Positions 1 through 64,000 of a DNA stretch of 64,000 nucleotides are shown here, piece by piece. Every line of letters begins with the position of its first letter. Within the stretch, counting starts at the first letter, position 1. The position numbers and the translations under genes are program-made. A model generated the notes under the pieces. It made no database searches and was not told the DNA's origin. It saw nothing but the letters and a program-made list of their open reading frames with translations. Origin of the DNA: an uncultured Eubacteriales bacterium (lineage in GTDB: Bacteria > Bacillota > Clostridia > Oscillospirales > Acutalibacteraceae); NCBI GenBank assembly GCA_934462705.1, contig CAKSIH010000001.1:47761-111760 (forward strand). Reading direction: 5' to 3'.

Positions 1-14
1 AAAAAAGGTGAATC

Positions 15-734
15 ATGGAAAAAATATCGTATAAGCTGGAGAGCTTTGAAGGGCCGCTTGATTTATTGCTACACTTAATTTCTAAACATAAGCTAAATAT
101 ATATGATATTCAAATATCTGAGTTGTTAGATCAGTATATGACCCACATTAAGCTGATGGAAAGTCTGGACATGGAAGTTGCTAGTGAATTTTTAGAAATG
201 GCATCAAGGCTTGTTTTGATAAAGACTGCATTTTTACTTCCAAAGCATGAAGAGGCAGAAAAGTTAAAAGAGGAGTTAACGGGGCAACTTTTAGAATACC
301 AAGAGTGTAAAGAGGTAGCAAAGCTAATGGCAAAAGAGATAAACCTAGATTATATTTCACGTGAAGTTATGAAACTTGATATAGACTTATCTTACGACAT
401 AAAACACAATATAAATGAAATTTTAAAGTCTTATATAACTGTTATGGGAAAAAAGAAAAGAGTTTCTCCAGATTTGCATAAATCATTCACGCATATAGTA
501 AAAAAGAGGGTTGTTTCTGTAATATCTAAAGCAATATTTGTTTTAAAGAAATTAAAAAAATATAAAAGTGTAAAATTTAATGAATTATTTAGTGAGAGCA
601 AGAGCAAATCGGAATTGGTAGCAACATTTTTAGCCGTTTTGGAGCTTGTTAAAGGAAAGCGCATAAAGGTTGATTTAGACTCCAATAAAGAATTAACAGT
701 AGAGTTAAACGGCGGTGGGAAAAAGTGGAGATAA
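15..734 (+). CDS. scpA: Segregation and condensation protein A (kleisin ScpA)
   Basis: N-terminal FEGPLDLLLHLI signature. 10-nt overlap with the downstream scpB-like ORF, as in the conserved scpA-scpB pair. Confidence 0.85.
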   Translation: MEKISYKLESFEGPLDLLLHLISKHKLNIYDIQISELLDQYMTHIKLMESLDMEVASEFLEMASRLVLIKTAFLLPKHEEAEKLKEELTGQLLEYQECKEVAKLMAKEINLDYISREVMKLDIDLSYDIKHNINEILKSYITVMGKKKRVSPDLHKSFTHIVKKRVVSVISKAIFVLKKLKKYKSVKFNELFSESKSKSELVATFLAVLELVKGKRIKVDLDSNKELTVELNGGGKKWR

Positions 735-1249
735 AAGAAGTAAGAGAGGCAATACAAGCTATTTTATTTGCAAGTGGTGACCCGATATCTATAGATAGGA
801 TATCGCAAGCTCTTGACATGGACAAGCAAACAGTCTCAAAGGTATTGGCAACTTTAATGGACGAATTTGAGGAAAAAACAGGACTTTGCATAATCAAGTT
901 AAATGATGAATATCAGATGTGTGCAAAGTCGTGCTATTCAGATTACATAAGAAGGGTGATGGATTTAAGGCGTCATATACCGCTTTCGCCGGCAGCAATG
1001 GAGGTTTTAGCGATAGTGGCGTATAATCAGCCGGTTACAAAGTCTTTTGTAGAACAAATAAGGGGAGTGGATTGTTCTGGAAGTATATCAAGTTTATGTA
1101 CCAAAAATTTAATAGAAGAAAAGGGCAGGCTTGAATTACCAGGGCGTCCGCTTTTGTATGGTACAACACTAAATTTTTTAAAGTGCTTTGGAATTTCCTC
1201 AATAGACGAGTTACCTCCGCTTGAATTTAGAAAGGATGATGTCCAATAA
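725..1249 (+). CDS. scpB: Segregation and condensation protein B
   Basis: EAILFASGDPIS start, NQPVTKSFVEQIRGV winged-helix motif, RPLLYGTT near the C-terminus. Follows scpA. Confidence 0.85.
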   Translation: MEIKEVREAIQAILFASGDPISIDRISQALDMDKQTVSKVLATLMDEFEEKTGLCIIKLNDEYQMCAKSCYSDYIRRVMDLRRHIPLSPAAMEVLAIVAYNQPVTKSFVEQIRGVDCSGSISSLCTKNLIEEKGRLELPGRPLLYGTTLNFLKCFGISSIDELPPLEFRKDDVQ

Positions 1250-1270
1250 GGATAAGAGAAGGGAGCAAAA

Positions 1271-1900
1271 ATGGTTATGTTCATTGCTTTTTTGGTAATT
1301 GCAATTATTTTAGCTATTTTATTTTGCCCAATTTATTTAAAAATTGAATTTTATGAAACTTTAAGCATAAATTTGAAAATACTTTTTTATTGGATAAAAA
1401 TTTTTCCGATAAGGAATGAAAAAATTGAAGAATCGGAAAATAATAAAATTAACGATAATAAAGACCCCATACAAGGGAAAAATAAAAAAGATAATAAGGT
1501 TAAAAAACTGCTGAATCAAAGGGGATTAAAAGGATTTTTAAATATATTAAGCGAACTTGGAAAAATATTATTACGTGCAGGTAAAAAGCTAAAATCAAAA
1601 GTTAAAGTGGATAACTTAGATGTTTTAGTGGATGTAGCAGACGAAGATTCAGCTAAAACAGCCGTTAGATACGGGAAAGCTTGCGCATGCATATTTCCAT
1701 TTGCAAACTTAATTTTAAAATATTTTAAAATTAAAGATTATAGTGTAAAGGTTTATCCCAATTTTATGAATGATAAATCAAGGGTAAAATTCAGTTTAAA
1801 ATTTCATTTTAACTTAATTTCGCTTATTTATATAGTTTTATGGGCTTTTGCCGGGTTTATAAAAGTTTTTTATTTAAAGCCGCAAATTTCCAAGAAATAA
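1271..1900 (+). CDS. Membrane protein, DUF2953/YtfI-like (sporulation-associated)
   Basis: N-terminal TM helix and Lys-rich linker. Sits immediately upstream of a ytfJ-like gene, as in Bacilli and Clostridia. Family call from memory only. Confidence 0.45.
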   Translation: MVMFIAFLVIAIILAILFCPIYLKIEFYETLSINLKILFYWIKIFPIRNEKIEESENNKINDNKDPIQGKNKKDNKVKKLLNQRGLKGFLNILSELGKILLRAGKKLKSKVKVDNLDVLVDVADEDSAKTAVRYGKACACIFPFANLILKYFKIKDYSVKVYPNFMNDKSRVKFSLKFHFNLISLIYIVLWAFAGFIKVFYLKPQISKK

Positions 1901-1919
1901 TAAAAAAGGAGTGTTTTAT

Positions 1920-2303
1920 ATGAACGAGCGTCCAATTGACAATTTACTTGATACTACTATGCAAAAAATTAAAGAAATGGTGAACTCGGAAACCATAATT
2001 GGAGATGCAATCAATTTGCCAAATGGTGCGGTGGCAATTCCGGTTTCTAAGGTCACTTATGGCTTTGCATCCGGTGGCTCGGAGATGTCAAGCAAAAAGC
2101 AAGATGAAAAAAATCTATTTGGAGGCGGCAGCGGAGCCGGAGTTACTCTTTCGCCGGTGGGTTTTTTAACCATGGTTGATGGCAAAGTCGAACTTCTTAG
2201 AGTAGAGCCTTCTAATAATACTATTGACAGAGTTATTGATATGGTTCCGGGGGCGATAGACAAAATTGGTGCTATGATAAAAAAGAAAGGTAAGACGGAA
2301 TAG
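1920..2303 (+). CDS. ytfJ: Sporulation protein YtfJ / GerW family
   Basis: SETIIGDAI...AIPVSKVTYGFASGG...GGGSGAGVTLSPVGFL pattern typical of GerW/YtfJ. AGGAG RBS 10 nt upstream of the ATG at 1920. Confidence 0.8.
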   Translation: MNERPIDNLLDTTMQKIKEMVNSETIIGDAINLPNGAVAIPVSKVTYGFASGGSEMSSKKQDEKNLFGGGSGAGVTLSPVGFLTMVDGKVELLRVEPSNNTIDRVIDMVPGAIDKIGAMIKKKGKTE

Positions 2304-2321
2304 GTTTAATTGCAATAAAAA

Positions 2322-2362
2322 GAATGAGGCAAATAAGGTTTAAAATCTTATTTGCCTCATTC
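2322..2362 (+). terminator. Rho-independent terminator after ytfJ
   Basis: 16-bp perfect stem GAATGAGGCAAATAAG/CTTATTTGCCTCATTC with a 9-nt loop, followed by a T-rich tail. Confidence 0.7.
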
Positions 2363-2454
2363 CCCATTTTCTAATATTTTTTTTATTTACGCATATAATT
2401 TATGGAGTATATAAGAACAAGCATTAATTAAAATAAGGAGTGAGCAACAGTTTC

Positions 2455-3603
2455 ATGAAAAAAATAATAGTTTTATTTTTAATAATTGGGGTATTTCTTT
2501 CTTTTGGGAAGATATCTTTAGCCGATGATGTGGTGCCAAGCGAGAGTCTACCTGAGGTATCTGCAGAAAGTGCAATACTTATATGCGCTGATAACTGCGA
2601 GGTGATTTTTGGAAAAAATGAAAAACAAAAAAGGGCAATAGCCAGCACAACCAAAATAATGACAAGCTTACTTGCATTGGAATCTTGTGAAGCTGAAGAT
2701 AAAAAGGTAACAATAACAAATAAAATGGTTCCTGTAGAAGGTTCATCAATGTATTTGGAAGTGGGGCAAATTTTGTCTATGAGTGGGCTTGCAAAGGGAA
2801 TGCTAACAGTCTCGGGAAATGATGCGGCTAATTCTGTTGCAATAGCAATGGCAGGAAGTATAGAAAAGTTTGCAGAAATGATGAATGACAAGGCAAAACA
2901 AATTGGTATGAAAGATACACATTTTGTAACTCCCTCGGGGCTTGACGCGGAGGAACACTATTCAACGGCATATGACATGGCGCTACTTGGGGCATATGCT
3001 ATGGAAAATAAAATGTTTCGCGATATCAGTTCTAAGAAAAGAGTGGATGTTCAATTTTGGGAGCCAGATCAAATTAAGACGTATTACAATGAAAATCGAC
3101 TGTTAAAACGTTATGATGGGTGTATAGGCATAAAAACCGGATTTACAAAAAAAGCCGGCAGATGTCTTGTTTCCAGTGCGGAACGAGATAAAACAAGACT
3201 TGTGGCAGTTACTTTAAATGCTCCTGATGATTGGAATGACCATGAAAAACTTTTTAATTATGGTTTTAGTCAGGTGGAAACCGTGACATTTGACGATAGT
3301 GATGATATAATAGTACCTGTAGTTGGCGCACAGGATGAAAATACATATGTAGGTGTTAAAGGTAAAACTGTGGCAACAGTGCCGAAATGTAAAAAATCTA
3401 AGATAAAAAAAGAAATCGATGTAGCTCCGTTTTTATATGCACCGCTTAAGGAGGGGCAGGTTGTAGGTAAAATATTATATGTACTGGATGGAAATGTGAT
3501 AGCATCAAATGAGTTGGTTGCAAAAAGTGATGTGGACTATTACAAGGAAAGTACCGGAATCTGGAATAGGTTTTTAAATTTTGTAAAGGGCATTTTTACG
3601 TAA
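2455..3603 (+). CDS. D-alanyl-D-alanine carboxypeptidase (S11 penicillin-binding protein, DacB/DacF-like)
   Basis: Signal peptide. SxxK (STTK), SGN (VSGNDAA) and KTG (IKTGFT) active-site motifs in the correct order. Confidence 0.9.
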   Translation: MKKIIVLFLIIGVFLSFGKISLADDVVPSESLPEVSAESAILICADNCEVIFGKNEKQKRAIASTTKIMTSLLALESCEAEDKKVTITNKMVPVEGSSMYLEVGQILSMSGLAKGMLTVSGNDAANSVAIAMAGSIEKFAEMMNDKAKQIGMKDTHFVTPSGLDAEEHYSTAYDMALLGAYAMENKMFRDISSKKRVDVQFWEPDQIKTYYNENRLLKRYDGCIGIKTGFTKKAGRCLVSSAERDKTRLVAVTLNAPDDWNDHEKLFNYGFSQVETVTFDDSDDIIVPVVGAQDENTYVGVKGKTVATVPKCKKSKIKKEIDVAPFLYAPLKEGQVVGKILYVLDGNVIASNELVAKSDVDYYKESTGIWNRFLNFVKGIFT

Positions 3604-3619
3604 TTGGAGGATAAAGGTT

Positions 3620-4336
3620 TTGGAAAAGATAAGGATACAGAAAATGTTGTCGGAATGTGGAGTTTCTTCAAGGAGAAAAGCCGAGGAGATAATTTTAAAG
3701 GGTTGTGTAACTATAAATGGAAGGCAGGCTAGGATAGGAGATAAGGTCGATCCGAAAAAAGATAAAGTAAGAGTCAATGGGGAAGATGTTTCGAGGGAAG
3801 AGAAGAAATATTATATAATGCTGTATAAACCCAGGGGATTTATATCTACTATGAGTGATGAAAAAAATCGAAAATGCGTTTCGCAGCTTGTTCTTGACGT
3901 TCCAGCAAGAGTTTATCCGGTTGGAAGACTAGACAAAGATTCCGAAGGCATGTTGCTTATGACAAATGATGGAGATTTTGCAAATTTAATAATGCACCCG
4001 GCCAATCATATGGATAAAAAATATCGTGTAACAGTTAAACCTGGAATAAAGGAAGAACAAATAGTAAAAATGTGTACGGGTGTGAGATCGGGTGAAGATG
4101 TGCTTGCTGCAAAAGATGTATCAATACTAAAAAGTGAGCCAGACAGAGTTGTTTTAGAAATTACACTTACTGAAGGCAGAAATAGACATATAAGAAAAAT
4201 GTGTGAGGCCCTTGGATTAAAGGTTGCAAGGCTTAAAAGGACATCAATTGGCACAGTTAAGCTTGGAATGCTACAGCCTGGAAAATGGAGGGAGATTACA
4301 ACGGAGGAGTTAAGGAGACTAAAGAAAAATCAATGA
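3620..4336 (+). CDS. rluB: Pseudouridine synthase, RsuA/RluB family
   Basis: N-terminal S4 domain (GVSSRRKAEEII) and catalytic GRLDKDSEGMLLMTNDG motif. TTG start 9 nt after GGAGG. Confidence 0.85.
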   Translation: MEKIRIQKMLSECGVSSRRKAEEIILKGCVTINGRQARIGDKVDPKKDKVRVNGEDVSREEKKYYIMLYKPRGFISTMSDEKNRKCVSQLVLDVPARVYPVGRLDKDSEGMLLMTNDGDFANLIMHPANHMDKKYRVTVKPGIKEEQIVKMCTGVRSGEDVLAAKDVSILKSEPDRVVLEITLTEGRNRHIRKMCEALGLKVARLKRTSIGTVKLGMLQPGKWREITTEELRRLKKNQ

Positions 4337-4680
4337 TAAGTGTTTGTGTGAGTGAATGTAAGGGAGAGATTTTATTTAGTGTTTATGAAGATAACAATAA
4401 GATAGGTACTTTAAGGGCACGAAAAGAAAAAACTAATCTTATTATAGAGGAGATGTTAATAGCTGAAAGTTGCAAGCTTTCAGCTGAGTATAATAGCTTA
4501 ATACCCGAAATGCTAATAAAGTCTTGTGTAAATTATTCTATAAACAGGGATATTTTAGATCTAATTTTAATTTGCTCTTGTAATTATGGAATTTTATATG
4601 CGATGGGATTTAAAAAAAGTGAAAATAAATTTGCTTTTCATATACCATCGCATATAAACAGCTGCTGCGGTTTAAAATAG
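4333..4680 (+). CDS. Hypothetical protein (115 aa, Cys-rich)
   Basis: ORF with an ATG overlapping the rluB stop (ATGA). No family recognised. Confidence 0.4.
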   Translation: MISVCVSECKGEILFSVYEDNNKIGTLRARKEKTNLIIEEMLIAESCKLSAEYNSLIPEMLIKSCVNYSINRDILDLILICSCNYGILYAMGFKKSENKFAFHIPSHINSCCGLK

Positions 4681-4700
4681 GTTTGCAGGATTTACATTGC

Positions 4701-4783
4701 CCCGGCCGCGAGGCCCTGCAGCTGAAAGCTGCAGAAAATGGCAAAAGCCATTTTGCAAGCAATGCTTGCGGCCTCGCGGCCGG
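4701..4783. repeat. GC-rich cloverleaf repeat, copy 1 (order Hc-Hb-Ha on + strand)
   Basis: Outer stem CCCGGCCGCGAGGCC/GGCCTCGCGGCCGGG encloses three hairpins: CTGCAGC-TGAAA-GCTGCAG, AAAATGGC-AAAA-GCCATTTT and GCAAGC-AAT-GCTTGC. Confidence 0.9.
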
Positions 4784-4838
4784 GTTGCTTTAGAGCTAAA
4801 CTGGTTATATTTAATAATTTACAATTTAAAAATAAGTA

Positions 4839-4867
4839 TTGATTTATCAAAGAAAATGTAATATAAT
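4839..4867 (+). promoter_or_regulatory. Sigma-A-type promoter for SRP RNA/dnaX
   Basis: -35 TTGATT, 17-nt spacer, -10 TATAAT. Confidence 0.6.
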
Positions 4868-4900
4868 TATTAAAGTTAATATAAAAGCAAGGTAGAGATC

Positions 4901-5039
4901 TGTACATTTAAATATGTGAGTGGGTGGGCGCTGCACGGTCTGGCGCCGTGAACCATGTCAGGCGGGGAACCGAGCAGCATTAAGCGGAGTTGCCGGGGGC
5001 GATGCAGTTAGTCTGCTCGCTTGCATATTTAAATGTACA
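4901..5039 (+). ncRNA. ffs: Signal recognition particle RNA (small/4.5S-like form; ends approximate)
   Basis: Helix-8 core ACCAUGUCAGGCGGGGAACCGAGCAGC closely parallels E. coli 4.5S ACCAGGUCAGGUCCGGAAGGAAGCAGC, including the GGAA loop. Closing stem TGTACATTTAAATATG/CATATTTAAATGTACA. Conserved position directly upstream of dnaX. Confidence 0.85.
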
Positions 5040-5099
5040 TAAAGCTGAGAGACAGCATCTGCTTTGCTTTTAGTTTATAAAAGAAAGGGTAAGGATGCT

Positions 5100-6737
5100 A
5101 TGTATCAAGCACTATATAGAAAATACAGACCCAAAACCTTTTCTGACGTAGTGGGGCAACTTCATGTGACTGAGACATTGAAAAATGAGGTCAAGCTTGG
5201 TAGAATAGGGCATGCATATCTATTTATAGGTTCTAGGGGTACGGGTAAGACGACTTGCGCAAAAATTTTTTCAAAGGCGGTTAATTGCAGCAATAATGCC
5301 ATTACCGGTGATCCATGTGGCGAATGTGAGATGTGTCGAAGCATAGAAGATACAGAGGTAATGGATATAGTAGAACTTGATGCAGCCAGTAATAACGGTG
5401 TTAATGATATACGAGAGATTTGTGAATCTGCAGCATTTATGCCGGCAAGGGCGAAATATAGGGTTTACATAATAGACGAAGTACACATGCTTTCTATAGG
5501 AGCATTTAATGCTCTTTTAAAGACACTGGAAGAACCGCCAGCACATGTTGTTTTTATTTTAGCAACGACAGAAGTTCATAAGGTTCCTGCGACAATATTG
5601 TCAAGATGTCAGAGATTCGAGTTTCATAGAATTTCGCCGCAGGACATAGCAGATAGACTTTTGTATGTTGCTAAATGTGAAGGTATTATACTGGAGAAGG
5701 AAGCCGCGTTTCTTATAGCAAGGATATCTGATGGAGCAATGAGAGATGCACTTTCCATACTTGATAAGTGTATTAATGATGGAGACGCGGTTACATTTGG
5801 TGTTGTTACGAAGACTGTAGGGGTAGCAACAAAGGAAAACATATACAATCTTAGCAAGGCGATTGTAGAAAAGAGCTCTGAAGATGCATTAAAAATCATA
5901 GGAAAGCTAAGCGATGAATCCAAAGATATGGCTCGGTTGTGCGATGAACTTATAGGGTACTTTAGAGATTTGATGCTTGTAAAAGTTACAAGCAGTGACC
6001 ATGGGCTTATTTCGGTCAGCAAGGAAGAATATTCTGCTATAAATGAAGTTTCCGATAAAATTGAAATTTGTGAAATAATTAATATTTTAGATACGTTAGA
6101 AACTGCAGCAGAACGGATTTCTAAGGGATGCAACAGTAGGATTGAGTTAGAGCTTGCGATTGTAAAACTTGGTGTTCCGGGAGTTGATTATAGCGCTGAG
6201 TCTATTTCGGTAAGACTTGGAAAACTTGAGAATATTGTAAAATCAGGATTTATGACAGATGTAAAATGCGTGAATGCTTATAAGAAAAAGGAACCTGAAC
6301 CCAATTTAAGTAATCAGGGCAACAGTGCAGAGGCATCCGGGGGGCAAGATCAGAAACAAGATTTTGAAAAAAAGACACCTAATATTGTAAAAACATCGAC
6401 AAACAATTTGCAGGATGAAGCGAAGGAAATGCCAAATTGGTCGGATGTAATAGAGGTGCTGAAAAAGCATTCTAGGACTATGGCAATGGCATTTAAGGGT
6501 TCCAAAGCATATGTAAATGGGGATTTTGTGTTAATTGATTCTAAAAATGATGTAGCATTTGAACTTTTAAGGAAATCGGCTCAAAGAGATAGAATGCGCA
6601 TGGCTATTAAGGAAGTAACAGGCAGGGCCTATAAGCTTGGACCGTACAAAAAAAATAATGAGGAAACTAAAAAGGATCCACTGGATGACTTTTTACAAAT
6701 GGCAAGGGATGCAGGGATACAGGTGGAAGAAAATTAA
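5100..6737 (+). CDS. dnaX: DNA polymerase III subunit gamma/tau
   Basis: MYQALYRKYRPKTF start, Walker A GSRGTGKTT, Zn module CGECEMC, SRCQRF sensor motif. ATG at 5100 preferred over the upstream in-frame start. Confidence 0.95.
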   Translation: MYQALYRKYRPKTFSDVVGQLHVTETLKNEVKLGRIGHAYLFIGSRGTGKTTCAKIFSKAVNCSNNAITGDPCGECEMCRSIEDTEVMDIVELDAASNNGVNDIREICESAAFMPARAKYRVYIIDEVHMLSIGAFNALLKTLEEPPAHVVFILATTEVHKVPATILSRCQRFEFHRISPQDIADRLLYVAKCEGIILEKEAAFLIARISDGAMRDALSILDKCINDGDAVTFGVVTKTVGVATKENIYNLSKAIVEKSSEDALKIIGKLSDESKDMARLCDELIGYFRDLMLVKVTSSDHGLISVSKEEYSAINEVSDKIEICEIINILDTLETAAERISKGCNSRIELELAIVKLGVPGVDYSAESISVRLGKLENIVKSGFMTDVKCVNAYKKKEPEPNLSNQGNSAEASGGQDQKQDFEKKTPNIVKTSTNNLQDEAKEMPNWSDVIEVLKKHSRTMAMAFKGSKAYVNGDFVLIDSKNDVAFELLRKSAQRDRMRMAIKEVTGRAYKLGPYKKNNEETKKDPLDDFLQMARDAGIQVEEN

Positions 6738-6758
6738 TTATATTTAGGAGGAAAAATA

Positions 6759-7106
6759 ATGAAAGCAAGATTACCACAAGGCTACGGAGCTGGTGCAGGA
6801 AACTTACAGCAACTTGCAAGACAGGCTCAAAAAATGCAGGAAGATATGGAAAGACTAACTGAAGAGCTGGAACAAAAGGAATATAGTGCGACCTCGGGAG
6901 GAAATGCTGTAAAAGTTATTGTGACAGGAAAGATGGAAGTACAATCCATTGAAATACAACCTGATGTTGTTGATAAAGATGACATAGAGATGCTATCTGA
7001 TTTGGTGAAGGCAGCAGTAAATGAGGCTTTAAGAATGGCAGTTGATGATAAAAATAAAAATGTAGAACAAGTTTCGGGTGGATTCAATATGCCAGGGTTG
7101 TTTTAA
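6759..7106 (+). CDS. ybaB: Nucleoid-associated protein YbaB/EbfC
   Basis: About 115 aa with the [16 protein letters not shown] pattern. Lies between dnaX and recR. Confidence 0.9.
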
Positions 7107-7108
7107 TT

Positions 7109-7708
7109 ATGGAATATAATGTAGCACCTCTTGCAGCTTTAATCGATAATTTTGAAATGCTCCCGGGTATAGGAAGGAAAACAGCACAGCGGCTTGCATA
7201 TTTTGTTATAAATTTACCTAGAAGCAAAGCAGAGGATTTTTCTAAAACAATCATGGATGCCTATGATAAAATAAAGTACTGCAAAGCTTGCCATAACTTA
7301 ACAGATGAAGAACTTTGTAAGATATGTAAAAGCGAAGATAGGGACAAATCTACTATATGTGTGGTTGAAGACCCCAGGGATGTAATGGCACTTGAACGTA
7401 CAGGAGAGTTTAAAGCGGTCTATCATGTGCTTCACGGAGCTATATCGCCAATGAACGGTGTAGGGCCGGATCAGTTATATATAAAGGACCTTCTGAATAG
7501 AATTCCCAAAGAAAAAATTAAGGAGGTTATCATGGCAACAAATCCAACTGTTGAAGGAGAAGCTACAGCTATGTATATATCTAAACTTTTAAAACCGTTG
7601 GGTGTAAAGGTAACAAGGCTTGCTTATGGGATTCCGGTTGGCGGGGATTTAGAGTATGCCGATGAGGTAACATTATCTAGATCTTTAGAAGGAAGAAGTG
7701 AAATGTAA
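7109..7708 (+). CDS. recR: Recombination protein RecR
   Basis: [14 protein letters not shown] helix-hairpin-helix, C4 zinc finger CKACHNL...CKIC, Toprim [12 protein letters not shown]. Confidence 0.95.
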
Positions 7709-7726
7709 TTTAGGGCTAGCTGCTCA

Positions 7727-7799
7727 GGGCCGCGAGGCGTAAGCGAAGCTTACAAAGGGCTTTGCCCTTTCGCAGCCGTTGGCTGCGGCCTCGCGGCCC
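7727..7799. repeat. GC-rich cloverleaf repeat, copy 2 (order Ha-Hb-Hc)
   Basis: Outer stem GGGCCGCGAGGC/GCCTCGCGGCCC. Hairpins GTAAGC-GAA-GCTTAC, AAAGGGC-TTT-GCCCTTT and GCAGCC-GTT-GGCTGC. Confidence 0.9.
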
Positions 7800-7866
7800 T
7801 GAAGTCAAGAGGTAAGACTAAACTTGGTGAAAAAAGTAGTATAAAAGGCTTCATAAACAAGGACCA

Positions 7867-7895
7867 TTGACTTTGCGGGCAAATAATGATATAAT
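7867..7895 (+). promoter_or_regulatory. Sigma-A-type promoter for smpB
   Basis: -35 TTGACT, 17-nt spacer, -10 TATAAT. Confidence 0.6.
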
Positions 7896-7913
7896 GCAAG
7901 GAGGGCAGCAGTT

Positions 7914-8384
7914 ATGAAAAAGGAATCATTTAAAACTATAGCGCAAAACAAAAAGGCATATCATGATTATTTTATTGAGGATAAACTGGAAGCGGGCATA
8001 GAGTTATTTGGCACGGAGGTAAAGTCTGTAAGGCAAGGCAGGGTGAGCCTAAAAGAAGCATGGTGTTCAATAGTAAAAGGTGAACTTTTTATAAACGGCA
8101 TGCATATTTCGCCTTATGAACAGGGTAATATATTTAATAAGGACCCAATGCGTGTAAGGCGTCTTTTGATGCATAAAAAGGAGATTATGCGACTTTTGGG
8201 ACTAGTTAAGCAAGATGGCTACACGTTGATGCCTTTGTCAATATACTTAAAAGGTTCTTTAGTAAAGGTTCAAGTTGGCCTGTGCAAGGGCAAAAAATTA
8301 TATGATAAGCGCCAGGACATGGCTGAGAAGTCCGCTAAACGTAACATTGAAAGGGCTTTAAAAGAAAGAAGCCGCATAGTTTAA
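7914..8384 (+). CDS. smpB: SsrA-binding protein SmpB
   Basis: [15 protein letters not shown]...GTEVKS motif. tmRNA gene lies about 850 nt downstream. Confidence 0.95.
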
Positions 8385-8410
8385 AACAAAAAGGAAAGGA
8401 CGGTGTTAAT

Positions 8411-9175
8411 ATGATAGATGCTCGCTACGTGAGTGATACAGGTTGGCAACAAACGGAATATTATAAAAGGGTTTGGGCTGGCGATATTTTTCGTGAAGCA
8501 GAGCTAAAAGAAAAGGATATGAAAGAGCTTCAAGGAAAATATGTGACGGTATTTTATGAAAAAGAAGAAAGTGCAGCTAAAGATGTCTTTAATTTAGCAG
8601 AGAAAGAAAGTTTACACATTGCGACGAGTTTAGGCTTTACTGAGCCGTTGAAAATTAATGTTTATGTTTACGATGATCAAGAGACATTTCACTCTAAGAG
8701 GTGCGGGGTTTTAGCAGGACTTCTTGATTTAGGCTGGTATATTGGTGATAATCGTGGAACAGATGTGTTGCTGCTATCTCCTGCAGGTTTTGCCGAAACC
8801 CAACATGGTTATAATTCAATTAAAAATGCTGTTGTGCATGAAATGGTTCACGCATATAATTCAGTTTTAAATTCCAACATGGAATTATGGATGAATGAAG
8901 GTTTAGCAGTGTATTTAGCTAATCAAAAGCCAAGTGAAGATTTTTATAAATATTTTTCATTTCCAAGGTTGTGCCAGTTGCATACAACCAACAATTTAGA
9001 TTTTGAAGGATTTGGTGGGTATCAATTTGCATATAATTTTATTGAGTATTTAACTAAAGAATATGGATTTAAAAAAGTATTGCAACTTGCTAAAAACTCT
9101 AGCTATGAGGATACATTTGGAAAGTCTGAAGAAGAAATTTATAATAATTGGAAAATTACCTTTGCAGCGAAGTAG
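8411..9175 (+). CDS. Putative zinc metallopeptidase (MA clan, Peptidase_MA_2-like)
   Basis: HEMVH (HExxH) followed about 20 aa later by NEGLAVY, a gluzincin-type third ligand. Family call by motif only. Confidence 0.55.
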   Translation: MIDARYVSDTGWQQTEYYKRVWAGDIFREAELKEKDMKELQGKYVTVFYEKEESAAKDVFNLAEKESLHIATSLGFTEPLKINVYVYDDQETFHSKRCGVLAGLLDLGWYIGDNRGTDVLLLSPAGFAETQHGYNSIKNAVVHEMVHAYNSVLNSNMELWMNEGLAVYLANQKPSEDFYKYFSFPRLCQLHTTNNLDFEGFGGYQFAYNFIEYLTKEYGFKKVLQLAKNSSYEDTFGKSEEEIYNNWKITFAAK

Positions 9176-9232
9176 AATGGCAATAAAAAAGCCACCTTTA
9201 AAGCAGCTATAATTTTTAATTTTATAAAATAT

Positions 9233-9584
9233 GGGGATGCAAAGGTTTCGACGGGGATTATAAGCATTAGTAAGCGAGTAGCGGCGCAGACCCGCTATAA
9301 AATCTGCAAACTTTAAAATTAAACGACAATAATACGTTTGAATTAGCAGCTGCTTAAGCAAGCTGCCGTCTTTGTAGAGAGTACCGCGGCTTTACTAAAG
9401 GCGTCGATTAGCGGTGAACGTGAACAAAGGTAAGTTTCGACCTTTGTCATGAACTAGGAACTACCAAATCAAAGAGCCTGTTATTGGGCGCTTTGCTGAG
9501 GGAATTTTAAATCAATAACTATACTCGTAGAAAGCTTTTGTAAGTAGTTTTCGGACAGGGGTTCGATTCCCCTCATCTCCACCA
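9233..9584 (+). ncRNA. ssrA: Transfer-messenger RNA (tmRNA)
   Basis: 5' GGGGATGCAAAGGTTTCGACGGGG. Internal tag frame ...AAC GAC AAT AAT ACG TTT GAA TTA GCA GCT GCT TAA (..NDNNTFELAAA*). 3' tRNA-like GGACAGGGGTTCGATTCCCCTCATCTCCACCA. Confidence 0.95.
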
Positions 9585-9607
9585 AAATAGAATACATCTT
9601 TTGGTGT

Positions 9608-9644
9608 AAAAATAAGCCCGGCCTTAAGGTCGGGCTTATTTTCA
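9608..9644 (+). terminator. Terminator after ssrA
   Basis: AATAAGCCCGG...CGGGCTTATT hairpin followed by TTT. Confidence 0.7.
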
Positions 9645-9742
9645 TATTTATAAAAAAGTAAGAGCGCCAACTTCCGCGAACCTATCGGTTCACTTCCGCT
9701 GGCGCTCCTGAATGAAGACATAATTACCATATTGCAAAGTTA

Positions 9743-9946
9743 CTAAGCAAAAAGCTCGATTAAATCTTTTTTTAATTCTTTAGTTTTTTTTATTTCAAAT
9801 TCAACGCTGTGTTTAAGCACATTGTTATAGAAATTACCCAATTGAGTAGGTTGTTTATCTCTGTCTTGCAAATTATTTAATCCAGATTGCAGCTCATTAA
9901 TTCTATTATCTAAAAAATCTTTCACTTTTAATTGATTATCATTCAT
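9743..9946 (-). CDS. Hypothetical small coiled-coil protein (67 aa)
   Basis: ORF only. No recognisable family; weak support. Confidence 0.3.
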   Translation of the reverse strand: MNDNQLKVKDFLDNRINELQSGLNNLQDRDKQPTQLGNFYNNVLKHSVEFEIKKTKELKKDLIELFA

Positions 9947-10046
9947 TGTTTTTTATTTCCCTCCATAAATATTAATATATCTATATTATTTTAAGTTTTT
10001 AAATTTTTATACGAAGAATGATATAAAAATAAATGTTAAGGACTGA

Positions 10047-10934
10047 ATGACTATGTATTTTAATGTTAAGGTTAGCAGATCAATTTTGGCTATAAGTGTA
10101 TTAATTTTTTCGTTTATTGCAACATTTATAGTGTGGGGAAGTCAAAGTTTAGTTCATAGTGTGCTGGCAGAAGATACAGAAGAATTTACAAGACTTCCAA
10201 TTATTATGTACCATGGGATAACGCAAAATTCTAAAAAGGTAAATAAATTTGTTGTATCAGAACAGGAATTTGAAAGTGATTTAAAGTACATTAAAGACAA
10301 TGGATACACGACCGTAGTAATGCAGGATTTAATTGACTATGTATACAATGACAAGGAACTGCCGGAAAAGCCTATAATGCTAACATTTGATGATGGTTAC
10401 TACAACAATTATTTATATGGATTTCCACTGCTTAAAAAGTATGAATGCAAAATGGTACTTTCTCCAATTGGAAAGCAAGTGGATATATATTCTGAGTGTA
10501 ATGACAGGAATCCGGCATATGCACATGTCACTTGGGAAAACTTAAAAGAAATGGTTGATTCCGGTTTGGTAGAGGTACAAAATCACTCGTATGATATGCA
10601 TACTGTCGGGAAAAATCGGCGTGGCACCAAAAAAAACAAAAATGAAAGTATGGAACATTACAGAAAGGCTTTTTCTGAGGATGTAGAAAAAGCTCAGCAA
10701 GAGATGGATGAACATTTGGGATTAAAACCAACAACTTTTACATTTCCATTTGGCTCTGTAAGTAGTTGTTCGGTAGATATTTTAAAAGAAATGGGATTTG
10801 TGGCGACATTGGGCTGTGAAGGAAGAATAAACAATCTTACGCGAGATCCGGATAAATTATTTGGGATGTTTAGAATATTAAGACCGGGGAAGGCAGACAC
10901 AGAAAAATTTTTTAAATCTAAAATAGAAAAATAA
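10047..10934 (+). CDS. Polysaccharide deacetylase (NodB-homology) family protein
   Basis: N-terminal TM anchor, LTFDDGY motif 1, later HSYDMH. Typical of membrane-anchored CE4 deacetylases. Confidence 0.8.
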   Translation: MTMYFNVKVSRSILAISVLIFSFIATFIVWGSQSLVHSVLAEDTEEFTRLPIIMYHGITQNSKKVNKFVVSEQEFESDLKYIKDNGYTTVVMQDLIDYVYNDKELPEKPIMLTFDDGYYNNYLYGFPLLKKYECKMVLSPIGKQVDIYSECNDRNPAYAHVTWENLKEMVDSGLVEVQNHSYDMHTVGKNRRGTKKNKNESMEHYRKAFSEDVEKAQQEMDEHLGLKPTTFTFPFGSVSSCSVDILKEMGFVATLGCEGRINNLTRDPDKLFGMFRILRPGKADTEKFFKSKIEK

Positions 10935-10991
10935 TTGGAATTAATAAATTTAATAAATATGAGAAAATTAAAATTGAGGAGGTAATAAATA

Positions 10992-11429
10992 ATGAATGCA
11001 AATGCAGAACTTTTAAATTATATACACCAAAATGCTCAAATGGGGCAGAATTCAATTAAGAAAATACTTGAAATTATGGATAAAGACGATAAGTTTAAGG
11101 AACATTTAGAAAATCAATTTAGGGAATATAAAGAAGTTTTTGATGAGGCTGATAAAATGCTGAATGATTTGGGTGAAGAATCCAAGGATATTAATAAGAT
11201 GCAAAAAAAACAAGCTGAGGTCATGATTGAAATGAAAACAATGAAGGGGAGATCGGCCGACCACATAACCGAAATGTTAATGAAAGGTAACTTAATGGGA
11301 ATTATACAGTTAATTAGACGAATGAAGGAGTATAAGGGCAAAGTAGATGATGAAGTTTATGCTTTAGCGGACAAACTTATAAAAACAGAAGAGATAAATC
11401 TGCAAGAGGGAAGAAAATTTTTAAAATAA
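10992..11429 (+). CDS. Hypothetical helical protein (145 aa)
   Basis: Good RBS (GAGGAGG). Predicted all-helical, charged. No family recognised. Confidence 0.5.
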   Translation: MNANAELLNYIHQNAQMGQNSIKKILEIMDKDDKFKEHLENQFREYKEVFDEADKMLNDLGEESKDINKMQKKQAEVMIEMKTMKGRSADHITEMLMKGNLMGIIQLIRRMKEYKGKVDDEVYALADKLIKTEEINLQEGRKFLK

Positions 11430-11432
11430 AAC

Positions 11433-12434
11433 ATGAAAATTGAGCCTAAAGAAATATACTATGAAGAAGATGCTTTAAATTATGAATTGGGTAAATTTCT
11501 TTATTCTAAATTTAGCAATAAAAATTGGGTACCAATAGAAAATCATAACAATATTCCTTTTTTTAGAAATAAACCCAATAAGGAGTTTGCCCGCATGAAG
11601 CAAAATATCATAGTTGGCGTCAGAAAAACTCATAAGTTTGTTCCCAACAATAAAATATCTGATTTTTTGGTTCCATATACATCTTCAGGGTGCATGGCAT
11701 CGTGTCTTTACTGCTATTTAGTGTGTAATTACAACAAATGTTCATATTTAAGACTTTTTGTGAATAGAGAAAAAATGTTTGAAAAAATAATAAGAACGTC
11801 ACAAAAAAGTGAAAAGGAACTTATTTTTGAAATTGGCAGTAATAGCGATTTGGTTTTAGAAAATGTTATAACGGAGAATTTGCCGTGGACTATTGAGAAC
11901 TTTGCACAACACGGGCGTGGATTTATAACTTTTCCTACTAAATTTGATATGGTAGAACCACTTTTGGGGCTGAACCATGGGGGAAAAACTATAGTTAGAA
12001 TGAGTGTAAACCCGGAGGATATAATAAAGAAAATAGAACTTGGAACTTCAAATTTAGAAAATAGAATAAAGGCATTAAATAATTTAAGTATGGCAGGATA
12101 TAAGGTGGGAATATTAATTGCACCAGTGATAATAGTGGATAATTGGGAGAATGAGTATAAAAATTTGCTTAGAATTCTTAATGAAAAATTAAGCGCGGAA
12201 GTTCGTAAAAATATGTTTATAGAAATAATTTTTATGACTTACAGTTATGTTCATAGAAAAATAAATGAAGAAGCATTTACAAGGTCTCCGAATTTATATA
12301 ATAAGGATTTGATGACAGGAAGGGGCAGAGGAAAATATTGCTACAGACAAGATATACGTGAGTATGGAAAACAGTTTTTTTTAAATGAGGTCCCCAAATA
12401 TTTTCCTAATACAGAAATTAAATATATAGTTTAA
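11433..12434 (+). CDS. splB: Spore photoproduct lyase (radical SAM)
   Basis: CMASCLYCYL (CxxxCxxC) cluster near residue 90, about 333 aa, overall SplB-like layout. Confidence 0.8.
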   Translation: MKIEPKEIYYEEDALNYELGKFLYSKFSNKNWVPIENHNNIPFFRNKPNKEFARMKQNIIVGVRKTHKFVPNNKISDFLVPYTSSGCMASCLYCYLVCNYNKCSYLRLFVNREKMFEKIIRTSQKSEKELIFEIGSNSDLVLENVITENLPWTIENFAQHGRGFITFPTKFDMVEPLLGLNHGGKTIVRMSVNPEDIIKKIELGTSNLENRIKALNNLSMAGYKVGILIAPVIIVDNWENEYKNLLRILNEKLSAEVRKNMFIEIIFMTYSYVHRKINEEAFTRSPNLYNKDLMTGRGRGKYCYRQDIREYGKQFFLNEVPKYFPNTEIKYIV

Positions 12435-12461
12435 AAGAGCAGTGCAAAAGCTGCTCTTTTT
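12434..12461 (+). terminator. Terminator after splB
   Basis: AAAGAGCAG-TGCAAAA-CTGCTCTTT followed by T-run. Confidence 0.7.
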
Positions 12462-12521
12462 GAATTTTTATAATAAATTAGAAAATAATAATTGTAAAGC
12501 AAAAATATAAGGAGAATAATT

Positions 12522-13541
12522 ATGGCGAAACGAGTAGGAAGATATACAATTAAGATGGAAAATATGCCATCAATCAATGGTTTTGCCGCGGTATGCGGGA
12601 AAAAGGAAGCAGAAGGCCCTTTAGGCGAATATTTTGACTATACGTATGATGACACCACACTGGGAGAAGCGTCTTGGGAAAAAGCAGAGAGCAAATTGCA
12701 AACAGAAGCTGTAAATAGAGCGCTTGAGAAAGCAAACGTAAGGGCTGCTGATGTTGACTTTATATTTGCCGGAGATCTTTTAAATCAGTGTATTTCATCA
12801 ACATTTGGACTGCGAAATTTAAATATACCATTTTTAGGACAATATGGTGCATGTTCAACAATGGCACAAACTCTTATATTGTCATCAATAATGGTGGAAT
12901 GTGCAATAGCAAAAAATTGTGTTGCAGTAACGTCATCACATTTTTGTTCGGCAGAAAGACAATTTAGATTTCCGCTCGAATATGGGGGACAAAGAACACC
13001 TACAGCTCAATGGACAGTTACTGGATCTGGAGCAGCGGTTGTTGGTGGCAGCGGAAATAATCCATTTATTTCGGCGGTAACCGTAGGAAAAATAGTGGAT
13101 CTTGGAATAAAGGATGCTAATAATATGGGTGCAGCAATGGCTCCGGCGGCAGCAGCAACGCTAGAGGACTTCCTTAAAGATACAGAAACAACACCAAATG
13201 ATTATGATTTAATTTTAACGGGGGATTTAGGTCAGGTTGGCAGTGATTTGCTGTTTGAACTTTTGAGCAAGGATGGAATAAAATTAGGAAATAAACACAA
13301 TGACTGTGGAGTTATGATATACGATAAAGAGAAGCAAGACGTTCATGCAGGTGGATCAGGGTGTGGCTGCTCTGCAACAGTGCTTTGTTCGGTAATTCTG
13401 AATAAATTAAAGAAGGGTGATTTAAATAACATTTTATTTATGGCAACAGGAGCCCTTATGTCGCCAACGTCGTCACAACAAGGAGAAAGTATACCCGGAG
13501 TAGCGCATTTAGTGCAAATAAAAAGTAACTTAAACCAATAG
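12522..13541 (+). CDS. spoVAD: Stage V sporulation protein AD
   Basis: Thiolase-fold-like 339-aa protein. FAAVCGKKEAEGPLGEYFD and GDLLNQ motifs characteristic of SpoVAD. Confidence 0.9.
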   Translation: MAKRVGRYTIKMENMPSINGFAAVCGKKEAEGPLGEYFDYTYDDTTLGEASWEKAESKLQTEAVNRALEKANVRAADVDFIFAGDLLNQCISSTFGLRNLNIPFLGQYGACSTMAQTLILSSIMVECAIAKNCVAVTSSHFCSAERQFRFPLEYGGQRTPTAQWTVTGSGAAVVGGSGNNPFISAVTVGKIVDLGIKDANNMGAAMAPAAAATLEDFLKDTETTPNDYDLILTGDLGQVGSDLLFELLSKDGIKLGNKHNDCGVMIYDKEKQDVHAGGSGCGCSATVLCSVILNKLKKGDLNNILFMATGALMSPTSSQQGESIPGVAHLVQIKSNLNQ

Positions 13542-13942
13542 AAAAAAAGTGGTAGTCAAAAATATCTGCCATTTTAGGTGGAATACTAAAAACTGAATTT
13601 ATAACGTTTATGGCCGCCTTCATCTAGCAGTTTCCTTGCAATGTTTTGAAGTTGATTAGGACGACATAATTAGTTACCTCTTCTCATTTTTTTGAGGCAT
13701 GAGATGTTATAACTTGCTTGTGTATATAGGTAATTATAAGTTCCAGGAATTTTAAATATTTAATTTTGCCGTATTGAATGTAACTAAAAAGGGACCTCAC
13801 ACTATTTAGTGTGGGGTCAAATATTTTAGCAAATGCAGAGAAGGAATATTCTAACTCTCTTATGTGCACAACATATTGGAGTTAATATTTAAAGTTAGCT
13901 TAATAAAGGAATTTTAAGTTTAGACAGTGTTATTTCAGTTTA

Positions 13943-14725
13943 TTAAATATGCCTGTTAATTTCATATACTTCTTTTAGTCCATGTAAGACTAAGTTTTCA
14001 CATAAAATTACATTGCTTTTACAATGTGGAGCTACTTTAGACGAAAATCCTCCAGTTAATATAATTTTACATTTGTAACCCAAATTTTCATTTATCCTTT
14101 GTGTCATTCCATCAATCATACAGGCAGTTCCATAGATGATGCCTGAACGCATGCTTTCAGAAGTATCTAATGATATTAAATTTTTTGGGGCATCTATGCT
14201 TATAGAGGAAAGTAATGCTGTCTTAGTTGTAAGGGCGTCAAGTGATATTCTTAAACCGGGAATAATACTTCCACCTATAAATTGTTTATGATTGTCAATT
14301 ACAGAAATGGTTGTAGCAGTTCCTAAATCAATAATTATACAAGGTGGTCCATATAGGTTAACAGCAGCAATAGCCCCACAAAGCAAATCTGCACCAAAGT
14401 CTATATGTTTGGAAAATGAAAATTGAGCATTTGCAAATGATTCATTTTTTATAATGAGTGGGGCAACCTTACAAAGACGTATCACAGCATTTTCAATATG
14501 ATGTGTAATAGATGGAACAACAGAGCCTATAACAGCACCAGATATTTCACAATGGTTAATTCCGTAAAGCTGTAAAATTTCATTTAAGTTTACGAAAATT
14601 TGATCTTCTGTAAGATGTCTGTCAGTAAAAATGCGTGAAACAAATTTTAGTTCCTTATTTTTATATCCACCAATAGTTATATTCGTGTTTCCAATATCAA
14701 TGGCAATTATCATTATGTATTTCAT
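13943..14725 (-). CDS. coaX: Type III pantothenate kinase
   Basis: IAIDIGNTNITIG phosphate-1 motif, IIDLGTATT, about 255 aa. Confidence 0.85.
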   Translation of the reverse strand: MKYIMIIAIDIGNTNITIGGYKNKELKFVSRIFTDRHLTEDQIFVNLNEILQLYGINHCEISGAVIGSVVPSITHHIENAVIRLCKVAPLIIKNESFANAQFSFSKHIDFGADLLCGAIAAVNLYGPPCIIIDLGTATTISVIDNHKQFIGGSIIPGLRISLDALTTKTALLSSISIDAPKNLISLDTSESMRSGIIYGTACMIDGMTQRINENLGYKCKIILTGGFSSKVAPHCKSNVILCENLVLHGLKEVYEINRHI

Positions 14726-14787
14726 CCTATGGTATTTTTTAATTTTAGATTAAATATGCTTTAATTTATAATTCAGCTTTATTTAAA

Positions 14788-14871
14788 GCGGCCGCGAGGC
14801 CGCAAGCTTCGCTTGCAAGAATGGCTTTGCCATTCTATCCGCAGCTAAAAGCTGCGGGGCCTCGCGGCTGC
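14788..14871. repeat. GC-rich cloverleaf repeat, copy 3 (Ha-Hb-Hc)
   Basis: GCGGCCGCGAGGCC / GCAAGC-TTC-GCTTGC / AAGAATGGC-TTT-GCCATTCT / CCGCAGC-TAAAA-GCTGCGG / GGCCTCGCGGCTGC. Confidence 0.9.
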
Positions 14872-14893
14872 GTAGTGCATAAAGCAAAAGATA

Positions 14894-16309
14894 TTATTCT
14901 GACCTAAAGAAGGCAAGGGCTGCCTTGTATGCCATATATATGTCTATTTTAGATACGACTTCGAATGGAGCATGCATAGATAAAACAGGAACGCCAAGGT
15001 CAACGACATCAACATTTAAATTAGCCATATACTTAGCGATAGTCCCGCCACCGCCGGCATCAACTTTTCCAAGTTCACCGGTTTGCCATAGAATTTCGTC
15101 TTTTTCTAAAATAGATCTAACCTTGGCCATAAATTCGGCAGATGCATCAGAAGTACCGCCTTTACCGCCGCTACCAGTATATTTGGTTATTACTACTCCA
15201 TTGTTAATAAAGCAACTGTTTGAGGCATCATAAACAGAAGAATAGGTTGGATCAAAAGCAGCGTTAACATCGGCAGACAAGCATTCTGACTTAGTTAATA
15301 CATGCCTATATTCTTGATTATCATTAGCGGATAAATCTGCAATAAAATATCTAAAGAAAGCAGAATTCATACCGGTATTTCCATCGCTTCCGGTTTCCTC
15401 TTTATCAGCTAAAATGGTCATAATAGTGTGTTCAGGAATCTCACTAAAGGTTAAGATTGACATTAAAATTGGATAAGCGCAGACTCTATCATCATGTCCA
15501 TAAGATCCTATCATGCTTTTATCAAATCCGATATCCACAGCTTTATAAGATGGTACCAATTCAAGTTCAGCTGAGATAAAATCATCCTCAATAATATCAT
15601 ATTTTTCATTTAAAAGCTTCATTATATTAAGTTTTACAAGTTCTGATGCCTTGTTATCTCTGAATGGCCTGCTTCCCACTAAGATATTAAGATCTTCACC
15701 CGCAATGGCTTTTTGCAAAGTTTTGGTCATTTGCTCTTTAGCAAGATGTGGAAGCAAGTCCGTAACGCAAAAATGAGGTTCGTCATCAGTTTCGCCCAAT
15801 TTTACATTAACAAATTCACCATTTTTTTTAATGATCTTGCCGTGAAGCGCCAAAGGTATAGCAGTCCATTGATATTTTTTTATGCCGCCGTAATAATGTG
15901 TTTTAAACAGTGCAAGTTCATTTTGCTCGTATAAAGGGTTTGGCTTTAGGTCAAGTCTTGGCGAATCAATGTGAGCAACTGTAATTTTGATTCCCTCTTT
16001 TGTACCCTTTTTTCCTATAATAGAAAAAATTACAGATTTATTTCTGTTTACGTAATAAATTTTATCTCCGGGTTTGTATTTTTTATCTAAATCAAATTCT
16101 TCAAAACCGTATTCCTTTGCAAGTTTAATAGAATAATCCACAGCTTCTCTTTCGGTTTTTGCTTCGTTTAAAAATGTTTTATAATCTTCGCAAAACTCAT
16201 CAGCATGAGCAATTTCAGTGTCTGTTATTTTTAATGCTCCGTTTTTTCTGTTTAAAAATAATTTCTCTTTAAGTATTTCCGTTTCACTTTTTGTTTCTAC
16301 TTTTGACAT
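14894..16309 (-). CDS. M18-family aminopeptidase
   Basis: AHIDSPRLDLKPNP, EETGSDG and HAPFE motifs in M18/M42-like order; 471 aa. Confidence 0.75.
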   Translation of the reverse strand: MSKVETKSETEILKEKLFLNRKNGALKITDTEIAHADEFCEDYKTFLNEAKTEREAVDYSIKLAKEYGFEEFDLDKKYKPGDKIYYVNRNKSVIFSIIGKKGTKEGIKITVAHIDSPRLDLKPNPLYEQNELALFKTHYYGGIKKYQWTAIPLALHGKIIKKNGEFVNVKLGETDDEPHFCVTDLLPHLAKEQMTKTLQKAIAGEDLNILVGSRPFRDNKASELVKLNIMKLLNEKYDIIEDDFISAELELVPSYKAVDIGFDKSMIGSYGHDDRVCAYPILMSILTFSEIPEHTIMTILADKEETGSDGNTGMNSAFFRYFIADLSANDNQEYRHVLTKSECLSADVNAAFDPTYSSVYDASNSCFINNGVVITKYTGSGGKGGTSDASAEFMAKVRSILEKDEILWQTGELGKVDAGGGGTIAKYMANLNVDVVDLGVPVLSMHAPFEVVSKIDIYMAYKAALAFFRSE

Positions 16310-16886
16310 AACTATCGCCCTTTCTGTTTTTATAATATATTTTTTTATACATATCCCGACTTCGCAAAACTTTTTTTACATATGCATGAGTTTCAGGATA
16401 TGGTATATTTTTAAGTGTTTTGCCATCGCTTGAGTATTTATGGTTTTTAAGCCAAGAATCCACATTACCTGTTCCTGCGTTATATGCAGCTAGAGCTGTG
16501 GTTTCATTATTATATTTTTTTAATAAATTAGATAAAAAATATGCGCCAAAATGTATATTAATTTCTGGATCATAAAGCATGGAAACATCTAACGTTTGGG
16601 TCTTCTTTTGAGTTTGAAGCCAGTTAAATGTATCAGGCATTATTTGCATTAAACCTATGGCTCCGGCGGTCGATTTTGCATTCTTGCTGAAGTTGCTTTC
16701 AGATTTTATAACTGCGTATATAAGTTCAGGTTCAACTTCATATTGTTTTGAATATTTAGATACAATAGAATTAAATTTACAAGGGTATGCTTTTTTTAAA
16801 AAGAATGAATATCCGGCTTGCAAAAGCACAAATACAAGTATTGCTGATATAAATACAAATATACCAAGTTTAAGTTGACGTTTCAT
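16284..16886 (-). CDS. Lytic transglycosylase (SLT domain), membrane-anchored
   Basis: N-terminal TM helix, catalytic ESNF (IKSESNF), GLMQIMP and AYNAG motifs. Confidence 0.85.
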   Translation of the reverse strand: MKRQLKLGIFVFISAILVFVLLQAGYSFFLKKAYPCKFNSIVSKYSKQYEVEPELIYAVIKSESNFSKNAKSTAGAIGLMQIMPDTFNWLQTQKKTQTLDVSMLYDPEINIHFGAYFLSNLLKKYNNETTALAAYNAGTGNVDSWLKNHKYSSDGKTLKNIPYPETHAYVKKVLRSRDMYKKIYYKNRKGDSYVKSRNKK

Positions 16887-17490
16887 TTAAGCTCTCCTGT
16901 ATCTTGCTAAGGGCAGTGCTAAATTTGCTTAAAAGGTTTTCCTTACTTTCATTATTATAAATGATAAAATCAGCTTTATGATAGAATGTATCACGTTTTT
17001 GTGCACGAAGCCTTAACTCAGCATCATTTTCAGTTAAAGTGTCACGGCTTATAATTCTTTGCTTACGAATATTGAAATCACTTAAGACAGCAATAACCTT
17101 ATCGCAAATAAGATTTAAACCACTTTCAAAAAGGAGAGCAGCATCGATTATTATTGTTTCAGCCCCATTACTACTGAGTGCTGAGATAATTTTTTTTATT
17201 TTATTTACAATATAAGGGTGTGTAATTTTATTCAATATTTGAGTTTGCTCGCTAGAACTAAAGGCCATGCTAGCCAAAATTTTTCTATTTATTTTTAAAC
17301 TTTCGTCTAATATATCTGCACCAAAATAAGAAGAAAGCTCATTTCTGCAATTATGGTTTTCATTAATTACATTTCTTCCCACATTATCTGCGTCAATTAC
17401 CTTAACACCCTTATCAATTAAATAGCTGCATATAGTAGACTTTCCAGCTCCGGTAGGCCCAGTTAGGCCTATAACTATATTTTTTTTCAA
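16870..17490 (-). CDS. coaE: Dephospho-CoA kinase
   Basis: IGLTGPTGAGKST P-loop at the N-terminus; about 200 aa. Confidence 0.85.
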   Translation of the reverse strand: MKKNIVIGLTGPTGAGKSTICSYLIDKGVKVIDADNVGRNVINENHNCRNELSSYFGADILDESLKINRKILASMAFSSSEQTQILNKITHPYIVNKIKKIISALSSNGAETIIIDAALLFESGLNLICDKVIAVLSDFNIRKQRIISRDTLTENDAELRLRAQKRDTFYHKADFIIYNNESKENLLSKFSTALSKIQESLNETST

Positions 17491-17525
17491 GGTTTCACCT
17501 CATACTTTAACTGCAAAGCATGTAG

Positions 17526-18554
17526 TTAATTAATATCATCTATTTTTATTACGTTAAACCCTGCAGCACGAATAAGCCGGTTATATACTGCAAGCCCTAC
17601 TCCCTTAAGCTTTGGACAATGAGCATATACCTTTTTTATGTTGCTTAGCTCATCTATTTTCCGAAGTGAATCAAAAAATAAATTTGCTTGGTTTAAATAA
17701 TCATTTTCTTTTCCATATGAAATGCAGGGAACAGAAAGTTTTTTTGTGTCCTCATCAAAGCAAAGGGCCCAAATACCAACATTATCATTTTGATTATTCA
17801 CATAGTTTGCATAGGCTTCAGAGCTGCCGTCTATCATGATTATATCAGCTTCCGGAGCATAATGTTTGTATTTCATTCCCGGGGATAGGGCAATATCGTT
17901 TTGGCTTAGACCTTTTGTAATTGCAGGGTCAATAATTGCGTTTGGTAAAATAGATTTAATTTGCTCTGGCGTAACATTACCGGGGCGCAAAATTCTTGGA
18001 GGATTTGTAACCAAAGATATTACGGTAGATTCAACGCCAAATTCACAATTGCCGCCATCAATTATTGCATCAATTTTTCCATTAAGATCTTTTACCACAT
18101 GAGCAAACTTAGTGGGGCTGGGCTTGCCTGAAAGGTTAGCTGAAGGGGCAGCTAAAGGCTTTCCCGTTAATCTTATAAGATTTCGCATAATTTCATTTGA
18201 CGGAAATCTTATAGCTACCGTGTCAAGGCCGCCACTGGTTTCATAAGGAACGATCGAAGATTTTTTTAATATCATCGTTAGAGGTCCAGGCCAAAAGGTT
18301 TCAGCCAAATGTTTTGCTGAGTCTGGAATATCTTTAACAAGATTATCTATTTGTGAGAAGTCAGATATGTGCACTATAAGAGGATTATCCGATGGTCGTC
18401 CTTTAGCCTTAAATATGTTTTTTACAGCGGTAGGATTTAGTGCATCAGCCGCAAGACCATATACGGTTTCTGTCGGTACTGCAACGAGTCCTCCTGCATT
18501 TAATATATCTGCACAGATTTGCAGTTCTTTTACTGACAAAATTTTAGTTTTCAT
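17526..18554 (-). CDS. tsaC: L-threonylcarbamoyladenylate synthase (Sua5/YwlC type, TsaC)
   Basis: VAVPTETVYGLAADA, KGRPSDNPLIVH and SANLSGKPSPT motifs plus a C-terminal Sua5 domain. Internal ATG (MKTKIL) preferred as start. Confidence 0.85.
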   Translation of the reverse strand: MKTKILSVKELQICADILNAGGLVAVPTETVYGLAADALNPTAVKNIFKAKGRPSDNPLIVHISDFSQIDNLVKDIPDSAKHLAETFWPGPLTMILKKSSIVPYETSGGLDTVAIRFPSNEIMRNLIRLTGKPLAAPSANLSGKPSPTKFAHVVKDLNGKIDAIIDGGNCEFGVESTVISLVTNPPRILRPGNVTPEQIKSILPNAIIDPAITKGLSQNDIALSPGMKYKHYAPEADIIMIDGSSEAYANYVNNQNDNVGIWALCFDEDTKKLSVPCISYGKENDYLNQANLFFDSLRKIDELSNIKKVYAHCPKLKGVGLAVYNRLIRAAGFNVIKIDDIN

Positions 18555-18567
18555 ATTAACACCATTT

Positions 18568-19653
18568 CTATTTGGCTCCATTTTCAATGGAACTTTCAAG
18601 TTTAGCAGCTCTATCGGCAGTTATAAGAGCATCAATGACTTCTTCAAGGTTGCCGTTTAAAATGTCCTCAAGTCTATACAATGTAAGGCCAATACGATGG
18701 TCGGTCAATCTCCCTTGAGGATAGTTATAAGTCCTAATTCTTTCAGAACGATCACCGGTACCAACTTGAGTTTTTCTTTCCTGAGCAAGGGCATCATTTT
18801 GCTCTTGCATTTTAGCTTCTAGTAGTCTAGACTTCAAAACCTTCATAGCCTTATCTTTATTTTTATATTGGCTTCTTTCATCTTGACATTCAACTATAAG
18901 ACCCGTAGGAAGGTGTGTAATACGTATTGCAGATTCGGTTTTGTTTATGTGTTGACCGCCTGCTCCGCTTGCTCTAAATGTATCTATTTGTAGGTCTGCC
19001 GGATTTATATCTATTTCAACATCCTCAGCCTCTGGAAGAACTGCAACAGTAACGGTAGAGGTATGAATTCTGCCTTGAGCCTCTGTTTCTGGTACTCGCT
19101 GAACTCTGTGAACACCACTTTCATATTTAAGCCTTGAGTATGCACCTTCACCGGAAATCATAAAACTTATTTCTTTAAATCCGCCAAGTTCAGTTTCATT
19201 TGCATTCAAAATTTCTGTTTTCCATCTTTTTGATTCAGCATACATACTATACATTCTAAAAAGAACCCCGGAAAATAAAGCTGCCTCTTCGCCTCCGGCG
19301 CCACCGCGAATTTCTATTATAACGTTTCTGTCGTCATTCGGGTCTTTGGGAAGCAGCAAAATTTTTAGTTCATCTGAAATAGTTGCAAGCTTTTCTCTTG
19401 CATTGTCCAGTTCAGCTTCTACCATTTCTCTGAAATCTTTATCGAGTCCTCCCTCTGATAAGAGCTGTTTAGCTTCTGCTTCGTTGTTTTTTTCACGTTT
19501 ATATTCTGAGTATTTTTCAACAATTGGAAGTAAATTTTTTTGCTCTTTCATTATATCTCTATATTTTTCTTGATCCGAAATTATGTTTGGGTCATATAAA
19601 AGTTTGTTTAATTCATCGTATCTTTTTTTAAAAACCTCTAATTTATCAAACAA
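18568..19653 (-). CDS. prfA: Peptide chain release factor 1
   Basis: PET-type anticodon motif (VQRVPETE, equivalent to RF1 PxT) and [13 protein letters not shown] motif. Probable TTG start giving MFDKLE. Confidence 0.95.
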
Positions 19654-19694
19654 AATAATACCTACTTTCAAATAATTTTCTTAGTGCTTTATTA

Positions 19695-19786
19695 TAAGGG
19701 CCGCCGCATGCGCTGCGCGCGGACCCGGGGCATTGAGCCCTGGGCTAGTCAGCCAGTTTCATGGGCTGACTATGCGGCGGCCCTTA
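19695..19786. repeat. GC-rich three-hairpin element, sequence-divergent variant
   Basis: Outer stem TAAGGGCCGCCGCAT/ATGCGGCGGCCCTTA encloses GCGC-TGC-GCGC, CCCGGGGC-ATTGA-GCCCTGGG and TAGTCAGCC-AGTTTCATG-GGCTGACTA. Confidence 0.8.
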
Positions 19787-19816
19787 CATAGCGAGAGGTG
19801 TGAAAAAAGGAAGCTA

Positions 19817-20005
19817 TTAAGGTTCTAAAATGCGGGAAGTAAATTTTTCTGCTTTAGACCGAGAAATTATTATCAGGTGGTTACATTTAAGGCACTGCAG
19901 TTTAAAATCCATACCGACTTTCTTAACCAAAAACTTGTTGTTACCACAAGGATGCAGTTTTTTCATAACTAAAACATTCCCAGTATTAATATTCACGTCA
20001 ATCAC
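19817..20005 (-). CDS. DUF951-family small protein (YyzM-like)
   Basis: 62 aa with KKLHPCG...LQCLKCNH, a four-Cys/His pattern as in DUF951. Confidence 0.6.
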   Translation of the reverse strand: MIDVNINTGNVLVMKKLHPCGNNKFLVKKVGMDFKLQCLKCNHLIIISRSKAEKFTSRILEP

Positions 20006-20173
20006 ATCTCAATAAATAAGATTAAAAAGTATATTAAAGTAATTATACCATTTTAACACAGACACAGCAAATATTTTCTTAAAGTTTTATCTACAAAATA
20101 AAATAATATAGATTTAAAAATGATAAGAAATATGTTATAATTTATAAAACAAAAAAAGGAAAGGTGTAATATC

Positions 20174-20938
20174 TTGGATACAACAGGCAATGATAAAAAT
20201 CAAATAATATGCGGAAAAAACGCAGTAAAAGAGGCAATAAAGTCAGGTAGAGATATAGAATATATAATCGTTTCAAACAGTAATCATTCAAGCGGAATGC
20301 TGCCAATAATCAAAAAGGCAAAGGAAAATAAAATATTAATAAAAGAAGCGGATGCACGCAAGTTAGACCGCTTATCTGAGGGGATTGCGCATCAAGGCAT
20401 TTTAGCTGTTGCATCTTCTGCATGCTATGTGCAGGTACAAGATATAATTAAAGCTGCAGAAGATAAGGGAGAACTTCCTTTTATAGTTATTGCAGAAAAA
20501 ATAGAGGATCCGCATAATTTGGGCGCCATAATAAGAACAGCAGAATGCGCAGGGGCACATGGTGTAATTATTCCCAAAAGAAGATCAGTAGGACTTACAG
20601 CTGCTGTTGGAAAAACTTCTGCAGGGGCACTTGAATATATGCCAGTAGCAAGAGTTACCAATATTGTATCGGTTATAGATGATTTAAAAAAGCAAGGAAT
20701 TTTTGTTTATGGTGCAGACATGGATGGTGAAAATTGGTGTGAAACAAATCTTAAGGGTGCGGTTGCGCTGGTTATAGGGAGTGAAGGCTTTGGATTAAGT
20801 AGGCTTGTTCGAGAAAAATGCGATGCGATAATATCACTGCCACTTTGTGGAAATATAAATTCACTTAATGCATCTGTAGCGGCGGGTATTTTAATGTATG
20901 AAATAACGAGACAAAGACTTGGAATAGATGCAAAATAA
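20174..20938 (+). CDS. rlmB: 23S rRNA (guanosine-2'-O)-methyltransferase, SpoU/TrmH family (RlmB-like)
   Basis: N-terminal substrate-binding domain; SPOUT motifs DPHNLGAIIRTAE, LVIGSEGFGLS and IPLCGNINSLNASVAAGI. Confidence 0.85.
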   Translation: MDTTGNDKNQIICGKNAVKEAIKSGRDIEYIIVSNSNHSSGMLPIIKKAKENKILIKEADARKLDRLSEGIAHQGILAVASSACYVQVQDIIKAAEDKGELPFIVIAEKIEDPHNLGAIIRTAECAGAHGVIIPKRRSVGLTAAVGKTSAGALEYMPVARVTNIVSVIDDLKKQGIFVYGADMDGENWCETNLKGAVALVIGSEGFGLSRLVREKCDAIISLPLCGNINSLNASVAAGILMYEITRQRLGIDAK

Positions 20939-20964
20939 ACTTAAATAAAGAGGGCAAGTTTATT

Positions 20965-22854
20965 ATGTTAAATATAAAAGATAAGATAAAAAGCATGCTA
21001 AAAAAAAGTTCGCAAATTGAGGAGATCTTTAGTACGAGCGAAAAGAAGAATAATATAGAGAATACTAATCCATTAAATTTAGGTAAAGAAGATATAGGCG
21101 TAGTGCTTAGCGGATATAAACCCATTAATTTTGAGCTGAAAAAGTGTTATGCCAAATACAGTGATTCTTCTAATTATGAATTTACCGCTAAAAAAACATA
21201 TAAAGATGTTTTTAAATCAAGGTTAATATTGTTGATTTTAATTATTTTGTTTTTGGCCTCTGCAGCAGTTGATATTGCCTATAGGTTTTATCAAAATATT
21301 TTTTACTTTAGTAGTGTAAATAAAAATTATCTCTACTTGTACTTTCAAGGGTCTATAAATATTACTTTCTTAATTTATAATATTATTTTTTTTGTTAAAA
21401 AATTGAAATGTTCCAAGTCTTTTTTAGCCATGAGTGGTATAATAGTATTGCTTAACGGTGTATTTTCATTCATTCAATGTTTGAGTATATTTATTTGTTT
21501 TAATGACTTGACATCGGTAACTATAAACGCTTATGTTTCTATTTATTGCCTATATGTTGTTATGCTGCAGTTTAATGATTATTTTATTAAGCAGAAAATA
21601 AAAAAGAATATGAAGTTCATTAATAGCAAAAAAACGAAATATGTTTCGGGAATGTATGAAAAGTGTAATATGGATAATAGTGAGGCACATAAATTTGCTT
21701 ATAGAAAAAACAAGGATTGTATAAATGATTTTTTTGATTCCTCTTTTATGGACACTAAACTTAAAAAAATTATCTTTATACTAGTTACATTCACGATATT
21801 TGTTTCAATTACTGTTTTAATATTTTGCGTTGTAGGTTCTTATAGCATGCCATATTTATTTTCAACTCTTACAATATTATCTTTTATGCTAAGTCCCATT
21901 CCTTTCTTAACAGTTATTAATTTCCATATTGTTGGGTTTTGTAAAAAAGCTTTACGGAAGGGTGCCATGATTGCTGGTTTATATGCCGCACAGTGCTTTT
22001 CCAAAACAGATGCAATTGCAGTGGATGCTTCAGACCTATACCCGGCAGATAATGTCGTTTTAAGAAGCATAAAAACGTTTAAGGGCCAGAGGATAGATGA
22101 AGCGATTTTGAAAGCGGCAGCTGTGGTTTGCTCTATAGGGGGACCTATCAGCAAAGTTTTTGATAAAATTATAATGGGGAAAAAAAGTATGCTTTCCGAG
22201 CCTACAGAGGTCAAGTATGAAGATGAAATGGGCGTGGTGGGATATATAGATTCTCAACGAGTGCTTTTGGGTAACAGAGAAATTTTAAAAAAATATAAAG
22301 TTGATCCGCCTAGCAGAGATTATGAAAGGAAATATGTCGGGCCTGGAATGGAGCATATCTACCTAGCTATGGACAGAGATCTTGTTGCTATGTTTGTTTT
22401 GGAGTATATACCCAAAAAAAGCTTAAAAAAATGCTTGAAAAACCTAGAAAAAAACGGGATTTTACTATTTGTTAAAACATCTGACTGTAATATAACAGCT
22501 GAAAAAATAAGCAAAGATTTTTATGTTTCCAGCAATGAAGTCAACATTCTTAATTTTAAAACCAGTGAGCAGATTAATAAGATTGAAAGCATAAAAAATG
22601 AAAACCCACCGGCGCTTTTATGTACTTTTGAAAGAGTTAGTTCCTTTATATGGGGGCTTTGCTTAAGCAAAAAAATGGTACGTAGAAAAAATATAATTTT
22701 TATGATAATGACTTTATTCTTAATTTTAGGATGTGTATTTTCGGTATCATTGGCATTGACAGGCGGAATTGATGTAATTAAACCAATAGAGTTGGGCGTG
22801 TACCATATTTTATGGATTTTAATATCAATATTATTACCCAAATTAAGTATGTAA
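20965..22854 (+). CDS. Polytopic membrane protein with a degenerate P1B-type ATPase P/N domain (probable pseudo-ATPase)
   Basis: Several TM helices. The cytoplasmic block aligns by eye to CopA-type ATPases (see finding), but DKTGT is DASDL, TGDN is TSDCN and GDGxND is degenerate. Confidence 0.5.
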   Translation: MLNIKDKIKSMLKKSSQIEEIFSTSEKKNNIENTNPLNLGKEDIGVVLSGYKPINFELKKCYAKYSDSSNYEFTAKKTYKDVFKSRLILLILIILFLASAAVDIAYRFYQNIFYFSSVNKNYLYLYFQGSINITFLIYNIIFFVKKLKCSKSFLAMSGIIVLLNGVFSFIQCLSIFICFNDLTSVTINAYVSIYCLYVVMLQFNDYFIKQKIKKNMKFINSKKTKYVSGMYEKCNMDNSEAHKFAYRKNKDCINDFFDSSFMDTKLKKIIFILVTFTIFVSITVLIFCVVGSYSMPYLFSTLTILSFMLSPIPFLTVINFHIVGFCKKALRKGAMIAGLYAAQCFSKTDAIAVDASDLYPADNVVLRSIKTFKGQRIDEAILKAAAVVCSIGGPISKVFDKIIMGKKSMLSEPTEVKYEDEMGVVGYIDSQRVLLGNREILKKYKVDPPSRDYERKYVGPGMEHIYLAMDRDLVAMFVLEYIPKKSLKKCLKNLEKNGILLFVKTSDCNITAEKISKDFYVSSNEVNILNFKTSEQINKIESIKNENPPALLCTFERVSSFIWGLCLSKKMVRRKNIIFMIMTLFLILGCVFSVSLALTGGIDVIKPIELGVYHILWILISILLPKLSM

Positions 22855-22882
22855 TAAAATAATTTTATAAGGTGATTTTACA

Positions 22883-23452
22883 ATGAAAATTTTAATAGAA
22901 ACTTCTGCAAGACACATACATTTGTCTGAAAAAGATTTACAATGCCTTTTTGGTGATGAATATAAGCTGACCAAAAAGAAGGAACTTTCACAACCGGGAC
23001 AATTTGTTTGTTTTGAAAAAGTCAATATTGTGGGGCCTAAAAACACAATTAATGGCGTTTCTGTGCTGGGACCAATTCGGCAAAACACTCAAGTTGAAGT
23101 CTCTTTAACTGATGCAAGAAAGTTAGGAATATCGGTACCGGTTAGGAGATCCGGAAATTTAAGTGGGACACCAGGATGTAAGTTAGTGGGACCTAAAGGC
23201 GAACTTGAAATTGAAAGTGGTGTTATAGCTGCTAAAAGACATATCCATATTAGTACAAAAACGGCAAATGAAAATGGCTTATATGAAAACCAAAACGTTA
23301 TTGTACGAGTTAAAACAGACGATCGGCCATTATTGTTTGGTGATGTGATTGTCCGCGTAAATGATAAGTTTAATGATGTTATGCATATTGACACAGATGA
23401 ATCGAATGCTGCAGGTATATTTAAACCGGAATATGGAGAAATAATTTTATAA
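22883..23452 (+). CDS. pduL: Phosphate propanoyltransferase PduL-like
   Basis: Duplicated SARHIHLS / AKRHIHIS motifs and 189-aa size typical of PduL. Confidence 0.8.
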   Translation: MKILIETSARHIHLSEKDLQCLFGDEYKLTKKKELSQPGQFVCFEKVNIVGPKNTINGVSVLGPIRQNTQVEVSLTDARKLGISVPVRRSGNLSGTPGCKLVGPKGELEIESGVIAAKRHIHISTKTANENGLYENQNVIVRVKTDDRPLLFGDVIVRVNDKFNDVMHIDTDESNAAGIFKPEYGEIIL

Positions 23453-23474
23453 ACTTTAGTTAATTGGTGCTGGT

Positions 23475-23555
23475 GCGGCCGCGAGGCCGCAAGCTTCGCT
23501 TGCAAGAATGGCAATGCCATTCTACCGCAACTTATGGTTGCGGGGCCTCGCGGCC
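23475..23555. repeat. GC-rich cloverleaf repeat, copy 4 (Ha-Hb-Hc)
   Basis: GCGGCCGCGAGGCC / GCAAGC-TTC-GCTTGC / AAGAATGGC-AAT-GCCATTCT / CCGCAAC-TTATG-GTTGCGG / GGCCTCGCGGCC. Confidence 0.9.
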
Positions 23556-23642
23556 AGTAGCTAGAGCATCCCTTAGAGCTCACTAAAGTTTGGATTAACC
23601 ATGAATCACCCCTTTACATATTGTATGTAAAGGGGTGATTCT

Positions 23643-23990
23643 ATGTTTGAAGTTATATTTAGTGTACTATTATTATTTTTAGCATTTATAGGACTAATTG
23701 AAATTTTTCACCTTGTTTCTCTTACTCTGTTTAAAACAAAGAGTAATACCGATTCCCTTGCAGTGATTCCAATGCATGGACACAACGAAGAAGCCGAATA
23801 CGTGCTTAGAAATACTATTTCAAACGTAAGTTGGGTTAAAGGCTCAGGTACAAAAAGAATCATCTGTCTGGATGTAGGCATGGACGAAGAAACCAGACAG
23901 ATTTGTGATATATTGAGTAATGAATATGATTATGTAGATGTATGTACTATTGAGGAGTTTGAAGATTATATTCTTAAAATATCTTCCTAA
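23643..23990 (+). CDS. Hypothetical protein with N-terminal TM helix (115 aa)
   Basis: ORF with a hydrophobic N-terminus. No family recognised. Confidence 0.4.
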   Translation: MFEVIFSVLLLFLAFIGLIEIFHLVSLTLFKTKSNTDSLAVIPMHGHNEEAEYVLRNTISNVSWVKGSGTKRIICLDVGMDEETRQICDILSNEYDYVDVCTIEEFEDYILKISS

Positions 23991-24026
23991 AAAATTAATC
24001 CGGTTATATAACCGGATTAATTTTTT
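23991..24026. terminator. Bidirectional terminator between convergent genes
   Basis: AAAATTAATCCGGTTATATAACCGGATTAATTTT perfect palindrome flanked by A/T runs. Confidence 0.75.
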
Positions 24027-24055
24027 ATTTTTTACTTCTGTTTTTATTTTGTTTT

Positions 24056-25855
24056 TTATTTTGTTTTGTTTTGTTTGCCTGTATTATCGTTTACATTTAT
24101 AGTAACTTGTGGTTGAGCGGGAACGCCGGATTTGGTAGGGGTTGACTTATCGTCATCTGTGGTGGAAGCGTCGGTGGAAGCGTCAGGCTTTTTAGCGTCA
24201 GAGTCAGGGGCATTTTTGTTTATGCCTGCTTTTTCAGAATCATTTTCCTCTTTATTTGGTTCAATTTCCGTAGGTTCTATTGAATTAACTTCTTTCATTA
24301 TCTTAGTAGCGTGAGGAAGCTTAGCTTCAGATGAACTTTTTAGTCTATCCGGTAAAGGCAATACATATTCGAAATCAAATAAAAGTTGAGGGTTATTACC
24401 GTCTGTTGTTATCTGCTCTTGAGATGCCTTATTAAGTAAGGCTGAAAGTTGATCTGCATCATGGGCTCCGTTAAAATTGTTTATGACTAATCTAAAAGTT
24501 TTCTCAGGATTTTGCAGAGATAATCTAGCAATTTCTCCTTTAGTAATGTAATTATCTTGGCAAGCATTAGCTAATTTTGCAAGGACAACAGCTTTCTTTT
24601 TATCATTTTCATCTTTTAATTTTTTAATATCTTGGGCTGTATAATATTTTTGAATTGTACTTAAAGGGGAGTTTACTTTCTTTTTAGTCAAAGTTCTTGA
24701 TTGTCCATTTTTATCATATGTTGTTACTTCTTCAATACAATCATACTCATATGGTTCAAGTTTCTCATTTTTGTGTGCGTCATTTATTCTTTTCTGTTCT
24801 GAATATTCTTTAGTGTAATTAGCTGTAGTAGGAACTGTAAAATTTAAAACAGCTTCTTCATCTTTGTTAGTTAAGACTATACCGTAGTTTATTTTTATAA
24901 AATCTTTTTCGTTCCAAGGAAGAGCATTTTTTAAGCATGATAAAAATGATACTTTAGGCGAATGAACGAATGGAAGGAATTGTTTTAAATAGTCAACAAA
25001 AGTTGGCGTAGGCAAATTAGGACCATGAATATAGAATTTATTAAATTCTTGTGGGTCTTCATTTTTTAATTTTTTATATAGCCATATAAGAGGTTTTTTA
25101 AATTTACCAACCTTTTTTTGAGGAATATCGCGTAATTTTACAGAAACATAACCCCTATCAGAAAAATGTTCTTTTTGTTTTTCATCAAGTTTTAATTGAA
25201 TTTTACCGGTAGTTGAGTAGTAAACGTTACAGTCATTATCAGAAGCGGGGCTGCTTGTAAATTTCGGAGATGTATAATCTTTTTCATAGGTTATAATTGG
25301 AAGAGAATAGCCGACTGCCCCTTTTTCTTCTCTATGTGTATAACCGCCTTTATATTTAGGAATACGGGAACTTAAGTTTGTATCAATTTTTTCTTTTACA
25401 GCAGAAAAAGCTTTATCTGCTACATGAAGTGCAGCGAAGATTCCCACAGCAGAAAAGATAGGGTGATCCCACACTTTTTTACATAAATAAACGTCAGCAC
25501 ATTCTTTTTTTAACTCTTTAAAGAAAAAATTAAATGGAGATGCGGCCGAAGACTTGGTTGAAGACTCGACAAAAGGCGTGGCCGGAGACTCAGTTGAAGA
25601 CTTAACAAAAGACTCTACGAAAGACTCGGCCGGAGACTCAGTTGAAGGCTTAACAAAAGACTCTACGAAAGACTCGGCCGGAGACTCAGTTGAAGACTTA
25701 ACAAAAGACTCTGCCGGCGACTCAGTTGAAGGCTCAACAAAAAACTCGGCAAAAGGCGTGGCCGGAGACTCAATTGAGGAGTTGGCAGAAGCGTAGCTTG
25801 CACAAGGTACAATAAGCATAGTTGATATTAAACCAGCCGAAATAAGTTTTTTCAT
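24056..25855 (-). CDS. Secreted protein with N-terminal tandem repeats and Lys/Asp/Thr-rich C-terminal tail, unknown function
   Basis: Signal peptide MKKLISAGLISTMLIVPCASYASA. Repeats of the SPAESFVESFVK(S/P)STE type. 599 aa, no catalytic motif recognised. Confidence 0.6.
   Translation of the reverse strand: MKKLISAGLISTMLIVPCASYASANSSIESPATPFAEFFVEPSTESPAESFVKSSTESPAESFVESFVKPSTESPAESFVESFVKSSTESPATPFVESSTKSSAASPFNFFFKELKKECADVYLCKKVWDHPIFSAVGIFAALHVADKAFSAVKEKIDTNLSSRIPKYKGGYTHREEKGAVGYSLPIITYEKDYTSPKFTSSPASDNDCNVYYSTTGKIQLKLDEKQKEHFSDRGYVSVKLRDIPQKKVGKFKKPLIWLYKKLKNEDPQEFNKFYIHGPNLPTPTFVDYLKQFLPFVHSPKVSFLSCLKNALPWNEKDFIKINYGIVLTNKDEEAVLNFTVPTTANYTKEYSEQKRINDAHKNEKLEPYEYDCIEEVTTYDKNGQSRTLTKKKVNSPLSTIQKYYTAQDIKKLKDENDKKKAVVLAKLANACQDNYITKGEIARLSLQNPEKTFRLVINNFNGAHDADQLSALLNKASQEQITTDGNNPQLLFDFEYVLPLPDRLKSSSEAKLPHATKIMKEVNSIEPTEIEPNKEENDSEKAGINKNAPDSDAKKPDASTDASTTDDDKSTPTKSGVPAQPQVTINVNDNTGKQNKTK
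25553..25795. repeat. Imperfect 48-nt tandem repeat inside the CDS 24056..25855
   Basis: Unit GGCCGGAGACTCAGTTGAAG(A/G)CTTAACAAAAGACTCTACGAAAGACTC recurs back-to-back with shortened and variant copies at the flanks. Confidence 0.8.
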
Positions 25856-26042
25856 ATATCACCATTCCTTAAAAAGTATTTAAACTATATTAATTATAGC
25901 ATTTATCACGATTAAGTTCAATGGATTTAAGGCGAATTTTACACTTTATATGCTAATTGTGATAAATATAAAAATTTTATATGCAAAGTAAATATATAAA
26001 AAGCTAGGCTAAACAGCCCAGCTTTAAAATTTAAATATTATA

Positions 26043-26807
26043 TTAATTTATATCTCTTTTCTTAAACGCAAATACACCAATTGCGAGAGTAACAACCAAA
26101 TAAACGGATAAAACTATAAAGGCTTTTAAAAAGTCACTAGATGCGGCCATTGCTCCAGGAATTGTATAAGGATTTATTTTAAAATCTGATTTTAAAACTT
26201 TTCCTATTATAAATATGTTTATTACAGAATATAACATAGTTTCAAAACCTACCCACAAAACAGTTATTGTAATTGCAAGCCCGGTAGACCTGATTAAGGT
26301 TGAAATAAGTAAAATCAAGGCTACATATGTTATTACACCAAATAGAGTTAAGAAAAGTTTCGTTAATTGATTTTCCTGCAGTGTATAGAAATTAGAGATA
26401 TTTATTCCATTTAGTATTATCTTAGAAGTTATAAATGAGACTATTGTTGATATTATTGAAAAAAATATTGTAGCCCCTATTAGAGCAATAAATTTTGAAA
26501 AATACATTGAAACACGTGAAAACCCTTTAGGGATAACATTTTTTATAACGCCCGTGGAAAAATCAAAAGTAGCAAACATTGCAACAAATATTAATGGAAG
26601 TGTTACAGAATTCAACATTTGATTTAAAATAACAAAATAATTAAAGGGGGCGGCCCCAAAAAGCTCGCCAATCGCGCCGGATTGCTTATATGTGAAACAA
26701 GGTAGAAATGTGTTTAAGATTGCTAAAACTGCCATTATAGCGGATATCACCCAGAAGGATGTCATTTTAATCATTTTGTAAAAATCTGTTTTTAATAATC
26801 TAGTCAT
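26043..26807 (-). CDS. ABC-2-type transporter permease
   Basis: Six predicted TM helices. 8-nt overlap with the upstream ATPase gene. Confidence 0.7.
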   Translation of the reverse strand: MTRLLKTDFYKMIKMTSFWVISAIMAVLAILNTFLPCFTYKQSGAIGELFGAAPFNYFVILNQMLNSVTLPLIFVAMFATFDFSTGVIKNVIPKGFSRVSMYFSKFIALIGATIFFSIISTIVSFITSKIILNGINISNFYTLQENQLTKLFLTLFGVITYVALILLISTLIRSTGLAITITVLWVGFETMLYSVINIFIIGKVLKSDFKINPYTIPGAMAASSDFLKAFIVLSVYLVVTLAIGVFAFKKRDIN

Positions 26808-27711
26808 TTTTCTTACCTCCTATAACTTTCATAAAATACTCTTCCAAATCGGCTTCTTTATAGGAAATAGAATTAACTACAATATCATTTTGGGTAAGTG
26901 CTGAATTTATAACACCAGGATTAATATTAACATCATAAAGTTCAATTGAATTTTCATTTAAAATTTTATAGTTTTTAGTTCCAATAGCATTTTCAATTAT
27001 AGAAGAAGCCTTTTGAACATCATCTACTTTTATTGTTAAATTCGCACGGCAACGCTCTCTCAATTCTTGTTCAGTAAATTCTTCAATTAATTTTCCATCA
27101 TTTATTATTCCATAGCGCGTTGCAAGTTTTGAAAGTTCACCAAGAATATGGCTGGAAATAAGAACGGTAATTCCTCTTTCTTTGTTTAGCTTTTTTATCA
27201 AAGTTCTTATTTCAATTATTCCCTCAGGATCCAGGCCATTTGTAGGTTCATCTAAAACCAAAAATTCAGGGTCACCAATTAAAGCCATGGCTATTCCAAG
27301 TCGTTGTTTCATTCCAAGAGAGAATTTTTTTGCTTTTTTCTTTCCAACATCGTAAAGACCAACCAACTTTAAGGTTTCATCAATTATGGATTTATCCTTG
27401 TTACCAACGAGCATCCACTGTACTTTTAAATTTTCCTTGGCTGAAAGGTTAGGCATAAAACTAGGTGTTTCTATTACAGAGCCAATTTTTTCCCTTTCAA
27501 CATTTAAATCTGTACTGTTAAAAAGTTTTATAGATCCGGAAGTTGGGGAAATAAGGCCCACCAACATTTTCATAAGTGTGGTTTTACCAGCTCCGTTTTT
27601 TCCAATAAAACCATAAATATCTCCTTTGCTTATGCTCATATTAATATTTGAGACAGCAGTTTTTTTAGAAAACACTTTAGTAAGATTTTCAGATGTAAAG
27701 ACGTTTTCCAC
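26800..27711 (-). CDS. ABC transporter ATP-binding protein (ABC-2/DrrA-like)
   Basis: Walker A GKNGAGKTT, signature FSLGMKQR, Walker B FLVLDEP, H-loop SSHIL. Confidence 0.9.
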   Translation of the reverse strand: MENVFTSENLTKVFSKKTAVSNINMSISKGDIYGFIGKNGAGKTTLMKMLVGLISPTSGSIKLFNSTDLNVEREKIGSVIETPSFMPNLSAKENLKVQWMLVGNKDKSIIDETLKLVGLYDVGKKKAKKFSLGMKQRLGIAMALIGDPEFLVLDEPTNGLDPEGIIEIRTLIKKLNKERGITVLISSHILGELSKLATRYGIINDGKLIEEFTEQELRERCRANLTIKVDDVQKASSIIENAIGTKNYKILNENSIELYDVNINPGVINSALTQNDIVVNSISYKEADLEEYFMKVIGGKKND

Positions 27712-28131
27712 AAAAATACCTCCTTATTGTACAAACTTAAGCCAAATTATAACATGAGCCAATTATAATGTCAAGTGATATAAAACCTCAAAAGGGTATA
27801 CAAAAAGTTTCCCGACGTTGTCAGGAAACTTTTTCAAGCGAGTCGGCACTGAGTGCCGGAGCGGAAGGTTGTTTTTTTATGTTTTTATGGCACAATTATA
27901 CTATAGAAAGGTGTATATTTTAATAAATTTTATAAAGATTTCGTTATTGGTTTGAAAATTTGTCTGAATTTATATACGAAATGCATTAATGCGCATAGCT
28001 TTATTGATTTCCAAAATGCTAGTTGCCAAGAACCAAACAGGACAGGATGACTGAAGGGAAAAATTATATATGAAACAGAAAATAAGCCGGGTGGCGCACT
28101 ACATTGCGCACTGCCCGACTGCAGAAATGTT

Positions 28132-29487
28132 TTATTGTTTGTTATGTTGCATCTCTAGTCGGTATTGGAGCTGTTTTTTTCTGTTTTCGAAACCGGGCTT
28201 ATCTAAAAGAGCAAACATATTTTTTTTGTAATCTTCCACACCTGGCTGATCAAAAGGATTTACTCCCATTATATATCCAGATATTGCGCAAGCTTTCTCA
28301 AAAAAGTATATGAGGTAGCCAAGTTCTTTTTCGCTTATCTCTGGAACCGTCAAAACAATGTTAGGGGTATTTCCGTCAGTGTGAGCCAAAACGGTACCCT
28401 CAAAGGCTTTTTGATTAACATAAGATACAGTTTTACCTGCAAGAAAATTTAACCCATCAATATTTTCACTGTCTATTTCAATTTTTAAATCTTTTGCAGG
28501 CTTTTTAATAAACACAACAGTTTCAAATAAATTTCTACTCCCATCTTGAATAAATTGCCCCATAGAGTGCAAATCTGTTGAGAATGTTGCAGATGCAGGA
28601 AAAATTCCTTTTTGATCCTTACCTTCACTTTCTCCGAAAAGCTGTTTAAACCATTCACTCATCATAGAAAACCTAGGCTCATAACTTACAAGAATTTCTG
28701 TGCTTTTTCCTTTTCTGTAAAGAATATTTCTAATAGCAGCATATTTGTAGCAGTCATTTTCATCAATGTTAGGATTTGCAAGCTCATTTTGTGCAAGCCT
28801 GGCACCGCTCATTAATTCGTCTATATTAATTCCTGCAACCGCAATTGGAAGGAGTCCTACCGCGGTAAGAACAGAGTATCTTCCGCCAATATCATCTGGG
28901 ACAACAAATGTTTCAAAGCCTTCGTTATCAGCGAGTTGCTTAAGTGTTCCTTTTTCTCTATCTGTAGTGCAAAATATTCTTTCACGGGCTTTCTCTTTAC
29001 CATACTTTTGTTCAAGTAATTTTCTAAAAATCCTAAAAGCAATGGCAGGCTCAGTTGTTGTTCCAGACTTTGAAATCATATTAATTGAAATATCTTTATT
29101 TTCACAAATTTCTAAAATTTGGCAAATTTCACTTGAGCTAATACTGTTTCCTATAAAGTAAATATCAGGAGTGTCTTTTTTTAAGGAATTATAATGTTGA
29201 GATTTCATAAATTCAATAGCAGCTCTGGCACCGAGGTATGAGCCACCAATTCCAATAACAATAAATACATCTGTGTTTGCTTGTATTTTTTTTGCGGCTT
29301 TTTTTATTCTTTCAAACTCAATTTTATCATAATCTGTTGGTAAGGTAAGCCACCCGGTAAATTCATTGCCGGGACCAGTTTTTGAGTGCAGCATTTCATG
29401 AGCGGTTTTAATTTGATGACTCATAAACTGATATTCATGTGGATTTATAAAGCTTTTGATATATGATATATTTAATTTTGTAGACAT
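28132..29487 (-). CDS. pgi: Glucose-6-phosphate isomerase
   Basis: Firmicute-type 451-aa PGI: [32 protein letters not shown]. Confidence 0.95.
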
Positions 29488-29614
29488 AAAATTTAGATCC
29501 TTTCTTGTGTTTAATCACATAATTGATAATGTTATATTATAAAATTTTATATTGACATAGGTTGTAAATTATGTTATTTTAAAATGAAATATTATCAGTG
29601 AGGAATGACTTTTA

Positions 29615-29872
29615 ATGAAGGAGTTGCTTTTAAGGGATTTAAAAGATATAGCCGGGGGAAAGAAATTTATTTTTGATATTACTGAGGATGTTTTAGGAAG
29701 TTGTACCATATTAAGAAGAGTTTATGAAGATAATAATATTTCGTGGTTTTTTGTAAAGGGGAATTTTGCAAGTATTGCGGACGCTCAAAGTGCTATTAAG
29801 GCAATGGTAAATAACAGAAATCAGGAATACGAAGGTGCAGATGTAATTGTAAATATTAGCCACAAATTTTAA
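29615..29872 (+). CDS. Small protein with an N-terminal double-glycine-type leader (candidate exported peptide)
   Basis: MKELLLRDLKDIAGG|KK...: hydrophobic residues at -4, -7 and -12 and acidic at -8 relative to GG, as in class II bacteriocin leaders. RBS GAGGAA upstream. Confidence 0.45.
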   Translation: MKELLLRDLKDIAGGKKFIFDITEDVLGSCTILRRVYEDNNISWFFVKGNFASIADAQSAIKAMVNNRNQEYEGADVIVNISHKF

Positions 29873-29909
29873 ATTAAAAATTATAAAAATAAAGCTCATT
29901 TTTTGAGCT

Positions 29910-30311
29910 TTATTTTATTATATTAAACAAATTTCCAATAAACGGCAAAGGCTCACATTTACCCTTAATAGCATTTTTTATACCGACTATTATAAAAAAA
30001 AGTGAAAAAATTATCCACAAAAGCTGCAATAACGCAGTTACACAAGCTAAAATAGGGGCTATGTAGTACAAAACATTTGAAAGTAAGCTTATTGCAATAA
30101 GTGACGAAAATGATAAGACAGAAAGAATTATTCCCTGATTTACGTGAAATTTAACTTTAGGGTTTTGAATATCAGATAAAAGACCGACCATCCACAATAT
30201 ATATATGTATGAAAGTGCGCAGTGAAGTATTTCTTTCTGGCTTTTTGAAATTTTAAATTCTTGTATTTTGTAAGTTTTGGGTTGCTTATTTAAGTCAGGC
30301 AATGATAACAC
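29910..30311 (-). CDS. DUF4870-like small membrane protein
   Basis: LSYIYILWMVGLL...KFHVNQGIIL pattern and 3-4 TM helices. Tandem paralogue upstream. Confidence 0.55.
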   Translation of the reverse strand: MLSLPDLNKQPKTYKIQEFKISKSQKEILHCALSYIYILWMVGLLSDIQNPKVKFHVNQGIILSVLSFSSLIAISLLSNVLYYIAPILACVTALLQLLWIIFSLFFIIVGIKNAIKGKCEPLPFIGNLFNIIK

Positions 30312-30674
30312 CTACTTTATTAATTTTTTTGTAATGTCACACACGATGGGCAAACATATTTTTTTACTTTTTATTGCACCGCATATGCCCATTATTGCGA
30401 GAACCAACCATGCAACGGATATACCTATAAAGAGGAGAAAAATTATAATTTCAAATTCTTCTTCCAAAATTTGAAATAAAAGAAAGCTTACAATTGCAGT
30501 AACAGTACCGACAGTTAACATTAAGAGAAATAATACTTCACCCTGTTTGTTATGGAACTTTAATTGTTCGGAGTCTTTTTCTACAGAGAAGCGCCCAATT
30601 AAGAATAAAGGACCAATGTAAGAAAGTGCGGACAAAAGTTTTATATTAACTTTATTATACTTTAAATTATTCAT
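30312..30674 (-). CDS. DUF4870-like small membrane protein
   Basis: LSALSYIGPLFLIG...KFHNKQGEVL pattern. Abuts its paralogue with no gap. Confidence 0.55.
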   Translation of the reverse strand: MNNLKYNKVNIKLLSALSYIGPLFLIGRFSVEKDSEQLKFHNKQGEVLFLLMLTVGTVTAIVSFLLFQILEEEFEIIIFLLFIGISVAWLVLAIMGICGAIKSKKICLPIVCDITKKLIK

Positions 30675-31452
30675 AGGTTTTAATCTCTATTTTTTCAATT
30701 ATAATTGGGGTGAGGGGTTTATCGTTTGTGTCTACTTTTACGTCTGCTATTTTATTAACAACCTCTAGCCCCTCAAAAACTTGAGCAAAAACAGTATGTC
30801 CTTTTTGTGCTGTGTTTAGGTACCCGTCAAGATGAGGGTTTCCACCGTATTCATTATATAAATTTTTAACTTCATCTGTAACCTTAGACATGTCAATTGT
30901 GCCGCCATAGTTTTGTGTAAACACTTTTGGATTAGATTTATATACCTTATACGCATATTCAGCATTATCCCAGCCTGAAAAGCTTTCTTTACCGCCTTGA
31001 TTTATAAAAAATTGGCTACCATTTGTGTTTTTGCCGCTATTGGCCATGGCAACAGCACCAGTTATATTGAATAAGTTTGGACTAAATTCATCTTCAAAGG
31101 GTTTCCCCCAAATGCTTTCGCCACCAGTTCCATTACCATTTGGGTCACCGCCTTGAATCATAAAGTCTTTTATTACCCTGTGAAATGAAAGACCATTATA
31201 ATAACCATTTTTTGAGTGTGTTATAAAGTTTTCAGTAGCCTTTGGAGCTTCGCTTTTGAAAAAACGCAGTTTGATTTCTCCTAAGCTTGTTGTCATAACA
31301 GCAATTTCTTCGCCTTTTTCAGGCATATCTAGCTGATATCCAACTGAATTTTTAACATTTTGAGGCTCAGCATTTCCCGAAGAGCAACCGTACAAACCTA
31401 TTATAGGAGTTAAACCCATTAACACAAGTTTTTTGAATAAAGATACTTTCAT
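30667..31452 (-). CDS. Peptidyl-prolyl cis-trans isomerase (cyclophilin type), lipoprotein
   Basis: Lipobox GLYGCS. FHRVIKDFMIQGGDP and SQFFIN cyclophilin motifs. Confidence 0.9.
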   Translation of the reverse strand: MKVSLFKKLVLMGLTPIIGLYGCSSGNAEPQNVKNSVGYQLDMPEKGEEIAVMTTSLGEIKLRFFKSEAPKATENFITHSKNGYYNGLSFHRVIKDFMIQGGDPNGNGTGGESIWGKPFEDEFSPNLFNITGAVAMANSGKNTNGSQFFINQGGKESFSGWDNAEYAYKVYKSNPKVFTQNYGGTIDMSKVTDEVKNLYNEYGGNPHLDGYLNTAQKGHTVFAQVFEGLEVVNKIADVKVDTNDKPLTPIIIEKIEIKTYE

Positions 31453-31594
31453 AAGAATTGATAATCCTTTCATTATTATTATAGTTTTTATTTTAGAACA
31501 TTTTATTTAATAATTCAATAGAGGAATTTTAATAGTAATAAAGCTAAGATATATTTGCATATAGATTACCATACGAACAATGGGAGGAAACAAA

Positions 31595-32569
31595 ATGATA
31601 GACTTTTATCCGGAAGGATGGCTTATTGACACCTTAGAAAACAGATTGGCAATGCAGTCTGCATCTAATTTAGCTGAGGCATATAGCGAAAAAAGAATCT
31701 TGGAAGCAAGGGCGATGGTATGTGATGGAGATCACAATTTAATAGTTGACCTTGGATGCATGAAAGGGATTATACCTCGTGAAGAAGGAGCAATTGGGAT
31801 AAAGGAAGGTACTGTAAGGGATATTGCAGTTATATCACGGGTAAATAGACCGGTATGCTTTATTATAACAGGGTTTAAAAAAGGGATCGATGGCAGAAAT
31901 ATAGCTCTACTATCTAGAAGGGAAGCCCAGATTATATGCTGGGAACAATTTTTAAGGCATTTAAATATAGGCGACATTATAGATGCAAAGGTTACACATC
32001 TTGAGCCATTTGGCGCTTTTGCAGATATAGGTTGCGGAATAGTTTCACTTCTTCCGATTGACACTATTTCAGTATCCAGAATAGATCATCCGAGAGAGAG
32101 ATTTTCTGTGGGAATGGATATAAAGGTTGTAGTAAAATCTATTGATAACGGGAGAATAGGCTTAACGCACAAGGAGCTGTTGGGAACTTGGGAACAAAAT
32201 GCAGCATTTTTTTCAACTGGCGAAACAGTTGCAGGTATTATAAGGTCTATCGAATCATATGGTGCTTTTGTGGAATTGTCTCCGAATCTTGCAGGTCTTG
32301 CAGAGCCTAAAGAAGGCATAAGACCTGGACAACAGGCAAGTGTTTATATAAAAAATATTATTCCGTCAAGAATGAAGATAAAACTAATTATAATCGACAC
32401 ATTTGATTATGACTATAAAGCAAGTAGTCCACAGTATTTTTATACGGGCAACCATATGGATAGGTTTCAATATTCTCCACAGAGCTCGGAGCGTGTTGTT
32501 GAAAGTATATTTAGTAGCGAAGCGACGTCTGTTGGAGAAGATAAAGAGTGCGAATATATATATACATAA
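31595..32569 (+). CDS. S1 RNA-binding domain protein
   Basis: Repeated S1-like blocks (GDIIDAKVTHLEPFGAFADIG, GETVAGIIRSIESYGAFVEL). GGGAGG RBS 7 nt before the ATG at 31595. Confidence 0.7.
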   Translation: MIDFYPEGWLIDTLENRLAMQSASNLAEAYSEKRILEARAMVCDGDHNLIVDLGCMKGIIPREEGAIGIKEGTVRDIAVISRVNRPVCFIITGFKKGIDGRNIALLSRREAQIICWEQFLRHLNIGDIIDAKVTHLEPFGAFADIGCGIVSLLPIDTISVSRIDHPRERFSVGMDIKVVVKSIDNGRIGLTHKELLGTWEQNAAFFSTGETVAGIIRSIESYGAFVELSPNLAGLAEPKEGIRPGQQASVYIKNIIPSRMKIKLIIIDTFDYDYKASSPQYFYTGNHMDRFQYSPQSSERVVESIFSSEATSVGEDKECEYIYT

Positions 32570-32570
32570 A

Positions 32571-32603
32571 AAGAGGGTAGATCCTTTTGGGTCTATCCTC
32601 TTT
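32571..32603 (+). terminator. Terminator after S1-domain gene
   Basis: AAGAGGGTAGATCC-TTTTG-GGTCTATCCTCTT followed by TTT. Confidence 0.75.
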
Positions 32604-32651
32604 TTGGCTATTCAGTTAAGTTAATTAATTTTTATGGCATATAAGCTAAAT

Positions 32652-33218
32652 TTATTTATGTGGAAGCTTAGGACCATTAGGGGGAATGATTAATTTAGGA
32701 CGTATTTTTAGCACATACATAATTGTAACTACATGAATTGAGTAATCGTACATTAAAAATACAATGTTAGAGAAAATTAACATAAGATACGGAAGGGGTA
32801 TTCCTTCTATTACTATTGTATCTTGCGGAATGAGAAGTATATTTACAGCAATTAAATACGATAAAATAGTAGTTGTGTTGAAGATTAAAAACTTTATAAT
32901 TAATCTTAAAAACTTAAATTTTAATTTTGACAAGGCAAATTTCAAAATAGGATAGTAACCCAAAAACAGTATAAACAAAATTACAGCTTCCTTGTCAGCT
33001 GCTAAAATAATGGATAGCAAAGATGTTACAATATAGGAATAAAAAGCATGCTTGCAGCCGACTTCTATTATTATAGGTAGAAGCAAGGCTCCGGAAATAG
33101 CAGGTAGGGCATATGTACCTATTGGAATTATGCCAGTTAAAATCATTGTAACACCGGAAAGAGCTGATATAATTGAACAAAAGGCCAGCCGATAACTTTT
33201 TTGCACTAATTTCACCAT
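32652..33218 (-). CDS. Polytopic membrane protein, unknown family
   Basis: About 5 hydrophobic helices. No motif recognised. Confidence 0.5.
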   Translation of the reverse strand: MVKLVQKSYRLAFCSIISALSGVTMILTGIIPIGTYALPAISGALLLPIIIEVGCKHAFYSYIVTSLLSIILAADKEAVILFILFLGYYPILKFALSKLKFKFLRLIIKFLIFNTTTILSYLIAVNILLIPQDTIVIEGIPLPYLMLIFSNIVFLMYDYSIHVVTIMYVLKIRPKLIIPPNGPKLPHK

Positions 33219-33231
33219 CCAAAATAAAATT

Positions 33232-33858
33232 TTAGCAGCATCTTATTATATCTCCACCCATACATTCACAACAACAATCTGCGCACAACAAAGATGTACA
33301 TACATCACAAGCACTACAGCCACATCCCAATGGAAGTGGATTTATACGGGGGCTTTCAAAATTCCCCTGACGGTCGTTTTTTAATTTATTTAGCGCAGCG
33401 GCATACTCTCCGTTGCTAGGATCCATATTACATGCATCGGAGAAGTTTTTATATGCCTCTTCAAGCCAACCCTTTTTATATAAAATGCTTCCTTTAAGAA
33501 AATACCATTCTGCATCTCTTATGCTTTGAGGAACGCCATTTAATATTTGTTCAGCATCAGTTATTCTATCCTCTATTATAAGTTTCCTCACATCACTATA
33601 TGCACTTCCATGAGATTCATAATTTTCATAAGATGTATTATTTTCAGGTATGGGTGTAGTTTTCCTTTCGTCCATTATTTGATCGTAAGCTGATATAATG
33701 GTTTTCATTTTTTCCGCAGCGAACTCTTTTAACTGACTATCTTCATAATTGACAGGATCATATTTTATTGCAAGTTTTTTATAAGCTGCACGTATTTCGT
33801 CATCAGACGCATCTCTTTCAACGCCTAAAAATCTATATGGATCATTCACAAATATCAC
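33232..33858 (-). CDS. J-domain-like protein with TPR-like middle region and Cys-rich C-terminus (HPD motif absent)
   Basis: DPYRFLGVERDASDDEIRAAYKKLAIKYDPVN aligns to a J domain, but canonical KYHPD reads KYDPV. The C-terminal 40 aa contain 12 Cys. Confidence 0.65.
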   Translation of the reverse strand: MIFVNDPYRFLGVERDASDDEIRAAYKKLAIKYDPVNYEDSQLKEFAAEKMKTIISAYDQIMDERKTTPIPENNTSYENYESHGSAYSDVRKLIIEDRITDAEQILNGVPQSIRDAEWYFLKGSILYKKGWLEEAYKNFSDACNMDPSNGEYAAALNKLKNDRQGNFESPRINPLPLGCGCSACDVCTSLLCADCCCECMGGDIIRCC

Positions 33859-34720
33859 TCTTTTCTTTATTTAATACCTTTTTCTGTGTTTCTTGCAATC
33901 CGTAATAAATGACATTATCAAGGACATCTTTAAACTTATGAATGTCTAATAAATTATATGCGCTTATAAGTCTACCAAGGGTGTGGTTTAAAACAGGTTC
34001 AATTTTATGGTTTAATTCGCTATGTGACATAAGTTTTTGCAAGTTAAATACTTTTATAAACGGATTAAAATTATTACACTTAAAATCTTTTTCAAGGTCA
34101 TCAGCTGCATCTATAAGGTATATCCACCTGCCAAGAAAGTAACCAAATTCTTTTAAAATTACTTTTTGTTTGATATCTGAGGACAACAACTCAGCAATGT
34201 AAGATAATATTAAAGCTGAAGGTTCGGCACATGAATCTATGCTTGCATCCGGATTTGATTCAGCCATTTTCTGCGTTTGCATTTGTTTTCCAATAAATTC
34301 ATCGATATTTACAAACTTTTTACGAGCCTTTTTGTAAGATCGATTCAAAAGTTTTAGCAGAAAATATGCACATGATTTCTTAAAAAACTTTGAATCATTA
34401 ATATCATCCATCAATTTATAGTGTGTAAGTATTATTGATACAGAAGAAGCAAAGGCTATTTCATAAGATTTTTCATTACAGAAAGAACACCTTTTTAATG
34501 GGTTTAATGGACAATGAGACGAGGAAAATTTAAAATTGTCTTTGTTTGAAAGAGAAAGTGCAAGCATGGCTAAAAAGGTGGAATCATAGCTCAAGGTAAA
34601 CCTTGTTATTTTTCCAAAAGACTTTCCCATGTATTTGCAAATACTACAGTAAATGCTTTTGTACTCGGAAAAATGTTTTATTTTTAATTCAGGTTTGTAA
34701 ATTCTTATATATCCAAACAA
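33842..34720 (-). CDS. DUF5685-like protein
   Basis: MFGYIRIYKPELKIKHFSEYKSIYCSIC start resembles DUF5685. 17-nt overlap with the downstream J-domain gene. Family call from memory. Confidence 0.5.
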   Translation of the reverse strand: MFGYIRIYKPELKIKHFSEYKSIYCSICKYMGKSFGKITRFTLSYDSTFLAMLALSLSNKDNFKFSSSHCPLNPLKRCSFCNEKSYEIAFASSVSIILTHYKLMDDINDSKFFKKSCAYFLLKLLNRSYKKARKKFVNIDEFIGKQMQTQKMAESNPDASIDSCAEPSALILSYIAELLSSDIKQKVILKEFGYFLGRWIYLIDAADDLEKDFKCNNFNPFIKVFNLQKLMSHSELNHKIEPVLNHTLGRLISAYNLLDIHKFKDVLDNVIYYGLQETQKKVLNKEKSDICE

Positions 34721-34801
34721 ATAATCACTCTTCCAAATAAAATTTATTAATTTTATTTTACTATATTATTGTCCCTTAAAAATAAACTTTGTGTTAACTT
34801 T

Positions 34802-37636
34802 TTATTTTAAGAATGATTTTAAGTATTTTCCTGTATATGAATTTTCTACTTTGCAAATATTTTCAGGGGTACCTTTAGCAACGACATAGCCACCATTATT
34901 ACCGCCCTCAGGTCCTAAATCAATAATATAATCTGCAGTTTTAATAATGTCCAGGTTGTGCTCTATTATAACAACAGTATTGCCGGTATCAGTAAGCTTT
35001 TGCAAAATATTAATTAAATTGTGAACATCAGCAGTATGAAGCCCCGTCGTAGGTTCATCTAAGATATAAATAGTTTTTCCTGTGGGCCTTTTTGAGAGCT
35101 CTGTTGCAAGCTTTACACGCTGAGCTTCTCCTCCAGATAGCGTTGTAGCTGGTTGCCCAAGTTTTATATATCCAAGACCGACATCATTTAATGTTTTTAT
35201 TTTCCTGTATATTTTGGGAATATTTGCAAAAAATTCCATTGCTTCCTCAACTGTCATTTCAAGCACATCGTATATTGATTTTCCTTTATATTTTATTTCT
35301 AAGGTTTCTCTGTTGTAACGTTTACCATTACAAACTTCACATGGAACATATACGTCGGGCAGAAAATGCATCTCTATTTTTAAAACTCCGTCACCTTGGC
35401 AAGCTTCACAACGTCCGCCGTTTACATTAAATGAAAAACGTCCACTGCTGAATCCTCTAATTTTAGCATCACTTGTGGAGGCAAATAATTCACGTATATC
35501 GGTAAAAACACCTGTGTACGTAGCAGGGTTCGATCTTGGAGTTCTTCCAATTGGAGCTTGGTTTATGTCTATTACCTTATCAAGATGTTCTATTCCCTTT
35601 ATTTCTTTGTGGTCCCCAGAAATACATTTAACACGATTTAGTTTGCAAGCAAGCTCTTTATACAAAATTTCATTTATCAAAGATGATTTTCCCGATCCAG
35701 AGACTCCAGTTATACAAACAAATTTTCCAAGCGGAATATCAACACTTATATTTTTAAGGTTATTCTGTTTAGCACCTACTATTTTAAGCTTTTTTCCATT
35801 ACCTTTTCGTCTTTTTTTAGGAACTTCAATTTTTTTCTTACCGCTTAAATATTGACCTGTGATTGATTCATTGCATTTTTCAATATCATTAAAGCTTCCG
35901 CTGCAAACTACATTACCACCATGTACACCGGCGCCAGGCCCAATATCAACAATATAATCCGCGGCTTTTATGGTATCTTCATCATGCTCCACTACAATCA
36001 CAGTGTTACCAATGTCACGCAAATGCTTTAACGTTTCAATGAGTTTATCGTTATCACGCTGATGCAAACCTATGCTTGGTTCATCTAAAATATAAAGAAC
36101 CCCCATGAGAGAAGAGCCAATTTGTGTTGCAAGGCGTATTCGTTGACTTTCACCGCCGGATAAAGTTCCGGAGCTTCTTGATAAGGTTAAATATTCAAGT
36201 CCCACACTTTTTAAAAAGCTAAGCCGACTTTTTATTTCTCTGATTATTTGCTCTGAAATTATTTTCTCTTTATCGTTAAGCTTAAGATTTTTAATAAACT
36301 CTAAAATATCTAAAATGGATTTATCGCATAGTTCACTTATGTTAAGTCCATTAATTGTAACAGAAAGACTTTCCTTAGACAGTCGTTTCCCATTACATTC
36401 ATCGCATGGGATGCTATTCATATAAGTTTGAATTTCTTCTTTTACAAAATTGCTTTTACTGTCCCTATATCTCCTTTCAAGATTATTAATTATTCCCTCA
36501 AACTTGGCCTTGTAAGCATAAGAACCATGTTCACTCACCCTTGCAACATCTATTCTCTCTTCACCGGTGCCATATAAAATTTTATTCACAATATCTTCTG
36601 GAAGTTTTTCTATGGGGGTGTCTAAAGAAAAACCATATTTTTGAGAAAGCCCCTTAAAATACATAAAGGCTATGCTATTACCCTCCGTAGTCCATCCGCT
36701 TGCCTTAATAGCACCTTCATTTATTGATAGTTTCTTATTTGGAATTATTAACTTAGGGTCTATTCTCATGAAATGGCCAAGACCCATACACTTTTTACAT
36801 GCTCCATATGGGTTATTGAAAGAAAACATCCGTGGCGTCATTTCATCTATACTGATTCCATGCTCCGGACAGGCATAATTTTGAGAAAAAAGGATATCTT
36901 TAGTTGAGCCATCACTGTTTATTATATTTATAGTAACTAAACCTCCAGAAATGGATGCAGCAGCTTCAATAGAATCGGATAGCCTTGCGCGAATTCCATC
37001 CTTTATTATTAATCGATCTATTATAATTTCAATGGTGTGCTTTTTATTTTTCTCAAGATGAATATCTTCTGATAAATCTTTAATTTCTCCGTCAATTCGT
37101 ACCCTAATGTAACCATCTTTTTTAGCTTTTTCAAGTTCTTTTACGTGCTCTCCTTTTCTAAGCCGTACTATTGGTGCCAGAACCTGAAATTTGGTTAAAT
37201 CTTCAAATTTTAATATTCTGTCAACAATTTGGTCAACAGTTTGCTGTTTGATTTCCTTACCACAGATGGGGCAATGCAGAATGCCAATGTTTGCATATAA
37301 AAGACGGAAATAGTCATAAATTTCAGTTACAGTTCCAACTGTAGAACGAGGGTTTTTAGATGTAGTTTTTTGATCTATGGAAATAGCAGGTGAGAGGCCA
37401 TCAATGCTGTCTACATTGGGCTTTTCCATCTGACCTAAAAATTGGCGTGCGTAAGAGGACAAGGATTCAACATATCTTCGTTGTCCTTCCGCATATATGG
37501 TGTCGAAGGCAAGTGAGGATTTTCCGGATCCCGAAAGCCCGGTAAAAACTACAAGCTTGTCACGTGGAATTTTAACATCAATATTTTTCAAGTTGTGCTC
37601 TTTGGCACCCTTAACATGTATATAATTATTTGACAA
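34802..37636 (-). CDS. uvrA: Excinuclease ABC subunit A
   Basis: Two ABC modules ([18 protein letters not shown]), zinc modules CPxC...CxxC, 944 aa. Confidence 0.97.
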
Positions 37637-37654
37637 ATTTTTTCTCCTTTAAAT

Positions 37655-39604
37655 TTAATTGTTTCGCAATTTATTTATTTTATCTCTTAAAAATGCTGCA
37701 TGTTCAAACTCTAAAAGTTTAGCAGCATATCTCATTTCTTTTTCAAGCTCTAAAATGAGTTTTTCTTTATCCGATTTTTTCATTTTTTTCGGTATTACAC
37801 TTGCATCGTGAGAGGAAATCTCAAGAATATCTGAAACCTTTTTAACTATGGTTTTAGGAGTAATACCATTTTTTAAGTTATAATCCATTTGAATTTTGCG
37901 TCTTCGTTCGGTTTCACGTATAGCGGTTTCCATCGCAGAAGTTACACTGTCTGCATACATAATAACCTGTCCATGCGCGTTTCGTGCGGCTCTGCCAATG
38001 GTCTGAATAAGAGACCGTTCAGAGCGTAAAAATCCTTCTTTATCAGCGTCTAAAATAGCAACTAACGATACTTCTGGTATATCAAGTCCCTCTCTTAAAA
38101 GGTTTATTCCGACTAAAACATCAAATTTCCCAAGTCTTAAATCACGTATGATCTCCATTCGTTCCACGGTATCTACACCAAAATGCATATATCGAACTTT
38201 TATATCAACATCTTGCAGGTATTGAGTTAAATCTTCAGCCATTTTTTTTGTAAGTGTAGTAACAAGTACGCGCTCCTTTTTTGAAATTCTAATATTTATT
38301 TCAGATATCAAATCATCTATTTGTCCTTCAATGGGTTTTACAATCACCTCAGGGTCAACAAGTCCAGTAGGGCGAATGACTTGTTCAACTATTTGGCTGC
38401 TTTTTTCTTTTTCAATTTCCCCAGGAGTGGCGCTTACAAATATAACTTGATTTATATGTGAATAAAATTCATCATAATTTAAGGGTCTATTATCATAAGC
38501 AGATGGAAGCCTGAAGCCATATTCTATTAAGTTTTCTTTCCTTGCTCTATCGCCCGCATACATTGCCCTTACTTGTGGTAGAGTTACATGAGATTCATCA
38601 ATAAACATTAAAAAGTCCTTTGGAAAATAATCTAAAAGTGTAAATGGTGAGCTTCCAGGTGCTCGTCCTGAAAGAACCCTGGAGTAATTTTCTATTCCCT
38701 TGCAAAATCCAATTTCCTCTAGCATTTCGATGTCATATCTTGTGCGCTGTTCTATTCTTTGGGCTTCAATAAATTTATCATTTTCTCTAAAGAACTTTAA
38801 TCTTTCTTGCAATTCATTTTCAATACCTAGAATAGCTGCGTGCATTTTTTCTTTTGGTACAATATAGTGCGACGCAGGATATATTGCAATATGCTTAATT
38901 ATTGCTTTAACATCGCCTGTAAGTGGGTTTATTTCAGAAATTCTATCTATTTCATCTCCGAAAAATTCTACACGTACAGCAGTATCATTAGATTGTGCGG
39001 GAAAGATTTCAACAATATCTCCCCGCACTCTAAATTTATTTCTAATAAAATTAACGTCATTTCTCTCGTACTGCAACTCAACAAGTTTACGCAAAAGCTC
39101 ATCTCTGTTTTTTTCCATTCCAGGACGAAGTGAAATAACCATAGTTTTATAGTCTATGGGGTTTCCAAGACTATAAATGCAGGACACGCTTGCCACAATT
39201 ATAACATCGCGGCGCTCAGAAAGTGCAGATGTAGCAGAATGACGCAGCTTGTCAATTTCATCGTTAATTGAAGAGTCCTTCTCAATATACGTGTCCGTTG
39301 ACGAAATATACGCTTCAGGTTGGTAATAATCATAGTATGAAACAAAATATTCAACAGCGTTATTTGGAAAAAATTCTTTAAATTCAGAGCATAATTGTGC
39401 GGCAAGAGTTTTGTTATGTGCTAAAACAAGGGTGGGTCTGTTTAACTTTTCAATTATGTTGGCCATAGTAAATGTTTTTCCCGATCCTGTAACTCCCAAA
39501 AGCGTCTGCTCTTTGTATCCCTTATTTATTCCATCAACTAATTTTTTTATTGCGTAAGGTTGATCCCCTGTAGGAGAATATTTAGAGTTAATTTTAAAAT
39601 CCAT
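37655..39604 (-). CDS. uvrB: Excinuclease ABC subunit B
   Basis: GVTGSGKTF Walker A, DESH box, C-terminal UVR domain ([11 protein letters not shown]). ATG at 39604 preferred. Confidence 0.97.
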
Positions 39605-39616
39605 ATATATCACCTT

Positions 39617-40309
39617 CTACAACTTAAAGATATCCTTACCAAGTTCAGTTTCAGATATGGCAACGCAGTCATTATCGGCTACAATGATATGATCTAAAAG
39701 TTTAACATTGACAATTCTTAAAACATCTTTTAAAGCCGCTGTAGTTTTCAAGTCATTTCTTGAAGGTAGAGCAATACCACTTGGATGATTATGAACTAAA
39801 ACGGCTTTACTTGCTCCATAATCGGAAGCAAGTTTAATAATTTTTTGAATGTAAACGTCAACGAAGTTTACGTTGCCATTGCCTATAATACCAGAAAATA
39901 GCAACTTCATTTTTATGTCAAGCAAAATGAGCATTATTTTTTCTTCCGATCTGCCAATAAAATTATTTATAGCCATCTTTCTAATTGAATCCATATCCAT
40001 TATTTTATTACGGTTATTGTGTTTGTCCAGTAAGTAAATTCTTGATATCTCTGGTATTAATTTTAACAAAATAGCGCTATTATATCCAATCCACTTTATA
40101 TTTATTAAATCTTCTAATGGAGCATCAAATACTGAAGATATAGAGCCAAAAGTACCGATTAAATCATGCGCAATATCGTTTGTATTTCTTTGAGAAAATA
40201 CATAAAATAGAAATAACTCAATTAATTCATGTTGTTCAAGACCGTCCGCACCGTATTTTATAAACTTATTTCTAAGACGGTTTCTGTGGCCGTTGTGATC
40301 CTTAGGCAT
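39617..40309 (-). CDS. radC: RadC-family JAMM-motif protein
   Basis: HNHPSG JAMM motif and N-terminal HhH-like region; 230 aa. Confidence 0.85.
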   Translation of the reverse strand: MPKDHNGHRNRLRNKFIKYGADGLEQHELIELFLFYVFSQRNTNDIAHDLIGTFGSISSVFDAPLEDLINIKWIGYNSAILLKLIPEISRIYLLDKHNNRNKIMDMDSIRKMAINNFIGRSEEKIMLILLDIKMKLLFSGIIGNGNVNFVDVYIQKIIKLASDYGASKAVLVHNHPSGIALPSRNDLKTTAALKDVLRIVNVKLLDHIIVADNDCVAISETELGKDIFKL

Positions 40310-40437
40310 TATATCACCATCCTTTAGATTTTAATATCATACAAAAATTTATAACTATATTATACAACAAATGTGCATTTTTGAAAAGTATTCAAATTTA
40401 AATTTAAATGATATAATTAAAATGGGTGATAAGTTTT

Positions 40438-41403
40438 ATGAAAACAATAGTTGTAGGAAAAAATGATGCGAACCAGAGAATAGATAAATTTTTATCTAAG
40501 TCGTTCAAGAGTTTACCAATTGCATTGATGTACAAGAAAATAAGAACGAAAGATATTAAGGTAAACGGAAAAAGGTGCAAGCCAGATACAAGATTGGAAG
40601 ATGGAGACGTTATAAGCATATACGTGAAAGATGAATTGCTGGAGCAGTCTTACTATAAATATGAGTTTCTAAAAGCACCGAATAATCTTATTATAGCATA
40701 TGAGGATGATAATGTCATTCTTGTAAATAAACCACAGGGGCTTATAGTTCATCCGGATGAAAATTATCAAGCCGATTCACTCATATTAAGAATTCAACAT
40801 TACCTATATGACAAGAAGGAGTACAATCCTTCAGATGAAAATTCATTTGTTCCGGCACTTGCGAATCGCATTGACAGAAATACTCAAGGAATTGTAATTG
40901 CAGCTAAGAATGCGTCTTCCTTAAGGATTCTCAATAGCAAAATTAAAAATAGAGAGTTAAAGAAGTTTTATTTATGTATGGTGCATGGAAAATTTGCATC
41001 TAAAGAAGGTACACTTAAGGCTTATCTTGAAAAAGACGAGAATAAAAATAGAGTGTATATACATAAAAATCCTAAGAAAAATGCAAAAACAATTTTGACC
41101 AAATATAAGGTCATTAAAGAAAAGGGCAATTTTAGCTTGCTTGAAATAGAACTTTTAACAGGAAGGACGCATCAAATTCGTGCACATATGGCATATTTGG
41201 GGCATCCTTTAGTTGGTGACGGAAAATATGGGAAGAATTTTTTAAACAAGGTAACAGGATATACCAAGCAAGCCTTATATTCCTATAAGCTCATTTTTGA
41301 TTTTGAAGAAGATGCTGGAATTTTAAATTACTTAAATAAGAAAGAAATATTGCTGCCAGTAAAACAATTTATGGAGGATTTTGAAAATTTAAAAGAATAT
41401 TAA
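40438..41403 (+). CDS. RluA-family pseudouridine synthase
   Basis: S4-like N-terminus, catalytic ANRIDRNTQGIVIAAK (HRLD-type) and TGRTHQIRAH motifs. Confidence 0.85.
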   Translation: MKTIVVGKNDANQRIDKFLSKSFKSLPIALMYKKIRTKDIKVNGKRCKPDTRLEDGDVISIYVKDELLEQSYYKYEFLKAPNNLIIAYEDDNVILVNKPQGLIVHPDENYQADSLILRIQHYLYDKKEYNPSDENSFVPALANRIDRNTQGIVIAAKNASSLRILNSKIKNRELKKFYLCMVHGKFASKEGTLKAYLEKDENKNRVYIHKNPKKNAKTILTKYKVIKEKGNFSLLEIELLTGRTHQIRAHMAYLGHPLVGDGKYGKNFLNKVTGYTKQALYSYKLIFDFEEDAGILNYLNKKEILLPVKQFMEDFENLKEY

Positions 41404-41458
41404 AAATTTTTTCTTGAAGTTAAGGTCGGATTTATAGTATAATTTAATTATTAATTAT

Positions 41459-41535
41459 CCGCCCGTAGCGAAGCTGGATATCGCAGCAGATTCCGATTCT
41501 GAAGGCCGGGGGTTCAAATCCCTCCGGGCGGGCCA
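41459..41535 (+). tRNA. tRNA-Arg (anticodon CCG)
   Basis: Hand-folded cloverleaf. Acceptor CCGCCCG/CGGGCGG, D stem GCGA/TCGC, anticodon stem with one G.A mismatch, loop TTCCGAT, T arm GGGGG-TTCAAAT-CCCTC, encoded CCA. The C1-G72 pair is unusual. Confidence 0.75.
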
Positions 41536-41611
41536 TCGGAGAGTCTCAGAACGCAAATTGCGTATGGGGCATTTTCTTTTTGATAGAATAATTGCTCACA
41601 AATAAAAGGCA

Positions 41612-41650
41612 AACCTGTATACTGTTAAAATAGCAGTATACAGGTTTTTA
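41612..41650. terminator. Bidirectional terminator
   Basis: AACCTGTATACTG-TTAAAATAG-CAGTATACAGGTT followed by TTTTATTTT. Confidence 0.75.
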
Positions 41651-41667
41651 TTTTGAAAACTATGATT

Positions 41668-42360
41668 TTAAAACACTCTAAAATGTGCAGCGTTCATTTT
41701 TTTTCTTTTTCCTAATTTGGGCTTTGAGTTTCTTATATATAACAGTGAAAAAAGTACAACCCCTAAAACAGAAAGCACGATTAAAGAAATGCTAATTCCG
41801 AAAACAAGTGGCTCATTATTAAAAAAATTAAGTGTTTTCTGATTTTCTTTTATAAAATTAAAATCGTCAGTATTTGAGTTATCATTTAACTCAATTTTCC
41901 AATCATCAGGACTTAAGGTTTCCTCGACAAATGAGTTATCATCAGTTGAGGCATCGGTTTGTTTGCCCAAGGCAATATCACTATTTTTAGAGGGAGTATT
42001 TGCTTGTACACTTTTATTTTGTGAAGAAGTATCCTTTTTTTGCTGATTTTGCTTTTTGATTTGCTGATTTTTATTTTTTTCAGAATCATTGGAATTTGAT
42101 TTTTGACTCTTTTCAGGTGGCTTTTTTTCAGGTGCTTTATTTGTACCTGCTTTTTTTTGATTAGTATTTACTTGATTTGAACCTTTACTGGATTTAGAAT
42201 TGTCCTTTGCGCTGGCTGGCGTGTCATTTTTTTTAGAACTTTGTTGCTTTGTAGATGAAGAAGAATTTGTATTTACGTTTGCAGCATAAGAAAAGTTTAA
42301 AGGCTGAAGGGTTAAGCAAAGTAAAAGTCCTAAGCCTAGAAATAATATTAATTTTTTCAT
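41668..42360 (-). CDS. Secreted low-complexity (Ser/Asn/Lys/Gln-rich) protein with C-terminal TM anchor
   Basis: Signal peptide MKKLILFLGLGLLLCL..., long polar low-complexity region, hydrophobic helix and basic tail at the C-terminus. Confidence 0.5.
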   Translation of the reverse strand: MKKLILFLGLGLLLCLTLQPLNFSYAANVNTNSSSSTKQQSSKKNDTPASAKDNSKSSKGSNQVNTNQKKAGTNKAPEKKPPEKSQKSNSNDSEKNKNQQIKKQNQQKKDTSSQNKSVQANTPSKNSDIALGKQTDASTDDNSFVEETLSPDDWKIELNDNSNTDDFNFIKENQKTLNFFNNEPLVFGISISLIVLSVLGVVLFSLLYIRNSKPKLGKRKKMNAAHFRVF

Positions 42361-42604
42361 ATTTTACATCCTTTTTATTTATACTATATTTAAATAATAC
42401 CACAAAAATATCAATAGATTCAAGTTTTCATTTTTTATGTAAAAACGGGGGAAATTATAGGCAATATCGAATAAATGGACTATCCATAATAATCTTATAA
42501 TTGTTCAAAATATTACAGCGAGTTAAGACAAGCTATCTTAAAAATTACTGATATACTTTGATTTGAAATACCAACAATGCCGTGTAAATAGGATGGTGCT
42601 TTAA

Positions 42605-44929
42605 ATGAGAGTATTACAACAGGAAACAAAAAAATTTGCTCAGAAAGTAATTTCATCAAGAACGTTAAAAGTAATTAGCAGAAATTTAATATGTTTTTTA
42701 ATAGCAATATTGGTTTCACGTGGAAGGTTATTTAGCGATTACCTGCCATATGGAATAGCCCTTTTAGCGGCAGTTCCATACAATTTAATATGGACATCTT
42801 TGTTGGGATGCATTATTAGCTATATTTTGCCGGCTGAAATTAATATAGGCATGCGGTACATATCAACAGCAATTTCTGTTTGTGCAATAAGATGGACATT
42901 TAACGACTTGCCTAAAATTAAAGAGCATGTATTATTTTCACCAATAATAGCGTTTGCTAGTACAATAATTACGGGAGTGGCTGTGAATAAATCAGGTTTA
43001 GCTGACTTCAATTTGATTCTTCTATATTTAACTGAAGCAATGATTGCCGGAGTATCAGCATATTTTTTTAAGGAAACATTTGATACTGTTGAAAAAAAGG
43101 GGAGACTGATTTTAAGTCAGATAGAGCTTGCGTATTTGTGCTTCAGTTTTTTTGTATTGATATTAACGCTGTCAGAGATAACAATCGGCTACCTTTCGCT
43201 TGGCAGAATTGTAAACATGCTTGTAATTCTATTTTGCTCAAGATATTTGGGCGTCATGGGAGGAAGCATAGCAGGGATAACAGCTGCAGCAGTTTTGGGG
43301 TTATCGTTTAAAAACCCTACATATATACCCGTGGCGTATGCTTTTGGAGGCCTTCTTTCAGGGATACTTTCAGGTTTTGGAAAATCAATTTGTACAGCAT
43401 TTTTTTTCCTTGTAAATATAATTGTAGCAGTGCAAAGTGATAACCCTGTTATAATTTTAACCTGTATTTATGAATCTTTAGCAGCTTCCATAATCTTTAT
43501 GTTTTTACCAGATTACTGGGGAAGTATATTTTTAAGCGTGTTTTATTATCCTTCCGATAGTAATACGAGATCTGCCTACCTAAAAGATGCAATTACAATG
43601 AAGTTAAATTTTGCATCTGGAGCTCTAATGAATATTTCAACGGCTATTAATAAAGTCACAGAAAAGTTAACAGAAATAAATAAGCAAGATATAACATCTG
43701 TATATTTAAAGTCAATCGGTTCAGTTTGTAACAATTGCGGACTTAGAGTGTTTTGCTATGAAGCTAAAAAAGATGATACTATTTCTGCTTTTGAACATGT
43801 TACAGATGCACTTAAATCTTCGGGTGAGTTGGAGGTAAAAAATTTTAATAAAGAATTTATAAAACGTTGCTGCAAAATAGACGAGCTATCTAAAGCAATT
43901 AATCTATACTATAAAGACTATGCTATTCAAACCGTAGCAAAACAGCGAATTGATGAGGTTAGGGGTTTTATATCAGAACAATTTGCAGACATAGGAAATA
44001 TACTTTACGATATTTCAAAGGAGTTTGAAACATATGATAAGTTTGATGATGATTCAGCCCAGAGGATAATGATAATGTTGAAAAGGCATGATATTATACC
44101 AATGGACGTAAGCTGCAGAGTAAATAAATTTGATAGAATGACAGTAGAGATAGGCATAATAGGTAAGGAAAGAAGGCAAATTGAGAAAATACCACTGCAA
44201 GGAGAAGTGTCAAAATGCTGTGCAAGGGCAATGGATTTACCTGTTATAACAGTAGCACAAGAAAAAAGCAAGATAATGCTTTGCGAGCAGGCAGCTTTTG
44301 AAGTTAAAATAGGTGTAGCACAACATGTGTATAAAAATGGAACCCTTTGCGGTGATAGCTATAAATATTTTAATGATGGCATGGGAAGAATGGATTTTAT
44401 TTTAAGTGATGGTATGGGTACGGGCGGAAGAGCTGCGATTGAAGGATCAATGTCTTGTGAAATAATGAAGCTTTTAATGCAGTCCGGAATAGGGTTTGAA
44501 ACGGCTGCCAAACTTACCAATTCTGCTTTAATTGTAAAATCTGAGGATGAATTTTTATCAACTCTAGACGTTTTGTGCGTTGATATGTTTACAGGTAAAA
44601 TAGAATTTTTAAAGGCTGGAGCACCGTTTACATTAATAAAGAAAAAAAACGAAATAAGGAAAATAGATTTACCGTCATTGCCAATTGGAATATTAAAAGA
44701 TATAGAATTTAAAACGTTGAGCGAAAAACTTGAAAGTCACGACAAGGTATTGATGTTTTCAGATGGAGCATTGTATAAAGAGGACTGGATATGTGATGAA
44801 TTAAATGGATGGAGTAAAGAGGATGCACAAGTCTTTGCAGAAAGAATTGTGGATAAAGCAGCTAAAATGAGAGAATCTGAAAGTGATGATGACATAACAG
44901 TTATAGCAATACATTTGGTAGAACGGTAG
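42605..44929 (+). CDS. spoIIE: Stage II sporulation protein E (PP2C phosphatase)
   Basis: About 10 N-terminal TM helices and a C-terminal PP2C domain (GDSY...SDGMGTG...FSDG...DDITV); 774 aa. Confidence 0.9.
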   Translation: MRVLQQETKKFAQKVISSRTLKVISRNLICFLIAILVSRGRLFSDYLPYGIALLAAVPYNLIWTSLLGCIISYILPAEINIGMRYISTAISVCAIRWTFNDLPKIKEHVLFSPIIAFASTIITGVAVNKSGLADFNLILLYLTEAMIAGVSAYFFKETFDTVEKKGRLILSQIELAYLCFSFFVLILTLSEITIGYLSLGRIVNMLVILFCSRYLGVMGGSIAGITAAAVLGLSFKNPTYIPVAYAFGGLLSGILSGFGKSICTAFFFLVNIIVAVQSDNPVIILTCIYESLAASIIFMFLPDYWGSIFLSVFYYPSDSNTRSAYLKDAITMKLNFASGALMNISTAINKVTEKLTEINKQDITSVYLKSIGSVCNNCGLRVFCYEAKKDDTISAFEHVTDALKSSGELEVKNFNKEFIKRCCKIDELSKAINLYYKDYAIQTVAKQRIDEVRGFISEQFADIGNILYDISKEFETYDKFDDDSAQRIMIMLKRHDIIPMDVSCRVNKFDRMTVEIGIIGKERRQIEKIPLQGEVSKCCARAMDLPVITVAQEKSKIMLCEQAAFEVKIGVAQHVYKNGTLCGDSYKYFNDGMGRMDFILSDGMGTGGRAAIEGSMSCEIMKLLMQSGIGFETAAKLTNSALIVKSEDEFLSTLDVLCVDMFTGKIEFLKAGAPFTLIKKKNEIRKIDLPSLPIGILKDIEFKTLSEKLESHDKVLMFSDGALYKEDWICDELNGWSKEDAQVFAERIVDKAAKMRESESDDDITVIAIHLVER

Positions 44930-44974
44930 GCTTTTAAATGTTTTGCAGCTTTGTATTGCACTTTTTGCCTGAGA

Positions 44975-45060
44975 CGGGCCGCAAGGCCCCGAAGCTTTAA
45001 AGCTTCGGTAAATGGCTTTCTAAGCCATTTTGCAAGCTTCGCTTGCGGCCTTGCGGCCCG
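44975..45060. repeat. GC-rich cloverleaf repeat, copy 5 (Hc-Hb-Ha)
   Basis: CGGGCCGCAAGGCC / CCGAAGC-TTTAA-GCTTCGG / AAATGGC-TTTCTAA-GCCATTT / GCAAGC-TTC-GCTTGC / GGCCTTGCGGCCCG. The outer stem carries a compensated G>A / C>T change. Confidence 0.9.
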
Positions 45061-45095
45061 AATTAAAGTGGCAGGTGTTACCTTAAAGTCAATTA

Positions 45096-45125
45096 AAGGC
45101 GCCGCGCGATATCGCGCGGCGCCTT
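45096..45125. terminator. Perfect 30-nt GC-rich palindrome between convergent spoIIE and tatD
   Basis: AAGGCGCCGCGCGAT|ATCGCGCGGCGCCTT. Confidence 0.7.
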
Positions 45126-45130
45126 CCTAT

Positions 45131-45898
45131 TTACACTTTAATAGAAAAAAGTTTTTCAGTATTATTTTTTGTTGTTAAAAGCAAATCATTAACCTCAATA
45201 CCCTTAAGATCTGCAATTTTTTTTGCTGTATATTTAATCATAGAGGAATCACACCTATTACCACGAAGCGGTACAGGAGCCATATACGGGCAATCAGTTT
45301 CAAGCAAAAGCTTATCAAGGGGTATCTTTTGTGCTACTAAAACAGGATTTTTAGCATTCTTAAAAGTAACAACACCGCCAAGTCCAATATACATGCCGAG
45401 TTTAACAATTTCATCTGCCATTTCAGGGCTGCCGGAGAAACAATGCACGACACCCTTTGGCTTATATTTCTTTAAAAGTTCTAAGGTGTCGCCGTGGGCA
45501 TCTCTGTCATGTATTATTACTGGCATAGAGGTTTCAATAGCAAGTTTAAGTTGATTTTCAAAGACTTGTTTTTGAATTTCCTTGGAAGGTTGTTCATAAT
45601 GGTAGTCAAGACCGATTTCACCAATAGCAACGACTTTGTCTTTTTTGAGCATACTCTTCAAAGTGTCAATGTAGTTACAAGGCAGATTATCAGCTTCATT
45701 AGGATGAATTCCAACGGCAGCCCAGATAAAAGGATATTTTTCGGAAAGATCAATGCTAGCTTGAGAAGTTTTAAGGTCAGCACCAACATTTATAAGCCCG
45801 CAAATATCATTGACAATTAATTTTTTCAACAATGAATCTCGGTCGCTGTTGAAAGTTTTATCATCATAGTGTGCATGAGAATCAAAAATTAAGTTCAT
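45131..45898 (-). CDS. tatD: TatD-family metal-dependent hydrolase
   Basis: FDSHAHYDD start motif, GEIGLDYH, HCFSG, ETDCPY. Confidence 0.9.
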   Translation of the reverse strand: MNLIFDSHAHYDDKTFNSDRDSLLKKLIVNDICGLINVGADLKTSQASIDLSEKYPFIWAAVGIHPNEADNLPCNYIDTLKSMLKKDKVVAIGEIGLDYHYEQPSKEIQKQVFENQLKLAIETSMPVIIHDRDAHGDTLELLKKYKPKGVVHCFSGSPEMADEIVKLGMYIGLGGVVTFKNAKNPVLVAQKIPLDKLLLETDCPYMAPVPLRGNRCDSSMIKYTAKKIADLKGIEVNDLLLTTKNNTEKLFSIKV

Positions 45899-45910
45899 AT
45901 AAACCACCTA

Positions 45911-47479
45911 TTAAATTAAAGAATTAAGTTCATCAATTTCTTTTTGGACATCAATACGTGGAAACAAATTTTCCCCTTTTTTAACAATGTTACCAGGTTT
46001 TAAAGTACCCCAAAAACTTGCACTTTCAAATGATAATATATCTTTAGTAAAACCTAGTTGTTTCCATATTTTGGGTGAGGTGTTTGGCATAAAAGGCTCA
46101 ATTAATATCGATACGATTCTCAAAGTTTCACAAAGATTATATAAAACACAGGCAAGTCGAGGTTCATTTTTCGGATCTTTGCTTAAAGCCCAAGGCATAG
46201 TTTCATCTATATACTTATTAGCTCTCGAGATAAGTTTCCAAATTTCAGAAAGAGAATTTGAAAATTTAAAGTTTTCCATATGAGCTTGAACTTTCTTCGA
46301 GAGTCCGGAAGCCATAGAAATTAAATCATTATCAAGCTCATCATCCTTCATTTGTGAAGGTATTATCCCACTAAAATATTTCTGGACCATTGCTGCAGTT
46401 CTTGAAACAAGGTTTCCAAGATCATTTGCTAGGTCAGAGTTTATACGATTTATCAAAGCCTCATTTGTAAATATGCTGTCGGAGCCAAAAGGAATCTCTC
46501 TCATAAGAAAATATTTTATAGCGTCAACGCCATATCTTGAGCATAAAATTCCAGGGTCAACAACATTGCCTTTAGATTTAGACATTTTTGTTCCATCCCC
46601 AAAAAGCAGCCAACCGTGCCCGTAAATCTTTTTAGGTAATGGCAAACCAAGGGCTATTAATATAGCAGGCCAGATAATTGCATGAAATCTTATAATTTCT
46701 TTCCCTACAAAATGCACATCAGCAGGCCAATATTTTTGATATTCACTGTCGTCATCGCTGCTAAATCCTAAAGCAGTAATGTAATTTGTCAAGGCATCTA
46801 GCCAAACATAAACAACATGCTTTTTATCGAAGGTAACAGGGATTCCCCAAGAAAAGCTGGTTCTGCTAACACACAGATCATGAAGCCCTGATTTAATAAA
46901 GCTGATCATTTCATTTTTACGACTTTCAGGCTGTATAAAGTCAGGGTTATCTTGATAAAGTTTTAATAATTTATCAGCATATTTTGAGAGCTTAAAGAAA
47001 TAGGCTTCTTCCTTAGTAGCTTTTACTTCTCTTCCACAGTCCGGGCACTTACCTGAAACTAACTGTGTTTCAGTCCAAAAAGATTCACAAGGGGTGCAGT
47101 AAAGACCTTCGTAGCTTCCCGTATATATTTCTCCCTTTTTATAGAGGGCATTAAAAATTTTTTGAACAGCAACCTTATGCTTTTCATCAGTTGTTCTTAT
47201 GAATTTGTCATTTGAAATATCAAGTATATCCCATAAATTCTTAAACTCACAGACGAGTGAATCTACATATTCTTTAGGTGTAATTCCGGCTTTGTTTGCG
47301 TTTAATTCAATTTTTTGACCATGTTCATCGGTGCCTGTTAAAAACATTACATCATAACCGCAAAGCCGTTTATATCGTGCCATAACATCTGCGGCAACTG
47401 TACAATAGCTGTGACCAAGATGAGGGTTTCCCGAAGGGTAATAAATAGGTGTGGTTATATAAAAAGTTTTTTTGTTCAT
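45911..47479 (-). CDS. metG: Methionine--tRNA ligase (short form without C-terminal tRNA-binding domain)
   Basis: PHLGHSY (HIGH), KMSKS, Zn knuckle CTPC...CPDC. ATG giving MNKKTFYITTPIYY preferred. Confidence 0.95.
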   Translation of the reverse strand: MNKKTFYITTPIYYPSGNPHLGHSYCTVAADVMARYKRLCGYDVMFLTGTDEHGQKIELNANKAGITPKEYVDSLVCEFKNLWDILDISNDKFIRTTDEKHKVAVQKIFNALYKKGEIYTGSYEGLYCTPCESFWTETQLVSGKCPDCGREVKATKEEAYFFKLSKYADKLLKLYQDNPDFIQPESRKNEMISFIKSGLHDLCVSRTSFSWGIPVTFDKKHVVYVWLDALTNYITALGFSSDDDSEYQKYWPADVHFVGKEIIRFHAIIWPAILIALGLPLPKKIYGHGWLLFGDGTKMSKSKGNVVDPGILCSRYGVDAIKYFLMREIPFGSDSIFTNEALINRINSDLANDLGNLVSRTAAMVQKYFSGIIPSQMKDDELDNDLISMASGLSKKVQAHMENFKFSNSLSEIWKLISRANKYIDETMPWALSKDPKNEPRLACVLYNLCETLRIVSILIEPFMPNTSPKIWKQLGFTKDILSFESASFWGTLKPGNIVKKGENLFPRIDVQKEIDELNSLI

Positions 47480-47667
47480 AATTACTCTCCTATAAAATGT
47501 TATCTTATGAGACAGGTAAAAATAGATCCAACCAGAAGAGAGACACATATTCCTGCGGTAATTTTAACTAGAAGGGCATGTGAAGAGGCGTACCCCTTTT
47601 TTTTCTTAAAAGTTTCAGGCGTATTTTGTTTCATTTTACACTATCTCCAATCGTTATATAATAATTT

Positions 47668-47696
47668 ATTATACCTTATTATATAAAATAGTTCAA
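47668..47696 (-). promoter_or_regulatory. Sigma-A-type promoter for metG
   Basis: Minus strand: -35 TTGAAC, 17-nt spacer, -10 TATAAT. Leaves a leader of about 180 nt. Confidence 0.55.
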
Positions 47697-47760
47697 CTTA
47701 AAAAGAAGCGGACTTTGTATATGTAGCGCAGACCCCAGAAGGGGCAAGATATTTAGGCAT

Positions 47761-48432
47761 TCAGGTGCATAATTTTCCATCCATAATTTTTATTACTCTT
47801 GAAGCAGATTTAGCAATTTTATCATCATGAGTTATTAATATTACTGTTTTTTTCTCTGAGTTTAGTGATTTTAATATTGACAAAACTTCCTCGCCTGCTG
47901 CTGAGTCTAGATTCCCAGTGGGCTCGTCGGCTAAAATTATACTTGGATTTCCAGCAATGGCTCTTGCAATAGCTGTGCGTTGCTGCTGCCCTCCAGATAA
48001 TTGTGCTGGTTTATGGTTTAACCTTTCACTAAGACCAACTTTAAAAAGCGCCTCTTTAGCAAGAATTATTCGTTTAGATTTGGGCATACCCCTATATATA
48101 AGTGGAAGTTCTACATTTTCTAATGCTGTTAAATTTGGAATGAGATTAAAACTTTGAAATATGAATCCTACCATTTTATTTCTTATTTCTGCTAAATTAT
48201 TTTCTTTTATTTTAAAAACAGGGTTTCCAAAAAGATAATATTCCCCAGAGCTAGGTGTATCAAGAAAACCTAAAATATTCATCAGGGTTGATTTTCCGGA
48301 TCCAGATTTTCCAATAATTGTGACAAATTCGCCTTCATTTATTTTTAAGCTGATATTGTTTAGCGCAAATAAATCATTGCTGCCAACGCGGTATTTTTTA
48401 CATATGTTTTTTATATCAATTAGTATGTTCAT
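47761..48432 (-). CDS. ABC transporter ATP-binding protein (MacB/LolD/FtsE-like), no adjacent permease
   Basis: Walker A GKSGSGKST, signature LSGGQQQR, Walker B ILADEPT. Confidence 0.9.
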   Translation of the reverse strand: MNILIDIKNICKKYRVGSNDLFALNNISLKINEGEFVTIIGKSGSGKSTLMNILGFLDTPSSGEYYLFGNPVFKIKENNLAEIRNKMVGFIFQSFNLIPNLTALENVELPLIYRGMPKSKRIILAKEALFKVGLSERLNHKPAQLSGGQQQRTAIARAIAGNPSIILADEPTGNLDSAAGEEVLSILKSLNSEKKTVILITHDDKIAKSASRVIKIMDGKLCT

Positions 48433-48559
48433 AGTATCACCTTTTTTATTTTAAGTATATAAGTTAGTATTATCATTATTGGATTAAAAATCCAGGAGAA
48501 ATAGACTTTGAAAAAAATTTATTTTATAATTAAATTAAATTATGTAAAGGATGGTTTAT

Positions 48560-50074
48560 ATGAGTAAAGATTTAATGTTTTTAAAAAGCGGAACTGACAT
48601 AAGGGGAGTTGCATTAGGAGTTTTAAAAAATGAGCCAGAAACATTGACCAATGATGCTGTAAGAAAAATTGCAATTGGTTTTGGACTTTGGCTTAGCGAA
48701 AATACAAACAAAGATTTTAGTATGCTATCGGTAGCAATAGGTCATGACTCACGGCTTTCTGCAGATAGAATAAAAACAATTTTAGTTGAGACACTATCAA
48801 TAATGGGGATAAAAGTATTTGACTGTGGTCTTTCATCAACACCGGCAATGTTTATGGCAACAATTGACTTGCCATGTGATGCTTCAATTGAGATAACTGC
48901 AAGCCATCACCCGTTTAATAAAAACGGGTTAAAATTTTTTACAAAATACGGTGGATTGGAAGGCAAGGACATTGAACAAATTTTAAAATATGCAATGGAA
49001 AATGATTTTTTAAATAATTCTTCCGCACTTACTAATATAGAAAAAATAAATTATATGAGTAAATATGAAAAAAGACTAAGAGATATTATATGTAAAGAAA
49101 TAAATGCAGAAGACTACGAGCATCCGCTAAAAGGGTTTAAGATTGTAGTAGATGCTGGAAACGGAGCGGGGGGATTTTACGCTGAAAATGTATTGAAGTC
49201 TCTTGGGGCGGATATAACTGGTAGCCAGTTTTTAGAGCCTGACGGAAGGTTTCCAAATCATATTCCAAATCCTGAAAATGAGGCAGCAATGCAGTATATA
49301 ATCGATTCAACAATAAAAAACAAAGCGGATTTGGGAATAATTTTTGATACTGATGTTGACAGAGTGGGTGCAGTTGCTTCAAATGGTGAACCAATAAACA
49401 GAAACACTCTTATAGCAGTAGCGTCGTCAATTGCGCTTGAAAAAAATGCAGGTGGTACAATAGTTACAGATTCAATAACATCAGATGGACTTAAAGAGTA
49501 TATAGAAAAAAATCTGCATGGTGTACATAAAAGGTTTAAAAGAGGATATAAGAATGTAATAAATGAGGCTAAAAGGCTAAATGAGAAAGGCATAAATTGC
49601 CCTCTTGCAATAGAAACATCTGGGCATGCCGCTATGAGGGAAAATTATTTTTTGGATGACGGTGCATATTTAGTAACTAAAATTATAATAAAAATGGTAA
49701 ACATGAAGCTAAAGGGAGAACGGTTTGAATCTATAATAGAAGACTTGAAAAAACCGCTTGAAAGTCAGGAATATAGATTAAATGTAAAATGTGAAAATTT
49801 TGAAGATTATGGAAATAAGATTATTAGGGACTTAGCCGATTTCGCAAAGAATCAGAAAGAGTGGGAAATTGATTCTGATAACTATGAAGGTATAAGAGTT
49901 TCATCAAATAAGAAAGACGAAAATGGTTGGTTTTTATTAAGATTAAGTGTACATGACCCAGTTATGCCATTAAATGTAGAAAGTAACATTAAGGATGGAA
50001 AAAACAAAATTTTAAAAAAGTTAAAACTTTTTTTAGACAAGTATGAATATTTAGACTTGCTTACAATAAAATAG
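48560..50074 (+). CDS. Phosphohexomutase (phosphoglucomutase/phosphomannomutase family)
   Basis: Active-site loop TASHHPFNKNG, metal loop FDTDVDR, sugar loop ETSGH. Confidence 0.85.
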   Translation: MSKDLMFLKSGTDIRGVALGVLKNEPETLTNDAVRKIAIGFGLWLSENTNKDFSMLSVAIGHDSRLSADRIKTILVETLSIMGIKVFDCGLSSTPAMFMATIDLPCDASIEITASHHPFNKNGLKFFTKYGGLEGKDIEQILKYAMENDFLNNSSALTNIEKINYMSKYEKRLRDIICKEINAEDYEHPLKGFKIVVDAGNGAGGFYAENVLKSLGADITGSQFLEPDGRFPNHIPNPENEAAMQYIIDSTIKNKADLGIIFDTDVDRVGAVASNGEPINRNTLIAVASSIALEKNAGGTIVTDSITSDGLKEYIEKNLHGVHKRFKRGYKNVINEAKRLNEKGINCPLAIETSGHAAMRENYFLDDGAYLVTKIIIKMVNMKLKGERFESIIEDLKKPLESQEYRLNVKCENFEDYGNKIIRDLADFAKNQKEWEIDSDNYEGIRVSSNKKDENGWFLLRLSVHDPVMPLNVESNIKDGKNKILKKLKLFLDKYEYLDLLTIK

Positions 50075-50082
50075 AATTAAAA

Positions 50083-50122
50083 AATATGCCTATATATTTA
50101 ATTTTATATAGGCATATTTTTT
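50083..50122 (+). terminator. Terminator after phosphohexomutase gene
   Basis: AATATGCCTATATA-TTTAATT-TTATATAGGCATATT followed by TTTT. Confidence 0.8.
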
Positions 50123-50181
50123 GCATTATTTAATTAGATGTGCAATTTACAAAAAAAATAATTTATATTTTAAAAATTTTG

Positions 50182-50210
50182 TTGACAAATTAATACAAAT
50201 ATTTTATAAT
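50182..50210 (+). promoter_or_regulatory. Consensus sigma-A promoter heading the peptide-export locus
   Basis: -35 TTGACA, exactly 17 nt, -10 TATAAT. Followed by a leader of about 140 nt containing a CCGTTGG...CCAACGG hairpin that abuts the RBS. Confidence 0.65.
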
Positions 50211-50353
50211 TATATTCAAGAGCAAAACGCATAATATAAATATGAAATTTAATAATTTTATGTACAACAATTATAGACGCTCTGGAGCAGTATTTACCGT
50301 TGGGATTACTGCTGACTATTAAATTTATACCAACGGAGAAATGGAGTTGTTTT

Positions 50354-51496
50354 ATGAAAAGGTTTATTGGTTTAATGATAGTACTTGCTATGGGAATTTT
50401 ATTCATTAGCGGTTGCAGTTCATCACCTACAGTTTCTAATGGAACCCCACTTAATTCGGGGCAAGAAATAAAAATAGCAGTACTAGGGTCAGAAGAACAG
50501 TTTGCAAAGTACCAGGACTTTTTTAATGGAGCAGATATGGCAATAGAAGAGCTTGCTGCTTCTGGCGTAAAATTTAGTTACGAAAAGATTGATGATCAAG
50601 GTAACTATGATAATGCCGTAAACATTGCCGCGGCTGTTGCTAAAGATAGCAATTATGCTATGGCAGTGACTATTCAGGACGTTGATGTTGTGGGACCTGT
50701 AGCTTACTTATTTGATGAGTCCCAAAAACCACTAATTGTTGCAAGTCAAGCTTTAAGTAAACTTATGGCATACGGATTTAGATATGTAATAAATAGTACT
50801 TTACTTGCAGCAGAACAAGGCTATTTAGCAGGTAAACTAGCAATTGAAAATAATGTCAAGTGGGTAGTTGCGTCGCATTCAGCGTCTCCCTTTGATAAAG
50901 AATTTATTAATGGATTTCAATATGCTACAAACAATACGACAGTTAAGCTTTTAGACATAAGAGAAGTTTCAAATTCACTTGGAGATCTTACAGATATTGC
51001 AAATACATTTACAACCTTGAAACCAGATGCAGTCTTAATTGCACATTATGATGCTCAACATCTTGTGGAAACAATTAAGGCTATGAGGCAATATTTAAAA
51101 AGTAATGTTAATATTTTTACAAATGCATCAATTTTGAATAGTAACACTGTTGCAGCTAATAAAGACGTTTTAACAAGTGTTTCTGGTGTATCTTCTTATC
51201 CTGTGGATATATCTGATAAGAGCGACAAATTTATTGCTGACTATAAGGCAAAGTATGGAGCTATTTCTACTACATCATCATGCCAGGGCTATGATATTGT
51301 TAAGCTTATAGCGGAAAAAATTCAAGGAGCAAGTACAACTCTTGCATTTATGGAAAATGTTAAATCTGATGAGGGATATAGCGGACTTGCTAAACTAAAG
51401 TTTGACATGCTTGGAAGGCTGATTTCAGAAAATGGAACAAATAAGTTTTATATAGATGCAAATGGAAATGTGACTATTGAAAAGTTAAATTTTTAG
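50354..51496 (+). CDS. Type-I periplasmic-binding-fold lipoprotein (LivJ/Peripla_BP_6-like), orphan
   Basis: Lipobox LFISGCSS. IKIAVLGS...GADMAIEELAASG...IDDQGN pattern typical of branched-chain amino acid/amide-type binding proteins. No LivHMGF genes nearby. Confidence 0.7.
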   Translation: MKRFIGLMIVLAMGILFISGCSSSPTVSNGTPLNSGQEIKIAVLGSEEQFAKYQDFFNGADMAIEELAASGVKFSYEKIDDQGNYDNAVNIAAAVAKDSNYAMAVTIQDVDVVGPVAYLFDESQKPLIVASQALSKLMAYGFRYVINSTLLAAEQGYLAGKLAIENNVKWVVASHSASPFDKEFINGFQYATNNTTVKLLDIREVSNSLGDLTDIANTFTTLKPDAVLIAHYDAQHLVETIKAMRQYLKSNVNIFTNASILNSNTVAANKDVLTSVSGVSSYPVDISDKSDKFIADYKAKYGAISTTSSCQGYDIVKLIAEKIQGASTTLAFMENVKSDEGYSGLAKLKFDMLGRLISENGTNKFYIDANGNVTIEKLNF

Positions 51497-51511
51497 AAAG
51501 GAGTTGTAATT

Positions 51512-52396
51512 ATGGCAAATAAGATTTTTAGAAAAAAAGCTCTAGACACTGTTTCATCACCGGAACAGCTTGATCAACATGTGCGAATAACAAGGCCGTC
51601 AGTTTGGATTATCATGATAGCAATTATTGTACTTATTGTTGGCGCTGGCGCATGGGCTTGCACCGCTGAAATGACACGAGGATTTGAAATTCCATCAGCT
51701 ATTTTATGGCCTGCATCGGGTGTAAATTATTCTCTTAGCAAAAATTCAGGAACTGTTAGGGATGTAATGGTAGACCACGGAGATTATGTATCGGAAGGCT
51801 ATATTTTAGCGAGCATACCAAATGAAGAGATACTTGCTAAAATGGAAGGAACACCGGAAGGAGCAGTTTTAGATGCATTAAGATATGAATATGCAACAAC
51901 TTCACTTATAAAGGCTGAAGCTGATAGTTATGTGCAGAACGTAGTTTACAAAAATAATGAAGTAACATCTAATCAAGTTATATCAGCCTGTATCCCAGTG
52001 GATCAAGTTGCTGGTACTAAAGAAATTATAGCTTATGTACCGTATACAACTGCCAGAGGTCTTTCAGTTGGAACAGAAGTACAAGTTTCTCCATCTACTG
52101 CACCTAGAGAGCAATATGGTTATATTAAAGGTGTTATAAGTAATATTGGAACAGTTACAGTTAACGATGAAACTATTGAGAAAACAATGGGTACTACACA
52201 GTACAAAGATGTAATGGGCATAGATGAGTCATGTGTAGAAGTTAGAATGAAATTATACCAAGATGAATCTTCTTACAATGGATATCTATGGTCTAACGAT
52301 AAGGGTAAAGAGGTTCCTGGAATTACAATTGGAACAGCTTGTTCAGTTAAAGTAGTTCAAGGAAGGATTCACCCAATTAACTTATTATTTGGATAA
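51512..52396 (+). CDS. HlyD-family adaptor of the NHLM/Nif11 bacteriocin-export type (short, 294 aa)
   Basis: FRKKALDTVSSPEQLDQHVRITRPSVW followed by a TM helix, the characteristic N-terminus of NHLM-system HlyD proteins. Lipoyl-like and beta-barrel segments are present, but almost no coiled-coil hairpin. Confidence 0.7.
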   Translation: MANKIFRKKALDTVSSPEQLDQHVRITRPSVWIIMIAIIVLIVGAGAWACTAEMTRGFEIPSAILWPASGVNYSLSKNSGTVRDVMVDHGDYVSEGYILASIPNEEILAKMEGTPEGAVLDALRYEYATTSLIKAEADSYVQNVVYKNNEVTSNQVISACIPVDQVAGTKEIIAYVPYTTARGLSVGTEVQVSPSTAPREQYGYIKGVISNIGTVTVNDETIEKTMGTTQYKDVMGIDESCVEVRMKLYQDESSYNGYLWSNDKGKEVPGITIGTACSVKVVQGRIHPINLLFG

Positions 52397-52426
52397 GACA
52401 GACAATAGAGCCAAATAGGAGAAAGG

Positions 52427-54604
52427 ATGGTGGATATGTCAGAAAAGGTAAATAAAGTGCCGATAATTTTGCAAATGGAAGCTTTAGAGTGCGGTGCAGC
52501 TTCACTTGCAATGATACTTGCATATTATAAAAAATATGTACCTCTTGAAAAATTACGACTGCAGTGTAGCGTTTCAAGGGATGGGTGTAATGCTAAAAAT
52601 GTTTTAGCGGCAGGAAGGCACAACGGAATGACTGCAAAAGGTTTTTCTTATAATGATATTGATGCTTTAAAGGAAGAAATTAAGTTTCCGGCAATTATAC
52701 ACTGGAACTTTAACCATTTCGTTGTTTTGTGTGGTTTTAAAAAAGATAAGGCTGTAATAGCAGACCCGGCAGCAGGTTTAACTTATGTTCCAATGGAGGA
52801 ATTTGAAAAATCATTTACAGGTATAATTCTTACATTTGAGCCTAATGAAGATTTTGTTGCAGACGGAGAAAAGAAGAGCATTTTTTCTTTCTTAATAAGA
52901 CGCTTAAAGGGAGCTATTGTTCCACTTACATTTATTTTACTTGCCGGTTTTGTGTTATCAATAACAGGATCTTTGGAGTCTTTGTACTATCAAGTATTTA
53001 CAGATAACATTTTAAATGGTGGCGATGGGGAACTTATGGGTCCTCTACTCATGATAATGGGCGCAACATTAATTGTCACATTCCTTATGGAGGCTTTTGA
53101 ATCGATTTATCTTTATAAAATACAAGGGAAAATGAGTGTCAATTCAGGTGTTATGTTTATGTGGCATGTTCTTAGAATGCCAGTGGAATTTTTCTCTCAA
53201 CGTTTTGCTGGTGATATAAGTTCACGTCAAGACAGCAATGATACTATAGCATCTACAATATGTACTCAAGTTGCCCCTATTATATTAGACATAATTATGA
53301 TATTTGTCTATTTTGTCATTTTAATTTATTACAATTGGTATATGACGCTTATCGGTCTTGCTGCGGCATTAGTTAACATGGTGACTATAAGGTTTATTTC
53401 TAAAAAGAATGAAGACTATAATAAGGCTATGTCAAGAGATGCAGGTAAGTTGCAAGGTGCAACGGTTGCAGGTGTTAGCATGATGGAAACTATTAAAGCA
53501 AGTGGATGTGAACCGGGCTATTTTCAAAAGTTAATAGGTTATCAAACAAAATATAATAACTCCTTACAAAAAATAAGAACTACAAATGCATATATTTCAA
53601 CCATACCAACTCTAGTACAAGGGGTTGCAAATTTAGCAATATTATTACTTGGTGTTTATAACATTTTAGTTGGCTCATTTACAATTGGTATGCTCATGAC
53701 ATTCCAAGGCTTTATGGGACAATTTTTAGGACCTGTTAACTCTTTAGTTGGAATCGGTGCCAGCATACAAGCTGTTAGCGGCGACATGGAAAAAGTTGAA
53801 GATGTTATGAACTATGAACCTGATGTTGAGATTGATTTTTCTGAGGTTACTGAAGACGGCTTTGATGCAAAAGAATATAGAAAACTTCATGGCGATGTTG
53901 ACATCGATAATCTTTCATTTGCGTATAGCCCTTTGGCTAAACCGTTAATTCAGGATTTTAATCTTCATGTAAGAAAAGGACAAATGATTGCATTAGTTGG
54001 TGGAAGCGGAAGCGGTAAGTCAACTATTGCGAAAATTATAGCAGGTCTTTATGAGCCAAGAGATGGTAAAGTTTTATTTGATGGGAAACCTAGAAAGGAT
54101 ATAGATAGGAAAGTATTTAGAGGATCGCTTGCAATGGTTGACCAAGACGTCACGATGTTCCAGGATACTATAAGAAACAATATAACCATGTGGGATACAT
54201 CTATTAGTGATGAAACTTTAATTCAGGCTTGTAAGGATGCTCAAATACATGATGATATATTAGAGCGACAAGAAGGTTACGATCATGTTCTAGTAGAAAA
54301 TGGTAGAGACTTCTCAGGGGGGCAACGTCAAAGGTTTGAGATAGCGCGTTCGTTTGTTATGAATCCGACGATAATGATTTTAGATGAGGCTACCTCAGCT
54401 CTTGACCCAACTACGGAGAAAAAAGTTATGGACGCAGTTAGAAGACGTGGAATTACGTGTTTTGTTGTAGCCCACAGATTATCTACAATAAGGGATGCCG
54501 ATGAGATTATAATGTTAGAAAACGGACTTATAGTAGAAAGGGGAACTCATAAAGAACTTATAGACTTAGACGGAAAATATGCAAACTTAGTAAAGAGTGA
54601 ATAA
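52427..54604 (+). CDS. Bacteriocin-type ABC exporter with N-terminal C39 peptidase domain (NHLM ABC1-like)
   Basis: C39 motifs QMEALECGAASLAMIL (catalytic Cys), HWNFNHFVVL (His), ADPA. Six-TM domain. Walker A GGSGSGKST, FSGGQRQR, ILDEATSALD. Confidence 0.9.
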   Translation: MVDMSEKVNKVPIILQMEALECGAASLAMILAYYKKYVPLEKLRLQCSVSRDGCNAKNVLAAGRHNGMTAKGFSYNDIDALKEEIKFPAIIHWNFNHFVVLCGFKKDKAVIADPAAGLTYVPMEEFEKSFTGIILTFEPNEDFVADGEKKSIFSFLIRRLKGAIVPLTFILLAGFVLSITGSLESLYYQVFTDNILNGGDGELMGPLLMIMGATLIVTFLMEAFESIYLYKIQGKMSVNSGVMFMWHVLRMPVEFFSQRFAGDISSRQDSNDTIASTICTQVAPIILDIIMIFVYFVILIYYNWYMTLIGLAAALVNMVTIRFISKKNEDYNKAMSRDAGKLQGATVAGVSMMETIKASGCEPGYFQKLIGYQTKYNNSLQKIRTTNAYISTIPTLVQGVANLAILLLGVYNILVGSFTIGMLMTFQGFMGQFLGPVNSLVGIGASIQAVSGDMEKVEDVMNYEPDVEIDFSEVTEDGFDAKEYRKLHGDVDIDNLSFAYSPLAKPLIQDFNLHVRKGQMIALVGGSGSGKSTIAKIIAGLYEPRDGKVLFDGKPRKDIDRKVFRGSLAMVDQDVTMFQDTIRNNITMWDTSISDETLIQACKDAQIHDDILERQEGYDHVLVENGRDFSGGQRQRFEIARSFVMNPTIMILDEATSALDPTTEKKVMDAVRRRGITCFVVAHRLSTIRDADEIIMLENGLIVERGTHKELIDLDGKYANLVKSE

Positions 54605-54622
54605 GAAAGGAGGTAAAGCTTG

Positions 54623-56812
54623 ATGAATTTTTCTGACAAGGTGAAAAGACAGAAAAAAGAAGAACAGGGTATGTTTATTGATGCCTATAAAGAGGCAACG
54701 CAAGCTGCTATTGGAAATAGAAAGCTTTTTCATAAAAAAACAGGGCCAACTATAAAGCAGAAATCAGCTCAAGTTGTAAATGCAATAAATCAAATAACGC
54801 ATTTTTATAATATGCCTGATATAGAAATTCCTGCCCAGGCTCTAGAAGATGACGATGCAATGGACACGGTGTTGGGCTGCACTGGTCTTACAAGAAGAAG
54901 AGTAAGCCTAAATAAGGGCTGGTGGAGAAAGGGTGAAGGACCTGTTGTTACTAAAAATAATACGGGTAATGTAGTAACTTTATTGCCAAGGAAATTTGGC
55001 GGATACCGATATTTGGATCCACAGACAGGAGAGTATATAAATCTTAACAGCAAAAATGCTGAAGTGCTTGACGATGAGGGGTATTGCTTTTACAAACCTT
55101 TTCCAATGAAGTCCATGTCAATAAAGAATTTTATATACCACATTTTTAAATCCTTTACGACTTTCGACTTGATTTTCCTTGCGATCCTTGCCTTAGCAGC
55201 AAGTTTATTAGGGCTAGTTTCACCGCAAATACAACAATACATTTATAATACGGTTATACCGGAAGGTGCTCTAAGGGAAATATACCCAGTTGCAGCACTT
55301 TTAATAGGTGTTTTGTTTGCAACAACGTTGTTTGGGGTATTCCAGTCTCTTTGGATTTTAAGAGTAGGGGATAAAATTCAGTTTGGAACGCAAGGTGCGC
55401 TATGGATAAGACTACTTAATTTACCTATTAACTTTTTTAAAAAGTACAGTTCTGGAGATTTAGCAGTTAGATCATTTAGAATGAATGCAATTTGTAATAG
55501 TTTAAGCAGTAGCTTAATTCCAACAATGCTGGCAGCAATATTCTCTTTTGTGTATTTATGGCAAATTAGTAATCTGTCACCAGTATTATTGCTGCCAACA
55601 GTACTAATAATAGCATTAATGCTAACATCATCCTTGCTGAGAGGTTATTACAATGTTAAGTTAAATAAAAAGGCAAATGAATTAGCCCCAAAGCTATCTG
55701 GTCTTGTTTATCAACTGTTTAGTGGTGTTTCCAAGATAAAGGTAGCTGGAGCAGAAGTTAGAGCATTTTCAAAATGGTCTAAAATATATTCACAAATTGC
55801 AAAAATTAAATTTTCACCAAACTTTTTCTTAAAAATAGTTGATGCAATAGATGCAGTAATAAGTCTTGGTGGAACAATGTTAATTTACTATGTAGTTTTT
55901 AAAAATCATTTAGCGGTTGCAGATTATGTTGCTTTTAATGCAGCGTTTGGTGCATTTTCAGCATCTGTATTAAAAATATCATCAATTGCAGTGGAAATAG
56001 CTTATTTAAGGCCATCTATGGAACTTATAGAACCTATTTTAAAAGAGGTTCCTGAATCAGATGGAAATAAAATAAGGGTAGATAAAATAAGTGGTAAAAT
56101 TGATATTAACAATCTTAAGTTCAGGTATACAGAAGATGGTCCTTTGGTTGTAAATGGGATGAATCTTAGCATAAAGCCGGGTGAATATTTAGGAATAGTA
56201 GGGTCTACCGGTTGCGGTAAATCAACACTATTGAGACTTTTACTTGGATTTGAAAAACCGGAATCAGGGGCTATATATTTTGATAATCAAAATTTGTCTA
56301 ATCTTGACTTAAGAAGTGTGAGAAAGCGTATAGGAATAGTTTTGCAAAACGGAAACTTATTTTCAGATAGTATATTTGCAAACATTACCATAACAAATCC
56401 AACAGCGACACTTGATGATGCTTGGGAAGCTGCAAGAAAGGCCGGCTGTGCTGATGATATAGAAGCTATGCCGATGGGAATGCATACAATGATTTCCGAA
56501 GACGGTGGAGGAATTTCTGGTGGACAAAGGCAAAGAATAATGATAGCAAGGGCACTTATTTCAGATCCTGACTTGCTGATGTTTGACGAAGCAACCAGTG
56601 CTCTTGACAATATTACCCAGGCAACTGTTGTTGAAACGCTTGAAAAAATGGATATAACAAGGGTTGTTATTGCACATAGGCTCTCGACCATAAAAAAATG
56701 TGACAGAATAGTTTATCTTCATAAGGGACAAGTAGTTGAAGAAGGTACTTTCGATGAGCTAATGCAGAAAGATGGATATTTTGCAGAGCTTGCAAAAAGA
56801 CAACTGGTTTAA
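54623..56812 (+). CDS. Second ABC exporter subunit, permease/ATPase without peptidase catalytic motifs (NHLM ABC2-like)
   Basis: N-terminal extension of about 170 aa lacking the Cys/His C39 motifs. TM domain. Walker A GSTGCGKST, ISGGQRQR, MFDEATSALD. Confidence 0.85.
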   Translation: MNFSDKVKRQKKEEQGMFIDAYKEATQAAIGNRKLFHKKTGPTIKQKSAQVVNAINQITHFYNMPDIEIPAQALEDDDAMDTVLGCTGLTRRRVSLNKGWWRKGEGPVVTKNNTGNVVTLLPRKFGGYRYLDPQTGEYINLNSKNAEVLDDEGYCFYKPFPMKSMSIKNFIYHIFKSFTTFDLIFLAILALAASLLGLVSPQIQQYIYNTVIPEGALREIYPVAALLIGVLFATTLFGVFQSLWILRVGDKIQFGTQGALWIRLLNLPINFFKKYSSGDLAVRSFRMNAICNSLSSSLIPTMLAAIFSFVYLWQISNLSPVLLLPTVLIIALMLTSSLLRGYYNVKLNKKANELAPKLSGLVYQLFSGVSKIKVAGAEVRAFSKWSKIYSQIAKIKFSPNFFLKIVDAIDAVISLGGTMLIYYVVFKNHLAVADYVAFNAAFGAFSASVLKISSIAVEIAYLRPSMELIEPILKEVPESDGNKIRVDKISGKIDINNLKFRYTEDGPLVVNGMNLSIKPGEYLGIVGSTGCGKSTLLRLLLGFEKPESGAIYFDNQNLSNLDLRSVRKRIGIVLQNGNLFSDSIFANITITNPTATLDDAWEAARKAGCADDIEAMPMGMHTMISEDGGGISGGQRQRIMIARALISDPDLLMFDEATSALDNITQATVVETLEKMDITRVVIAHRLSTIKKCDRIVYLHKGQVVEEGTFDELMQKDGYFAELAKRQLV

Positions 56813-56836
56813 GCTTTTGTATAGGAGGGAAGGAAT

Positions 56837-57136
56837 ATGAATAAAAAATTGCAACAGTTTTTTGTACGCCTGACAGAGGATTATAAATTCAGAGAAGAAT
56901 TTACATCAACTCAGTCGGCGTTGGAAGGGTATAACAAGGCTAAACCATATATTGAAGGAGTTTCGTTTGACGAATTTAAAGATGGATTAAGAATTGTTCA
57001 TGACAAAATTAATCATGCAAACAGGGGATTAGACGAAAGTGAGCTTAGACATGTTTCTGGTGGTGTAAATACATTTGCAAATGTATTTAAGGCATTGGAA
57101 GGCATAAATGCAGAAGTTATTAAAAACCTATTTTAA
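56837..57136 (+). CDS. Precursor P1: long Nif11-like leader (76 aa, ...ELRHVSGG) + 23-aa amphipathic core VNTFANVFKALEGINAEVIKNLF
   Basis: Strong RBS (AGGAGGGAAGG). Leader shares the AKPYI(E/G) block with P2. GG site followed by a short helical core. Confidence 0.75.
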   Translation: MNKKLQQFFVRLTEDYKFREEFTSTQSALEGYNKAKPYIEGVSFDEFKDGLRIVHDKINHANRGLDESELRHVSGGVNTFANVFKALEGINAEVIKNLF

Positions 57137-57216
57137 TCTAAATTATATTGTTTATAAGCAGATACTCCATTTTATCTGTTTATTATAAAAAAATTAAAAG
57201 AAAGAAGGTATTTAAA

Positions 57217-57630
57217 ATGGAAAAATTTTTAAACAAATTAGCAGAGGATGAAACTTTACGTAGTGAGTTTTTAAACCAAACGACACCGGAGGGAGCTTAT
57301 AAGGTAGCTAAACCTTATATTGGTTCTATGTCGATGGAGGAGTTTGCAGAACAAATGGTTGGACTAGCAAGACTTATGACAAAAGCAGAGTCAGGCCAAC
57401 TTTCTGAGGATGACTTAGATACAGTAGCAGGTGGAGCTAGCTTTACAGGTTTTCTTACAAAACTTCAAGGTTTTGGAGAAAAGGTTGCTACAGCCGGTGA
57501 TAAGTTACACCAAGGAGTAGAAACAGTAACAGGAGTAGCCGGAAAGGTTGGGCAAGCAGCAGGCCAAGTAGGCGAAGTATGGACTGGCATTAAAGGTACT
57601 GCAACTGGTCTTTTTGGAAAAAAACAATAA
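57217..57630 (+). CDS. Precursor P2: Nif11-like leader (73 aa, ...DLDTVAGG) + 64-aa Gly-rich core
   Basis: MEKFLNKLAEDETLRSEF matches the Nif11 N-terminal pattern. Core is rich in GxxG/GxxxG (GVAGKVGQAAGQVGEVWTG). RBS AGAAGG. Confidence 0.75.
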   Translation: MEKFLNKLAEDETLRSEFLNQTTPEGAYKVAKPYIGSMSMEEFAEQMVGLARLMTKAESGQLSEDDLDTVAGGASFTGFLTKLQGFGEKVATAGDKLHQGVETVTGVAGKVGQAAGQVGEVWTGIKGTATGLFGKKQ

Positions 57631-57666
57631 ATTAAAAACTTTATTAAAAAATAAGGAGGATTTATT

Positions 57667-57972
57667 ATGAAGAAGGGAATAAACGCATGGGCAAAAGAGC
57701 TAAAACACAATGAAGGTTTTGCCAAAAAGTATGAAGGAGTAAAAACAGTAGAGGACATAATTAATGTTGCGAAAAATCAGGGTTATGATATAAATAGAAA
57801 GGATTTAAAAGAATTGGACCTTGATGCAGTAGCAGGAGGTTTGCTTGACAAGCCAATGGTAAATGTGGATCTTCAAATGGCAATGGCACAGGGAACCCAG
57901 ACAGCAATAGCTTCAGGAGCCGGTGCCCAAGCTGGTGTATCTGGAAAGCTAGAAGTAGATGCTGACAATTAA
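57667..57972 (+). CDS. Precursor P3: Nif11-like leader (58 aa, ...LDLDAVAGG) + 43-aa core
   Basis: AAGGAGG RBS. Leader DNA is near-identical to that of P4. Confidence 0.8.
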   Translation: MKKGINAWAKELKHNEGFAKKYEGVKTVEDIINVAKNQGYDINRKDLKELDLDAVAGGLLDKPMVNVDLQMAMAQGTQTAIASGAGAQAGVSGKLEVDADN

Positions 57973-58119
57973 TTTATTAAGTTTTTGCGTACACTTTTAT
58001 GAAGCTAGCATTAAAGCTGATAAAAGTTTAGGTAAAGGTAAACATTTTTGTAAAGACAGAGTTGATATTTTACGGAAGTTAACATGAAAACCTATTAAAA
58101 TTTTTGGAGGTGTTATATT

Positions 58120-58446
58120 GTGAAAAAGGGAATAAATGCATGGGCAAAAGAGCTAAAACACAATGAAGGTTTTGCCAAAAAGTATGAGGGAGTAAAAACA
58201 GTAGAGGACATAATTAATGTTGCGAAAACTCAGGGCTATGATATAAATAAAAAGGATTTAAAAGAATTGGACCTTGATGCAGTAGCAGGAGGCATAGGTG
58301 GTGGAACAAATGTAACAGCAAGTATGGACCTTACTACGGTTCTTGGAACCATGACCTCAACTGCAATATCAACAGGTGTGCATTCCTCAGCTTCTACATC
58401 AGGACCTCAAACTATGACTCAGAGCGGCTTGGGCCGGCAAAGCTAG
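58120..58446 (+). CDS. Precursor P4: Nif11-like leader (58 aa) + 50-aa Ser/Thr/Gly-rich core
   Basis: GTG start after GGAGG. Leader differs from P3 at two residues only. Confidence 0.8.
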   Translation: MKKGINAWAKELKHNEGFAKKYEGVKTVEDIINVAKTQGYDINKKDLKELDLDAVAGGIGGGTNVTASMDLTTVLGTMTSTAISTGVHSSASTSGPQTMTQSGLGRQS

Positions 58447-58471
58447 TTAAGCTTTTAGGTGGTGAGTTTTT

Positions 58472-58732
58472 ATGAAAGACATAAATAAATGGTTAAATCG
58501 TATTAAAACTGATGAAAAGTTTGCACAGAAGAACAATGGCAAGACAATAGAGGAGATAATAAAAATAGCTAAACAGCAGAACTATGACATAACTGAGGAA
58601 GATGTTATGAAAAATGTATCGGGTGGAGGTATAAGTTCAACTCGTATAACAGCAAGTGCATCATCTATAGCTATAGCGATGGGTGATCACAGCAAGGCGA
58701 CAAACGCTTCAGAGATTACTATAAACATGTAA
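58472..58732 (+). CDS. Precursor P5: Nif11-like leader (52 aa, ...MKNVSGG) + 34-aa core
   Basis: MKDINKWLNRIKTDEKFAQK...IIKIAKQQNYDITEEDV leader pattern. RBS GGTGGTGAG. Confidence 0.75.
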   Translation: MKDINKWLNRIKTDEKFAQKNNGKTIEEIIKIAKQQNYDITEEDVMKNVSGGGISSTRITASASSIAIAMGDHSKATNASEITINM

Positions 58733-58757
58733 ACGTTAATTAAAAATATAATAAAAT

Positions 58758-58828
58758 CCGGCTTTATATGAGTGTAATTATAATTTGTAGTTGTTTTAGT
58801 TGTAGTAAGTATATAAAGCCGGGTTTTT
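58758..58828 (+). terminator. Long-loop hairpin + T5 between P5 and P6 (possible internal terminator/attenuator)
   Basis: CCGGCTTTATAT ... ATATAAAGCCGG (12-bp perfect stem, loop of about 40 nt) followed by GTTTTT. Confidence 0.45.
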
Positions 58829-58851
58829 ATATTAAATGAAAGGAGTAATAA

Positions 58852-59142
58852 ATGAAAAGTGCAAAAGAATTTAAAGAAAGAATAAAAACAGACCCAGAAT
58901 TTAAAGATAAATTTAAAGGAATTCAAGATGTAAATGAAGCAATAAGAATAGCAAAGGAAAACGGTTATGATTTAAAAAACTGCAGTCCACAAGAAGAACA
59001 AGAGCTAACAGAGGACATGCTTGAAAATGTAGCTGGTGGGAAAAATACAACTAAGACACAAGTTAAAACGCATATACCAAGTAATGTAGTAGTAGTAACA
59101 GATCCTAATGATCCGGAAAAAAAGACTATAATTCCAATATGA
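58852..59142 (+). CDS. Precursor P6: Nif11-like leader (63 aa, ...MLENVAGG) + 33-aa core
   Basis: Leader identical in protein sequence to P9. RBS AAAGGAG. Confidence 0.8.
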   Translation: MKSAKEFKERIKTDPEFKDKFKGIQDVNEAIRIAKENGYDLKNCSPQEEQELTEDMLENVAGGKNTTKTQVKTHIPSNVVVVTDPNDPEKKTIIPI

Positions 59143-59160
59143 ATTAGGGAGGCGTGGCAG

Positions 59161-59439
59161 ATGAACAGTTTAGAAAAATTTAAATTAGCTATTCAAAATG
59201 AAGAATTTAAAAATAAATTTAGCAGTGTAAAAAATATAGATGAAGCTTTAAAAATAGCAAAGTCAAATGGCTATGACTTAAATAAAGATGAAGTTTTAAA
59301 AGATAATGAATTAAGGGAAGATATGCTGGATGCAGTAGCAGGAGGAAAAGAGGCAGAGGTAGAAAAGATTGAACATACAACAATTAATTCAGGAAAAAAT
59401 AGCCACATGTATGTAAAATATGACACTTCACTTAAATGA
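59161..59439 (+). CDS. Precursor P7: Nif11-like leader (62 aa, ...MLDAVAGG) + 30-aa core
   Basis: Leader pattern FK..I...EFKNKF...IDEALKIAKSNGYDL. RBS GGGAGG. Confidence 0.8.
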   Translation: MNSLEKFKLAIQNEEFKNKFSSVKNIDEALKIAKSNGYDLNKDEVLKDNELREDMLDAVAGGKEAEVEKIEHTTINSGKNSHMYVKYDTSLK

Positions 59440-59463
59440 GCAAATGCGAAAGGCGGGACTGTA

Positions 59464-59745
59464 ATGAATAGCATTGATGAATTTAAAAAAAGAATAAAAG
59501 ACGATGATACTTTTAAAAAATACTTTAAGGATGCAAAAAGCACTGAAGATGTTATAAAAATAGCTAGGCAAAAAGGATATGATCTAACCAAATGTACAGA
59601 GCAAGAAGAAACACAGCTAAAAGAAGATATGCTTATGAATATAGCAGGCGGAAGCAAAACAGAAAAGGTTAAAATAGGTCAGGCATCAGCCGTAACAATT
59701 GGAGATGGTAGCTCAACAGTTCTAACGGGGAAAATAAAACTTTAG
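59464..59745 (+). CDS. Precursor P8: Nif11-like leader (63 aa, ...MLMNIAGG) + 30-aa core
   Basis: Same leader pattern. Core contains AVTIGDGSST. Confidence 0.8.
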   Translation: MNSIDEFKKRIKDDDTFKKYFKDAKSTEDVIKIARQKGYDLTKCTEQEETQLKEDMLMNIAGGSKTEKVKIGQASAVTIGDGSSTVLTGKIKL

Positions 59746-59772
59746 AAAAGTAATAAAAAAAGGAGTGATAAA

Positions 59773-64000: not shown

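Follow-up and report, generated by a model that had tools for sequence, protein, structure and literature searches.

A dispersed family of GC-rich intergenic repeats resembling REP/REPIN palindromes, with a predicted four-way-junction fold, in uncultured human-gut Clostridia

The REPs of Escherichia coli have a secondary role as stabilisers of mRNA 3′ ends. BOX elements of Streptococcus pneumoniae are assembled from modules A, B and C, sequence-conserved blocks of 45–59 nt with a variable number of boxB. Integron attC sites require extrahelical bases and imperfect pairing and are located in cassette arrays beside intI, and the mobile GC clusters of yeast mitochondria are single hairpins, much shorter than the elements treated here. 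REPINs, which RAYTs mobilise, are composed of two inverted REPs and a spacer and form hairpins in single-stranded DNA (ssDNA) or RNA (PMC3337134). [quoted passage not shown] In the literature searched, no description of REP/REPIN systems in low-GC Firmicutes, the host type studied here, was found.

Here, a stretch of 64,000 nucleotides of DNA (the window) from an uncultured human-gut Clostridia bacterium was analysed together with related loci. A dispersed GC-rich repeat family is present in this bacterium and its relatives (Table 1). Matches to the outer-stem 12-mer with at most one mismatch numbered 20 in the window (10 arms, each counted on two strands) vs 0.19 expected from dinucleotide shuffles, and the GC content of the elements was 0.54–0.66 in a surrounding background of 0.29–0.39. 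Both a true dispersed family and its GC-richness against AT-rich surroundings had been proposed in an earlier, sequence-only reading, and both were borne out. The five copies named there are real, some ends being shifted by a few nt by stem extensions; the element length of 80–86 nt given there was corrected to 73–96 nt, and the upstream copy and the type II element of Table 1 had been overlooked. Altogether, ~76 kb hold six copies of type I and one of type II. The type I core did not occur anywhere in the window outside the listed copies, and no copy was found in the final 19 kb of the window or the 9 kb beyond it.

Each type I unit carries two inverted copies of a ~10-bp consensus core, GCCGC[G/A]AGGC. 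The spacer between the core arms is 50–85 nt long and consists of exactly three small palindromes; three hairpins, no more or fewer, were present in 17 of 17 type I and both type II copies. The type II counterpart of the core is GGCCGCCGCAT. Its outer stem has AGGGCCGC in common with type I and is otherwise different, while the architecture is identical. The sequence-only reading had placed the family in no named RNA family, and a search of Rfam likewise gave zero matches even at E ≤ 1.

Table 1. Elements in and near the window, with two orthologues from related loci
Element	Position	Strand	Sequence and pairing	Neighbouring features
Type I c1	4701..4784	-	Stem CCCGGCCGCGAGGCC/GGCCTCGCGGCCGGG; Ha-Hb-Hc order on - strand; 101.5 bits; 37 Watson-Crick pairs, 0 G-U, zero unpaired junction bases	131-aa ORF 4285-4680 (+) stops 20 nt before copy; 3′ of copy SRP RNA promoter 4839-4867, then SRP RNA gene 4922-5021
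Type I c2	7724..7802	+	Outer stem TCAGGGCCGCGAGGC/GCCTCGCGGCCCTGA; hairpins GTAAGC-gaa, AAAGGGC-ttt, CGCAGCC-gtt	recR stop (7708) 15 nt before copy; smpB promoter 7867-7895 comes next
Type I c3	14788..14871	+		Between M18 aminopeptidase gene (14894-16309, -) and coaX (13943-14725, -); aminopeptidase stop 22 nt away
Type I c4	23475..23555	+	96% identity to c3 over first 50 nt; enclosed by additional 10-bp inverted repeat AAACTTTAGT...ACTAAAGTTT (23451-23591)	pduL stop (23452) 22 nt before copy
Type I c5	44975..45060	-	Core variant GCAAGGCC/GGCCTTGC	spoIIE stop (44929) 45 nt away; convergent gene pair around copy; separate GC-rich terminator-like hairpin 45093-45128 downstream
Type I upstream copy	L113:2021-2116			~0.8 kb before window start
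Type II element	19695..19786	-	Outer stem TAAGGGCCGCCGCAT/ATGCGGCGGCCCTTA; hairpins GCGC-tgc-GCGC, CCCGGGGC-attga-GCCCTGGG, AGTCAGCC-...-GGCTGACT; 26.9 bits	DUF951-like ORF (19817-20005, -) stops 30 nt before; prfA start (19653, -) 41 nt after
c3 orthologue	L154:893-989		Core same; Ha altered at three pairs; Hc loop inverted; stem extension replaced	
Type II orthologue	L154:5854-5962		41 nt (outer stem + H1) constant; H3 compensated	

An outer stem enclosing three hairpins, as suggested by the sequence-only reading, was predicted in every copy and for each of the two strands. RNA folding energies ranged from −55 to −66 kcal/mol (z −8 to −10.3), and DNA energy parameters gave the same fold at −39 to −45 kcal/mol (z −8.7 to −10.9). 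With its near-perfect outer stem, the unit is predicted to form a nearly perfect four-way junction as ssDNA or as RNA of either strand. Across the six distinct copies, 95% of cells were paired, and pairing fell to 50% or less when the partners were slid as a control. Changes on both sides of a pair were observed 12 times vs 5.2 ± 1.6 in shuffles, none of 500 shuffles reaching 12. All of the paired differences listed by the sequence-only reading (Ha, Hb, Hc and the G/A of the outer stem) are present, and the loops vary as freely as it had stated.

Type I copies in the window begin 15–45 nt past a stop codon, which confirms the placement directly after stop codons noticed earlier. When orthologous copies were counted once, 13 of 13 distinct elements followed a stop codon at a distance of 10–90 nt, in spacers between co-directional or convergent genes, and divergent spacers, which make up 24% of the window's intergenic length, held none. 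The family is confined to transcribed 3′ or intercistronic space. The upstream genes are scattered housekeeping genes (recR, spoIIE, pduL, aspS, miaB-like).

The elements most closely resemble the REP/BIME/REPIN repeats of Enterobacteria and Pseudomonas (PMC3337134, PMC5581495), which are likewise short GC-rich extragenic palindromes in both orientations, occur many times per genome within transcribed space, either downstream of genes or between convergent or co-directional ones, have a lineage-specific consensus, and persist at orthologous sites in related species. As in REP/REPIN, the unit consists of two inverted conserved motifs and a spacer, folding in ssDNA or RNA. The spacer here, however, forms three perfect hairpins and thereby a four-way junction instead of one hairpin, and REP stems are imperfect, in contrast to the essentially perfect pairing of the elements. 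Unlike in REP/REPIN, no conserved GTAG-type flanking tetranucleotide was found at the elements, and ~150 kb of related loci revealed no RAYT, other transposase or further candidate for a partner gene. The Correia (Neisseria), ERIC/IRU and bcr1 MITEs (PMC10969869, PMC3184786) are also small, non-autonomous and intergenic with terminal inverted repeats, and a further likeness is that they can undergo processing or can stabilise transcripts. In contrast to MITEs, whose termini are defined and which come with target-site duplications and a cognate IS transposase, the elements showed neither target-site duplications, proposed earlier as a check of mobility, nor a parent IS, and the paired region runs past the core to variable lengths with unrelated sequence.

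BOX and RUP/SPRITE are modular intergenic repeats of a low-GC Firmicute that share conserved ends around a variable middle, a very stable predicted secondary structure and co-transcription with neighbouring genes; unlike BOX, the elements are GC-rich islands with a fixed three-hairpin junction, and the sequences are unrelated. Integron attC sites also have conserved inverted end motifs around a variable palindromic centre directly 3′ of an ORF and are recognised as folded ssDNA, by structure over sequence, but pairing is perfect in the elements here, which follow scattered genes. Yeast mitochondrial GC clusters are likewise palindromic GC-rich islands, scattered through intergenic DNA in a very AT-rich genome; they belong to another domain of life, lack the four-way junction and are unrelated in sequence.

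According to the sequence-only reading, structure and not sequence is selected. This holds for the hairpins, whose pairing outlasts sequence drift, but not for the 10-bp core, which did not vary among all 17 type I copies examined, representing at least five lineages, and was constant even where synonymous sites were only 57–60% identical (near saturation). In two other Acutalibacteraceae MAGs, the same core surrounds three perfect, unrelated hairpins; six elements of this kind were found (L047, L069, L111), and two hairpin subfamilies are common to both MAGs. The core sequence is under strong constraint, and the hairpins stay perfect while their sequence drifts. In same-genus relatives, changes in hairpin stems are mostly paired and loops are replaced freely or inverted; c4 orthologues in L151 and L152/L153 have a constant core and Ha, replaced loops and a compensated Hc.

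Among the three candidates of the sequence-only reading, a REP/MITE-like element fitted best. We give about an even chance to the explanation that the family represents lineage-specific REP/REPIN-like extragenic palindromic DNA repeats of an uncultured human-gut Oscillospirales (Acutalibacteraceae-like) genus; on this best reading, the four-way-junction architecture with its unusually strict shape is new within the class. A protein may recognise the invariant core and copy or maintain the elements; a RAYT-like single-strand (HUH/Y1) transposase would be the obvious analogy, and the three hairpins would draw the two core arms together in folded ssDNA. Since transcription of the upstream gene includes the elements, the very stable junction in the transcript would probably be a barrier to 3′-to-5′ (and 5′-to-3′) exoribonucleases, and it probably insulates neighbouring transcription units weakly, by analogy with the REPs of E. 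coli. Such a barrier or insulation would explain why the elements are tolerated, or kept, directly after stop codons. A purely selfish-repeat model leaves the fixed three-hairpin count of both types unexplained.

Over the 13 elements, one strand gave 505 Watson-Crick and 9 G-U pairs, the other 504 and 6, so that G-U accounts for 1–2% of pairs alike on both strands; folding energies are equal between strands, loops are mostly 3 nt long and a strand-specific loop motif is absent. This near absence of G-U and this symmetry speak against a structured RNA module that is non-mobile, acts in cis from 3′ UTRs and intercistronic spacers and is under selection for its RNA fold; it would serve as mRNA stabiliser, processing site or insulator, and its core would bind an RNA-binding protein or nuclease. 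We consider such a module possible but rather unlikely, although the elements are always co-transcribed with the upstream gene near its stop codon, covariation is strong, and the retention of orthologous sites across species with free loops and invariant or compensated stems is equally expected of a functional cis-acting RNA. Also, c1 and c2 mark the end of a transcription unit ahead of an independent promoter, a place at which a transcript should end but which lacks a canonical terminator. Nevertheless, the copies are oriented both ways with respect to transcription (two type I copies one way, four the opposite way), and the hairpin order flips accordingly. As c3 lies between two - strand genes after the aminopeptidase stop, its transcript carries the reverse complement, in which the c3 wobble pair becomes an A-C mismatch. 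Hairpin modules common to different loci and MAGs, and empty sites in more distant relatives despite the same gene order, are further points against an RNA module.

Loop inversions were found between paralogues (Ha, ttc vs gaa), between orthologues (c3 Hc, aaa vs ttt) and between orthologues of an ordinary hairpin at 23603-23641 (ATTGT vs ACAAT), and H2 of the type II orthologue in L154 has a symmetric insertion, one in each arm. Such inversions and symmetric indels indicate templating by DNA. Strand-symmetric pairing, mixed orientation, the missing U-tract and the symmetric indels point to palindromes at the DNA level, kept perfect by templating from arm to arm. The paired changes do not necessarily mean selection on an RNA; they fit palindromic DNA with mutually templating arms, and the hairpins may be kept perfect mainly via inversion or template switching inside palindromes and not by RNA selection on each base pair. 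The sequence-only reading had noted copies in both orientations, and these are indeed mixed (c2, c3, c4 vs c1, c5). As a sign of insertion in either orientation this does not stand, since inversion between the identical inverted core arms can produce it.

Some changes lack compensation: two transitions in the c2 orthologue of L144 (RecR 94% identical), at about the substitution rate of the flanks, and a single change in Hb of L152. Together with the loop inversions, symmetric indels and strand symmetry, they are compatible with a decaying or neutral palindromic MITE relic that is functionless now and retains pairing solely by template-switching self-correction. This is improbable in our view. 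At 18–42% neutral divergence, 39–41 nt of core, Ha or H1 remained unchanged: between the window and L151/L152 (c4), 0 changes occurred in 39 nt (both core arms and Ha), with flanks ~18% and third codon positions 20–27% different, and the comparison of the window with L154, at a third-position identity of 57–60%, gave 0 changes both over the 41 nt of the type II outer stem and H1 and over the 20 nt of the type I core. A relic cannot account for this because self-correction preserves pairing, not sequence. It also leaves the same core around unrelated hairpins in distinct MAGs unexplained, and such stable palindromes should have been deleted if they were useless.

Ordinary Rho-independent terminators, branched by chance, would match a GC-rich structure directly past stop codons, and short T-rich stretches follow c1 (TTGCTTT) and c3 (TTTAAAT). 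However, the intrinsic-terminator candidate raised by the sequence-only reading failed the U-tract test in five of six copies: the transcribed strand lacks a T-run at c2, c4, c5 and the upstream copy, and a consensus scan marked nothing but the 3′ arm of c1. Canonical terminators of the hairpin and T-tract type are used elsewhere (e.g. 9609-9642 after tmRNA), c5 has its own downstream terminator-like hairpin, and the type II element is located inside a co-directional gene pair shortly ahead of prfA, which makes this explanation very unlikely. A cloverleaf-shaped tRNA-like or other trans-acting small RNA gene family, to which only the ~80-nt four-way junction points, is hardly credible, as ARAGORN and the Rfam tRNA model report only the true tRNA-Arg and tmRNA, the outer stem has 12–20 bp, D-, T- and anticodon-loop features are absent, no own promoter or terminator was seen, and the elements are strand-symmetric.

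REP/REPIN-like repeats of this kind may be mobile. At recR-smpB, the window and L144 carry an element, and the site is empty in L132, L135, L138 and Caproiciproducens L145, more distant relatives with the same gene order in whose 12–20 kb loci no such element was found anywhere; occupancy of this site is lineage-restricted. At c4, no recent insertion polymorphism was seen, the element being identical in 10 of 10 same-species assemblies. Short contigs stop or mis-join within the element, an assembly behaviour as of repeats.

The five GC-rich repeats described in the sequence-only reading, here called type I (c1–c5), were all present on checking the sequence, as was every hairpin variant listed for them. 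Each consists of an outer stem with the core GCCGC(G/A)AGGC, which encloses the three hairpins Ha, Hb and Hc. With one mismatch allowed, the outer-stem 12-mer gave 20 matches in the 64-kb window, i.e. the ten arms on two strands and no further occurrence, compared to 0.19 expected from dinucleotide-preserving shuffles. The GC content of the copies is 54–66% versus 29–39% in the window. Both strands of each copy fold into the outer stem plus three hairpins, with −55 to −66 kcal/mol (z −8 to −10.3) under RNA parameters and −39 to −45 kcal/mol (z −8.7 to −10.9) for the same fold under DNA parameters. Under both parameter sets the inverted 10–12-nt cores pair on both strands; the spacer that separates them is structured and longer than usual. 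The five copies served to build a covariance model, which recovered them at 70–101 bits. A sixth same-family copy (78 bits; outer stem of 20 bp) was found about 0.8 kb upstream of the window start on the identical metagenome scaffold L113.

Positions of the repeats and of further features (window coordinates unless a locus is named)
Feature	Coordinates	Distance past stop	Upstream gene
c1	4701–4784	20 nt	131-aa ORF
c2	7724–7802	15 nt	recR
c3	14788–14871	22 nt	M18 aminopeptidase (minus strand)
c4	23475–23555	22 nt	pduL
c5	44975–45060	45 nt	spoIIE
Upstream copy	L113:2021–2116	66 nt	trypsin/PDZ protease
Type II element	19695–19786	30 nt	DUF951-like ORF (prfA start 41 nt downstream)
Type II, longer stretch	19685–19795		
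Type II orthologue	L154:5854–5962		
Inverted repeat around SRP RNA	4901–5039		
SRP RNA (Rfam match)	4922–5021		
AT-rich inverted repeat around c3	14770–14895		
AT-rich inverted repeat around c4	23451–23591		
Terminator-like hairpin just ahead of ORF 23643–23990	23603–23641		
Same hairpin, sister lineage	L152:1713–1751		
Coding tandem repeat in ORF 24056–25855 (minus strand)	25490–25791		
Hairpin directly after c5	45093–45128		
Two ABC transporters	52427–56812		
Transporters and small ORFs	52427–61200		
Small ORFs near closely spaced elements	L111:5058–6213		
Marine tandem motif and hairpin	L119:7524–7600		

With a score of 26.9 bits, the type I model further detected an element of the same architecture with three hairpins (H1–H3) and almost unrelated sequence, here called type II. 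Its outer stem TAAGGGCCGCCGCAT/ATGCGGCGGCCCTTA comprises 15 bp, and only AGGGCCGC at the stem base is common to both types. The RNA folding energy is −65.9 kcal/mol for the element and −68.6 kcal/mol (z −7.0) for the longer stretch. In total, seven elements lie in about 76 kb, all of them intergenic. A sequence-agnostic scanner (a perfect inverted 8–9-mer with arms spaced by 30–140 nt, three or more hairpins inside, and ≥75% of bases paired) returned exactly the known elements within the window. It found none in 16 kb of the loci L147–L149 beyond the window and none in more than 100 kb of related genomes, including L132–L138 and L145–L146. Three hairpins are present in each of the 19 copies inspected, 17 of type I and 2 of type II, and unpaired non-loop bases number 0–8 per element.

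That differences between the copies are largely paired, as noted before, was borne out by the alignment of the six distinct same-family copies. Standard pairs occupy 95% of cells, and 12 of 34 pairs are changed on both sides compared to 5.2 ± 1.6 in column shuffles, none of 500 reaching the observed value. When the 3′ partners were slid by 1–3 columns, pairing fell to 30–50%. Compensatory changes above controls, which also occur between orthologues, are what a generic structured cis-regulatory RNA should show. A non-mobile cis-acting RNA module is a serious, if rather unlikely, rival to the DNA repeat proposed below. However, the excess is not decisive for RNA because self-templating DNA palindromes are expected to give the same signal, and the strand specificity of such an RNA is lacking here. 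Counted over 13 elements, one strand has 505 Watson–Crick and 9 G-U pairs and the opposite strand 504 and 6; G-U makes up 1–2% of pairs on either strand. Folding energies are equal on the two strands, the orientation of copies is mixed, and the sole wobble of c3 turns into an A-C mismatch in the RNA actually transcribed.

How pairing is maintained in the variable hairpins points to DNA over RNA. Their loops, mostly of 3 nt in the 13 elements, occur as mutual reverse complements both between paralogues and between orthologues. An ordinary terminator-like hairpin downstream of c4, CACCCCTTTACAT-ATTGT-ATGTAAAGGGGTG, carries the exact reverse complement ACAAT as loop in the sister lineage, which shows that flipping of hairpins is general in these genomes. 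Quasi-palindromes are known to mutate by template switching or inversion. We infer that the loop inversions, a mirrored indel in type II and the strand symmetry are products of this mechanism; thereby, one-sided changes become paired without selection on each pair. Copies were stated to occur in both orientations. Relative to the upstream gene, two type I copies point one way and four the other, confirming the mixture, but two apparent orientations can also result from inversion between the identical core arms.

Comparison with same-genus relatives separates the drifting hairpins from a constrained core. At the c4 site, an element is present in L151 and L152/L153, which have a PduL 86–87% identical to that of the window (pduL DNA 87–90%, third positions 73–80%) and intergenic flanks differing by about 18% (manual count on the alignment, window versus L151/L152). 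Both core arms and Ha are without change in 39 nt, both hairpin loops have been replaced, and Hc shows paired changes only (CCGCAAC/GTTGCGG to CCGCAGCC/GGCTGCGG to CCGCAGTC/GACTGCGG); Hb of L152 has one uncompensated change. In L154 (RF1 95%, PduL 76% and third codon positions 57–60% identical), both the c3 and the type II site are occupied. The c3 orthologue retains the 20-nt type I core. Three neighbouring pairs of Ha are altered, the loop of Hc is inverted, that of Hb resembles an inversion plus one further substitution, and the stem extension is swapped for an unrelated, complementary 8-mer. In the type II orthologue, outer stem and H1 (41 nt) are unchanged and H2 has the same insertion mirrored in both arms. 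The calculated probability is about 4 × 10−4 for 39 unchanged positions at 18% divergence and about 2 × 10−10 for 41 at 42%. Conservation of core, Ha and H1 is thus far above neutral expectation, and a sequence constraint exists beyond the structural one. The earlier statement that structure, not sequence, is under selection consequently holds only in part: the hairpins remain paired while drifting, but core, Ha and H1 are constrained in sequence.

At the recR-smpB site, the nearest relative, L144 (RecR 94% identical), carries the c2 orthologue with two uncompensated transitions in the outer stem, approximately the flank rate. No element was present in this spacer of L132, L135, L138 and Caproiciproducens; in the relatives of 76–79% RecR identity with an empty site, the spacers are too diverged for insertion boundaries. 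The 12–20 kb loci of the more distant relatives (PduL of L132 61% identical) also yielded no element. Among ten same-species assemblies c4 is identical, and no recent insertion polymorphism was seen at this site. Four same-species contigs (L159, L160, L163 and L164) end inside c4 or are mis-joined through it: in L163 an N-gap connects the left flank of c3 to c4, and in L164 the left half of c4 is joined to the right half of c3. Metagenome assemblies of this species are thus fragmented and mis-joined by the repeats.

Matches to the window came from human-gut metagenome scaffolds of the Hadza and other cohorts, and its RecR is 74–75% identical to those of Caproiciproducens and Candidatus Gallacutalibacter. 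On these similarities, the host is an uncultured Oscillospirales/Acutalibacteraceae-like sporeformer. A genome collection was scanned with the two outer-stem arms only, a query whose listed matches are mostly chance hits or ordinary hairpins of high-GC genomes. Three of 112 loci among the matches listed were informative, namely the sole low-GC ones (L047, L069 and L111); none of the 109 high-GC loci among these matches combined three hairpins with at least 80% pairing. The three loci belong to two other Acutalibacteraceae MAGs, in which the same core GCCGCGAGGC/GCCTCGCGGC surrounds three perfect hairpins of entirely different sequence. Further copies are present in these 8-kb loci, giving six elements in all, which lie 10–90 nt past stops of housekeeping genes, e.g. 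aspS and a miaB-like gene. The hairpin sets form subfamilies, two of which are common to both MAGs with paired differences. Between and after closely spaced elements of L111, three small ORFs have signal-peptide-like N-termini (MKKLICVLA...) and tails very rich in lysine, arginine and glutamine; apart from these small secreted ORFs without Pfam matches, no partner gene was found between these copies.

A scan of JGI metagenomes and IMG/VR with outer stem and Ha returned no copy, only unrelated marine GGCCGCAA tandem motifs. In marine viral and metagenome contigs (L119, L120 and L121–L131), tandem GGCCGCAAGGCCGCAAGC precedes a GCAAGC-gaa-GCTTGC hairpin with the same sequence as Ha; the junction fold is not formed by these stretches, and the likeness to Ha appears coincidental. 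The core arms gave three GC-rich chance matches in IMG/VR, none with the fold, and blastn against PLSDB plasmids and INPHARED phages gave no match to a copy. In Rfam 15, no match overlaps any copy at gathering score or at E ≤ 1, the gathering-score matches in the window being tmRNA, SRP RNA and tRNA only. No published description of such an element was found in the literature searched. The family is in kind an extragenic palindromic repeat that is neither in Rfam nor in this literature.

REP/REPIN-type repeats are textbook features of proteobacteria and, to our knowledge, essentially undescribed in Clostridia, the group dominating the human gut. Because the family behaves like these elements, we propose that it is a REPIN-like DNA repeat, most likely a relative of a known phenomenon. 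[quoted passage not shown] REPIN-RAYT systems are described as persisting for long times with mostly vertical inheritance (10.1101/2022.05.22.493013), and group 1 RAYTs have been reported from Clostridia (PMC5581495). The repeats differ from REPs in the GTAG-like tetranucleotide beside the palindrome, which serves REP systems for cleavage or recognition: here GTAG adjoins c3 and c4 only, and is absent from the c4 orthologues and the remaining copies. A REPIN system also has a cognate RAYT (Y1/HUH transposase), a single-copy gene with repeats at its flanks; gene tables and Pfam scans of the loci analysed contained no Y1_Tnp, other transposase or partner gene.

In the proposed REPIN-like repeat, the invariant core would be a recognition site for a protein, and in the folded single strand the three hairpins would place the core arms next to each other. 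By analogy to E. coli REPs, the transcript, an RNA junction of −55 to −80 kcal/mol, may block exonucleases or act as an insulator where transcription units end. New here are the four-way-junction architecture, the near-perfect pairing, the occurrence in low-GC gut Clostridia, and the invariant stem core combined with freely drifting, self-correcting hairpins. The family would extend the REP/REPIN phenomenon to gut Clostridia. Should a protective effect on transcripts hold true, the elements would also provide compact, extremely stable RNA/DNA junction modules. Invariant core and drifting paired hairpins form an unusually clean natural experiment on "compensatory" evolution, in which selection on structure can be told apart from palindromes that template their own arms. 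R-scape and other covariation tests are commonly taken as proof of functional RNA. The family shows that strand-symmetric DNA palindromes can pass such tests, which is methodologically instructive.

The strict count of three hairpins is accounted for by neither the REPIN-like nor the cis-RNA model. It would be required for function, and not be an accident of history, if the family were a previously unrecognised class of structure-specific element of gut Clostridia whose four-way junction, with its invariant 10-bp stem core, is read by a dedicated protein; we regard this as rather improbable. Candidates for the reader protein would then be an RNA-binding factor or a transposase or recombinase that is specific for junctions or hairpins and not related to RAYTs, and the three hairpins might, e.g., present the core in a defined geometry. 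If true, this would be the first REPIN-like replicator system, or else a new 3′-UTR RNA module, to be described in low-GC Firmicutes.

The MITE part of the earlier candidate found no support, as fixed terminal inverted repeats and target-site duplications are lacking: paired extensions beyond the core measure 0–9 bp and differ in length and sequence among copies, and no consistent direct repeat flanks them. Flank similarity, extended homology or target-site duplications around the copies did not exceed shuffled controls; a CTAAAnTTTGG motif near c1, c2 and c4 was dropped for the same reason. An integron attC, which is an imperfect palindrome with extrahelical bases in a cassette array beside intI, was rejected in view of near-perfect pairing, housekeeping neighbours and no integrase nearby, and a tRNA or tRNA-like gene since ARAGORN finds tRNA-Arg and tmRNA only.

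Of the spacers of at least 30 nt in the window, 22 (2861 nt) are co-directional, 7 (652 nt) convergent and 8 (1094 nt) divergent; five elements lie in co-directional spacers, one in a convergent and none in a divergent one. The transcript terminator role considered earlier did not hold for the intrinsic, Rho-independent type: five of the six type I copies are without a T-run after the stem on the transcribed strand, c1 and c3 having a partial T-rich tail and c2, c4, c5 and the upstream copy none. Ordinary hairpin plus T-tract terminators are used elsewhere in the genome, e.g. after tmRNA. Strong promoter matches follow downstream of c1 (SRP RNA gene) and c2 (smpB), with no canonical terminator found between either copy and the promoter. 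The elements mark ends of transcription units without canonical terminator.

Several further structures were observed in the window. Directly after c5, between the convergent spoIIE and tatD, lies a GC-rich perfect hairpin GGCGCCGCGCGATATCGCGCGGCGCC with a T/A-rich tail at either side, probably a bidirectional terminator. The SRP RNA lies inside a further perfect 16-bp AT-rich inverted repeat, TGTACATTTAAATATG...CATATTTAAATGTACA, possibly a stalk for precursor processing. An extra AT-rich inverted repeat (AAACTTTAGT...ACTAAAGTTT; GCTTTAT...ATAAAGC) surrounds c4 and, in weaker form, c3, as well as their orthologues; the loop of a pre-existing hairpin may have received the elements or given rise to them. 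The minus-strand ORF downstream of c4 contains a coding tandem repeat (family D1, seven overlapping copies) with 12/36-nt periodicity, and its 599-aa protein has no Pfam match. Finally, genes for a peptidase-C39/ABC transporter and another ABC transporter precede about ten small ORFs in tandem, which have leaders of the Nif11 type together with a conserved LDAVAGG-like double-glycine motif (repeat families D2–D5 and D7), and the region looks like a RiPP or bacteriocin precursor cluster.
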